Assembly (NCBI GenBank): GCA_040900505.1 | Contig: JBBDYY010000021.1 | Coordinates: 1-25,448, forward strand | Origin: Parcubacteria group bacterium | GTDB taxonomy: Bacteria; Patescibacteriota; Minisyncoccia; Phycocordibacterales; Zambryskibacteraceae | Length of the DNA stretch: 25,448 nt | Direction: 5' to 3' | Shown here: one piece after another, positions 1 through 25,448 of the stretch | Layout: every line of letters starts with the position of its first letter | Numbering within the stretch: the stretch's first letter is position 1 | Program-made: the position numbers and the translations under genes | Notes under the pieces: model-generated | What the model was told of the DNA's origin: nothing | What the model saw: only the letters and a program-made list of their open reading frames with translations | Database searches by the model: none

Positions 1-54
1 GTAGACTTCAAGCCCTTCACTATTTGCACGGCGGTTCGATTCCGCCCATCTCCA
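1..54 (+). ncRNA. ssrA: tmRNA, 3' end only (gene starts before the window)
   Basis: T-arm GGCGG-TTCGATT-CCGCC (30-46), then acceptor strand CATCTCC (47-53) and discriminator A54. It is preceded by GTAGAC...TTTGCAC with no tRNA anticodon or variable arm, which is the tmRNA 3' layout. CCA is not encoded here (next bases are CAG). Confidence 0.8.
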
Positions 55-98
55 CAGATAAAGCAGCCCCGCCTCGTGCGGGGTTTTGCTTTATCTGT
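54..98 (+). terminator. Long hairpin directly after tmRNA
   Basis: ACAGATAAAGCA (54-65) pairs with TGCTTTATCTGT (87-98). Inner stem GCCCCGC/GCGGGGT around the loop CTCGT. Confidence 0.65.
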
Positions 99-105
99 TA
101 GTAGA

Positions 106-221
106 GTCGGAATCGAACCGAGGAAGGGGTCGGGAAACCTGTCTGGTTTCCCGTGGAGGAAGGCAGGGCTTTGCCCGTCGGAAAACCGTGGGTTTCCGAG
201 GAGTGAGATATCCGCCCATCT
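106..221 (+). mobile_element. Structured mini-element, copy A: inverted tmRNA T-arm copy + conserved core + direct copy of tmRNA 3' end
   Basis: 108-120 is the exact reverse complement of 32-44. Core 122-203 is homologous to 18320-18418 (minus strand). 211-221 is identical to 41-51. Mobility is inferred, not shown. Confidence 0.6.
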
Positions 222-267
222 GGCGCTTTTTATGTTTCGCTCGTGATAACTCGTGACCGATGAACCC

Positions 268-301
268 TTCCGAGGTGTGAGATATCCGCCCATCTCCACC
301 A
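268..301 (+). repeat. Second displaced copy of the tmRNA 3' end, ending in CCA (att-like)
   Basis: 268-295 matches 194-221 at 27/28 nt. 285-299 is identical to 41-55 and continues to ...CCACCA (296-301). Confidence 0.85.
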
Positions 302-444
302 CATTCGCAGATGGCCCGCCAAAGCGCTTGCTTTATCTATATCAGTATATTGTAGTAGATTTGTTGCCCGAAGGAGAAATAATTATTGGCATGATATTTT
401 AACCAGGCTTCAATATCTATTTTCCAGCTTCTCACTGTAGTAAG

Positions 445-1395
445 ATGAGTGGGGACGTTCTTAACAATCCACTGGAGATTCTCATGTCTGTATCTATGAT
501 GCCGGCGAGAGAATCCTCGCCAAACCTTCTCTACAAAGCAGTGCTTGCCCTAATGGTCTTTGGACCACTCTTGGCAATATTACTGCTGCCATTCTTTTGG
601 CAAGATGTTTTCGTGAAGGAGGCTCTGATCCAGCTCCCCATATGGTATGTGATTACAGTCACTGCCATTACGGTAAGCTTCCACAGGGAGCTCACCCACG
701 GGTCTCTTGAGCTCAAGCCTATAGCCAAGTACCCAATGGTGGTTCTGGCTCTTCTTGCGCTCGAAGGAAGAGCGATTGATTGGTGCGCTAACCATCGAAA
801 GCACCATCACTACTCCGATAAAGAGGGTGACCCTCACTCGCCGAACCTTCATGGCGAGAGTATCTGGGGAATCATCAAGGGATGGGGTCACGGTCATGTG
901 ATGTGGCTCTTCTCCGCGGAGAAGCCAGACCACAAGCGCTACGTTCCAGATCTCTTGGAGGACCGGACGCTTAGAGCGCTCGATCGACTCTTCCCCCTCT
1001 GGGCGGTACTTACATTCCTCCTGCCGGGACTTAGCGCTTACGCCCTTCTTCCAACTTGGAAGACGTTCTGGGTGGGAGTCCTCTGGGGTGGAGTGGTCCG
1101 TGTCTTCCTGGTTCATCATATGACTTGGAGCATCAACTCCATTTGTCATCTCTGGGGTACTCGACCATTCCGATCGAGGGACAAAAGTGTCAATAACTTC
1201 TTCTTCGGCTACCTCGCCGCGGGAGAAGGCTGGCACAGAAACCACCATGCCTTCGCAAGGTCAGCAAGAATTGGCCTAAGATGGTGGGAATTCGACTGGG
1301 GCTGGATTGTCATTCGGATTCTTAATTTCTTCGGCTTGGTGAAGCGGTACGTAGTGCCAGACGCCTCACAAATCGAAGCGAAGCGGATCCGCTGA
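445..1395 (+). CDS. Membrane fatty acid desaturase, delta-9 acyl-CoA/acyl-lipid (OLE1/DesC-like), no cytochrome b5 fusion
   Basis: Three His boxes (HRELTH, HRKHH, HRNHH), plus SDKEGDPHSP, TWSINSICHLWG and GEGWH motifs and hydrophobic TM segments. True start could be 484 or 499. Confidence 0.92.
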   Translation: MSGDVLNNPLEILMSVSMMPARESSPNLLYKAVLALMVFGPLLAILLLPFFWQDVFVKEALIQLPIWYVITVTAITVSFHRELTHGSLELKPIAKYPMVVLALLALEGRAIDWCANHRKHHHYSDKEGDPHSPNLHGESIWGIIKGWGHGHVMWLFSAEKPDHKRYVPDLLEDRTLRALDRLFPLWAVLTFLLPGLSAYALLPTWKTFWVGVLWGGVVRVFLVHHMTWSINSICHLWGTRPFRSRDKSVNNFFFGYLAAGEGWHRNHHAFARSARIGLRWWEFDWGWIVIRILNFFGLVKRYVVPDASQIEAKRIR

Positions 1396-1398
1396 GCT

Positions 1399-1430
1399 AA
1401 AGCGCTCTCCTAGGAGAGCGCTTTTTTATT
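1399..1430. terminator. Bidirectional intrinsic terminator
   Basis: Perfect 26-bp palindrome AAAGCGCTCTCCTAGGAGAGCGCTTT (1399-1424) followed by a T tract, between convergent genes. Confidence 0.85.
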
Positions 1431-1466
1431 TATTCTCATATTTTTCTCCTTTGCATATTGTGATAG

Positions 1467-1922
1467 TTATCTCCTATCTATCTTTCTTGTAAGTTCCAAA
1501 AGTAATTCGTTTTGATTTTCCAGATGAGCAAGGATGGTTTCAATTTCTTTCTCTGCTTTCATGTTTACTTCAAAATCGGCCTGCGCGCGCTTCTCTGCAA
1601 ACTTTCCCTCCAGATTTTGCCCAACCATTATGAGGGGCAAAAGAATAAGCTGAATGATATTTGACGCGACTAACCAAATGAAGAAGGCTGGAGCTGGGTC
1701 AAAGCGGAGCGGAACAGGAGCATATATGTTCCAGAGCACCCAACCTATGGTCCATACGGCAAGCACAAAGAAGAAGCCCATGGTGCCCACTGCCCTGGTA
1801 ACCACAAGGGCGAACCTCTCAAGAGAAGAAAATTTGACCCTGGCCTCGTGCCGATGGTTCCGTAAGGGTTTCCTCCCTGCCTTAAGCTCATGGAGAGTTG
1901 AGGGCATATGTAAGTATTCCAT
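1467..1922 (-). CDS. DUF1003-family membrane protein
   Basis: Two TM helices with FDPAPAF...LLPLIMVGQN and a C-terminal coiled coil (RAQADFEVNMKAEKEI), as in DUF1003. Confidence 0.85.
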   Translation of the reverse strand: MEYLHMPSTLHELKAGRKPLRNHRHEARVKFSSLERFALVVTRAVGTMGFFFVLAVWTIGWVLWNIYAPVPLRFDPAPAFFIWLVASNIIQLILLPLIMVGQNLEGKFAEKRAQADFEVNMKAEKEIETILAHLENQNELLLELTRKIDRR

Positions 1923-1930
1923 TTCTACAT

Positions 1931-1965
1931 AGTAAAGAGTAAACAGTAGATAGTAAATAGTAAAT
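1931..1965. repeat. Five tandem heptamers AGTA(A/G)AN in a divergent promoter region
   Basis: AGTAAAG AGTAAAC AGTAGAT AGTAAAT AGTAAAT read directly from the sequence. Confidence 0.8.
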
Positions 1966-2503
1966 GGTGTATAGTATGGGCAATAACGAATTAGATTTGC
2001 CCAACCCTCGTACTAATCAGCGTATAGCCGCTAAAGAACTCCGCCTCATAGGCCCGAAAGGAGAGAACTTCGGAGTCCTCTCGCTTGAAGACGCCTTGAA
2101 GAAAGCTGCTGAGTTTGACCTGGACCTTATAGAAATTTCTCCTAACGCGAACCCCCCTGTGGCGAAGATTGCTGACCTTGGCAAATTTCTTTACGAAGAG
2201 AGCAAGAAGGAGAAGGCGGCAAAGATGAAGAGCCACTCCGTAGAGGTCAAAAGTGTGCAGGTAAAGCTCGGCACGGGGGACCACGATCTTGAGCTCAAAG
2301 CCAAGAAGACCTCCGAATGGCTTGCTGAGGGCCACCGTGTGAAGATAAACCTCTTCCTCCCCGGTAGAGCCAAGTATCTAGATGAGAAGTTCCTCAAGGC
2401 GCGTATAGAGCGTATGCTCAAGCTCGTAACCGTGCCCTACAAGGTAGCCGAGACCCCCAAGAAAAGTCCTAAGGGAATGACGGCTCTAATAGAGCGCGCC
2501 TAG
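1964..2503 (+). CDS. infC: Translation initiation factor IF-3
   Basis: RTNQRIAAKELRLIG...ALKKAAEFDLDLIEISPNANPPVAKIADLGKFLYE...VKINLFLPGR. Start uncertain (ATG 1964, ATG 1976 or TTG 1997). Confidence 0.95.
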   Translation: MVYSMGNNELDLPNPRTNQRIAAKELRLIGPKGENFGVLSLEDALKKAAEFDLDLIEISPNANPPVAKIADLGKFLYEESKKEKAAKMKSHSVEVKSVQVKLGTGDHDLELKAKKTSEWLAEGHRVKINLFLPGRAKYLDEKFLKARIERMLKLVTVPYKVAETPKKSPKGMTALIERA

Positions 2504-2548
2504 CTTTACAAAAGGGCTAAAATCCGTAAGATATAGACCCTAGCTTTT

Positions 2549-2740
2549 ATGGCCCAGAAAACTAATAAATCATATTCGAAACGCCTTAAGGTCACCAAAA
2601 GTGGCAAGATTTTGGCGCGGAAAACTGGTCAAAATCACTTCAATGCCAAGGAGAGAAACTCAGACAAGGGAGCCAAGGGCCGCAATACCGAATTTCATAT
2701 GACGAATAAAGAAAGAAGCCGTTTCCTCATAAACTTCTAG
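2549..2740 (+). CDS. rpmI: 50S ribosomal protein bL35
   Basis: KTNKSYSKRLKVTKSGKI...GQNHFNAK; lies between infC and rplT. Confidence 0.92.
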   Translation: MAQKTNKSYSKRLKVTKSGKILARKTGQNHFNAKERNSDKGAKGRNTEFHMTNKERSRFLINF

Positions 2741-2764
2741 TTCGATAAACTCACCACAAGTAAC
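2738..2764 (+). repeat. REP-like spacer motif TAGTTCGATAAACTCACCACAAGT
   Basis: Fills the whole rpmI-rplT spacer. Related motifs at 13065-13088, 14417-14450 and 21233-21283. Confidence 0.6.
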
Positions 2765-3109
2765 ATGACAAGAGTAAAGAAAGGCGTTAACGCCCTCAAA
2801 AACCGAAGAAACGTCTTAAAGCAAGTGAAGGGCTACCGCCACGGCCGAAGCACCAAGGAGCGCCAGGCAAACGAAGCCATTTTCCACGCGGGTACTTACG
2901 CCTTTGCCCACAGGAGGGACAAGAAGGGAGACTTCCGCCGCCTCTGGAATGTGCGCATGTCGGCTTCTCTTAAGGAAATGGGTCTCTCCTACTCCAAGTT
3001 CATAGGCATGCTCAAGAAGAAGGATGTGGCGCTCGACAGAAAGATTCTTGCTGGCCTTGCGGAGAACAACCCCGAAACATTTAAAAAAATTGTCGAAGCA
3101 GTTAAGTAA
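2765..3109 (+). CDS. rplT: 50S ribosomal protein bL20
   Basis: MTRVKKG...KGYRHGRS...YAFAHRRDKKGDFRRLWNVR...DRKILAGLA. Confidence 0.97.
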   Translation: MTRVKKGVNALKNRRNVLKQVKGYRHGRSTKERQANEAIFHAGTYAFAHRRDKKGDFRRLWNVRMSASLKEMGLSYSKFIGMLKKKDVALDRKILAGLAENNPETFKKIVEAVK

Positions 3110-3119
3110 CTTCTTTAAT

Positions 3120-3503
3120 TTAATTATAAAGGCCCCTCAATTCTTCAAGCAATTCATCCAAAGATTTATTTATATTCTTCTTTGTCGTCTCAATATCTTT
3201 CAAGGTATACCCGTTATCTACCCCATCTGCAAGATGCGAAGCTATCATCTTAATATCGTATACTAACTCGGCAATTTTTTCTTGAGGCTCTGCAGTCCTA
3301 TCATGGCTCTCTGCGCGTCTCCGAGCATCATCCGCCGAATGTTGAGCGCTATCCGCCGACTGTCGTGCGCCTGACTCAATTTCTGAAGCAGAAGCTCTCA
3401 ATCCTGCCGCCGCACCACGATTGTATTGGCTTGCGTCGGCCATTGCTTCTGCCTTTGCGGAGTCTTCTACCCACCCATCTGGTTTTTCTTGATATTCTTT
3501 CAT
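3120..3503 (-). CDS. Hypothetical soluble helical protein
   Basis: 127-aa ORF with a TATATT-N6-ATG promoter/start arrangement. No family recognised. Confidence 0.7.
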   Translation of the reverse strand: MKEYQEKPDGWVEDSAKAEAMADASQYNRGAAAGLRASASEIESGARQSADSAQHSADDARRRAESHDRTAEPQEKIAELVYDIKMIASHLADGVDNGYTLKDIETTKKNINKSLDELLEELRGLYN

Positions 3504-3509
3504 ATATCC

Positions 3510-3536
3510 AATATACCCCCCCCACTAGAATTACAA
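3510..3536 (-). promoter_or_regulatory. Putative leaderless promoter with a G8 tract in the spacer
   Basis: Minus strand TTGTAA (3531-3536), 15-nt spacer including G8 (3516-3523), TATATT (3510-3515), 6 nt, ATG. Confidence 0.45.
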
Positions 3537-3590
3537 GCCCTCTAGACACAACCAAAAATATTTAAACATATTTAAAAACATTGAATCTAC

Positions 3591-3619
3591 TAATAACATA
3601 CGATATATCGTATGTTATG
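3591..3619. repeat. 29-bp inverted repeat, left copy, containing a perfect 26-bp palindrome (operator-like)
   Basis: TAATAACATACGATATATCGTATGTTATG; palindrome spans 3593-3618. Confidence 0.9.
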
Positions 3620-3622
3620 TAA

Positions 3623-4054
3623 TTAGCTGTTTTTGAGCTTTTCTTTGTAGATTGACTTATCCAAAGATCGCCATCTCTTGCCTCCTACCTTAGGCGGCAT
3701 AATTCCTCCAATAAATAAAATTTTCTCGATTAGTTCCCAGATATCTTTTTTGCCCAGAGCTTCTTTAATGATACGAGTATATCTCCCTTTTTCGTAATTT
3801 ACCGACATGCGCTCTGTTGTAGACGGGCTCATAAGGAGCGCTTCAGCTATCATGTGGGATGATACTCCTTTTGAAAGCATGGCAATAACGGCCAACCTCT
3901 TGGCGAACATCACTCTTTCGGTTCTGGAGAAGAATTCATTAAAAACTTGCCTGGTTTTATGATTATCAAAGGAGCGCTCGAACGATCTGACCAATTCGAG
4001 CTGGAGTTCCTCAAGCTGTTTCATCTTCAAGCCCCTCTTTGAAATATGTGGCAT
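3623..4054 (-). CDS. TrpR/YerC-YecD-like helix-turn-helix regulator
   Basis: FFSRTERVMFAKRLAVIAMLSKGVSSHMIAEALLMSPSTTERMS fits the Trp-repressor-family HTH pattern (xxTxxERxxxxxRLxxxxxLxxGxSxxxIxxxLxxSxxTxxR). Confidence 0.8.
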   Translation of the reverse strand: MPHISKRGLKMKQLEELQLELVRSFERSFDNHKTRQVFNEFFSRTERVMFAKRLAVIAMLSKGVSSHMIAEALLMSPSTTERMSVNYEKGRYTRIIKEALGKKDIWELIEKILFIGGIMPPKVGGKRWRSLDKSIYKEKLKNS

Positions 4055-4080
4055 AACGTACGATATATCGTATGTTATTA
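4052..4080. repeat. 29-bp inverted repeat, right copy; overlaps the start codon and predicted TSS of the TrpR-like gene
   Basis: Reverse complement is TAATAACATACGATATATCGTACGTTATG, 28/29 identical to 3591-3619. Confidence 0.9.
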
Positions 4081-4088
4081 CTATAGCA
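4080..4088 (-). promoter_or_regulatory. Extended -10 promoter of the TrpR-like gene
   Basis: Minus strand TGcTATAGT, abutting the palindrome. Confidence 0.6.
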
Positions 4089-4120
4089 TAGAAGGAGGTG
4101 GCGTTGGCGTAGGGGTATTA

Positions 4121-5500
4121 TTAAACCTCCAGTTTGTAAGTCTTCCCCCTCTCAGGCACTATAGCTTCTACTCCAAGTTCATCATGTAAGCGCTGAGCAA
4201 GAAATATGGAGGAGGCTGTTTCTCCCATGGCTATAAAAACTTTTTTTAAAGTGTCCTGGCTTGCAGAAACGAACTCCACTAAATTATTTGAATCCTTGTG
4301 CGCCGAGTATCCGCCAATTTGGATAACTTCTGCCCTCACATTAATCTTCGCCCCATGTATATCCACTGTCTTCATACCTTCGGAAATCTGCCTGCCTAAG
4401 GTGCCGGCCGCCTGGTAGCCGACAAAAAGGATGGTGGCATTTGGGTCTGGAAGATAATGAGCTTCGTGTCCTACTATCCTCCCTCCTGTAGACATGCCAG
4501 ACCCCGCAAGGATAATCTTCCCCCCTTGGGTTCTGTTGATCTCTTCTGCATCCTTGACTTGAACAGTTTCAAGAAGTTTGGGAAATTTAAAAATATCATC
4601 ATGCTTTGCCTCTTCCCGCACTGAGTCCTTGTAATAGGCAGAGGTCTTCTCATAAATCTCGGTAACTTTTATTGATAGAGGAGAATCTAAAAAGACTGGA
4701 ACATTCCTCACCCCCTCCTCATTAAAAATTTTATTCAATTCATATAAAACAATTTGCGTTCTTTCTAAGGAAAATACTGGTATAAGAAGAGTCCTGCCCT
4801 CTTTAATCACGCGGTGAATAATTTCTTTAAACTTTCTGTCCCTCTCCTCTGTCCCCTCATGATTGCGATCTCCATATACAGAATCCATCAATAAGTATGC
4901 TAGTCCTGTAACCACTTCTGTATCCCTCAAGAGAGGCGAGGGTGAGTTGCCGAGATCACCGGTAAAGAGCATGGATTTGTCAGAAGGGAAGATGAATTTG
5001 TACATGGCTGAGCCCAGAATATGGCCAGCATCATAGAGTTCTACGCTAAAGTCGGTAAAGCTTTTTGCCTCATGATACGGGATGGTTTGCCAGAGCCTGA
5101 GGCTCTCTTCAACATCGTGGTTGGTATAAATCGGCAAGGTGCCGTCCCGCCTTGCATTGCTGTCGCTAATCTTCGCTATGTCCATCATCATTAATTCCGC
5201 AATGTCTTTGGTCTCTCTAGTGGAATATATGATTCCTTTAAAACCGTCATGCACAAGCTTCGGAATCCTCCCTATATGATCTATGTGTGCGTGAGTGACG
5301 AAGAGGGCGTCGATGGAAAATGGATCATACGGAAAATCTTTATGATTCTCCTCTTCCGAACCATGCACTCCTTGGAGAAGTCCGCAATCGACTAAAATCT
5401 TTTTAGTCGTCCCGAATTCCTGTGAGGGACCTATCTCGAGCAGAAAGTTGGCGCCAGTAACTGTTCCCGCCCCACCCCAGCATGTAAGATTAACTAGCAT
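4121..5500 (-). CDS. MBL-fold beta-CASP RNA-processing ribonuclease (YSH1/CPSF73-like)
   Basis: LVDCG, THAHIDHIG, DAGHILGSA, FTGDLG, SGMSTGG and GYSAHKD motifs. Confidence 0.92.
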   Translation of the reverse strand: MLVNLTCWGGAGTVTGANFLLEIGPSQEFGTTKKILVDCGLLQGVHGSEEENHKDFPYDPFSIDALFVTHAHIDHIGRIPKLVHDGFKGIIYSTRETKDIAELMMMDIAKISDSNARRDGTLPIYTNHDVEESLRLWQTIPYHEAKSFTDFSVELYDAGHILGSAMYKFIFPSDKSMLFTGDLGNSPSPLLRDTEVVTGLAYLLMDSVYGDRNHEGTEERDRKFKEIIHRVIKEGRTLLIPVFSLERTQIVLYELNKIFNEEGVRNVPVFLDSPLSIKVTEIYEKTSAYYKDSVREEAKHDDIFKFPKLLETVQVKDAEEINRTQGGKIILAGSGMSTGGRIVGHEAHYLPDPNATILFVGYQAAGTLGRQISEGMKTVDIHGAKINVRAEVIQIGGYSAHKDSNNLVEFVSASQDTLKKVFIAMGETASSIFLAQRLHDELGVEAIVPERGKTYKLEV

Positions 5501-5891
5501 AAAATATTTTTTTCGTTCCCCAGATGCCGGCTAATGTTCCTCCCACTATGTCAGCGATGAGATCTGTCACGGTATCTAGCCCGTATCCCTCTGTAGATTG
5601 GGTGAGACCATACACGTATTCAAATATTTCCCACCCAACTCCCACTACCACTGTAACCAATACTGCTGTAAGAAACGCGCTCGTTTGACTTGGTCTTTGT
5701 TTGTTCCAGAGTCCTGAATCCCAAAATACCCAAAGAGCGAAAAGGCCGACAAAAACTCCGCCTATAAGGTGAGCCAAAGTGTCATACCAACCAATACTCC
5801 AGTAAAGATAGAAGAAGGATCCGACTAAATGTAGAATAAATAAACCAATAAGGACCGCGAAACTGGTAAAGAGAAGGGAAAAATTCTGCAT
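5490..5891 (-). CDS. Small four-TM membrane protein (DUF2238/VanZ-like), with intramembrane H, ExxE and DxxxD residues
   Basis: WYDTLAHLIGG, VGVGWEIFEY and DTVTDLIAD motifs. Overlaps the start of the beta-CASP gene by 11 bp. Confidence 0.7.
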   Translation of the reverse strand: MQNFSLLFTSFAVLIGLFILHLVGSFFYLYWSIGWYDTLAHLIGGVFVGLFALWVFWDSGLWNKQRPSQTSAFLTAVLVTVVVGVGWEIFEYVYGLTQSTEGYGLDTVTDLIADIVGGTLAGIWGTKKIFYAS

Positions 5892-5897
5892 TTCAAA

Positions 5898-5906
5898 ATT
5901 ATATCA
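5898..5906 (-). promoter_or_regulatory. Extended -10, leaderless arrangement
   Basis: TGaTATAAT, 6 nt, then ATG (5891). Confidence 0.7.
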
Positions 5907-5914
5907 TTGATGCT

Positions 5915-5937
5915 AAAAATCCCGCTTACGCGGGATT
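5915..5937 (-). terminator. Intrinsic terminator after the small RNA
   Basis: Minus strand AATCCCGC-GTAA-GCGGGATT followed by TTT. Confidence 0.75.
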
Positions 5938-5944
5938 CTTAGTG

Positions 5945-6067
5945 AGGGTTATTCTGGTATACCCTAGTTTCAGAACTAAGGTGGGTTCTCTCAGCTGTAA
6001 CCCCAAGGGGTTAGGCGATTCGAGATCCCTGAAAAATCTTTAGCTAGATAATACCTCAAATAACCCT
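5945..6067 (-). ncRNA. ssrS: Probable miniature 6S RNA (123 nt)
   Basis: Rod closed by AGGGTTATT/AATAACCCT, GGTAT/ATACC and CTAG/CTAG. Central bubble about 14 x 15 nt. GGGATCTC...GAGAGAACCCACCT resembles Firmicutes 6S GGGAGCCC...GAGGGCACCCACCU (recalled from memory). Apical TAACCCC-TT-GGGGTTA. Own TATAAT (6074-6079) 6 nt upstream and a terminator downstream. Confidence 0.62.
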
Positions 6068-6170
6068 GTATACATTATATTCCTTTTTTCCAAAAAACCT
6101 GTTGATATCTACTCGACGAACACCTGAAAACATTTTGTATTTGGCCTTATGGTGTATGCTCCGTTTTCCT

Positions 6171-6773
6171 CTACTCCAAAATACCGTCTAGATTAACATC
6201 ATAAAGGATCTCATCGTTAATAGATCTGTAACTTATTATCTCTCCGTCCTGAAACCAGATTTTTATCTCACGTAGAGCTTCTTCTGTCTTATCCGAGCAA
6301 TGGATGAGGTTACGCACAGCTCTGCCGTCTACATTAGCCAAACCATAGGAGTCTAAGGTGAAGTCACCACGGATAGTGCCTACGTCTGAGGCAGTAGGTT
6401 CGGTTCCCCCAACAAGCTTCTTCACAATAGCCACGGCCTGATTCCCTTCTACAATGAAGCCGACCACCGGCCCAACAGTAAAATATTTGTATAGGTGCTC
6501 TAGAACGTCTCTGCCGTACTCGACGGCATCTTTCGTAGGCTCTCCGCCCTTGTCTTTAATCTCTTCGATGGTCCGCGCACCTACCTTCTCGCACCAAGCG
6601 TCATCCTTACCATAGTGTTCTATGGTCTTTTCCCTGGTGGGTACGAACATCTTTAGAGCTATGATCTTAAGACCAGTGTTTTCTATGCGCTTAATAATTT
6701 CTCCGACGAGAGCACGCTGAACTCCATCATGCTTTACCGCTACGAATGTCCTTTCTTTCTTTGGATGAGTCAT
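6171..6773 (-). CDS. ndk: Nucleoside diphosphate kinase
   Basis: ERTFVAVKHDGVQRALVGEII, GPVVGFIVEG, GTIRGDF and NLIHCSD (catalytic His). Confidence 0.95.
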   Translation of the reverse strand: MTHPKKERTFVAVKHDGVQRALVGEIIKRIENTGLKIIALKMFVPTREKTIEHYGKDDAWCEKVGARTIEEIKDKGGEPTKDAVEYGRDVLEHLYKYFTVGPVVGFIVEGNQAVAIVKKLVGGTEPTASDVGTIRGDFTLDSYGLANVDGRAVRNLIHCSDKTEEALREIKIWFQDGEIISYRSINDEILYDVNLDGILE

Positions 6774-6808
6774 AAAATTAGAATATGAGTATAATCAAAC
6801 TTTAGGCA

Positions 6809-6841
6809 AAAAGAAAGCGCGCACTAACGTACGCGCTTTTT
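6809..6841 (-). terminator. Intrinsic terminator overlapping the stop codon of the 119-aa orphan
   Basis: Minus strand AAAGCGCGTAC-GTTA-GTGCGCGCTTT followed by CTTTTT. Confidence 0.7.
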
Positions 6842-7183
6842 ACGAGAAGGAGCATGTCTTATTCCACACATCTCCTGGTATGTTCTCAGGTTTCGAGCAT
6901 TCTCCACTTTCCACTTCCGAACGAATTCGGTTTTACGCTGAATCGCCTCGGCACTAAAAGCACGGCGGAGAAATTCATCCATGCTCATGTGGTGGAACTC
7001 TTCGATCCACGAAGGCAGACTCTTTCTAGCTCGATCAACCTGAGCCGGAGTCGGGATGAAGGTTCCGGGAGCTTGGAGATATCCCTTGATTTCTTCTTCC
7101 GACAGGCCAAGATGGGCCATATAGTCTCTGTAATGCCCCCAATACATCAGGTCATCCAGCGACACTTCCACTTCTTCATTCAT
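6824..7183 (-). CDS. Hypothetical protein (orphan)
   Basis: 119-aa ORF with AGAGG SD-like site, its own promoter and terminator. Confidence 0.7.
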   Translation of the reverse strand: MNEEVEVSLDDLMYWGHYRDYMAHLGLSEEEIKGYLQAPGTFIPTPAQVDRARKSLPSWIEEFHHMSMDEFLRRAFSAEAIQRKTEFVRKWKVENARNLRTYQEMCGIRHAPSRKKRVR

Positions 7184-7218
7184 CAGTGCCTCTGGTTGAA
7201 AGAGTTAGGTCTTAACTT

Positions 7219-7246
7219 ATTATATCTCTTATTTAATTAAAGTCAA
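7219..7246 (-). promoter_or_regulatory. Sigma70 promoter of the orphan gene
   Basis: TTGACT (7241-7246), N16, TATAAT (7219-7224). Confidence 0.7.
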
Positions 7247-7268
7247 TAGTTAGAAAAGAGAGGTTGGC

Positions 7269-8039
7269 TCAATGTTGTGTCAAAATTATATTTCCCTTTT
7301 CTGTAATTGCAACCGTGTGTTCGAAGTGGGCACTCCTTTTTCCATCGCGAGTGACTATGGTGTAACCATCTTTCATTAATTTTATTTTCCCTGTGCCAAC
7401 GTTTACCATGGGCTCTATGGCGATGACCATGCCGGGGACTAGCTCATCGCCCGTGCCAGCTTTGCCCGTGTTCGGCACATAAGGATCTTCATGCACCCTG
7501 TATCCCACGCCATGCCCTGCCAAGTCTTCTGCTAGAGCAAAGCCTGTTCCCTCTACAACTTTTCCAATAGCAGCTCCTATGTCTCCAATATGTCCTCCAC
7601 CGATTGCAGCTCTCACTCCCGCATCGAGTGCTCGCTTGGCAATATGTATTAGTTGTTCTGCCTCTTCATCAAAAATTCCTACGCCTACAGTCACAGCCGA
7701 ATCAGTAATAAATCCTTTGTGGATCAAACCTAGATCTAAGGTTACAATGTCTCCTTCCATTAAAACTCTTCCTCCTTCGTTGGGTATACCATGCACAATT
7801 TCTTCATTTACCGATACGCAAAGTGCGGCTGGAAAGGGTCTGGATGCCCCCTGTGGGGTGTAGTTTAAGAAAGCGGCTTTATCTCCCCCCTCCTCTATAA
7901 GCTCTCTAGCTTTATCCTCAAGCTCTTCTGTCTTAAGACCCGGGCGTACCATAGAAACAAGAGTGCTTAAAATGGCGGCATGTCTTCTGCCGCCCTCTTT
8001 CATTATCTCTATTTCTTCTTTAGTCTTTATCTCAATCAT
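7269..8039 (-). CDS. map: Type I methionine aminopeptidase
   Basis: CVSVNEEIVHGIP, DLG...DSA, GHGVG..VHEDP, AIEPM and SAHFEHTV motifs. Confidence 0.97.
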   Translation of the reverse strand: MIEIKTKEEIEIMKEGGRRHAAILSTLVSMVRPGLKTEELEDKARELIEEGGDKAAFLNYTPQGASRPFPAALCVSVNEEIVHGIPNEGGRVLMEGDIVTLDLGLIHKGFITDSAVTVGVGIFDEEAEQLIHIAKRALDAGVRAAIGGGHIGDIGAAIGKVVEGTGFALAEDLAGHGVGYRVHEDPYVPNTGKAGTGDELVPGMVIAIEPMVNVGTGKIKLMKDGYTIVTRDGKRSAHFEHTVAITEKGNIILTQH

Positions 8040-8617
8040 TGAGTCAAAAATGGCTTTAATTTCTCCATGATTTCCGCATGAACTTCTTGGGGCGTCTGTT
8101 CGCCGTTTATATCTATTACTCTTCCAAGCGAGCGAAAAAAGTAGAGAGCTGGAACCGTTTCCGCATTGTAGTGGTCGAAACGGTTTTGAAGCTTGTGTCC
8201 CTCATCATCTGTCCTGCCGCTTGTTGCCCGTCTCTTTTTGAGCCTCTCAATAACCGTTTCCTCTAATGTATCAAGATATATAACTTTAAAATCTCTGCCC
8301 ATCCAATCATTAACCTCTGTAAAGAGTCTTGCTTCAGGCTCCTTCCTTCCCACTCCTTCAAATATTATGCCTTCCTCATCCTTAAGGCGGAAAAGCGCTT
8401 CCTCAAACAAATATGAAGCAAACCAAAATGGGACCAAGCCTCCCTCTTCTGAAACTTCTTTAATCTTCTTCCCCAAGAGGGTTGGCTCCGCCGCAAATTC
8501 TCTCACCCTCACCCCGGTAGAAAAGATTGGATACCCCAGAACCTTAGAAAGGAGCTCAGATTGAACCCCCTTACCAGCCCCTGGGCGGCCCATGAACAAA
8601 AAGACTTTAGTGGACAT
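8036..8617 (-). CDS. adk: Adenylate kinase, short-LID type
   Basis: P-loop GRPGAGKGVQ, FSTGVRVR, GGLVP, short LID RRATSGRTDD; secY-adk-map synteny. Confidence 0.93.
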   Translation of the reverse strand: MSTKVFLFMGRPGAGKGVQSELLSKVLGYPIFSTGVRVREFAAEPTLLGKKIKEVSEEGGLVPFWFASYLFEEALFRLKDEEGIIFEGVGRKEPEARLFTEVNDWMGRDFKVIYLDTLEETVIERLKKRRATSGRTDDEGHKLQNRFDHYNAETVPALYFFRSLGRVIDINGEQTPQEVHAEIMEKLKPFLTQ

Positions 8618-8623
8618 ATCTAC

Positions 8624-8632
8624 ACTTTAGCA
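8624..8632 (-). promoter_or_regulatory. Extended -10, leaderless arrangement for adk
   Basis: TGcTAAAGT, 6 nt, then ATG (8617). Confidence 0.6.
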
Positions 8633-8638
8633 CGGAGA

Positions 8639-9910
8639 TTAATACTCGTGAGCAGAAATCTGAGCGTTGATTTTCTTGATGAGATCGATGACTACCGAGA
8701 CAACGATGAGGAGAGCAGTACCTCCGATGGCTAGAGACTGGATGTTTGTAAGGCCCTGAAGAATGAGTGGCAGGACTGCAATGGTGGCGAGGAAGAGGGC
8801 GCCTATGAGCGTCAGTCGGACAAGAACATGAGAAATGTATTCCGATGTCGAATTGCCGGGGCGAATACCTGGTACAAAGGCTCCAGACTTCTGAAGATTG
8901 GTAGCAACCTGGTCCGGATCAAATGTAATAGCAGTATAGAAGTATGTGAAGAGAAACACCAAGACAAAGTATGCGATAGCATAGAACCACGGGTTGTTAA
9001 GCACTACTAGTGCAGAGTTTGCAAAAGAAGCAATACCTCCAAGGTCTAAAGTGGCTAGAAATTGCAGTATAAATTGCGGGAACATCAAAATAGAAAGGGC
9101 AAAGATGATAGGGATAACTCCCGCCTGGTTAAGTCGAAGTGGTAAGTAAGAAGAAACTCCTCCCACCACTCTCTCTCCCCTTACCTGTTTGGCGTAGGTT
9201 ATAGGTATGGGCCTTTCCGCCTCAGTAATGATGACCACTCCCAAGATGACGAGAAGTCCGGCGACAAGTCCCGCAATGTATACAGGAAGCTGAGCAGGAT
9301 CGTAGGTGAATATAAGTTGAGCAATAGTAGCGGGCAAGGTTGTAACGATACCTGCAAAGATGATAAGGGAAACTCCATTACCTATACCAAACTCTGTTAT
9401 GAGTTCTCCTAACCATACGAGAAGAAGTGATCCAGCCACAATAATGAGAAGCACAGTAGCGAGGGTACCAGCATCAAAGATAGGCAACACTCCCTGCTTC
9501 TGTAGAAGGGTGATGAAGGCAAAGCCCTGAAGAACGGCCAATGGCACTGTAAGTAAGCGTGAGTACTGAGTGAATCGGCGTCGGCCAGCTTCGCCCTCCT
9601 CCTGATTCAGGCTTTTAAGCTTGGGCACCATAACTGTCATGAGCTGCATCACGATGGAGGCAGTAATGTATGGACCCACTCCAAGCATCACAATGGAAAA
9701 ACTTGATAACCCCCCTCCAGAGAAAATATTAAAAAGGCTTAGAAATTCGTTGCCGGCAAGCAAACTCTGGATACGACTCGAGTCAACACCCGGGACGGGA
9801 ATGACGGAGAGTACCCGTGTAAGAGCAAGGATGGCAAAGACGATGAGTAGCTTGCCACGCAATGCTCTGTCTTTAAAGACGAGTCCAAGTTTCTGTGTGA
9901 ATACGTGCAT
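8639..9910 (-). CDS. secY: Preprotein translocase subunit SecY
   Basis: FSIVMLGVGPYITASIVMQL, GIGNGVSLIIFAGIV, LRLNQAGVIPIIFA and GAFVPGIRPG motifs. Confidence 0.98.
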   Translation of the reverse strand: MHVFTQKLGLVFKDRALRGKLLIVFAILALTRVLSVIPVPGVDSSRIQSLLAGNEFLSLFNIFSGGGLSSFSIVMLGVGPYITASIVMQLMTVMVPKLKSLNQEEGEAGRRRFTQYSRLLTVPLAVLQGFAFITLLQKQGVLPIFDAGTLATVLLIIVAGSLLLVWLGELITEFGIGNGVSLIIFAGIVTTLPATIAQLIFTYDPAQLPVYIAGLVAGLLVILGVVIITEAERPIPITYAKQVRGERVVGGVSSYLPLRLNQAGVIPIIFALSILMFPQFILQFLATLDLGGIASFANSALVVLNNPWFYAIAYFVLVFLFTYFYTAITFDPDQVATNLQKSGAFVPGIRPGNSTSEYISHVLVRLTLIGALFLATIAVLPLILQGLTNIQSLAIGGTALLIVVSVVIDLIKKINAQISAHEY

Positions 9911-9914
9911 AAAA

Positions 9915-10355
9915 TTACTTTATTTCTCCTCCGGCCTTTTCTATCTTAGACTTGGCTCTCTCAGAGACGATGATTCCCTGGAAGGTTAACTTCTTTGTGA
10001 GCTCTCCTGTGCCAAGAATCTTAACAGTAGGCTTGGTTCCCTTCTTAAACTTTATCGCCTTCCTCTCGATAAGATTTGCGACTGTCACTGTTTCTCCATC
10101 TTTAAATACCTTATCTAACCCGCTTAGGTTAACCACACAAGGCTTTACTGCAAAAGATTTGAAGGGGGAAATTCCTCTTCCTCTAAGCTTGGGAAAACGC
10201 TTAATGAAGTCACGAAGCTCTGGTCGCTTCTTCCTTCCGGCTCGCGCGTTCTGGCCCTTGGTGCCACGTCCGGCAGTCTTGCCACGCGTGCCTCCACGGC
10301 CAACTTGGCGAGAAGTCTTACGTTTCGTCTTTGATTTTAATAGGTGGCTCTGCAT
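9915..10355 (-). CDS. rplO: 50S ribosomal protein uL15
   Basis: QVGRGGTRGKTAGRGTKGQNARAG...VKILGTGEL...AKSKIEKAGG. Confidence 0.97.
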   Translation of the reverse strand: MQSHLLKSKTKRKTSRQVGRGGTRGKTAGRGTKGQNARAGRKKRPELRDFIKRFPKLRGRGISPFKSFAVKPCVVNLSGLDKVFKDGETVTVANLIERKAIKFKKGTKPTVKILGTGELTKKLTFQGIIVSERAKSKIEKAGGEIK

Positions 10356-10356
10356 G

Positions 10357-10998
10357 TTATTTGCTTTGCTTTATCTTAGTGTGCTGGAGCGAGTCTAGAG
10401 CTTTTATAGCAGCATAAGCGTTGTTCATCTGGTTCTTGCTTCGAGAAAGAAGCTTGGAAGAAACTTCCTTAAGTCCCCCCAATTCAAGCACTGTGCGCAC
10501 TGAGCTTCCGGCAAGAATTCCCTTCCCAGGAGCGGGCATGATCCTTACCACTGAGGATGCGTACTTGGCTTCCACCTCGTGAGGAATGGACATGCTCTTG
10601 GTCAAATTTACTGTAATCATATTTTTCTTTGCGTCGCGGAAAGCCTTTTCTATTGCAAGAGGAGTGTCCGATGCTTTACCAAGGCCGACTCCAACCATGC
10701 CCTTCTTGTTGCCCGCCACCACACAGACAGAGAAGCTGAAGCGCCTTCCTCCTGCAACCACACGAGTAACACGTCGAAGGCTTACTATCTTCTGATCAAA
10801 CTCTGGCTTTGTCCTCTCTCCACGGCTTCGTGGTCCTCGTCTGTCCTTGCCCCCACCTCCTCCGCTCCTACGAGGGCCACGGTTCCTGTCTCCAGTTCTG
10901 TTGCGCTCGCCTCTTATAGCTTCTGCGGGTACTGGAAGAGCCGTCTCAGTGACTGGTACTTCTACTGTTATTTCTTTTGTTGCTTTTTCTTCTGTCAT
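10357..10998 (-). CDS. rpsE: 30S ribosomal protein uS5 with a long N-terminal extension
   Basis: VSLRRVTRVVAGGRRFSFSVCVVAGN...GVGLGKA. No rpmD between rpsE and rplO (1-bp gap). Confidence 0.98.
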   Translation of the reverse strand: MTEEKATKEITVEVPVTETALPVPAEAIRGERNRTGDRNRGPRRSGGGGGKDRRGPRSRGERTKPEFDQKIVSLRRVTRVVAGGRRFSFSVCVVAGNKKGMVGVGLGKASDTPLAIEKAFRDAKKNMITVNLTKSMSIPHEVEAKYASSVVRIMPAPGKGILAGSSVRTVLELGGLKEVSSKLLSRSKNQMNNAYAAIKALDSLQHTKIKQSK

Positions 10999-10999
10999 A

Positions 11000-11320
11000 T
11001 TAGAATTTTAATCCGCCCGCACGCGCCGCCTCAGCCAATGTCTTAACCTTGCCTGTATAAATATATCCACTTCTGTCGAAAACTGCCTTCTCTATCTTCT
11101 TCTTACCCGCAAGAGATGCAAGATCTGTTCCTACCTTTGTTGCATCCTTTCCCTTGGTTGCTGCTAGGGTAGCGCCTTTAACATCATCTATAAGGGAGGC
11201 ATAGAGCATAGTATTTGATTTAAAAACGGAAAGACGAGGGCGATCCTCGGTGCCAGAAATCTTGGCGCGAGTTCTCGCGTGTCTGCGGGCCCTATTCCCC
11301 TTTGTGCGTGTGCTTGCCAT
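11000..11320 (-). CDS. rplR: 50S ribosomal protein uL18
   Basis: [10 protein letters not shown]...YASLIDD...[27 protein letters not shown]. Start reassigned to the ATG at 11320. Confidence 0.96.
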
Positions 11321-11321
11321 A

Positions 11322-11855
11322 TTATGCTGATTTCTTGCCCTGCTTGCGCCGTATAACCTCGGTATCATAACGCATTCCTTTGCCCTTGTACGGTTCAGGC
11401 TTCTTCAAGGCCCGGAGTCGAGCAGTGAAGCCTCCCACCTCCTCCTTATCTACCCCAGAGACAGTTATAACGTTCTTCTCCGCTGTTACCTTAAGGGTTC
11501 CCGGTATTGCCACTTCTACAGGGTGAGAGAAGCCCAAAGCCATGACGATCTTGTCCCCCTTAACCTCAGACTTGAAACCGATACCTTCTAGTATTAATTT
11601 TTTCTGGAAAGGAGTGTTAACACCATTTACCATGTTGGCTATGTGAGAAGCGTATGTGCCCCAGAGAGCACGCGACTCCAATGTCTCCTTCTTGGGAAGG
11701 AGGGTCACCTCACGGCCTTCTACCTTCACCTCAATTATTGGATTGACGTATCGGGTAAGTTCTCCTTGTGGCCCCTTCACACTCACTAAGTCTCCCTTGA
11801 GCTCTATCTCGGTCTTCTCTGGAAGCGTTATTATTCTTTTTCCTATACGTGACAT
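11322..11855 (-). CDS. rplF: 50S ribosomal protein uL6
   Basis: MSRIGKR...KGPQGEL...LGFSHPV...KPEPYKGKG. Start reassigned to the ATG at 11855. Confidence 0.98.
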
Positions 11856-11872
11856 GTTTTTAAATTTCCGAA

Positions 11873-12259
11873 TTACCAAATGGAGAACAATGCTTCTCCT
11901 CCTACTTTCGCCTTCTTAGCCTCGCGACCAGTCATGATGCCAGCAGGTGTTGAAAGGATGAGTGCTCCGTAGCCTTGCTTCACTCCTCTTATGTCTGTTG
12001 CCTTCTGGTATATGCGCTTGCCCGGCTTAGAAATTCTCTTTACACCTTTAATCTTGGGAATACGATTTAGAGAAAGTAATTCGACTACAAGAACGGGCTT
12101 GCCCTTCTCACTCTTCTTTTCAAAATTTTTTATGAATCCTTCCTCCTTTAAAACTGTAAGAATGGATTCCTTGAGTTTGGAGTATGTGACATTAACAATC
12201 TCACGTCGGGCGTTCCCTGCATTCTTTAACTGCGTGATCATGTTTGCGAGTGGATCCAT
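11873..12259 (-). CDS. rpsH: 30S ribosomal protein uS8
   Basis: MDPLANMITQLKNA...RISKPGKRIY...ILSTPAGIMT...GGE. Start reassigned to the ATG at 12259. Confidence 0.97.
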   Translation of the reverse strand: MDPLANMITQLKNAGNARREIVNVTYSKLKESILTVLKEEGFIKNFEKKSEKGKPVLVVELLSLNRIPKIKGVKRISKPGKRIYQKATDIRGVKQGYGALILSTPAGIMTGREAKKAKVGGEALFSIW

Positions 12260-12263
12260 ATGT

Positions 12264-12449
12264 TTACCAGGAGCTCTTCTTAATACCAGGAATCTGGCCG
12301 ATGTTAGCAAGTTCTCTGAAGCAAATACGACAAAGGTCGAAGTCTCTCATGTAGCCGCGCTTTCTCCCACAGCGGAAACATCGAGAAGTAGCCCTGGTGG
12401 AGAATTTGGGCTTCTTTTTGGACCTTGCTATTACGGATGTTTTTGCCAT
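12264..12449 (-). CDS. rpsN: 30S ribosomal protein uS14, zinc-binding (type Z)
   Basis: RCFRCGR...LCRICFRE...IPGIKKSSW. Confidence 0.97.
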
Positions 12450-12482
12450 GAAAATAAAAAGCTCTCTCTGAGCTAAGAAATC

Positions 12483-12511
12483 AGCTTATCAAGCTCAGGA
12501 TGCATTGTCAA
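12483..12511 (-). promoter_or_regulatory. Internal sigma70 promoter upstream of rpsN
   Basis: TTGACA (12506-12511), N17, TGa-TAAGCT (12483-12488). Confidence 0.65.
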
Positions 12512-12530
12512 TTAAGGATTTTCCGCCCTT

Positions 12531-13064
12531 TTACTTCTTGAAGGGGAAGCCCATATGGGTGAGGAAATCGACCACTTCCGCCTTGCTCTTAGCTGTAGTA
12601 ACAACAGTGATAGCCAGGCCGAAGACATCCTTAAGCTCTTCATCTGCAGTTTCTGGGAAAACTGAGTGCTCCTTGATGCCTAGGGTGTAATTGCCCATTT
12701 CGTCTGCGGAAGTAGGAGATACGCCTCTGAAGTCCTTAGTCCGAGGGAGAGCAATGTGAACAAGCCTTTCTAGGAAGTCATACATGCGGGTACCGCGAAG
12801 AGTTACTTGGTAACCTACTATGTCCCCCTGCCTGGATTTAAAGTTGGCTATAGCTACCTTCGCGGCGCGAGGAGATGCCTTCTGGCCTGTTATCTTCGCG
12901 AGACGGTCTTCCACTACCTTCATCTTGTTCTTATCCTTAAATGATCCCACACCTGAAGAAACGACAACCTTAAGTATTCTCGGAGACTGCATGGCGTTCT
13001 TATAGGAGTGATCCTTCTTAAGGGCTTCGAACGCTTTATTTTGTTTTGTTTTTAAAGTTTCCAT
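12531..13064 (-). CDS. rplE: 50S ribosomal protein uL5
   Basis: PRILKVVVSSGVG...ITGQK...VTLRG...ALPRTKDFRG...GNYTLGIKEH. Confidence 0.98.
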   Translation of the reverse strand: METLKTKQNKAFEALKKDHSYKNAMQSPRILKVVVSSGVGSFKDKNKMKVVEDRLAKITGQKASPRAAKVAIANFKSRQGDIVGYQVTLRGTRMYDFLERLVHIALPRTKDFRGVSPTSADEMGNYTLGIKEHSVFPETADEELKDVFGLAITVVTTAKSKAEVVDFLTHMGFPFKK

Positions 13065-13088
13065 ACTTGTAGTGAATTTATTGAACTA

Positions 13089-13340
13089 TTATTTCTTCAC
13101 TGCTTTCTTAGGAGTGGCCTTCTTTTCCCCCTTGCGCACGTTGGAAACGTGGATAGGCAGTGCCATGTCTACTACCTCAAACTTGGCTCCCTTGGCACGA
13201 GCTTTAACTCGCATCTTTCTTACATTGATGCCTTCCACTACCACCTTGCCCTCACTTGGAAGGGCTCGCAAAATCTTCCCAGTCTTACCCTTGTCCTTGC
13301 CTGCCAATATGTATACTGTGTCTCCTTTCTTTACGTGCAT
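13089..13340 (-). CDS. rplX: 50S ribosomal protein uL24 (short, 83 aa)
   Basis: KKGDTVYILAGKDKGKTG KOW motif, VVVEGIN, PIHVSNV. Confidence 0.96.
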   Translation of the reverse strand: MHVKKGDTVYILAGKDKGKTGKILRALPSEGKVVVEGINVRKMRVKARAKGAKFEVVDMALPIHVSNVRKGEKKATPKKAVKK

Positions 13341-13350
13341 AGTATTAAAA

Positions 13351-13722
13351 TTAAACTACCTCGGGCGCTAGTGAAATAATCTTCTGAAATCCCTTTTCTC
13401 CAATTTCCCGAGGGATGGGACCGAAGACGCGGCCAGCCATGGGCTCCTTCTTTGCAGTATCAAGAATCACCACTGCATTCTCGTCGAAGCGGACGTATGA
13501 GCCATCCTTTCGGCGAAATGGGGCTCGTTGGCGCACCACCACTGCATAAAGCACATCCTTCTTCTTAACCTGCTTTCTTGGCTCAGCCTTCTGCACAGAG
13601 AGCACAACGAGGTCGCCGATCCTGGCATAACGCTTCTTGGAGCTCCCGAGTACCTTAAAGACACGTCCTATCTTGGCTCCTGTGTTGTCTGCTATTTCTA
13701 CTATGCTTTGAGGTTGAATCAT
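13351..13722 (-). CDS. rplN: 50S ribosomal protein uL14
   Basis: MIQPQSIVEIADNTGAK...RFDENAVV...RVFGPI...ISLAPEVV. Confidence 0.98.
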   Translation of the reverse strand: MIQPQSIVEIADNTGAKIGRVFKVLGSSKKRYARIGDLVVLSVQKAEPRKQVKKKDVLYAVVVRQRAPFRRKDGSYVRFDENAVVILDTAKKEPMAGRVFGPIPREIGEKGFQKIISLAPEVV

Positions 13723-13737
13723 CGTAAGTTTGGGCGT

Positions 13738-13992
13738 TTATACTATCATAAATCTCTTATCCTTGGACATCGGCCTTGTCTCTACAATGTCTACCTTGTC
13801 CCCTATTTTCTTCGTGTTGCCGGCATCATGAGCTTTGAACTTCTTCTTGTGCTTCATAAACTTTCCATACTTCGGATGCTTAACGTATCTCTCCACAAGA
13901 ACGACAACAGTATCCTTCATCTTGTCGGAGACTACTGTGCCGGAGAAAACTTTTTTTCCGCTGTTTGACGGTTTGTTTGTATTTTTTTCCAT
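13738..13992 (-). CDS. rpsQ: 30S ribosomal protein uS17
   Basis: [14 protein letters not shown]...HPKYGK...KAHD...[16 protein letters not shown]. Confidence 0.98.
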
Positions 13993-13996
13993 AAAA

Positions 13997-14416
13997 TTAT
14001 GTGCGGGCTACGATCTTGGTCTTTACTGGTAGTTTTGTACCCGCCTTTCTCAATGCTTCCTTGGCTACTGCATCTGTCACTCCATCTACTTCAAAAAGCA
14101 TGCGTCCCGCCTTCACAGGAGCCACGTATCCTTCGAGGTCGCCCTTGCCTTTACCGAGCTTCACTTCTGCGGGCTTGGTGGTGTATGGCATGTCTGGGAA
14201 GATGCGGATCCAGAGCCGTCCAGACTTACCTACGGAGCGCGAAAGAACCTTTCTTGCTGCTTCTATTTGGTTACTTTTGATGCGAGCTGGGGCCATAGCC
14301 TTAAGACCGAAGGAGCCGAAGGCAACAGTCACTCCCCTAGTGGCAGGGCCCACCTTCAAAGGATTCTTCCTCATGGTGTGCCACTTGCGGTATTTAACTT
14401 TCTTAGGGAATAACAT
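13997..14416 (-). CDS. rplP: 50S ribosomal protein uL16
   Basis: [13 protein letters not shown]...QIEAARK...WIRIFPD...[14 protein letters not shown]. Followed by rpsQ after a 4-bp gap, so no rpmC here. Confidence 0.98.
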
Positions 14417-14450
14417 AGTAGTGATTATTTATAGTGAGCTTGTCGAACTA
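14417..14450 (-). repeat. REP-like spacer motif TAGTTCGACAAGCTCACTA...TCACTACT
   Basis: Fills the rpsC-rplP spacer and begins with the rpsC stop codon. Confidence 0.6.
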
Positions 14451-15119
14451 TTTTTGAGCTTCCTTCTCGAAGATTTCTCCTCGGTAAATCCAAATCTTAA
14501 CTCCAATGGCGCCGTAAGGCATGATAGCCTTGGTAGAACAATAGTCCACATCCGCCCTGAAGGTCTGAAGTGGGATGCGTCCGAGCTTCCTGTCTTCTGT
14601 TCTACTCATGGTTGCTCCTCCCAAGCGTCCTCCGAGGGAAATACGCACCCCTTGTACATCGCGGTTGGCCATGACCTTCTCAAGCATCTGCTTCATAACT
14701 CTGCGGAAAGGAAGTCTCTTCTCAAGACCTTCCACTACCATCTGAGCAACGATGGCGGCGTTGGCTTCTGGAGACTTTACCTCCTTCACATCAAGCTTTA
14801 CCTCCACCTTCTCGCCAAGGAGTGAGTGCTTCTTCAAAAGCTTTATCAAATCTTCTCGAAGCTTCTGAGCGCCGTCACCTTGTCTGCCGATGATCATGCC
14901 AGGACGAGAGGTGGAAATGATTACGCGGAGAGCCTTCTCACTTCTCTCTATTTCTACATCTGCAATATAAAAACCCTTAAGCTTCTTGTCCAAATACTTT
15001 CTTATCAAAACGTCTCCTCGGAGATATTCAGAAAACTTTCCCTTAGGAGAAAACCACCTGCTCTTCCAATCGCGGAGGATACCAAGTCTATGTGAATATG
15101 GATGGACTGTATGTGTCAT
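14448..15119 (-). CDS. rpsC: 30S ribosomal protein uS3
   Basis: MTHTVHPYSHRLG...SRPGMIIGRQG...GRLGG...GRIPLQTFRADVDY...GVKIWIYRGE. Confidence 0.98.
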   Translation of the reverse strand: MTHTVHPYSHRLGILRDWKSRWFSPKGKFSEYLRGDVLIRKYLDKKLKGFYIADVEIERSEKALRVIISTSRPGMIIGRQGDGAQKLREDLIKLLKKHSLLGEKVEVKLDVKEVKSPEANAAIVAQMVVEGLEKRLPFRRVMKQMLEKVMANRDVQGVRISLGGRLGGATMSRTEDRKLGRIPLQTFRADVDYCSTKAIMPYGAIGVKIWIYRGEIFEKEAQK

Positions 15120-15124
15120 GATAA

Positions 15125-15529
15125 TTAGCTTTTTGCTTCTGGCTTCTTGCTTCTAGCTTTTGAATATTTAGAGAGGGGCTTTATCTTCTTTGACTTGGAG
15201 GAGCTCTCAGAAACTGTTATAGAAACTTTGCTGGTGCGCTTCCTCATAGGGAAGGCGCGGCCATGTGCCATAGGAAGTCGACGGTAAAGAATTTTACCAG
15301 CATCCACTCGGATCTCCTTCACAATGAGCTCATCGCTTAGTGATAGGTTCTTGGCATTGGCAACTGCTGAAGAAAGTAGCTTTTTAAGAGGAAGGCCAGC
15401 ACGCTTGGGAACGAAGGTTAGGAGATCCATGGCGTGAGTAACAGACTTCCCTCTTACGAGATTTGCCACAACTCTCACCTTTCGAGGAGACTGGCGATAA
15501 TTATTGAGCTGTGCTGTTGCTTCTGCCAT
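15125..15529 (-). CDS. rplV: 50S ribosomal protein uL22 with a basic C-terminal tail
   Basis: RQSPRKVRVVANLVRGK...SAVANA...PMAHGRAFPMRKRTSKV. Confidence 0.97.
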   Translation of the reverse strand: MAEATAQLNNYRQSPRKVRVVANLVRGKSVTHAMDLLTFVPKRAGLPLKKLLSSAVANAKNLSLSDELIVKEIRVDAGKILYRRLPMAHGRAFPMRKRTSKVSITVSESSSKSKKIKPLSKYSKARSKKPEAKS

Positions 15530-15532
15530 GGA

Positions 15533-15874
15533 TTATTTTTTTGCTGCGTCGGCGCCCTTAACTGCCTTGGCGGCGGAGATCTCAGCTTCCTTCTTCTTCA
15601 TTTCAAGCTCCTTCTGCATCTTACCGCCGTGCTTATTGAACTTACGAGTGAGAGAGAACTCTCCGAGTCTGTGCCCCACCATGTCTTCTGTTACGAAAAC
15701 CTCAATGTGATCCTTACCGTTGTGAACTCCGAAGGTGAAACCAACCATTTCTGGAGCAATTTGAGAGGCCCTGGCCCAAGTCTTAATAGTCCCGGTCTCG
15801 CCAGGCTTTTTGCCCTCGATTTTCTTTAAAACTCGAGGATCTACGTATGGTCCTTTTAAGGAGGATCGGGTCAT
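15533..15874 (-). CDS. rpsS: 30S ribosomal protein uS19 with a C-terminal extension
   Basis: MTRSSLKGPYVD...KTWARAS...GVHNGK...MVGHRLGEFSLTR. Confidence 0.98.
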   Translation of the reverse strand: MTRSSLKGPYVDPRVLKKIEGKKPGETGTIKTWARASQIAPEMVGFTFGVHNGKDHIEVFVTEDMVGHRLGEFSLTRKFNKHGGKMQKELEMKKKEAEISAAKAVKGADAAKK

Positions 15875-15907
15875 GGGGAATAAAAAAGCTCCGAGAGAGC
15901 TCGAAAC

Positions 15908-15936
15908 ATAGTATAGAAATTAGGGCCCGAAGTCAA
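15908..15936 (-). promoter_or_regulatory. Sigma70 promoter for the rpsS-led half operon
   Basis: TTGACT (15931-15936), N17, TACTAT (15908-15913). Confidence 0.7.
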
Positions 15937-15967
15937 ACAAAGAGGGCCAAACTTTCGTTTGGCCCTC
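15935..15967 (-). terminator. Intrinsic terminator after the 196-aa orphan
   Basis: 11-bp stem GAGGGCCAAAC/GTTTGGCCCTC, followed by TTTGTTT on the minus strand. Confidence 0.75.
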
Positions 15968-15972
15968 GGTAA

Positions 15973-16563
15973 TTACTTCGTCGCTCTTCTCAGGTCAGGG
16001 GTGATGTGCAAACCCTCCCATGAAAAGAAAATCGTGCTGTGCGGAACCTTGTCCACGTGACGTAGGAGGATGAGGGACAGGGAGCCATCCGAATCCGGAT
16101 TCTCCCAGGCGTGGGCGTGCTTCCACGTTCCCTGGTGAAGCGAACTCAGGGCCGTCCTGACTTCCCCGGGCAACTGTAGGCCACTTTCTTCCCGTACATA
16201 CGTGAGAGTAATCTCCATTCCTGCATCCTGCCAAGGGCGACGATACAAATCGTAGAGATTGAAACGAATCTTTCCCAACGAACTGTGTATGCCCCCCAAG
16301 GCGACTCGTCTTTCATTCGCCATCACCTGAATACCGTTTCCTCCGGCGCCGTAGCCCTGGGGCTTGAGACTTTCGTCCAAAGCATAGAGAGCTCGGAGAA
16401 AGCTGGGAACACTATCCAGATAGAACTTGAGAATGAATGCGTCCCGACGTCGTAGCGTAGAGATCTTTTGACGACTCGGATCCCTTTCCTGGGTATGTGC
16501 TTCGGGGTCGAAACTCCTTCTCTGCGTGGCTATCTGCACTCTTCCTCCCGAGCTTTCGCTCAA
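15973..16563 (-). CDS. Hypothetical protein (orphan); start uncertain (TTG)
   Basis: 196-aa ORF bounded by its own promoter and terminator. No family recognised. Confidence 0.6.
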   Translation of the reverse strand: MSESSGGRVQIATQRRSFDPEAHTQERDPSRQKISTLRRRDAFILKFYLDSVPSFLRALYALDESLKPQGYGAGGNGIQVMANERRVALGGIHSSLGKIRFNLYDLYRRPWQDAGMEITLTYVREESGLQLPGEVRTALSSLHQGTWKHAHAWENPDSDGSLSLILLRHVDKVPHSTIFFSWEGLHITPDLRRATK

Positions 16564-16590
16564 ACTTGTGAATAGAACTTATCCTTCGCT

Positions 16591-16619
16591 AAGATAGCAT
16601 TAAATTTGAGCTAAGTCAA
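16591..16619 (-). promoter_or_regulatory. Sigma70 promoter of the orphan gene
   Basis: TTGACT (16614-16619), N17, TGc-TATCTT (16591-16596). Confidence 0.65.
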
Positions 16620-16622
16620 GTA

Positions 16623-16652
16623 CAAAAAAGGGCCCAATTGGGCCCTTTTTTG
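16623..16652. terminator. Bidirectional terminator
   Basis: Perfect 30-bp palindrome CAAAAAAGGGCCCAATTGGGCCCTTTTTTG. Confidence 0.85.
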
Positions 16653-16683
16653 ATTCTCGGTATTATCTAGCTAAATACGAGAA

Positions 16684-17373
16684 TTAGTGCTTGCCACTCA
16701 TCTCACCGCGAAGTCGCTCAATGAAGCGAGCCGCTGCCTCCTGACCACCAAGGCCGAAGGAAAGTCCGAGTGCTAAAGCTACTGCAATCACAATGCCAGT
16801 AAAGAGTGTCTGGCTAAATGCGGCTGCGATGCCTAGCTGGGAAAGCGCAACAAGAATAGCGAATATCCAGATAGCCCATTTGGTAAGGCTTCCTGCGAAG
16901 TGCGCAGAGCGGAGATCCGCCGTGCGAGCTGCAGTTACCACTACTCTCTCCGCAACATCAGCAAGAACACCAGCTACCAAGATCACGAGTGCTGCTACGA
17001 GTACTCGAGGAAGGTAAGCTATAACTACCTGCTGGAGGAAGATATTAACCTGTGTTAAGCCGAGAACATCGAAGGCTGCCACAAGGAAGACAACGATGAT
17101 AAACCACTTAACCAATCCGCCTATAAATGCTCCTGAGTCGAGTTGAATGCCACCTCGGCGAAGGAATCCTTCGAAACCTGCGCGTCGGAGAGCTTCATCA
17201 ACCTTAAGAGAGCGGAACACTTGCCATATAGCACGTCCTACTAATGAGGCAATGAGCCATCCAAGGATTAGGATGACAATCGCAATGACAAGATTCGGAA
17301 CGAAATTCACTATCCCTAACCAGAGATTCTGGAAGGAAAGAGTTAGAACTTCTGTCCAGTTATTGAGAATCAT
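16684..17373 (-). CDS. Conserved TM-helix repeat protein (CmpX / MscS N-terminal-like)
   Basis: Two repeats of the FxPNLxxAxxILxxGWxxA / YLPRVLVAALVIL pattern, and C-terminal ALGLSFGLGGQEAAARF. Confidence 0.8.
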   Translation of the reverse strand: MILNNWTEVLTLSFQNLWLGIVNFVPNLVIAIVILILGWLIASLVGRAIWQVFRSLKVDEALRRAGFEGFLRRGGIQLDSGAFIGGLVKWFIIVVFLVAAFDVLGLTQVNIFLQQVVIAYLPRVLVAALVILVAGVLADVAERVVVTAARTADLRSAHFAGSLTKWAIWIFAILVALSQLGIAAAFSQTLFTGIVIAVALALGLSFGLGGQEAAARFIERLRGEMSGKH

Positions 17374-17502
17374 ATATTCTTAACGGAATATTGTGCCTGA
17401 GGCACTTACTTTTAATTACCACTCTAAAAGGGGTATGTACCTATTATACGCCTTAAATTAAAGAAAAAACAAATGCTGTGGATAGATGGGCCTAGGAAAC
17501 GG

Positions 17503-18114
17503 CTATATTCCTAGCTTATTTAGAACGGTCTTGTGTGGGTAGTCTAGAATATCGCGTACAAGCTTGTCATAGGCGCCTAATCTATAGTTGAAATCAGGTG
17601 TTTCGAAGGAGGCGTAGCGTATTTCCTTGCCTATCTTCGCCTCGATGTTAGATATGGTAGAGACTAAGTTGGCCTTCTTTATCCTGTCTCCTACAACCAA
17701 AAGATCCACTCTAGAATCCGGGTCGTGTAAGAAGAAACCAGATAGAATAATAAGCTTCATGTTGCCAGCGCGTGAAATGCGCTTTGCAATATCTTTCTCC
17801 GTAAGAGGTCGAGCATCAATAAGAAAATTTGAAAGGGGTTCTATGTATGAATACTCGGGGTCTAAAGTAAAACCGCGAACTTGCATAACCTTAGGTTTGC
17901 CCCGCTTGCGCTTAACCACGAAGCGGACTCTACCCTTCCTGCAAACAAGACCTGCCTTCATAAGAATACCTACTTCTTTCTTGACCGTTCTGGGCTTCTC
18001 CTTAACCCGTATAGCTATTTCCTCTAGAGAAAAGACTTGATTGGGGTTAAATACGAAGAGGCGCATGATCTTGACCTTGGCCTCTCCGCCGAATATATGG
18101 CCCACTGATTTCAT
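17503..18114 (-). CDS. Winged-HTH protein fused to a degenerate Pol-beta-like nucleotidyltransferase-fold domain
   Basis: N-terminal KIMRLFVFNPNQVFSLEEIA...KKEVGILMKAGLV (wHTH). C-terminal IILSGFF...DSRVDLLVVGD (MNT-like). Confidence 0.7.
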   Translation of the reverse strand: MKSVGHIFGGEAKVKIMRLFVFNPNQVFSLEEIAIRVKEKPRTVKKEVGILMKAGLVCRKGRVRFVVKRKRGKPKVMQVRGFTLDPEYSYIEPLSNFLIDARPLTEKDIAKRISRAGNMKLIILSGFFLHDPDSRVDLLVVGDRIKKANLVSTISNIEAKIGKEIRYASFETPDFNYRLGAYDKLVRDILDYPHKTVLNKLGI

Positions 18115-18175
18115 AACGGCATTCTACACCAATATACCCCAAGCGCCACTAGTGACTAGAAAGGGCTGGTAGCAA

Positions 18176-18276
18176 AAAACCAGTGGATTTATCGTGCGTC
18201 TCGGAGCGCGACGGCGCGAGAGTCAGGAAGATTTCTAGTAAGAAATACTTCCGTGCACAGGAAATCCACTGGTTTT
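18176..18276. repeat. 15-bp inverted repeat enclosing a 71-nt structured insert (terminator-like stem with an element in its loop)
   Basis: AAAACCAGTGGATTT (18176-18190) pairs with AAATCCACTGGTTTT (18262-18276). Inner hairpins GGAAG-ATTTCT/AGAAAT-A-CTTCC and TCTCG/CGAGA. Confidence 0.7.
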
Positions 18277-18280
18277 GAGC

Positions 18281-18440
18281 TTATTTGAGGGTAACTTTCC
18301 CACCAGCCGTCGTCGCAAGCTCCTCCTTAAGAACCCTCGGTTCTCAACGAAAAACACTCTTCCGAGTGTTTTTCTGCTTTCCTCCGCGGGAGACCAGATG
18401 TTCTCCCGACCCCTCTCCAAGCCGGCGAGTAACTCTGAAG
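18281..18440 (-). mobile_element. Structured mini-element, copy B: inverted rplL 3'-end copy + conserved core + recoded direct copy of rplL 3' end
   Basis: 18419-18440 is an inverted copy of 18445-18470. Core 18320-18418 is homologous to 122-203. 18281-18307 encodes AGGKVTLK* in synonymous codons. Mobility is inferred. Confidence 0.65.
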
Positions 18441-18441
18441 A

Positions 18442-18852
18442 TTACTTCAAAGTTACTTTACCGCCGGCTTCCTCGATTCTCTTCTTCAATTCCTCTGCTT
18501 CCTCCTTCTTCATGCCTGCTTTAAGCATGCTGGGAGCTGCATCAACAAGATCCTTTGCTTCCTTAAGACCGAGGGCAAGAACCTCTTTCACTACCTTGAT
18601 GACTGCAATCTTATTTGCACCACCGTCAGTGAGTTCTACATCTGCTGTAGCCTTTTCCTCAGCTGCTTCACCTGCTGCTGCGGGACCGGCTGCTGCGACT
18701 GCTGTAGCTGATACTCCGAACTTGTTTTCAAACACCTTTACAAGCTCGTTAAGATCCAAGACTGACATCTTCTCTATCTCAGCTACAATCTTTTCAAACT
18801 TTGCAGGAACTGCAGTTTCTGCAGCTTCTACGTTTGTTGTTTCGTCTGCCAT
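18442..18852 (-). CDS. rplL: 50S ribosomal protein bL12 (L7/L12)
   Basis: [21 protein letters not shown]...[22 protein letters not shown]...AGGKVTLK. Confidence 0.98.
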
Positions 18853-18857
18853 GTTAA

Positions 18858-19349
18858 TTAATTAGTTTTAGTTTTAGCAACTTCACTGAGCGCAATTGCC
18901 ATACGCTGTATCGGAGAATTAATGATGTTTACAAACATACCACGAAGAACTTCAAGTGAAGGGATCATTGCGATCTCCTCCATCTCGCTTTTCGACATGT
19001 ACTTGCCTTCGAAGACTCCTCCGAGGATCTTGATCCCTTCAGGAAACTTCTTCTGGAAGCTGTAAACTCCGCGAGCAGGTGCCACTAAATTGTCTCCCCA
19101 GGCCATAGCAAGCTCGCCATCAAGTGATGGGCGCTCGCCTTCAAACTTCTCTGTATCAAGAACTCTCTTGGTTAGAGTCTTCTTAGTAACTGCATAAGAA
19201 ACTCCTTCGCTCTTAAGAGCGCGGCGGAGTTCCGTAGCGTCAGAGACCTTGAGACCATGAAAGTTCACGAAGACGAGAGCCTTGGCGCCCTTAAGAGCCT
19301 TTGTAAGCTTGTCTACTATTTCTCCTTTCTTGGCTTTAGATATTGCCAT
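18858..19349 (-). CDS. rplJ: 50S ribosomal protein uL10
   Basis: [12 protein letters not shown]...[19 protein letters not shown]...VTKKTL...ILGGVFEG...IPS. Start reassigned to the ATG at 19349. Confidence 0.96.
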
Positions 19350-19386
19350 TTCTTTTAATGTTAGACACAAATAAATCGACCTTACA

Positions 19387-19527
19387 TAAGGCCTCGACTA
19401 ACGACATATGTGTTAGAGAGTTGATCTCGGAAGGATCCTTGCGGATATTAAATCTTTCGATTCCTTTCCCGACGTTCGTCGGGACCCCGATCTCCCATTA
19501 GGAGCGTCGGGGCTGTCTTTGACCTTA
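19387..19527 (-). promoter_or_regulatory. L10 leader (rplJ autoregulatory RNA) carrying inserted hairpins
   Basis: TAAGGTC-AAAGACAG...AAGG...TTAATA...CCTTCCGAG...GGCCTTA fits the recalled AAGAC.GYAGG...UUAA...CCURCCGAGG L10-leader pattern once 19467-19512 and 19393-19425 are removed. Confidence 0.65.
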
Positions 19528-19535
19528 CGAGAACC

Positions 19536-19564
19536 ACTTTACCCCCACACCTATTCATTTGCAA
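19536..19564 (-). promoter_or_regulatory. Sigma70 promoter of rplJL
   Basis: TTGCAA (19559-19564), N17, TAAAGT (19536-19541). Predicted TSS falls at the 5' end of the L10 leader. Confidence 0.65.
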
Positions 19565-19590
19565 TAGGTGTGGGGGTTTACACGAAACAT

Positions 19591-19628
19591 AAAAAAAGAA
19601 AAGCCCGCTCTTACTGGGCCTTTCTTTT
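19591..19628 (-). terminator. Intrinsic terminator upstream of the rplJ promoter
   Basis: Minus strand AAAAGAAAGGCCC-N9-GGGCTTTTCTTTT followed by TTT. Confidence 0.7.
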
Positions 19629-19801
19629 ACTTCCCATCCCAACCTCCCTCCTTCGGACAATAAATTCACCACAATATATTGGTATAGATTGTTGTAGCGA
19701 TATATCGAGATGTAATAATTAAACCAAGATAATTAAGGGGGTTAAAAAATTACAAAAAAAGTTTCTTCGGTCTGACTGCAATAGCTTTACCTACATTGTA
19801 T

Positions 19802-19836
19802 AAAAACAAAAATCCCTAAAAGGGATTTTTGTTTTT
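19802..19836. terminator. Bidirectional terminator after the DUF2283 gene
   Basis: 16-bp perfect stem AAAAACAAAAATCCCT/AGGGATTTTTGTTTTT with a 3-nt loop. Confidence 0.85.
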
Positions 19837-19854
19837 CTTTTAAAATTTTAGGTA

Positions 19855-20088
19855 TTAAGCCGCGACTGGAGTTGAAGAAACGATGTTAATTGGCACTCCT
19901 TGTTTAATATTTTTTTCCAAGTCTTGACCCTGTTTTGATGATGCATCCAGTAATTCCATTCCAACAACATCTCCAGATACTGAAAGGTCAACGATGAGTC
20001 TATCATCTACTTTTACCGACTTAGCAACTTTTTCACTTTTTACAGTGAAATAAATTGCATCTGCTACTCGATCGTAATCTATTTTCAT
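19855..20088 (-). CDS. DUF2283-family protein (predicted antitoxin)
   Basis: MKIDYDRVADAIYF...VKVDDRLIVDL..SGDVVGMELLDAS matches the DUF2283 pattern. Confidence 0.88.
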   Translation of the reverse strand: MKIDYDRVADAIYFTVKSEKVAKSVKVDDRLIVDLSVSGDVVGMELLDASSKQGQDLEKNIKQGVPINIVSSTPVAA

Positions 20089-20091
20089 GTT

Positions 20092-20322
20092 TTACAAATA
20101 ATAGGCGGTAATAATTAGGTACTCTTCTTTCCGACCTATGGTTCTCTCTGTACAGTATACCACTTCAATTTCTTTCATCCCAATCTGCTTTCTTGCCTTT
20201 AGAACACCTTCATGTGCATCCTCCAAACTATCAGGATCACGCATCGCTTGCTTCACATGGTCCAGTTCTATGGACCTATGTTGCATCATATCTTGAAAAT
20301 GCCTAGTGAGCTTGAGATTCAT
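20092..20322 (-). CDS. DUF4258-family protein (predicted RelE/BrnT-like toxin)
   Basis: LTRHFQDMMQHRSIE..VKQAMRDPD...IEVVY...IITAYY; 3 bp upstream of the DUF2283 gene. Confidence 0.8.
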   Translation of the reverse strand: MNLKLTRHFQDMMQHRSIELDHVKQAMRDPDSLEDAHEGVLKARKQIGMKEIEVVYCTERTIGRKEEYLIITAYYL

Positions 20323-20392
20323 ACATTACTGATAATACCAGCAATGTCAATTCTTTAAAACGAACGGTACTGAACATCCTTTCCTGCAATCG

Positions 20393-21232
20393 CTATTTCT
20401 TCCCTACCTTTCTCCTTCGGACTACAAATTTGTTTGAATACTTCTTGGCTCGGCGAGACTTCTGACCCTTGCCGGTAGGCTTACCGTACACTGAGATAGC
20501 TCGACGGCGACCTCTACCCTGCCTACCTTCTCCTCCTCCGTGTGGGTGATCAACCGGGTTCATGGCGGTACCACGAACTGTAGGGCGGATGCCGAGCCAT
20601 CGTGAGCGACCGGCTTTGCCTAGATTCACTAGTCTGTTTTCATTGTTAGATGCTTCTCCGACAGTTGCCCATGCATTCTCGGGAACCTTGCGCACTTCGC
20701 TTGAAGGCATCTTAAGGTCTACATATCCTCCGTCCTTAGCCACTACTTCCACGTAATTTCCTCCAGAGCGTGCCATCTTAGCACCACCCTTACTCTTAAC
20801 CTCTACGTTATATACAAATGTTCCTACGGTAATATTTTTTAGTGGCAGTCTGTTACCTACAGTTATGGGCGCGTTTTCAGAAACAATATATTTGTCCCCG
20901 ACCTTTGCATCCTTAGGAAGCAATATATATCTGCGTGCACCATCCTTGTAGGTTACAAGCCCGATGAAGCCAGAGCGATTTGGATCATATTCCACAGTCT
21001 TCACTGTCATAGGGATGTCCTTCTTCTCAAATGTAAAGTCGATGTCGCGGAAGAGTCTCTTGTGACCGCCTCCCTTGTGACGCGTAGTCACCTTGCCGGA
21101 GTTATTGCGCCCCTTTGCGCGTCGAAAACCTTTAGTCAAAGATTTTACCGGCTCACTTGAAGTAATTACATTTCTGTAATTAATGCCGGTCATGTTTCGG
21201 CGGGACTTGGTTGTAGGTTTGTATCTTTTCAT
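20393..21232 (-). CDS. rplB: 50S ribosomal protein uL2
   Basis: YKPTTKSRR...GRNNSGKVTTRHKGGGHK...EYDPNRS...RPTVRGTAMNPVDHPHGGGEG. Confidence 0.99.
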   Translation of the reverse strand: MKRYKPTTKSRRNMTGINYRNVITSSEPVKSLTKGFRRAKGRNNSGKVTTRHKGGGHKRLFRDIDFTFEKKDIPMTVKTVEYDPNRSGFIGLVTYKDGARRYILLPKDAKVGDKYIVSENAPITVGNRLPLKNITVGTFVYNVEVKSKGGAKMARSGGNYVEVVAKDGGYVDLKMPSSEVRKVPENAWATVGEASNNENRLVNLGKAGRSRWLGIRPTVRGTAMNPVDHPHGGGEGRQGRGRRRAISVYGKPTGKGQKSRRAKKYSNKFVVRRRKVGKK

Positions 21233-21283
21233 TTTACTTGTAGTGATTTATCCTGAGTTTATCGAAGGAGCGCAGTCGAACTA
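21233..21283 (-). repeat. Nested REP-like spacer (TAGTTCGACTGCGCT-CCTTCGATAAACTCAGGA-TAAATCACTACAAGT)
   Basis: Fills the rplW-rplB spacer and begins with the rplW stop codon. Confidence 0.6.
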
Positions 21284-21589
21284 TATAGCTAGGGTGTCAC
21301 CCTTTTTTAAATACACATAGGCCTTCTTGCCGCCTCCCTTTACTCCTGGCTTACCTCGATAAAACACTTTCTTCGTAGGTATTCTGAGTAGTCGGATCTT
21401 GAGAGGAGTAATCTTATGCTCCTTCTTCAATGCATGGGCAATACTCTTCTTAGTTGCATCTGGCAACACATTTAAAACATATACATTTCGCCTGGCCTGC
21501 TGTAAGGCTCCCTTCTCTGTTACTCTCTGGGAGATAGTCTTTCTTACTGCTGCCTTTTTTACTTTCTTCTGTGTTTTTTCTTCTGCCAT
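21281..21589 (-). CDS. rplW: 50S ribosomal protein uL23 (divergent)
   Basis: RVTEKG...VYVLNVLPDATKKSI...KKAYVYLKKGD; lies between rplD and rplB. Confidence 0.92.
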   Translation of the reverse strand: MAEEKTQKKVKKAAVRKTISQRVTEKGALQQARRNVYVLNVLPDATKKSIAHALKKEHKITPLKIRLLRIPTKKVFYRGKPGVKGGGKKAYVYLKKGDTLAI

Positions 21590-21590
21590 G

Positions 21591-22346
21591 TTATTTCTTT
21601 GTAGCTACCTTCTTCTTTACAAGAGCCTTCCTGGCAACCTTTTTCACCTTTGGAGCTTTCTTCAAGGTTTTCTTCTCTTCTCCGAAGAGTGCTCTTCCAG
21701 GCAAATTCTTCAATGCTGTCTCTGGATTCTCAATTACCAAATACTTGTACTCAAGGAGAGCAAGAGGATGGAGATTGCGAGCTTCCAATACTTCTACGTT
21801 ACCCAAATTCTGGAAGGAGCGCTCTGTATCCTTGTTCTTCTCTGAAAGTGCTAGCACTACGGAATTGTTTCTCTTCTTTAAGATATTTTCGAAACCTTTA
21901 ACGCCCGAGAGACTATTTAGAGCTTCAATTGCCAGACGAGTCTTCGGCTCCTTGAGAGTTACCGCGTCCACAAAGAGGATTTCGCCGTCCTTAAACTTCC
22001 TAGAGAGGATTGTGTAAAGAGCCTTGGCCTTCATCTTCTTAGAAACCTTTCTCTCATAGTTCTTCTCATTTCTTGGTCCGTGGGCCACACCTCCTCCTAC
22101 CCAAATAGGAGAGCGAGTGGATCCGTGTCGAGCACGACCTGTGCCCTTCTGCTTCCAGGGCTTCTTGCCTCCTCCGCGGACCTCTCCACGGCTCTTGGTG
22201 TGGGCAACATTCTTCCTCTTTGAAGAAGATAGCGAATTTGCAACCTGAGTTACAAGGTCGGCATTCCAAGGCAAGCCGAAGATCGTCTCTTCTAGTGATA
22301 CGCTTCCGGCCTTAACTCCTTTAATGTCGTAGATGTTTGCTTCCAT
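21591..22346 (-). CDS. rplD: 50S ribosomal protein uL4 with a Lys-rich C-terminal tail
   Basis: [43 protein letters not shown]. Confidence 0.98.
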
Positions 22347-22352
22347 ACTGTT

Positions 22353-22793
22353 TTATGCGTTCTTCGAACTGTTTTGTTTGACCATTATCTTGGTACCTCG
22401 GCGTCCCGGTATAGCCCCAGAGATGAAGATCTCATTGGACTCAGGAATGATCTTAACTATCTTTAAATTCTTAACAGTTACCCTGTCTCCTCCCATCCTG
22501 CCGGCCATGCGCATGCCCTTGGCAACGCGTCCTCCAGCTCTGCCTCCTCCTCCAATGGAACCTGCCTCGCGCTCGGAGTGCTTCTGGCCGTGGCTTCGTC
22601 TGCCTCCCTTAAATTTGTGCCTCTTAACTACTCCCTGGAAACCCTTACCCTTCGAGATCCCTACTACCTCCACAGTCTCTCCCTCTTCAAAGCCAGTGAT
22701 TTCTTCAGCTTGAAGAAGCGTGACTGCAGTAACCCTACCCAACTCATCGAAGATCTGGGTCATATTAACTTTCTTGGCAATAAGGGATTTCAT
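22353..22793 (-). CDS. rplC: 50S ribosomal protein uL3, internally deleted (146 aa)
   Basis: KKVNMTQIF...VTLL joined almost directly to FEEGETVEVVGISKGKGFQGVVKRH...RMAGRMG...GAIPG. Confidence 0.95.
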   Translation of the reverse strand: MKSLIAKKVNMTQIFDELGRVTAVTLLQAEEITGFEEGETVEVVGISKGKGFQGVVKRHKFKGGRRSHGQKHSEREAGSIGGGGRAGGRVAKGMRMAGRMGGDRVTVKNLKIVKIIPESNEIFISGAIPGRRGTKIMVKQNSSKNA

Positions 22794-22801
22794 TTCTGTT
22801 T

Positions 22802-23185
22802 TTAGATCAACTTAACGTCGATGTTCACTCCGGATGGAAGTGAGAGATTCGTAAGGCTCTCAATAACCTTCCCTGTGGGATTAATGATATCGATCAACCG
22901 TTTGTGGATTCGCATCTCAAACTGTTCTCGCGCGTTTTTGTATACGAATGCCGCGCGGTTAACCGTGTATTTCTTAATCTCGGTAGGAAGAGGTATTGGT
23001 CCTTGCACCTTCGCATCATAGCGAAGAGCGGTGTCAATAATCTGCTTGACCGAAACGTCTAAGATCTTCGATTCATAAGCTCTGACTCGGATACGTAGTC
23101 TACTTGTGACCACTTCTTCTGTCGAAGCTTTCTTCGAAACTCTTTTCTTTTTTTCAGGTACGTCTTTTGTTTGTTTTGTAGGCAT
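22802..23185 (-). CDS. rpsJ: 30S ribosomal protein uS10 with an N-terminal extension
   Basis: RLRIRVRAYESKILD...GPIPLPT...AREQFEMRIHKRLIDI. Confidence 0.98.
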   Translation of the reverse strand: MPTKQTKDVPEKKKRVSKKASTEEVVTSRLRIRVRAYESKILDVSVKQIIDTALRYDAKVQGPIPLPTEIKKYTVNRAAFVYKNAREQFEMRIHKRLIDIINPTGKVIESLTNLSLPSGVNIDVKLI

Positions 23186-23225
23186 GTTTTCTTACCTTCA
23201 CTTGGGCCTGTGCCCAAGAGAGAGG

Positions 23226-24416
23226 TTACGCAATCACCTTTGTAACCACACCGGCACCCACAGTCTTGCCTCCCTCTCTTATGGCGAAACGTGTCTGCTC
23301 CTCAAGAGCAACTGGAGCAACGAGCTTCACTGTGAAGGTTGCTGTGTCTCCAGGCATAACCATCTCTACTCCCTCTGCTAGGGATACTTCTCCCGTAACG
23401 TCAGTTGTGCGGATGTAGAACTGAGGCTTGTAACCTGTGAAGAATGGAGTGTGTCGGCCTCCTTCTTCCTTCTTCAAGATGTACACCTCTGCTGTAAAGG
23501 CGGTGTGAGGAGTCACTGAACCTGCCTTTGCAAGAACCTGTCCGCGGTGAAGGTCTTCCTTCTTTGCTCCGCGTAGGAGGAGTCCTGCGTTGTCTCCTGC
23601 CTGGCCCTGGCTTAGGCTCTTGTTGAACATTTCGACACCGGTTACAACCGTCTTAGCTGTATCCTTGATACCAACTATTTCAACTTCCTCTCCAACTTTG
23701 ATAACACCTCTTTCGATACGGCCGGTAACCACTGTACCGCGTCCTTCAATAGAGAAGATGTCTTCAATCGGCATAAGGAATGGCTTGTCTAGCTCACGAA
23801 CTGGCTGAGGAATGTAAGTATCTAGAGCGTTTGTAAGCTCAAGAATCTTTTGTGACCATTCATCGTCATTGCTGGTGGCTTCAAGAGCCTTAAGAGCAGA
23901 ACCTCGGATAACCGGAGCATTTGCGCCGTCGAAGTCGTACTTTGTAAGAAGTTCGCGAACCTCTTCCTCCACAAGGTCAATAAGCTCCTTGTCAGGAACC
24001 ATGTCGCACTTGTTCAAGAACACAATAATCTTAGGAACTCCAACCTGCTTTGCAAGAAGGATGTGCTCACGAGTCTGAGGCATCACACCGTCAGTAGCTG
24101 CAACCACAAGTACGGCGCCGTCCATCTGAGCGGCACCGGTGATCATGTTCTTAATGTAATCTGCGTGTCCTGGAGCGTCGATGTGCGCGTAGTGGCGCGC
24201 ATCTGTCTCATACTCAGAGTGGGAAAGGGCGATAGTAATACCGCGGGCCTTCTCCTCTGGGGACTTGTCGATGTCGTCAACACTCTTTACAGTGGCCATC
24301 TTTCCTGCGCGGTGAAGCACATTCAAAATAGCGGCCGTAAGGGTCGTCTTGCCGTGGTCAACGTGGCCAATTGTACCTACGTTAACGTGTGGCTTGGAGC
24401 GATCAAAATCTGCCAT
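23226..24416 (-). CDS. tuf: Elongation factor Tu
   Basis: [29 protein letters not shown] and [13 protein letters not shown] motifs. Confidence 0.99.
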
Positions 24417-24564
24417 ATTAATAAGAAGTTAATGGGCTTGCCAAGAGAACGCGCGAGAACGGTTCTCTTAGAGAGCCCAGAGTAATAAGTGCGCAATAAC
24501 CGCTCTAAATATCTATGAAGAAAATCTCAAAGATCAGTAAAAAGCGGTATATGACGCTTGGGCT

Positions 24565-24593
24565 ATATTACAGATAAGCCCCCCAAGAGTCAA
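24565..24593 (-). promoter_or_regulatory. Sigma70 promoter of the tuf-S10 transcript
   Basis: TTGACT (24588-24593), N17, TAATAT (24565-24570). Confidence 0.75.
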
Positions 24594-24600
24594 CAATTTC

Positions 24601-24632
24601 AAACAAAAAGCCCCGCAAGAGTGCGAGACTTT
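24601..24632 (-). terminator. Intrinsic terminator after the 222-aa orphan
   Basis: Minus strand AAAGTCTCGCA-CTCT-TGCGGGGCTTT followed by TTGTTT. Confidence 0.7.
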
Positions 24633-24656
24633 CTGTCTCTACTCCGCGGGGCGTTA

Positions 24657-25325
24657 CTACACCCTCGCTTCCTCCCGAGCGCGCTGCCGCTTCTTGGCCC
24701 TCGCCTTCTTGGAAGTTCCGTCGGTGTAAGGCTTCTTCTCGCCCGATCCCTTTGCAGGCTGGGCCAGTGCTCTAGCGAGCTGGCGCGCGCGTCTGTCCGC
24801 ATCGGCGCGGTTGGAGCTCGTCTTCACGGGCGCGGGGGCGAAGACCCTCTTCACCCTCTTCTCAACCGGGAGATCGAACTCCGCTTCCCTTATCGCATTC
24901 TCCATGCGGGTGTAGGCCTGACGGAGCTCCTGGAGACTCGCGTTAGAAACGCGCAGCTCATCCCAGGCATTGAACGCCTTCTTGGCATCCATCACCTTCA
25001 CAGGATCGATGCGCGAGAGTCTCTCTCGCATCATGATTGCCGTGATGACGGTAGTGAGGTGAGCCCGCTCTCGCTTCTCAAAGCGCTTGAGCACTCCCCT
25101 CGCCTCCGTGATGGCGTTATTCATCCTACCTTCGTAGGCCGAGCACGGAAGGTTCTTGACGATGTCCACCAGGCACCGAAGTGCGCAGATGGACTCCATC
25201 TCCAGCTTCACGAACTCGGTGTCACCGAGCGCCGCGAACTTGCGAACCTTGCCATCGATCCCCTTAACGAGCTTCATGAGCTCCGTTGCGAGGCTCACCA
25301 TCACATGCTTGGGCGTGTTAGACAT
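24657..25325 (-). CDS. Hypothetical helical protein with a basic C-terminal tail (orphan)
   Basis: 222-aa ORF with a GGAGG SD 5 nt upstream, a near-consensus promoter and its own terminator. Confidence 0.8.
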   Translation of the reverse strand: MSNTPKHVMVSLATELMKLVKGIDGKVRKFAALGDTEFVKLEMESICALRCLVDIVKNLPCSAYEGRMNNAITEARGVLKRFEKRERAHLTTVITAIMMRERLSRIDPVKVMDAKKAFNAWDELRVSNASLQELRQAYTRMENAIREAEFDLPVEKRVKRVFAPAPVKTSSNRADADRRARQLARALAQPAKGSGEKKPYTDGTSKKARAKKRQRAREEARV

Positions 25326-25364
25326 GCCATCCTCCGAAAGTTGTGATCACGCTACTCTTTTATC

Positions 25365-25393
25365 ATCTTAGCATAAGATAACTCATTTGTCAA
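25365..25393 (-). promoter_or_regulatory. Near-consensus sigma70 promoter
   Basis: TTGACA (25388-25393), N17, TGc-TAAGAT (25365-25370). Confidence 0.8.
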
Positions 25394-25407
25394 GCTCTTC
25401 AGGGTGT

Positions 25408-25433
25408 AAAAAAGCCCGCGGTCATGCCGCGGG
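25408..25433 (-). terminator. Intrinsic terminator of an upstream minus-strand gene
   Basis: Minus strand CCCGCGG-CATGA-CCGCGGG followed by CTTTTTT. Confidence 0.7.
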
Positions 25434-25448
25434 TGGTGGGACGAGAGT
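25434..25448 (-). tRNA. Possible 3' end of a tRNA cut by the window edge
   Basis: Minus strand ...ACTCTCGTCCCACCA ends in ACCA immediately before a terminator. Only 15 nt are visible, so identity is undeterminable. Confidence 0.35.

Follow-up and report, generated by a model that had tools for sequence, protein, structure and literature searches.

What kind of element can lie behind two unrelated genes and be flanked, at each of them, by copies of that gene's own end? The question is raised by the window, by which we mean the whole 25,448-nucleotide stretch of contig JBBDYY010000021.1 from a Parcubacteria group bacterium. The initial annotation had noticed that the tmRNA and rplL genes share a layout in which the gene end (X) is followed by an inverted copy (X′), a structured core and a direct copy (X*), and we recovered this arrangement in the sequence at the same positions.

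The two copies in the window

On the plus strand, the contig start interrupts a tmRNA gene, of which the 3′ end is present (1..57; Rfam tmRNA, model positions 316-374, E 3.6e-11). Its X, read from the sequence at about 32-55, consists of the 3′ half of the T-arm and the 3′ strand of the acceptor and ends in CCACA, so that CCA is not fully encoded. A trailer with a bidirectional terminator-like hairpin follows (58..96; stem 65-85 plus a T run), and then X′ (97..121), an inverted copy of the T-loop and the 3′ strand of the T-stem, in which 108-120 is an exact 13-nt inverted match to 32-44 and 97-107 is a degenerate extension. Core A (122..199), supported by covariation and by a match to our covariance model R1 (124-208, 91.9 bits), comprises a GGGGTC motif, hairpin P1 (131-139/145-153), a purine-rich joiner (154-165), a variable P2 (166-176) and P3 (178-187/191-199) with a bulged A. 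The linker GGAGTGAGATA (200..210), which is conserved among tRNA/tmRNA-type copies, looks like a T-loop in which TC is changed to GA; together with the bases that open X*, it makes up a pseudo-T-arm. The first direct copy, X*1 (211..221), is exact over 11 nt and ends early, after ...CATCT; it repeats block 41-51 at the distance of 170 first reported, and the block recurs at 285-295. Between the two lies a relic of one or more older units (222..284), in which the 3′ end motif of a second family of cores (type B, also found in G010, G017 and G157) occupies 243-266 and what is left of the 3′ end and linker of a type-A core occupies 268-284; 268-295 and 194-221 are identical at 27 of 28 positions. 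The most distal copy, X*2 (285..301), encodes CCA, as do the ends of the empty tmRNA sites of G019, G020, G006 and G021, and is probably the oldest displaced host tmRNA end. Logan contigs of the source sample yielded no free form, no junction read and no empty-site read; the one joint in them, from 55 to 247, has a side of only 21 nt.

On the minus strand, the rplL (L7/L12) open reading frame (18442..18852; Pfam PF00542/PF16320) ends in an X made of its last eight codons and stop codon (18468-18442). X′ (18417..18441) is an imperfect inverted copy that includes the stop codon; it is predicted to fold with X into a long hairpin, and it covaries with X between the genome of the window (G000) and G004. 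Core B (18327..18415; model match 18415-18318, 63.9 bits) has P1 at 18408-18387, P2 at about 18374-18349, with a sequence different from that of P2 in core A, and P3 at 18347-18327. The linker GGAGGAGCTTGCGACGACG (18308..18326) does not vary among G000, G004 and G010 in their rplL-type copies; its motif GCGACGACGG is common to the typA-type copy, and the lepA-type copy has the variant GCGACGATGG. X* (18281..18307) is a second copy of the last eight codons and stop codon, 161 from stop to stop, again as first reported. It encodes AGGKVTLK*, like the real gene end, with seven synonymous and no non-synonymous codon differences, and we read it as a displaced older gene end. The long hairpin predicted 3′ of it, which ends in a T run (18172..18278), is probably the rplL operon terminator; empty rplL sites of relatives have a terminator at the matching position.

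A folded core family at many gene ends

The covariance-model search establishes that the core is a real, multi-copy family, matching 66 of the order's 151 genomes, some of which have as many as 16 copies, and 11 of 150 genomes from elsewhere in the phylum. A third full copy is present on G000:C14. Exact matches to the core motif came only from Patescibacteria MAG records, and none was found among 2.9 million viral contigs. The compact form is alike across more than 140 loci, where neither cargo nor a recurrent neighbour gene occurs, and we found no linked gene in about 140. The Rfam search of the core returned no matching family and the literature that could be searched held no description of one; thus, the family is apparently undescribed, in agreement with the initial proposal of a non-autonomous structured element outside any named family.

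Stem covariation, first noticed between the two copies of the window, extends to the family: in 62 copies, 97% of the stem cells of P1 and P3 are paired and 11 of 18 core stem pairs have changed on both sides, values that 0 of 500 shuffles attained. G.T pairs outnumber A.C pairs by 15 to 4, which indicates that the folded strand is the one sharing its sense with the tRNA. The middle hairpin, as had been observed, differs between copies; it is variable in sequence and missing from short forms. Purine-rich GGAGGA stretches lie between the core hairpins.

Copies sit 3′ of many kinds of tRNA genes, of tmRNA, and of rplL, rpsI and rpmG; in relatives, further copies are found in antisense orientation at the 5′ end of lepA, of typA and of genes for a glycosyltransferase and an RNase H (Pfam confirms S9, L33, L7/L12, LepA, TypA, GT4 and RNase H as targets). 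The same-strand position behind a tRNA or tmRNA accounts for 29/61 and 53/80 copies. Hence the sense orientation behind highly expressed genes that had been described is true of the window and does not extend to all relatives. In most tRNA and tmRNA copies a terminator separates the gene from the element. Some copies lack both X′ and X*, and one core in G013 lies directly between two tRNA genes. Relics and tandem piles of the element also occur.

Occupancy varies among congeners, and the empty sites that the initial annotation had suggested looking for exist. The tmRNA site is filled in G000 and G008, whereas G019, G020 and G006 share that tmRNA 3′ end and have nothing inserted there; the rplL site is filled in 3 of the 18 genomes with a readable rplL 3′ end. 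For instance, the same tRNA-Ile carries different core variants in G010 and G011.

Origin of the flanks

The flanks do match each target, as had been proposed: among 59 copies, the median length of an exact match is 11 nt for the inverted and 11 nt for the direct copy, and pairing the flanks with other loci lowers it to 6 and 7 nt. The further claim, that they are rebuilt from the host at every insertion, is not supported by the data. In 12 protein-target cases, X and X* differ at 49 codons synonymously and at only 8 non-synonymously (7 versus 1 in typA), and the non-synonymous changes cluster in the codon adjacent to the junction. Thus X and X* each evolved as a working gene end, the two in different lineages, and neither arose by recent local copying; one of the two is foreign. 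Moreover, X′ finds its longest match in X and not in X* in 100 of 112 cases (median 13 versus 7 nt).

The arguments as to which side is borne by the element are indirect, and we infer from them that X travels with it. The rplL X differs at 1 of 27 positions between G000 and G004, and the 21 nt upstream differ at 6. Both G008 and G021 keep, beside X′ and the core, a trailer and terminator homologous to those of the tmRNA locus. G021 also has a newer insertion of 1.4 kb that separates the tmRNA from an old terminator-X′-core unit, a position implying that new DNA went in within the gene end and supplied an end and a terminator of its own, and the tmRNA locus of G014 holds tandem units, each with its own terminator. 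Two observations complicate this picture. The terminator after X in G008 resembles those of empty sites, which counts against an element-borne X, and at tRNA targets X agrees with the host, as do X′ and X*, so that conspecific donors or gene conversion would be needed.

A proposed model of entry at gene ends

We give an even chance to the most likely reading, namely that the two loci belong to one family of protein-less, non-autonomous, integrative mini-elements that carry their own gene end and enter by a Campbell-type exchange. Such an element would have four parts: X, which replaces the terminal (in some cases the initial) 11-50 nt of a conserved gene and brings a terminator, or a promoter in the 5′-end cases; X′, whose sequence is complementary to that of the target on both sides of the junction; the conserved core of two bulged hairpins and an optional third; and a short linker imitating the target just left of the junction with one to three bases changed. 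At the tmRNA locus, the trailer at 58..96 and its terminator-like hairpin would be part of the element. Entry would take one exchange, always at the same position close to the terminus of the gene, and involve no linked gene; the element's X would keep the gene intact, and the old host end would move downstream as X*. Different lineages with this core are specialised on different targets, among them many tRNAs, tmRNA, the 3′ ends of rplL, rpsI and rpmG and, on the 5′ side, lepA, typA, glycosyltransferase and RNase H genes. The putative free form would have linker and X paired with X′; the resulting hairpin would reproduce the target as a nearly perfect duplex, with a small mismatch next to the point of exchange, and a trans-acting enzyme would probably read this hairpin together with those of the core, on single-stranded DNA or RNA. 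No enzyme was pinned down among TnpB, IS110, serine and tyrosine recombinases, reverse transcriptase (RT), Y1 (HUH) and small GIY-YIG proteins; serine recombinases are missing from the high-copy genomes.

Alternative explanations

The same anatomy could have spread by homing, a possibility that we take seriously while judging it unlikely. A nuclease acting in trans would cut naive gene ends, and repair would copy X, X′, core and linker from an occupied allele, with the gene body and X* as homology arms; the nuclease could be one of the tiny stand-alone GIY-YIG proteins whose own genes sit at tRNA ends in these genomes, or some guided nuclease. Homing predicts exactly the donor-type X and host-type X*, and synonymous recoding of X would shield the occupied allele, but at tRNA targets X equals the naive sequence and the occupied allele would still be cut. 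Small GIY-YIG genes occur in five of five high-copy genomes and in 126 of 151 overall, and in G173 they adjoin cores and carry their own duplicated tRNA ends. Nevertheless, their association with the core is weak (60/66 core-positive versus 66/85 core-negative genomes), and G007 and G109 have cores and no small GIY-YIG gene. A nuclease consisting only of a catalytic domain could not by itself account for dozens of unrelated targets, and homing leaves the conserved folded core without a role.

It is quite improbable, in our estimation, that only the core is mobile and that an enzyme copies the target at each insertion, as first proposed, with X′ and X* as fresh copies. In its favour, X, X′ and X* of tRNA targets match the local host even where the T stems of congeners differ (G010 and G011), and the duplication sometimes takes in trailer and terminator at about 90% identity (G157). 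However, a dead copy would not show up to 7-8 codon differences that leave the amino acids almost unchanged, X′ follows X and not X*, and the linker motifs beside X* are conserved within a target lineage. As for the enzymes suggested, RT template switching finds no association (RT in 26/66 core-positive and 36/85 core-negative genomes), and a bridge-RNA-like enzyme loses ground as well, since neither IS110 (a DEDD recombinase) nor TnpB was found in five high-copy genomes. The HUH/RAYT proposal survives as a weak candidate: Y1_Tnp genes are enriched (49/66 core-positive versus 42/85 core-negative genomes; 13/14 of those with at least five copies), but the link fails within the genus (9/15 versus 2/7), where G006 has five Y1 genes and no core, and the Y1 gene of G000 has its own palindromes. 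Several near-complete genomes (G181) keep cores with no Y1, small GIY-YIG or RT gene, and G109 lacks both Y1 and GIY-YIG.

Equally hard to credit is a host-serving structured RNA, be it a 3′ trailer or UTR module, a small RNA or a stabiliser, that pairs back on its transcript and was multiplied by duplication and ordinary recombination. The rplL element does lie between stop codon and terminator, and is thus probably co-transcribed, judging from its position; the folded strand is the sense strand, the GGAGGA stretches between the hairpins would suit such a module, and one copy forms the spacer between two tRNA genes. Yet the antisense copies at the lepA, typA, GT4 and RNase H 5′ ends and the terminator between most tRNA/tmRNA genes and the element make the 3′ RNA module originally offered a poor fit, as do variable presence among congeners, the relics and tandem piles, and the misfolding that pairing of X′ with the T-arm would impose on a tRNA.

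Least probable are attL/attR scars of larger integrase-bearing islands or prophages with attachment sites in tRNA, tmRNA and gene ends, which would account for the direct repeats, end replacement and serial piles (classic tyrosine-integrase traits) but not for one compact, cargo-free form at more than 140 loci, for exactly one Phage_integrase-family (tyrosine recombinase) gene in nearly every genome, including those with 9-16 copies, for the missing viral matches or for covarying hairpins that double-stranded arm sites would not need.

Relation to known systems

The proposed integrative mini-element resembles tyrosine-integrase islands and prophages, which insert at the T-loop or 3′ part of tRNA and tmRNA genes or at protein-gene ends, supply a replacement end, displace the old one as a direct repeat, pile up serially and leave synonymous differences between the two ends. 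Phage 21 and e14, for example, integrate in icd and supply a synonymously recoded icd 3′ end. Unlike them, our element spans 130-200 nt with no integrase or any other gene, has one folded core common to lineages with more than 25 unrelated targets, carries an internal target complement (X′), and lives in genomes with a single tyrosine recombinase gene. Folded single-stranded sites are also known: IntI acts on integron attC, and XerCD uses the attP(+) hairpin of CTX phage. These share with the element a hairpin of conserved shape and variable sequence, small size with few or no genes and, if the putative free form is right, small mismatches beside the exchange point and a chromosomal enzyme acting in trans. 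However, attC and CTX attP each mimic one fixed partner (attI or dif), whereas the element's hairpin copies a different target in each lineage and the element would enter gene ends and replace them; no additional IntI-type recombinase was found here.

The IS200/IS605 family with its protein-less derivatives (PATEs), and the REP/REPIN elements that RAYT Y1 HUH enzymes move, likewise offer short, folded, strand-specific and ORF-less copies with bulged hairpins near both ends, and their cleavage sites are recognised by pairing to an internal guide; here too, Y1 is enriched in carriers, although the within-genus failure and the separate palindromes set the element apart. The IS200/IS605 guides are 4-5 nt long and address one fixed short word, whereas the complement here is 11-25 nt and lineage-specific, and none of these known elements carries gene ends or makes long direct repeats. 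The bridge (seek) RNA of IS110/IS1111 offers a structured non-coding part that matches both target strands around the exchange point and a programmable choice of target, but the element's guides are much longer, have no donor-binding loop and accompany a rebuilt gene end, with no DEDD recombinase found in five high-copy genomes. Finally, the element has parallels in free-standing cassettes of homing endonucleases, in mobile ORFs of fungal mitochondria that create gene hybrids whose C-terminus is duplicated, and in ORF-less introns that home collaboratively: a new end arrives in frame, the old one stays as a remnant, the unit passes from allele to allele of conserved genes, and a nuclease encoded elsewhere may be needed; the element differs in having no ORF, a conserved folded core, mainly RNA genes as targets and no nuclease tied to it.

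The element, a folded and apparently undescribed unit of ~130-200 nt, is widespread in ultrasmall (CPR/Patescibacteria) bacteria, where it sits at the very end of essential genes. Its interest lies in the targeting, since neither an enzyme nor a known family accounts for the way in which a single core common to all copies is directed to dozens of different sites.

The Element in the Window

The layout that the initial annotation had noticed, in which a gene end is followed by an inverted copy of itself, a folded core and, beyond a linker, a direct copy of the same end, is real, non-random and widespread. The window is the entire contig C21 of a 369-kb genome (G000; 46 contigs, estimated 79.5% complete), and the annotated coordinates and distances from gene end to direct copy (170 bp at tmRNA, 161 bp at rplL) proved correct. 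On the plus strand, the tmRNA 3′ end, truncated by the contig start, occupies positions 1-57 (Rfam model positions 316-374, E 3.6e-11) and is followed by a bidirectional terminator-like hairpin (65-85), an inverted copy of the T-loop and T-stem with 13 exact nt (108-120), the 85-nt core (about 124-208), an 11-nt linker (200-210) and a direct copy of the tmRNA 3′ end (211-221). An older second remnant on this strand (268-301) holds the last 17 nt of a core with its linker and then a longer tmRNA-end copy that includes CCA. On the minus strand, rplL (18442-18852; Pfam L7/L12 match) is followed by an imperfect inverted copy, 25 nt long, of its final codons (18441-18417), a second core (18415-18318), a 19-nt linker and a second copy of the last eight codons and stop codon (18307-18281), which encodes the identical peptide with seven synonymous and no non-synonymous differences.

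Two other observations concern the same contig. Positions 243-266 hold a type-B relic, the 3′ end of another core family and the only part of it in the window. This family contains GGGGTCGCGAG, ends in TGTGACCGATGAAC and has the same design of inverted and direct copies at tmRNA and tRNA genes. In relatives, this second family is found in loci L087, L089 and L091 (tmRNA of G010, G014 and G017) and L058-L062 (G157). In addition, a contig from the source run joins window position 14453 to 15579, omitting 1125 bases of the ribosomal protein gene cluster, at a depth of 17.5 compared with about 25 and with a side of 30; this joint may derive from a related organism in the sample.

Distribution and Fold of the Core

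The proposed check with a covariance model, which we built from 37 copies, bore out the idea of a multi-copy family, with more copies in G000, in its relatives and in the rest of the phylum. In G000, contig C14 holds a third full copy, and relics are found on C12 (1682-1741, minus strand; a truncated core behind a stray copy of a tRNA-His 3′ end) and C28 (9405-9428, minus strand; a fragment of hairpin P3 abutting tRNA-Thr on the opposite strand). By BLAST, the core was found in 40 of 101 relatives. Within the genus, it is present in 15 of 22 genomes. Both tallies count the unpublished genome G018, from which no sequence details were taken. The covariance model found it in 66 of 151 sampled genomes of the order, with a maximum of 16 copies per genome, and in 11 of 150 genomes sampled from the remainder of the phylum. 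An exact motif of 27 or more nucleotides occurs in at least 119 stretches of a species-representative genome collection, where all the records that name a lineage are Patescibacteria/CPR (Paceibacterota, Parcubacteria and MAGs labelled "Saccharibacteria"), while two scans of viral contigs found no exact motif. What had looked like cores split around cargo in G013 were partial BLAST hits to separate full copies with a divergent hairpin P1.

The stem covariation seen between the two window copies extends to the family. In 62 aligned copies, 97% of the stem cells are paired and 11 of 18 pairs have changes in both partners (129 cells), values that neither any of 500 shuffles nor any slid register approached. 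This alignment was fitted to the structure of the covariance model, and an independent MAFFT alignment gave the same picture. The constant hairpins P1 and P3 share a common shape of six pairs, a bulged A and then one or two pairs, whereas the middle hairpin, already described as different in the two window copies, is variable across the family and missing from short forms. Since G.T pairs outnumber A.C pairs in the stems (15 versus 4), the folded strand is the one drawn here, in sense with the tRNA. A match to a described Rfam family would have spoken against a new family, but Rfam 15 gave no gathering-score match in the window. In positions 1-400 the core remained unmatched even with the threshold relaxed to E 10, and the loci of five relatives gave no match for it either. 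Nor did the element match any Rfam ribozyme class (HDV-like, hammerhead, twister and others), and full-text literature searches found no description of it.

Targets and Mobility

RNA genes predominate among the targets. Among 61 copies in the order, 29 follow a tRNA or tmRNA gene on the same strand, 6-81 nt away, with 13 amino-acid identities, and the core follows a tRNA in 53 of 80 further loci (16 identities). The protein-gene targets, all confirmed by Pfam, are the 3′ ends of rplL, rpsI (S9) and rpmG (L33) in sense orientation and, in antisense, the 5′ ends of lepA, typA, a family-4 glycosyltransferase gene and an RNase H gene. The working part of the gene is always on the 5′ side of the strand of the element, and the duplicated region also contains a highly conserved motif near the terminus of the gene. 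Both the inverted and the direct copy track the local target, as had been noted for the window: the median length of the exact match to the end of the upstream gene is 11 nt for the inverted copy and 11 nt for the direct one, versus 6 and 7 nt when flanks are paired to other loci. In G155 and G166, one subgroup of copies is flanked by hairpins of its own, with no tRNA in the vicinity. In G013, one core (L034:4700-4920, on contig C3) lies directly between tRNA-Cys and the next tRNA gene, with neither inverted nor direct copy, and is possibly co-transcribed as a spacer.

Empty sites, which the initial annotation had proposed looking for, were found in close relatives. The tmRNA site is occupied in G000 and G008 and empty in G019, G020 and G006, with an identical tmRNA 3′ end, and the rplL site is occupied only in G000, G004 and G010 among 18 genomes with a readable rplL 3′ end. 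One tRNA-Ile site is occupied by the long form in G010 and by the short form in G011. Repeated entry at one site is evident from serial piles and truncated relics, for instance at window positions 222-301. The window sequence is present, as assembler contigs, in its source sample only, and we found no RNA runs that contain it. The core collapses the assembly graph, and little trust can be placed in the one joint seen among the contigs of that sample (55 to 247, side 21).

Extent of the Insert

Two arrangements could explain an occupied site. The element may consist of a replacement gene end with its trailer, the inverted copy, the core and the linker, in which case the direct copy would be the old, displaced host end. 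Alternatively, it may consist of the inverted copy, core and direct copy, added after an untouched gene. The sequence comparisons favour the first arrangement, which is probably correct, and leave the second appreciably less probable. The inverted copy matches the upstream gene end, and not the direct copy, in 100 of 112 copies, and it tracks that end at synonymous sites of rplL and typA. Between G000 and G004, the rplL end and its inverted copy have changed together, and the end differs at only 1 of 27 bases, compared with 6 differences in the 21 bases upstream. An older unit of terminator, inverted copy and core, which in G008 adjoins tmRNA, is separated from it in G021 by a later insertion of 1.4 kb; in G014, tandem units each have their own terminator; and at lepA and typA, the element side bears the start of the gene and a promoter-like stretch. 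On the other side, the terminator after the gene end in G008 resembles those of empty sites.

The proposal of the initial annotation, that the flanks are freshly copied from the target upon insertion, was not borne out and fails for protein targets, as the two ends differ almost entirely at synonymous positions and a dead local copy would gather mostly amino-acid changes. In 12 clean protein cases, with the best in-frame direct copy chosen and five decayed cases excluded, there are 49 synonymous and 8 non-synonymous codon differences, and typA, counted separately, has 7 and 1. Six of the eight non-synonymous changes lie beside the junction and are recurrent, with His in place of Gln in S9 and Leu or Trp in place of Lys in L33. 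The evidence favours, in place of rebuilt flanks, lineages that have target-specific arms and a replacement gene end.

The G021 insertion (L081:1-1500; G021:C1:112330-113829) brings a tmRNA end of its own at its start, together with a terminator and a conserved hairpin motif that G014 shares, and no recognisable enzyme ORF was found in it. Two further ideas were abandoned. The missing CCA in the upstream end is no proof that this end is foreign, given that several empty tmRNA genes of the genus also lack an encoded CCA. Terminal inverted repeats formed by the inverted copy and the start of the direct copy fail for rplL and most tRNA-type copies because the linker breaks the pairing.

Search for an Enzyme

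The initial annotation had suggested looking for a co-occurring transposase, recombinase or reverse transcriptase (RT), but no gene recurs beside the core in about 140 loci. Clustering of the neighbouring genes in two sets of loci recovered nothing beyond the synteny of the host (rpoA-rplQ-rplM-rpsI and similar) and spurious ORFs that run across the core, and the genome-wide associations are at best weak. In the five genomes with 9-16 copies, TnpB (zinc-ribbon PF07282) was found in none, the IS110 DEDD recombinase (searched by PF01548) in none above the cut-off, and a serine recombinase in two. A Phage_integrase-family match is present in 147 of 151 genomes of the order, encoded by a gene of about 310-330 aa that is presumably a Xer-type recombinase. 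There is nearly always exactly one such gene per genome, including those with 9-16 copies, and no dedicated integrase.

The co-occurrence counts in the order were taken across related, non-independent genomes. RT genes (RVT_1) show no association with the core (26 of 66 core-positive versus 36 of 85 core-negative genomes; 3 of 14 high-copy genomes), which speaks against the suggested RT template switching, and these counts double as a control for a general richness in mobile DNA. HUH genes of the Y1_Tnp family, of about 220-260 aa, are enriched, occurring in 49 of 66 core-positive versus 42 of 85 core-negative genomes and in 13 of the 14 genomes that have at least five copies, but this link weakens on closer inspection and is a weak association: 17 core-bearing genomes have no Y1 gene, and within the genus the counts are 9 of 15 versus 2 of 7, with G006 having five Y1 genes and no core. 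Small GIY-YIG genes, present in 126 of 151 genomes, are also weakly associated (60 of 66 versus 66 of 85).

The Y1 gene of G000 (IS200-like/RAYT-like, 232 aa) lies outside the window (G000:C22:6348-7044, minus strand; locus L114:747-1445). A perfect palindrome of its own, 19 nt long and with five copies in the genome, lies at its flanks and also interrupts it in frame, which weakens the Y1 link further. Its homologue in G155 has, at the peptide level, a comparable repeated in-frame motif at matching places. In G173, small GIY-YIG genes adjoin cores and bear their own duplicated tRNA ends; stand-alone genes of 80-120 aa lie at tRNA 3′ or 5′ ends (L240, contig C28; L241, contig C13), and they appear to be gene-end elements of a parallel class.

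Comparison with Known Systems

In behaviour, the element comes closest to Campbell-type integrative elements, which restore the end of a tRNA, tmRNA or protein gene. In form, its nearest counterparts are folded single-strand sites (attC, CTX attP) and the ends of IS200/IS605, which combine a hairpin with a guide. Nevertheless, the element differs from each system compared in the defining feature that was tested, as we found no dedicated integrase, fixed word, DEDD enzyme, RT link or Rfam model. Tyrosine-integrase elements share with it the direct gene-end repeat and, on the favoured arrangement, an element-borne intact end, but their integrase is found in the element or is dedicated in the genome, and here we found neither. 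IS200/IS605 elements (and PATEs) and REPIN-RAYT insert 3′ of a fixed 4-5-nt word, with no long target repeat or captured gene end, whereas here the core has a left flank whose end varies among the tRNA, rplL, S9 and GTPase types, and the direct repeats measure 11-46 nt. MITEs of DDE transposons have fixed terminal inverted repeats and a target duplication of fixed length, in contrast to target-specific arms and repeats of variable length. IS110/IS1111 bridge-RNA elements have a DEDD (RuvC-like) recombinase (PF01548/PF02371), of which PF01548 was not found above the cut-off in the five genomes with 9-16 copies, and TnpB/IscB omega-RNAs and CRISPR guide scaffolds have an associated RuvC nuclease, with TnpB (PF07282) not found in the same five genomes. 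Group II introns and retroelements co-occur with RT and have domains V/VI, while here there is no RT link, no Rfam intron match and a core of about 85 nt. Integron cassettes depend on IntI and an attI platform, but here there is one tyrosine recombinase per genome and the copies are dispersed at gene ends, with no array.

A Possible Mechanism of Integration

The linker, directly to the left of the direct copy, is conserved within each target class and resembles the left side of the target with one to three changed bases. For instance, the tRNA/tmRNA type is a T-loop with TC changed to GA, the S9 type has CAT in place of CAA or CAG, and the L33 type has TTG or TGG in place of AAA. The inverted copy spans the junction and matches the unchanged version of the target. 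In a free element, either circular or cut within the gene end that it carries, the linker and that end would fold onto the inverted copy and so reproduce the target as a duplex, mismatched over a short stretch next to the point of exchange. Such a target-mimicking hairpin would resemble attC sites and the attP hairpin of CTX phage, which are folded sites.

This folded form could be integrated through a single exchange by an enzyme acting in trans, a mechanism that we favour and to which we give an even chance. The main rival, homing triggered by a nuclease, strikes us as unlikely. A more far-reaching reading, to which we give limited credence, is that the core could be the scaffold of a programmable, nucleic-acid-guided integration system, in which the inverted copy and the target-mimicking hairpin would set the address and a small or housekeeping enzyme not encoded by the element, such as the single Xer-type recombinase, would perform the chemistry. 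Given a new gene end, inverted copy and linker, one 85-nt core would then be redirected to any conserved gene, at its terminus. That a single folded core serves more than 25 unrelated addresses suggests that base pairing, and not the sequence preference of a protein, selects the target.

Implications

For annotation, these inserts yield spare fragments of tRNA, tmRNA and gene ends that could be mistaken for the attachment scars of islands, and for assembly, they cause breaks, with the core collapsing the graph. Group II introns, CRISPR transposons and IS110 bridge RNAs are guided by base pairing, and each has been turned into tools. If the programmable reading is true, the element would represent a new class among mobile elements and offer a natural tool for DNA insertion that is very compact, far smaller than any of these three systems. 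More generally, if our reading of the element holds, genomes of about 0.4-1.2 Mb, which can hardly accommodate parasites, harbour as many as 16 copies of an element that has no genes and that would persist by landing in the most conserved sequences available, such as tRNA T-arms, tmRNA, the tails of ribosomal proteins and GTPase P-loops, and by repairing what it breaks.

What the first reader, a model, noticed from the sequence alone, without database searches (positions are those of the whole stretch)
5915..6079. Probable miniaturised 6S RNA (123 nt) with its own promoter and terminator
Seen: unannotated minus-strand unit of TATAAT, 6 nt, a 123-nt rod with a perfect 9-bp terminal helix, a central bubble and an apical hairpin, then an intrinsic terminator. 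Established: canonical 6S RNAs are about 180-200 nt and mimic an open promoter for sigma70-RNAP. Inference: both the closing stem (about 24 nt) and the internal stem are much shorter than canonical. This would be a minimal promoter mimic, possibly missed by standard models, and would imply global transcription control in a reduced genome.
Basis: partly seen in the sequence, partly recalled or inferred. Interest (0 to 1): 0.65.

Follow-up and report, generated by a model that had tools for sequence, protein, structure and literature searches.

The report
Miniature 6S RNA gene in Patescibacteria
The flagged stretch is a real, separately transcribed gene for a very short (about 124-nt) version of 6S RNA, the bacterial RNA that imitates an open promoter and holds RNA polymerase. 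It is conserved once per genome across an order of ultra-small bacteria, where the standard database model does not detect it.

Summary

**The unit (minus strand).** It consists of a TATAAT box (6079-6074), six bases, a 124-nt structured core (6067-5944), and an intrinsic terminator (5937-5915).

**Conservation.**
- A model built from 19 close homologs finds exactly one copy in 121 of 151 genomes of the same order, 110-183 nt long.
- 30 of 33 base pairs show compensatory changes.

**Link to 6S RNA.**
- Rfam's 6S model (RF00013) gives no hit on the window and passes its cut-off in 0 of 151 genomes of the order.
- On longer homologs it gives co-extensive sub-threshold hits of 20-26 bits. These align the 6S signature GGGAGC...GCACCCACCU with high confidence.
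- My model hits 19 of 22 Patescibacteria loci that RF00013 detects, at the same place and strand, including all seven above its cut-off.

**Release switch.** The RNA has the E. coli-type design. The 3' strand of the downstream helix can instead pair with the 3' bubble as a hairpin. This alternative exists in 60 of 61 homologs.

**Rivals.**
- SRP RNA is excluded, because no Ffh or FtsY is found.
- A riboswitch is unlikely, because the downstream gene has its own promoter.

**Limits.** RNA polymerase binding and pRNA synthesis are inferred, not shown.

**Earlier notes.** The scan has already reported miniature 6S RNAs on other Patescibacteria DNA.

The parts
6074..6079 (-). -10 promoter box TATAAT of the RNA gene. 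No convincing -35 box.
   Evidence: Read directly. It is conserved at a fixed distance from the RNA start in 19 homologous loci. The geometry TATAAT-N6-start is the same as at the leaderless downstream gene.
5944..6067 (-). Miniature 6S RNA core (124 nt). RNA nt n corresponds to window position 6068-n. The transcription start at A6067 is inferred.
   Evidence: R1 hit 5944-6067, 123.3 bits. Fold z = -3.93. Covariation in 30 of 33 pairs.
6044..6067 (-). 5' strand of the closing (downstream-DNA-like) arm. P1 is nt 1-10, P2 is nt 13-17, P2b is nt 20-24 (UCUAG). This is the likely pRNA template region.
   Evidence: Helices 1-4 are 84-97% paired, with changes on both sides. The sequence GGUAUUAUCUAG is invariant in the genus. 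The template role is inferred by analogy with E. coli 6S.
6030..6043 (-). 5' side of the central bubble (nt 25-38), A/U-rich.
   Evidence: Unpaired in the consensus structure. It aligns to the A/U-rich 5' bubble of the RF00013 consensus in homologs.
5983..6029 (-). Internal (upstream-DNA-like) arm, nt 39-85. It runs GGG-A-UCUC ... GAGA-A-CCC and is capped by a variable hairpin with a CUUG loop.
   Evidence: Helices 5-6: GGG/CCC is invariant and the other pairs co-vary strongly. Longer relatives carry insertions at the tip of this arm.
5968..5982 (-). 3' side of the central bubble (nt 86-100). It follows the near-invariant motif CACCCACCU, which spans nt 81-89.
   Evidence: The motif is conserved across the order. 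It matches the RF00013 consensus caCCCACCUgg.
5961..5982 (-). Alternative 9-bp hairpin (nt 86-94 with nt 99-107). It uses the 3' strand of P2b and P2, so it is mutually exclusive with the rod. This is the predicted release hairpin.
   Evidence: It is present in the minimum-energy fold and persists when nt 11-28 are blocked. An equivalent hairpin of 5 bp or more is found in 60 of 61 homologs, mean -7.9 against -1.9 kcal/mol for shuffles. The same calculation on E. coli 6S gives its known 9-bp hairpin.
5945..5967 (-). 3' strand of the closing arm: nt 101-105 (CUAGG), nt 107-111 (AUACC) and nt 114-123 (GAAUAACCCU).
5915..5937 (-). Intrinsic terminator: 8-bp G+C-rich stem, GUAA loop, U5 tract.
   Evidence: Read directly. 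Folded in the full transcript. The stems co-vary in homologs.
5889..5903 (-). Separate promoter of the next gene: TATAAT (5903-5898), six bases, then ATG (5891-5889) of a leaderless membrane-protein mRNA. It marks the end of the RNA's transcription unit.
   Evidence: Nearly all of the 19 homologous loci show a -10-like box (TATAAT or a near match) a few bases upstream of the start codon.

Best explanation
This is the ssrS-type gene of an ultra-small Patescibacteria (Parcubacteria-like) bacterium, encoding a miniaturised 6S RNA.

**Transcription.** The gene has its own -10 promoter. Transcription starts at A6067 and stops at the terminator ending at 5915.

**Shape.** The roughly 124-nt core can adopt a rod with three parts:
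- a 20-bp interrupted closing arm (nt 1-24 with nt 101-123);
- a central bubble of 14 nt on the 5' side and 15 nt on the 3' side;
- a short internal arm (nt 39-85).

**Inferred mechanism, by homology with characterised 6S RNAs.**
1. The rod occupies the DNA channel of the sigma70-type RNA polymerase holoenzyme as an open-promoter mimic, and so throttles or stores the enzyme.
2. [quoted passage not shown]
3. That frees the 3' strand (ACUAGGGUAUACC), which snaps onto the 3' bubble (ACCUUAGUU) as a 9-bp hairpin.
4. The bubble collapses and the polymerase is released.

**Shown and inferred.** Gene, conservation, structure, homology to 6S and the two alternative pairings are shown. Polymerase binding, the pRNA start site and the physiology are inferred.
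For: **Real, conserved, single-copy gene**
- Homologs occur in all 21 same-genus genomes (E from 2.7e-12 to 2.0e-23).
- R1 finds exactly one hit in 121 of 151 genomes of the order.

**Structure**
- 94.5% of cells are paired, against 78.3% in shuffles and 41-48% in slid controls.
- 30 of 33 pairs have changes on both sides.

**Homology to 6S**
- RF00013 gives sub-threshold hits co-extensive with R1 hits on 5 of 20 long homologs. GGGAGC...GCACCCACCU is aligned at high posterior probability.
- R1 hits 19 of 22 RF00013-positive loci of the phylum at the same place and strand, including all 7 that pass the cut-off of 46.4 bits.
- 4 of the 5 sub-threshold RF00013 hits in the order coincide with R1 hits.

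**Release switch**
- Rod and hairpin forms differ by 1.6 kcal/mol.
- The hairpin is conserved in 60 of 61 homologs.
- The same design appears in E. coli 6S. PMC8876501 describes that 9-bp hairpin in the 3' bubble.

**Feasibility of a short 6S**
- Engineered 78- and 82-nt 6S-1 variants that lack the -35-like region still run the 6S cycle in vitro, with about 10-fold lower affinity (PMC8876501).

**Target present and other RNAs accounted for**
- One sigma70-family gene is found in the genome.
- No other 6S candidate is found in the genome, while RNase P RNA is found elsewhere in it. The tmRNA model passes its cut-off in the four complete relatives but gives only weak partial matches in this 79.5%-complete genome.
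Against: - RF00013 gives no hit at E<=10 on the window or anywhere in the genome.
- R1 does not detect the E. coli ssrS locus, so the link to experimentally studied 6S RNAs is transitive, through the Rfam model.
- The internal arm has about 15 bp over roughly 21 positions per strand. That is probably too short to reach a full -35-like contact.
- The predicted free RNA prefers the closed three-way junction.
- The 5' strand GGUAUUAUCUAG is unusually conserved in sequence for a 6S closing arm. This could point to an additional or different interaction.
- The covariation counts come from an alignment fitted to the model's structure.
- There are no expression or binding data.
Confidence: 0.85

Rival explanations
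1. A descendant of 6S RNA that has changed its job. It could be a trans-acting base-pairing sRNA, or the RNA part of another ribonucleoprotein that uses the invariant single-strand-capable stretch GGUAUUAUCUAG. In that case it would no longer act as an RNA polymerase trap.
For: - The 5' stretch is invariant across the genus and nearly so across the family.
- Both arms are shortened, and the free RNA is predicted to close its bubble.
- Synteny with a beta-CASP RNase gene is strict in 17 of the 18 close relatives' loci that are counted; the other contig ends before that gene.
Against: - The parts kept under selection are those a promoter mimic needs: the bubble, the flanking GGGAG/CACCC helix and the CACCCACCU strand, plus the release hairpin.
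- Truncated 6S-1 variants still work in vitro (PMC8876501).
- No target or partner protein was identified.
Confidence: 0.08
2. A cis-acting leader or riboswitch: an aptamer-like three-way junction plus a terminator that controls the downstream membrane-protein and beta-CASP RNase genes.
For: - The order structured domain, terminator, gene resembles a transcriptional riboswitch.
- The gene order map-ndk-RNA-membrane protein-beta-CASP is conserved in the close relatives wherever the contig reaches.
Against: - Between the terminator and the start codon, nearly all of the 19 loci carry their own -10-like box a few bases before the start codon, so the gene is transcribed separately and leaderless.
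- No alternative pairing links the domain to the terminator.
- No riboswitch family matches.
- The RNA is homologous to 6S RNAs that sit in other contexts.
Confidence: 0.03
3. A divergent SRP (4.5S) RNA, since no SRP RNA is detectable in these genomes.
For: RF00169 finds nothing over its threshold in the genome or in 5 complete relatives. The RNA is a single-copy, housekeeping-like gene.
Against: - No Ffh M domain and no SRP54-type GTPase domain (Ffh, FtsY) is found in this genome, in 101 genomes of the order or in 121 of the phylum. Only P-loop fragments match.
- phmmer with E. coli Ffh against all ORFs of the genome gives nothing.
- The literature notes that SRP subunits are absent in many CPR bacteria (PMC8080830).
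- The apical loop is a variable CUUG-type cap, not a conserved GNRA loop with the AGCA-type loops of SRP RNA.
Confidence: 0.01

Closest known systems
6S RNA / SsrS (Rfam RF00013), E. coli type with the pRNA-induced 3'-bubble release hairpin
   Same: - A rod with a closing arm, a central bubble of about 14-15 nt per side, and an internal arm.
- The conserved GGGAGC...GCACCCACCU core, as in the Rfam consensus.
- A 3' strand of the downstream helix that can switch to a 9-bp hairpin with the 3' bubble.
- A single-copy stand-alone gene.
   Different: - 124 nt instead of 183 nt (E. coli) or 187 model positions.
- The 5' strand of the closing arm is about 24 nt instead of about 41 nt.
- The internal arm is 47 nt instead of about 72 nt, so the -35-like part is largely missing.
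- It is made directly from a -10 promoter and an intrinsic terminator rather than cut from a longer precursor.
- It is not next to the 5-formyl-THF cyclo-ligase gene that follows ssrS in E. coli.
- It scores below any reportable RF00013 value.
Patescibacteria 6S RNAs of about 150-158 nt that RF00013 does detect (loci L073-L079)
   Same: - The same core motifs and the same short internal arm.
- R1 aligns to them at the same coordinates and strand.
- All belong to ultra-small genomes of the same phylum.
   Different: Those RNAs keep a long closing arm with about 15-18 extra positions at each end. The window's lineage has lost this outer part.
Engineered minimal B. subtilis 6S-1 variants 6S78 and 6S82cp (PMC8876501)
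   Same: [quoted passage not shown] They show that such an RNA can still bind the holoenzyme, template pRNA and be released.
   Different: Those are laboratory truncations with about 10-fold lower affinity. This is a natural RNA, evolutionarily maintained across an order, and of the E. coli-like hairpin-release design rather than the collapse-helix design of 6S-1.
Ms1 RNA of Actinobacteria
   Same: A 6S-like structured RNA that binds RNA polymerase and that 6S models miss.
   Different: According to the abstract of PMC9130861, Ms1 binds the core enzyme rather than the holoenzyme. From my own knowledge, it is about 300 nt long. I did not compare its sequence with this RNA. Nothing here points to Ms1.

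Membership tests
6S RNA (SsrS, RF00013) | Match to the Rfam covariance model at or above the gathering score (46.4 bits) | tested here: not met
   - There is no hit at E<=10 on the window region or in the genome.
- 0 of 151 genomes of the order pass the cut-off.
- This criterion is an operational threshold rather than a biological property. Longer homologs score 20.9-26.0 bits at the same place.
6S RNA (SsrS, RF00013) | Homology to accepted 6S RNAs (transitive) | tested here: met
   - The family model R1 hits 19 of 22 RF00013-positive Patescibacteria loci, co-located and on the same strand. This includes all 7 above the cut-off, for example L079 at 32.8 bits, E = 3e-5.
- R1 does not reach E. 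coli ssrS.
6S RNA (SsrS, RF00013) | Rod-shaped secondary structure: closing arm, large central bubble, internal arm, supported by covariation | tested here: met
   - The RNAalifold consensus is a rod.
- 94.5% of cells are paired and 30 of 33 pairs have compensatory changes, while slid controls are 41-48% paired.
- The bubble is 14 nt and 15 nt in the window RNA.
- Caveat: the alignment was fitted to the model.
6S RNA (SsrS, RF00013) | Conserved core sequence around the bubble (GGGAGC on the 5' side, GCACCCACCU on the 3' side) | tested here: met
   The window has CAGGGAUCUC ... GAGAGAACCCACCU. The order-wide alignment keeps GGGAG and CACCCACCU nearly invariant. These motifs align to the same consensus positions of RF00013.
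6S RNA (SsrS, RF00013) | Capacity for pRNA-induced refolding (3'-bubble hairpin or collapse helix that competes with the downstream helix) | tested here: met
   A 9-bp hairpin forms when nt 11-28 are blocked. It is conserved in 60 of 61 homologs. The same calculation on E. coli 6S gives the same result. This is a computational test only.
6S RNA (SsrS, RF00013) | Length of about 180-200 nt with a -35-like region in the internal arm | tested here: not met
   The core is 124 nt and the internal arm 47 nt. PMC8876501 shows that the -35-like region is not required for the basic 6S cycle in vitro.
6S RNA (SsrS, RF00013) | Binds the sigma70-type RNA polymerase holoenzyme and templates pRNA | not testable with these tools
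   Only the presence of one sigma70-family gene in the genome could be checked.
Bacterial SRP RNA (RF00169) | Conserved domain IV loops and an Ffh partner | tested here: not met
   - There is no RF00169 match.
- No Ffh or FtsY domains are found in the genome, the order or the phylum sample.
Riboswitch or transcription-attenuation leader | Co-transcription with the regulated gene and a terminator/antiterminator alternative | tested here: not met
   A separate -10 box six bases before the ATG lies between the terminator and the gene. No Rfam cis-regulatory family matches.

The most novel reading that the evidence does not exclude
These RNAs would be among the smallest natural 6S RNAs (110-125 nt in many genomes of the order), and they largely lack the -35-like arm. 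Some of these genomes show only one sigma70-family gene. In that setting the RNA cannot work by shifting competition between sigma factors. It would act purely as an NTP-sensing store or brake for the whole transcription apparatus of an episymbiont. Alternatively, the invariant 5' strand may give it a second, lineage-specific partner. The longer relatives would add a kink-turn-like module that recruits an extra protein.
Probability: 0.2. Interest if true: 0.65.

Novelty: new variant of a known kind. Interest (0 to 1): 0.5.

Why it matters
- **Annotation gap.** 6S RNA is regarded as nearly universal in bacteria, yet it goes unannotated in the candidate phyla radiation. RF00013 passes its cut-off in 0 of 151 genomes of this order and in 7 of 151 of the phylum sample. 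A dedicated model would close this gap for a large part of the bacterial tree.
- **A natural minimal mimic.** A 6S RNA of 110-125 nt shows which parts of the promoter mimic evolution keeps when everything else is pared away. Those parts are the bubble, the GGGAG/CACCCACCU core, a short downstream arm and the release hairpin. This agrees with in-vitro truncation work on B. subtilis 6S-1.
- **Regulation in tiny genomes.** Genomes of 0.4-0.7 Mb with one to three sigma factors still invest in global control of RNA polymerase. This bears on how these obligate symbionts enter and leave dormancy.
- **Literature.** I found no paper in the held library that links 6S RNA with CPR or Patescibacteria.

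Tried and rejected
- **Rfam at gathering thresholds on the whole window:** nothing.
- **Rfam at E<=10 on 5850-6200:** only terminator-driven noise such as RsmY, isrK and P24, and no 6S or SRP match.
- **ARAGORN:** no tRNA or tmRNA in the window.
- **Simple promoter and terminator scanner:** it lists neither the promoter (no -35 box) nor the terminator.
- **RF00013 and RF00169 on the genome and on 5 complete relatives:** nothing over threshold.
- **SRP RNA idea:** rejected after finding no Ffh or FtsY.
- **Riboswitch idea:** rejected because of the separate leaderless promoter.
- **R1 on the E. coli ssrS locus with filters off:** only noise of 5.6 bits or less, so no direct link to E. coli 6S.
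- **Literature searches:**
  - '6S RNA' with 'candidate phyla radiation' gave 0 papers.
  - '6S RNA' with 'Patescibacteria' gave 1 irrelevant paper.
  - Searches for published minimum lengths of natural 6S RNAs gave nothing usable.
- **Unpublished genome:** locus L011 comes from the unpublished genome G018. It was seen in the first alignment and in the synteny table.

Full report
**What is there**

All of the following lies on the minus strand.
- A perfect TATAAT box lies at 6079-6074, followed by six bases.
- The RNA begins AGGGUUAUU at 6067. Its 3' partner AAUAACCCU ends at 5945.
- Seven bases later comes an intrinsic terminator: AAUCCCGC-GUAA-GCGGGAUU (5937-5918), with a U run to 5915.
- No ORF of 40 aa or more overlaps the unit.
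- Upstream lies ndk (6773-6171). Downstream lie a 133-aa DUF2238-like membrane protein (5891-5490) and a beta-CASP RNase (5500-4121).
- The core folds at -44.2 kcal/mol, z = -3.93, and 0 of 200 shuffles fold as well.

The window is contig 21 of a 369-kb, 79.5%-complete genome of an ultra-small bacterium. Earlier notes of the scan call it CPR/Parcubacteria.

**It is a conserved, independent gene**
- BLASTN finds the stretch in all 21 genomes of the genus (E from 2.7e-12 to 2.0e-23) and in most of the family.
- In the alignment, the TATAAT box keeps its distance from the RNA start. The terminal helix co-varies (GGGUUAU/AUAACCC against GGGCUAU/AUAGCCC). The apical hairpin varies freely while keeping its pairing. 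The terminator stems co-vary.
- The gene order map-ndk-RNA-membrane protein-beta-CASP is kept in the close relatives wherever the contig reaches.
- Right after the terminator, nearly every locus has a second -10-like box a few bases before the start codon of the membrane protein.
  - The downstream gene is therefore a leaderless mRNA with its own promoter, and the RNA is a separate transcription unit.
  - The same spacing (TATAAT, six bases, start) places the RNA's start at A6067.

**Distribution**

I built a covariance model, R1, from 19 sequences (A1; the unpublished genome G018 was excluded).
- R1 finds exactly one hit in 121 of 151 genomes sampled from the order.
- These hits span more than 100 families and are 110-183 nt long.
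- The longer ones carry their extra bases at the tip of the internal arm.

**Structure**

I made a model-guided alignment of 61 sense-strand hits (A3). On it, the consensus rod does well:
- 94.5% of cells are paired, against 78.3% in column shuffles and 41-48% when partners are slid by 1-3 columns.
- 30 of 33 pairs have compensatory double changes.
- Caveat: the alignment is fitted to the model, which favours it.

In the window RNA the parts are as follows.

| Part | RNA nt |
|---|---|
| P1 | 1-10 with 114-123 |
| P2 | 13-17 with 107-111 |
| P2b | 20-24 with 101-105 |
| 5' bubble | 25-38 |
| Internal arm | 39-85 |
| 3' bubble | 86-100 |

**Why it is 6S RNA**

Rfam's RF00013 gives nothing on the window or in the genome, even at E<=10. 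Three lines of evidence nevertheless connect the family to 6S.

1. *Sub-threshold hits on longer homologs.*
   - On 20 longer homologs, RF00013 gives hits that are co-extensive and on the same strand as the R1 hit in five cases. The scores are 26.0, 23.4, 22.0, 20.9 and 20.9 bits, against a cut-off of 46.4.
   - The printed alignments match the 6S consensus GGGagccc...gggcaCCCACCUgg to the family's GGGAGC...GCACCCACCU at high posterior probability. The A/U-rich 5' bubble is also aligned.
2. *Overlap with detected 6S RNAs in the phylum.*
   - In a sample of 151 genomes of the phylum, RF00013 detects 22 loci at E<=0.01, and 7 of them are above the cut-off.
   - R1 hits 19 of these 22 at the same coordinates and strand, including all 7 above the cut-off, 3 of them over the central core only.
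   - Those RNAs are 150-158 nt. They have the same short internal arm but a closing arm about 15-18 positions longer at each end.
3. *Overlap within the order.*
   - RF00013 passes its cut-off in 0 of 151 genomes of the order.
   - Of its 5 sub-threshold hits there, 4 coincide with R1 hits.

**The release switch**

The 3' strand of the downstream helix (CUAGG...) can pair in two ways. It can pair with the 5' strand (UCUAG), giving the rod. Or it can pair with the 3' bubble (CCUAG), giving a hairpin.
- In the window RNA the two forms differ by 1.6 kcal/mol.
- Blocking nt 11-28, as a pRNA hybrid would, leaves a 9-bp hairpin.
- A hairpin of 5 bp or more that uses the same nucleotides exists in 60 of 61 homologs. 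The mean is -7.9 kcal/mol against -1.9 for shuffles, and the distal pairs co-vary.
- The rod pairing next to the bubble also co-varies (helices 3 and 4).
- The same calculation on E. coli 6S (locus L098) yields its 9-bp hairpin. The literature describes this hairpin as a major contributor to pRNA-induced release (PMC8876501).

**Is so short a 6S plausible?**

PMC8876501 reports 78- and 82-nt B. subtilis 6S-1 derivatives that lack the -35-like region. They still bind the holoenzyme, template pRNA and are released, at about 10-fold lower affinity. The genome encodes one sigma70-family factor. Complete relatives have one to three.

**Rivals**
- *SRP RNA.* I considered this because RF00169 finds nothing over its threshold in the genome or in complete relatives.
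  - The partner proteins are missing too. No Ffh M domain and no SRP54-type GTPase domain is found in the genome, in 101 genomes of the order or in 121 of the phylum, while all 14 control genomes match.
  - phmmer with E. coli Ffh finds nothing among the genome's ORFs.
  - PMC8080830 notes that SRP subunits are absent in many CPR bacteria.
- *Riboswitch.* The separate downstream promoter and the homology to 6S speak against it.
- *Changed function.* A 6S descendant with a different job cannot be excluded. The 5' strand GGUAUUAUCUAG is unusually invariant.
- RNase P RNA lies elsewhere in the genome. The tmRNA model passes its cut-off in four complete relatives but gives only weak partial matches in this incomplete genome.

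**Verdict**

It is a new variant of a known kind.
- Shown: the gene, its conservation, structure, homology and switch design.
- Inferred: polymerase binding, pRNA synthesis and physiology.

After I had reached this reading, look-ups showed that the scan had already reported miniature or divergent 6S RNAs on other Patescibacteria DNA. They also showed first-reader notes on look-alike loci downstream of ndk. These notes agree with the present result but are not independent evidence.

Noticed in passing
window 5889-5903 (minus strand); the same position in L002-L020: The membrane-protein gene downstream of the RNA is preceded by TATAAT, six bases and the start codon, with no Shine-Dalgarno sequence. 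This leaderless geometry recurs, with a -10-like box a few bases before the start codon, in nearly all of the 19 homologous loci.
   Followed up: partly
whole genome G000 and relatives (not in the window): No SRP pathway is detectable. No SRP54-type GTPase domain (Ffh, FtsY) is found in G000, in 101 genomes of the order or in 121 of the phylum. No Ffh M domain is found in G000, four complete relatives or 121 genomes of the phylum. No SRP RNA is found in G000 or five complete relatives. All 14 control genomes match the two protein families, and 13 of 14 match the SRP RNA family. PMC8080830 already notes that SRP subunits are absent in many CPR bacteria.
   Followed up: yes
L041, L053, L064, L065, L069, L071 and other long homologs (tip of the internal arm): The 144-184-nt homologs carry an internal loop in the extended arm, with GAUGA(G) on the 5' side and (U)CUGA on the 3' side. 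It looks like a box C/D-type kink-turn. The strict motif occurs in 10 of 25 long variants, and several others have near-variants. The window's short RNA lacks it.
   Followed up: partly
G117:C42:18120-18277 next to 18367-18549; L028:1967-2065: Some genomes of the order seem to carry two 6S-like genes. In G117, a sub-threshold RF00013 hit lies about 90 nt upstream of the R1 hit. In G084, a second, weaker R1 hit (33 bits, with GGGAAUCC...GGAUACCCAC and its own terminator) lies about 340 nt downstream of the first.
   Followed up: partly
L002-L015, about 50-70 nt upstream of the RNA's TATAAT box (between ndk and the RNA): Many same-genus loci share a further conserved motif, CATATT..AAAA(T/A)CTGGGGATTA, in the ndk-RNA spacer. 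The window's own spacer (6080-6170) does not show it in that form. Its function is unknown.
   Followed up: no
G000:C24:8653-8871; G007: Only one sigma70-family gene (region 2 domain) is found in this genome and in a 100%-complete genome of the same genus. Other relatives have two or three. In a single-sigma cell, 6S RNA cannot act by favouring an alternative sigma factor.
   Followed up: partly
window 4121-5500 (minus strand): A 459-aa beta-CASP/metallo-beta-lactamase RNase gene lies two genes downstream of the 6S gene in every close relative whose contig reaches that far. In B. subtilis, RNase J1 has a key role in 6S RNA processing and decay (PMC10578484, abstract seen). From my own knowledge, RNase J1 also belongs to the beta-CASP family. 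The linkage here may be coincidental.
   Followed up: no

Follow-up and report, generated by a model that had tools for sequence, protein, structure and literature searches.

A silent second end of rplL is probably one arm of a gene-less, folded insertion element of about 160 bases in CPR/Patescibacteria

In the Parcubacteria group genome analyzed here (G000, assembly GCA_040900505.1), rplL lies on the minus strand of contig JBBDYY010000021.1 at positions 18852..18442 of the window, the whole 25,448-nucleotide stretch of DNA under study. The gene is an intact open reading frame encoding the 136 amino acids of bL12, and its relatives match it at 59-87% identity. Its translated end, AGGKVTLK followed by a stop codon (X_p; 18468-18442, minus strand), is encoded a second time on the same strand at 18307-18281 (X_d), at a stop-to-stop distance of 161 bases. 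As a first-pass annotation of the window had reported, X_p and X_d differ at 8 of their 27 bases, every difference being synonymous; counted by codon, seven are different and two identical, and the first two codons of X_d are GCT GGT. This direct copy is non-coding and lies outside any independent ORF because an in-frame TGA stands 20 codons upstream of its stop and no ATG, GTG or TTG follows between that TGA and X_d. Nor was an ORF found within the 161 bases between the repeats. A further version of the gene end, X' (18440-18419, minus strand), is an inverted, antisense copy onto which X_p folds as the 5' arm, with 9 bp plus 13 bp of pairing, a 4-base bulge and a UAAU loop that contains the stop codon. 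The X_p/X' hairpin has an energy of -33.2 kcal/mol (z = -8.0), and none of 200 shuffled sequences folded equally well. The first-pass description of the locus holds in full.

Next to X' is a folded core, which at rplL occupies 18313..18420 on the minus strand, comprises two helices and matches the covariance model R1 of family 1 over its full length (71.3 bits, E about 1e-17). The layout of the family is X_p, sometimes a terminator, X', a two-helix core of about 93 model positions and X_d, with the core itself running from a conserved block through an optional variable hairpin and a second conserved hairpin to a purine-rich linker. The most conserved 45 bases at rplL, which include helix 1 (GGGAGAAC...GTCTCCC; 18374..18418, minus strand), are 91% identical to C14:76-120 in the same genome, and the block recurs at 80-93% identity in many families of the order. 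The variable hairpin within the core (18349..18374, minus strand; repeat I14) is terminator-like, with an 11-bp stem, a GGAA loop and flanking runs of A and T; a different stem that still pairs is found at this position in G010 and G020. Helix 2 (TTGAGAACC-GAG-GGTTCTTAA; 18327..18347, minus strand) has eight of nine pairs covarying. The purine-rich 3' linker (18309..18326, minus strand) resembles a ribosome-binding site, is identical among G000, G004 and G010, and reads ..EELATT in the frame of X_d. The similarity upstream of X_d (..LKEELATT) is therefore the translated 3' module of the element, present at other targets too, which rules out X_d as the leftover of a longer rplL paralogue, a reading that the first-pass annotation had put forward as a possible refutation.

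Directly behind X_d is a second, unrelated structured repeat (family 2; 18164..18280, plus strand; repeats I1 and I15) with a 15-bp closing stem and an outer inverted match to the start of X_d. Family 2 is dispersed, being present in 6 of 22 genomes of the genus and on other contigs of the sample. The window also holds a sister family-1 core at 119..213 on the plus strand (R1, 83.5 bits), behind the 3' end of a tmRNA gene. Its flanks consist of the tmRNA end (31-56), a terminator (57-96), X' (97-120) and X_d copies at 211-226 and 285-301. ARAGORN calls the homologous gene a tmRNA in G001, G008 and G020. The same program called neither a tRNA nor a tmRNA in the window or at the rplL copy, and the candidate identity of X_d as a tmRNA tag reading frame was dropped.

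The source genome has three strong R1 matches, and the family extends well beyond it. A BLAST search with the 45-base block placed it in 43 of 201 sampled genomes of the order. When one genome per species was scanned with a sequence pattern, at least 119 loci came up, almost all of them from assemblies carrying a Patescibacteria or CPR label (Parcubacteria/Paceibacteria groups, Berkelbacteria and records labelled Saccharibacteria); as the copies share descent, these counts overstate the number of independent events. R1 was built from 104 aligned copies and gave 109 matches on the collected loci. Thirteen of the 18 base pairs change on both sides yet still pair, values reached by none of 500 shuffles and no slid control, although the figures are biased toward the proposed structure because the alignment was fitted to the model. 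RNAalifold on a MAFFT alignment gave helix 1 only, helix 2 requiring the covariance-model alignment. A scan of Rfam at its gathering thresholds had no match in the window and none on the C14 copy, and at E <= 10 the sole match was a weak His_leader (18 bits). SRP RNA, RNase P, group I and II introns and HDV-like ribozymes were rejected as identities, since their motifs do not match by eye and Rfam is silent. No description of the element was found in full-text searches of the openly accessible literature.

Family-1 elements occupy the outermost 15-70 bases of genes that are highly conserved, with the gene body on the X_p side in all cases. Behind a tRNA with a duplicated 3' end are 38 of the 104 copies, and 20 more lie near a tRNA. 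Other 3'-end targets are tmRNA, rplL, rpmG and a gene ending in ..PQWSKR, and 5' ends are occupied, on the opposite strand, at lepA-, typA-, yebC- and murD-like genes. The target gene is complete because a full gene end stands on each side of the element. In 73 copies the tail repeats sequence located no more than 300 bases upstream, scoring above 95% of mismatched controls; for the other 31 no flanking repeat passed the mismatched-control threshold. The repeats themselves are 15-70 bases, variable in length and often diverged. Pairing of X' with its own X_p has a median of -28 kcal/mol, compared with -16.4 for the X_p of other copies (Mann-Whitney p = 1e-28), and its pairing with its own X_d is moderate (-15.9 against -12.1 for mismatched partners). 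Tandem or nested insertion into X_d is seen at 211-301 of the window and at locus L037, and with family 2 at L013. The end of rplL is also a target of a family-2 core in G014 and G036; the G036 copy reads AGGKVELK, the variant of its own host, and has 6 silent differences.

The arrangement at rplL is found again in six other genomes (G004, G010, G020, G388, G071 and G334), and empty sites occur in close relatives. In a tree of rplJ-rplL DNA from which X was left out, filled G000 pairs with empty G013 (support 85/90), filled G004 with empty G001 (100/100) and filled G010 with empty G017 (99/99). A fourth filled site, in G020, is at a contig start and outside the tree, and the remaining three are in other families. 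Our preferred reading, to which we assign a probability of roughly 0.8, is that X_d is the distal target repeat, or attR-like arm, of a miniature, protein-less structured insertion element lodged in the last codons of rplL. On comparison of these genomes the element appears to be mobile. This agrees with the comparison drawn in the first-pass annotation to elements that integrate into gene 3' ends and keep the protein intact.

Could the unit instead be a resident, non-mobile functional ncRNA, such as a 3'-end stabilizer, an antisense regulator or a tRNA-minihelix mimic, with arms recruited from the neighbouring gene? The strong conservation of the core sequence, its covarying structure, the pairing of X' with the end of the upstream transcript, and the terminator-like hairpin and Shine-Dalgarno-like linker in the core would all suit such an RNA. 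We nevertheless judge this improbable given how the copies are distributed. R1 matches number 0-5 per genome within one genus, where 15 of 22 genomes are positive and seven have none, five of the seven being 92-97% complete; these genus tallies, like the aligned copy L071, include the unpublished genome G018, on which alone no specific claim hangs. Likewise, filled and empty rplL sites vary between sister genomes, many unrelated genes are occupied, gene ends of both kinds (3' and 5') are used, and tandem and nested copies exist. A resident RNA also offers no cause for X_d to keep its coding sense. Lastly, the motif GCGAAGC, which favours DNA and not RNA, is in excess, occurring 38 times in 33 of the 104 elements where 0.5 were expected, and its reverse complement once; it either caps the variable hairpin or lies in the linker, and its count overstates independent events because many copies share descent. 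As DNA, GCGAAGC forms an exceptionally stable mini-hairpin (Tm 76.5 C), whereas for the related GCGAAAGC the RNA form has a melting temperature of only 39 C, and single-stranded-DNA initiation sites are marked by mini-hairpin motifs of this kind (PMC13037366).

The insertion reading has a well-known precedent. In lambdoid phage 21 and e14 at icd, and in P4-type islands at the 3' ends of tRNA and tmRNA genes, the att site overlaps the gene end and integration restores it, according to the Campbell model. The elements described here are like them in that the insert lies between direct repeats of the gene end and leaves the gene intact, in the preference for tRNA and tmRNA 3' ends, and in the silent differences that are possible between the two versions when one copy comes from another host. 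They are unlike them in having neither integrase nor cargo at a size of about 135-190 bases, in adding an antisense X' and a conserved folded core, and in forming one family with a single core and many targets, flanked by variable repeats of 15-70 bases. The analogy to icd drawn in the first-pass annotation therefore fits the gene-restoring behaviour and fails for the nature of the insert, which is a protein-less structured unit and not an integrase-bearing, prophage-like island.

The same hallmarks, direct gene-end repeats and a restored gene, would also be left by larger integrase-bearing islands or prophages that had lost their interior, bringing attL and attR to about 160 bases from each other. 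One locus speaks for such an origin: a search for a distant X_p, up to 7 kb upstream of copies without a nearby repeat, gave one clear case, in G021, where about 1.4 kb of small ORFs, with no integrase, separates the tmRNA end from the core. That the family consists of such scars is quite improbable, as more than 100 copies share one core of 80-110 bases with covarying helices and random deletions would leave no such uniform structured rest. In addition, both repeats fall within 300 bases in 73 of the 104 copies, and at rplL the 161 bases are without an ORF. No integrase is near the rplL element, and the only tyrosine recombinase of G000 is a single Xer-like one on a contig other than that of the element. 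Pattern scans of 2.9 million viral contigs had no match to the core, and a viral origin was likewise rejected.

The insertion reading would also account for the silence of the differences between X_p and X_d, which the first-pass annotation had attributed to coding selection on both ends. Across the family, pairs of ends were collected where a gene stop or start falls inside the repeat and the ORF has at least 60 codons or runs off the available DNA. Eleven pairs came from this rule, a doubtful 64-codon ORF (L123) having been dropped, and five were read by hand. In these 16 protein-gene pairs, 95 codons are identical, 56 differ synonymously and 12 differ non-synonymously; random placing of the same base differences would be expected to give 11 synonymous and 56 non-synonymous, and none of 5000 simulations had so few non-synonymous codons. 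By our estimate, free drift of an X_d made on the spot would bring non-synonymous codon differences to about 60%, against the 18% observed, which indicates that each copy is a functional gene end from a diverged lineage, or was one until recently. At rpmG and the yebC-like gene, serine codons have switched between the AGY and TCN families (AGC/TCT and TCA/AGT), changes beyond the reach of a single silent mutation. The coding-selection claim thus holds as a pattern in the family; as its cause, both gene ends probably stem from functional ends that diverged under protein-level selection, and descent from such ends would explain why X_p and X_d differ almost solely at synonymous sites. The non-synonymous decay of X_d that would have told against this has begun in G004 (AGGKVSFRT) and G020 (AGGKVTLTVF), so X_d is not permanently protected, yet the differences remain mostly synonymous over the family.

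A different source of silent differences would be that X_d is still decoded, by splicing, ribosome hopping or recoding that joins rplL to the copy, or as part of a small translated ORF. The three X_d differences between G000 and G010 are all synonymous (3/3), and a strong AGGAGG is located 14 bases upstream of X_d. Decoding is nonetheless very unlikely: rplL is complete before the element starts, the in-frame TGA upstream is followed by no later start codon, and the upstream 'peptide' is the translated core linker, common to tRNA-type copies. Moreover, the frame or the stop codon is lost in G004 and G020, and the layout is identical at tRNA and tmRNA genes, where there is no translation. Chance similarity, or an assembly artefact that fused two strain variants in a fragmented metagenome-assembled genome of 46 contigs, can practically be set aside, since an exact match of eight residues plus stop has by our own estimate a chance of about 10^-6 in six frames of 25 kb, the arrangement recurs in six genomes of different samples, and a second assembly of the likely source run, from Logan, has the whole stretch in one 2425-base contig without differences, the last being the same data and therefore not independent support.

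If X_d is the distal arm of an insertion, the boundaries of filled sites bear on which segments came with the element. The first-pass annotation had suggested that one of the two ends came from another lineage and that comparison with related rplL genes would tell which; the comparison gave a divided answer. All seven X_d copies of the rplL type, from four families, open with GCT GGT and the starts of X_p vary; the GCT GGT shared by X_d whatever the X_p of the host belongs to the element. The tail of X_d, on the other hand, is host-like in the closest pair of filled and empty sites: in G010 and G017, joining the left part of X_p to the right of X_d and its flank gives a sequence 3 bases from the empty-site end, compared with 7 for the reciprocal combination. 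At tmRNA, an encoded CCA is present in four of five empty-site genes and in the X_d of G000, G008 and G021; X_p is without CCA and runs into an element-borne terminator. These data favour a Campbell-like picture in which X_p consists of a host left part and an element right part, and X_d of an element left part and a host right part. Accordingly, the origin of the foreign copy, be it X_p or X_d, may be mixed.

Two observations sit less easily with that picture. The left half of X_p carries lineage-specific silent variants in G000 and G004, and X' matches these, which fits better with the whole of X_p travelling with the element or with co-evolution of X' and X_p. The repeat of G071 continues beyond the stop codon for another 31 bases, crossing the host terminator with a single mismatch, and looks like an on-the-spot duplication or a very recent transfer. 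If recombination took place at variable positions within the homologous segment, during repeated rounds of insertion and excision, both misfits would be explained, as would the host-tailored look of the arms. Among the contigs of the source run, the only run in which the locus occurs, there was no empty-site, circular or other alternative joint; the run is stored as contigs, a form in which rare variants could be hidden.

The following mechanism may be envisaged from these comparisons. A non-autonomous miniature element would enter gene ends and keep the gene intact, moving between lineages and passing in and out by Campbell-style recombination inside homologous X. After insertion, X_p would be host on its left and element on its right, and X_d would carry the element left (GCT GGT...) followed by the original right part and flank of the host. 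Repeated insertion and excision would then expose both versions to selection from time to time and exchange segments of gene ends across lineages. The acting enzyme would be supplied in trans. The strand-specific excess of GCGAAGC hints at single-stranded DNA as the working form of the element, in which X' may be a guide or contribute one half of a folded mimic of the target.

Several known systems share parts of this behaviour. IS200/IS605 elements and their gene-less derivatives (PATEs, and REP/REPIN with RAYT) transpose as single-stranded DNA, with a short internal guide that pairs with the target. Like them, the present elements are gene-less and multi-copy and have conserved subterminal hairpins and strand-specific features (two covarying helices and GCGAAGC) together with an internal segment complementary to the flanking target. 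Their guide is 4-5 bases long, however, whereas the complementary segment of the present elements is about 20, and they insert 3' of a 4-5-base target and make no target duplication, where here long target repeats flank the element. A Y1_Tnp-like gene does exist in G000, between uvrD-like and ksgA genes, and such a gene is found in 8-9 of 15 element-bearing genomes versus 2 of 7 without the element; its presence does not clearly track with the element among the 22 genomes of the genus.

In CTX-phi, folded single-stranded DNA mimics the dif site and the host XerCD acts on it. The inverted, target-like arms around a loop in the present elements would similarly form a target-mimicking duplex, and a host recombinase could act in trans, the sole tyrosine recombinase of G000 (79.5% complete) being Xer-like. 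Unlike here, where dozens of unrelated gene ends are used, Xer acts on dif only, and the present element lacks replication genes and is smaller than CTX-phi by a factor of about 40. A structured non-coding part with reprogrammable, target-matching segments is also a feature of IS110/IS1111 elements and their bridge or seek RNAs; by contrast, the elements here are gene-less, their arms are long copies instead of short loops, and the IS110-type DEDD transposase (PF01548) is found in 0 of the 22 genus genomes.

A non-coding near-copy of a gene 3' end close to the gene is likewise reminiscent of a DGR, and G000 carries a reverse transcriptase that is of DGR type given its own 114-base repeat pair on contig C44. 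A DGR origin of X_d was rejected because the mismatches are not adenine-specific, only one of the eight differences being at an A in either copy. Additionally, the copy is 27 bases long, and the reverse transcriptase is on another contig with its own repeats and does not track with the element over the 22 genomes of the genus. The elements differ from MITEs as well, in that the inverted repeat joins X_p and X' and not the two ends of the element, and in that a short target-site duplication of fixed length is replaced by repeats of 15-70 bases that are often diverged.

Integration that restores a gene end is a known principle, and there is a substantial chance that the element itself represents a new class. 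A more specific proposal, which we regard as tentative, is a class of mobile elements consisting of a gene-less unit, single-stranded DNA or RNA-templated, in which X' is a programmable guide of about 20 bases, insertion is reversible and based on homology, synonymous segments are shuttled between CPR lineages, and the work is done by a host enzyme not yet linked to transposition.

Protein-gene targets like rplL matter most in this respect, as codon degeneracy exposes both copies as working ends in a way that tRNA targets cannot, and a functional past of both flanking copies is a strong constraint on any mechanism. Annotation of CPR genomes would also be affected if the reading holds, as fragments of gene ends, false 'pseudo-tRNAs' and hairpins resembling terminators may be parts of such an element. 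A protein-free, programmable targeting module would be of interest to genome engineers once the enzyme is known. If the reading is correct, the long, reprogrammable complementary arm provides a handle on how targets are chosen, and the element a way for lineages to exchange short stretches of their core genes. Some of the smallest known bacterial genomes would then be home to a widespread parasite or commensal, about 160 bases long, that lives within essential gene ends and leaves the genes unbroken.

Immediately behind the non-coding sense copy of the rplL end (X_d) lies a family-2 structured repeat (window 18164-18280), which is unrelated to the family-1 element, the gene-less folded insertion found at gene ends. 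In this repeat a perfect 15-bp stem closes two inner hairpins, and the start of X_d (18296-18308) is matched in inverted sense at 18164-18176, the pair bracketing the repeat. The family-2 repeat is present in 6 of the 22 genomes of the genus, and two relatives, G014 and G036, carry related copies downstream of rplL with the orientation reversed. In G036, a contig end (L013, G036:C11) falls within a tandem array of the family-2 element, an identical 17 bases of the rplL end standing ahead of each unit; this array represents either genuine insertion in tandem or a loop formed by the assembly at a repeat. A conserved gene downstream of rplL (window 17503-18114, minus strand) encodes a protein of 203 aa that begins MKSVGHIFGGEAKVKIMRLF. 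Its place after rplL is retained in several relatives of the genus, and its product is without an NCBIfam match.

The tmRNA gene end appears to have received nested insertions. Within window 1-301, a full family-1 element comes after the 3' end of tmRNA, and behind it the gene end recurs in truncated form (211-226). Next comes a shorter element variant (about 227-284), which has only the 3' module in common with the family-1 element, and after it the tmRNA end is repeated in full, CCA included (285-301). At the tmRNA locus of another relative (L066, G021:C1:110730-113897), about 1.4 kb separates the tmRNA end and its terminator from the part of the element comprising the antisense copy X', the core and X_d. 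Two small ORFs, one of 86 aa and one of 132 aa, lie on the opposite strand of this stretch, which may represent cargo or an insertion of its own.

Family-1 copies in general show a strong excess, on one strand only, of the DNA mini-hairpin heptamer GCGAAGC, located in the variable hairpin tip and the 3' linker. The covariance model of the core also gives two weak matches in the source genome, C12:1679-1746 (24.5 bits) and C31:398-483 (19.7 bits), that may be decayed copies.

Elsewhere in the source genome, a reverse transcriptase of 339 aa in the region C44:1-2504 (L062) adjoins, on its upstream side, a pair of direct repeats of 114 bases that are 82% identical, an arrangement that looks like a diversity-generating retroelement. 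An IS200-like (Y1_Tnp) protein of 232 aa is encoded at C22:6346-7044 (L230:1047-1745), closely flanked by a UvrD-type helicase gene on one side and ksgA on the other, all three on the same strand. Roughly half of the genus carries similar genes, coding for 210-245 aa, and the source-genome gene looks domesticated and RAYT-like.
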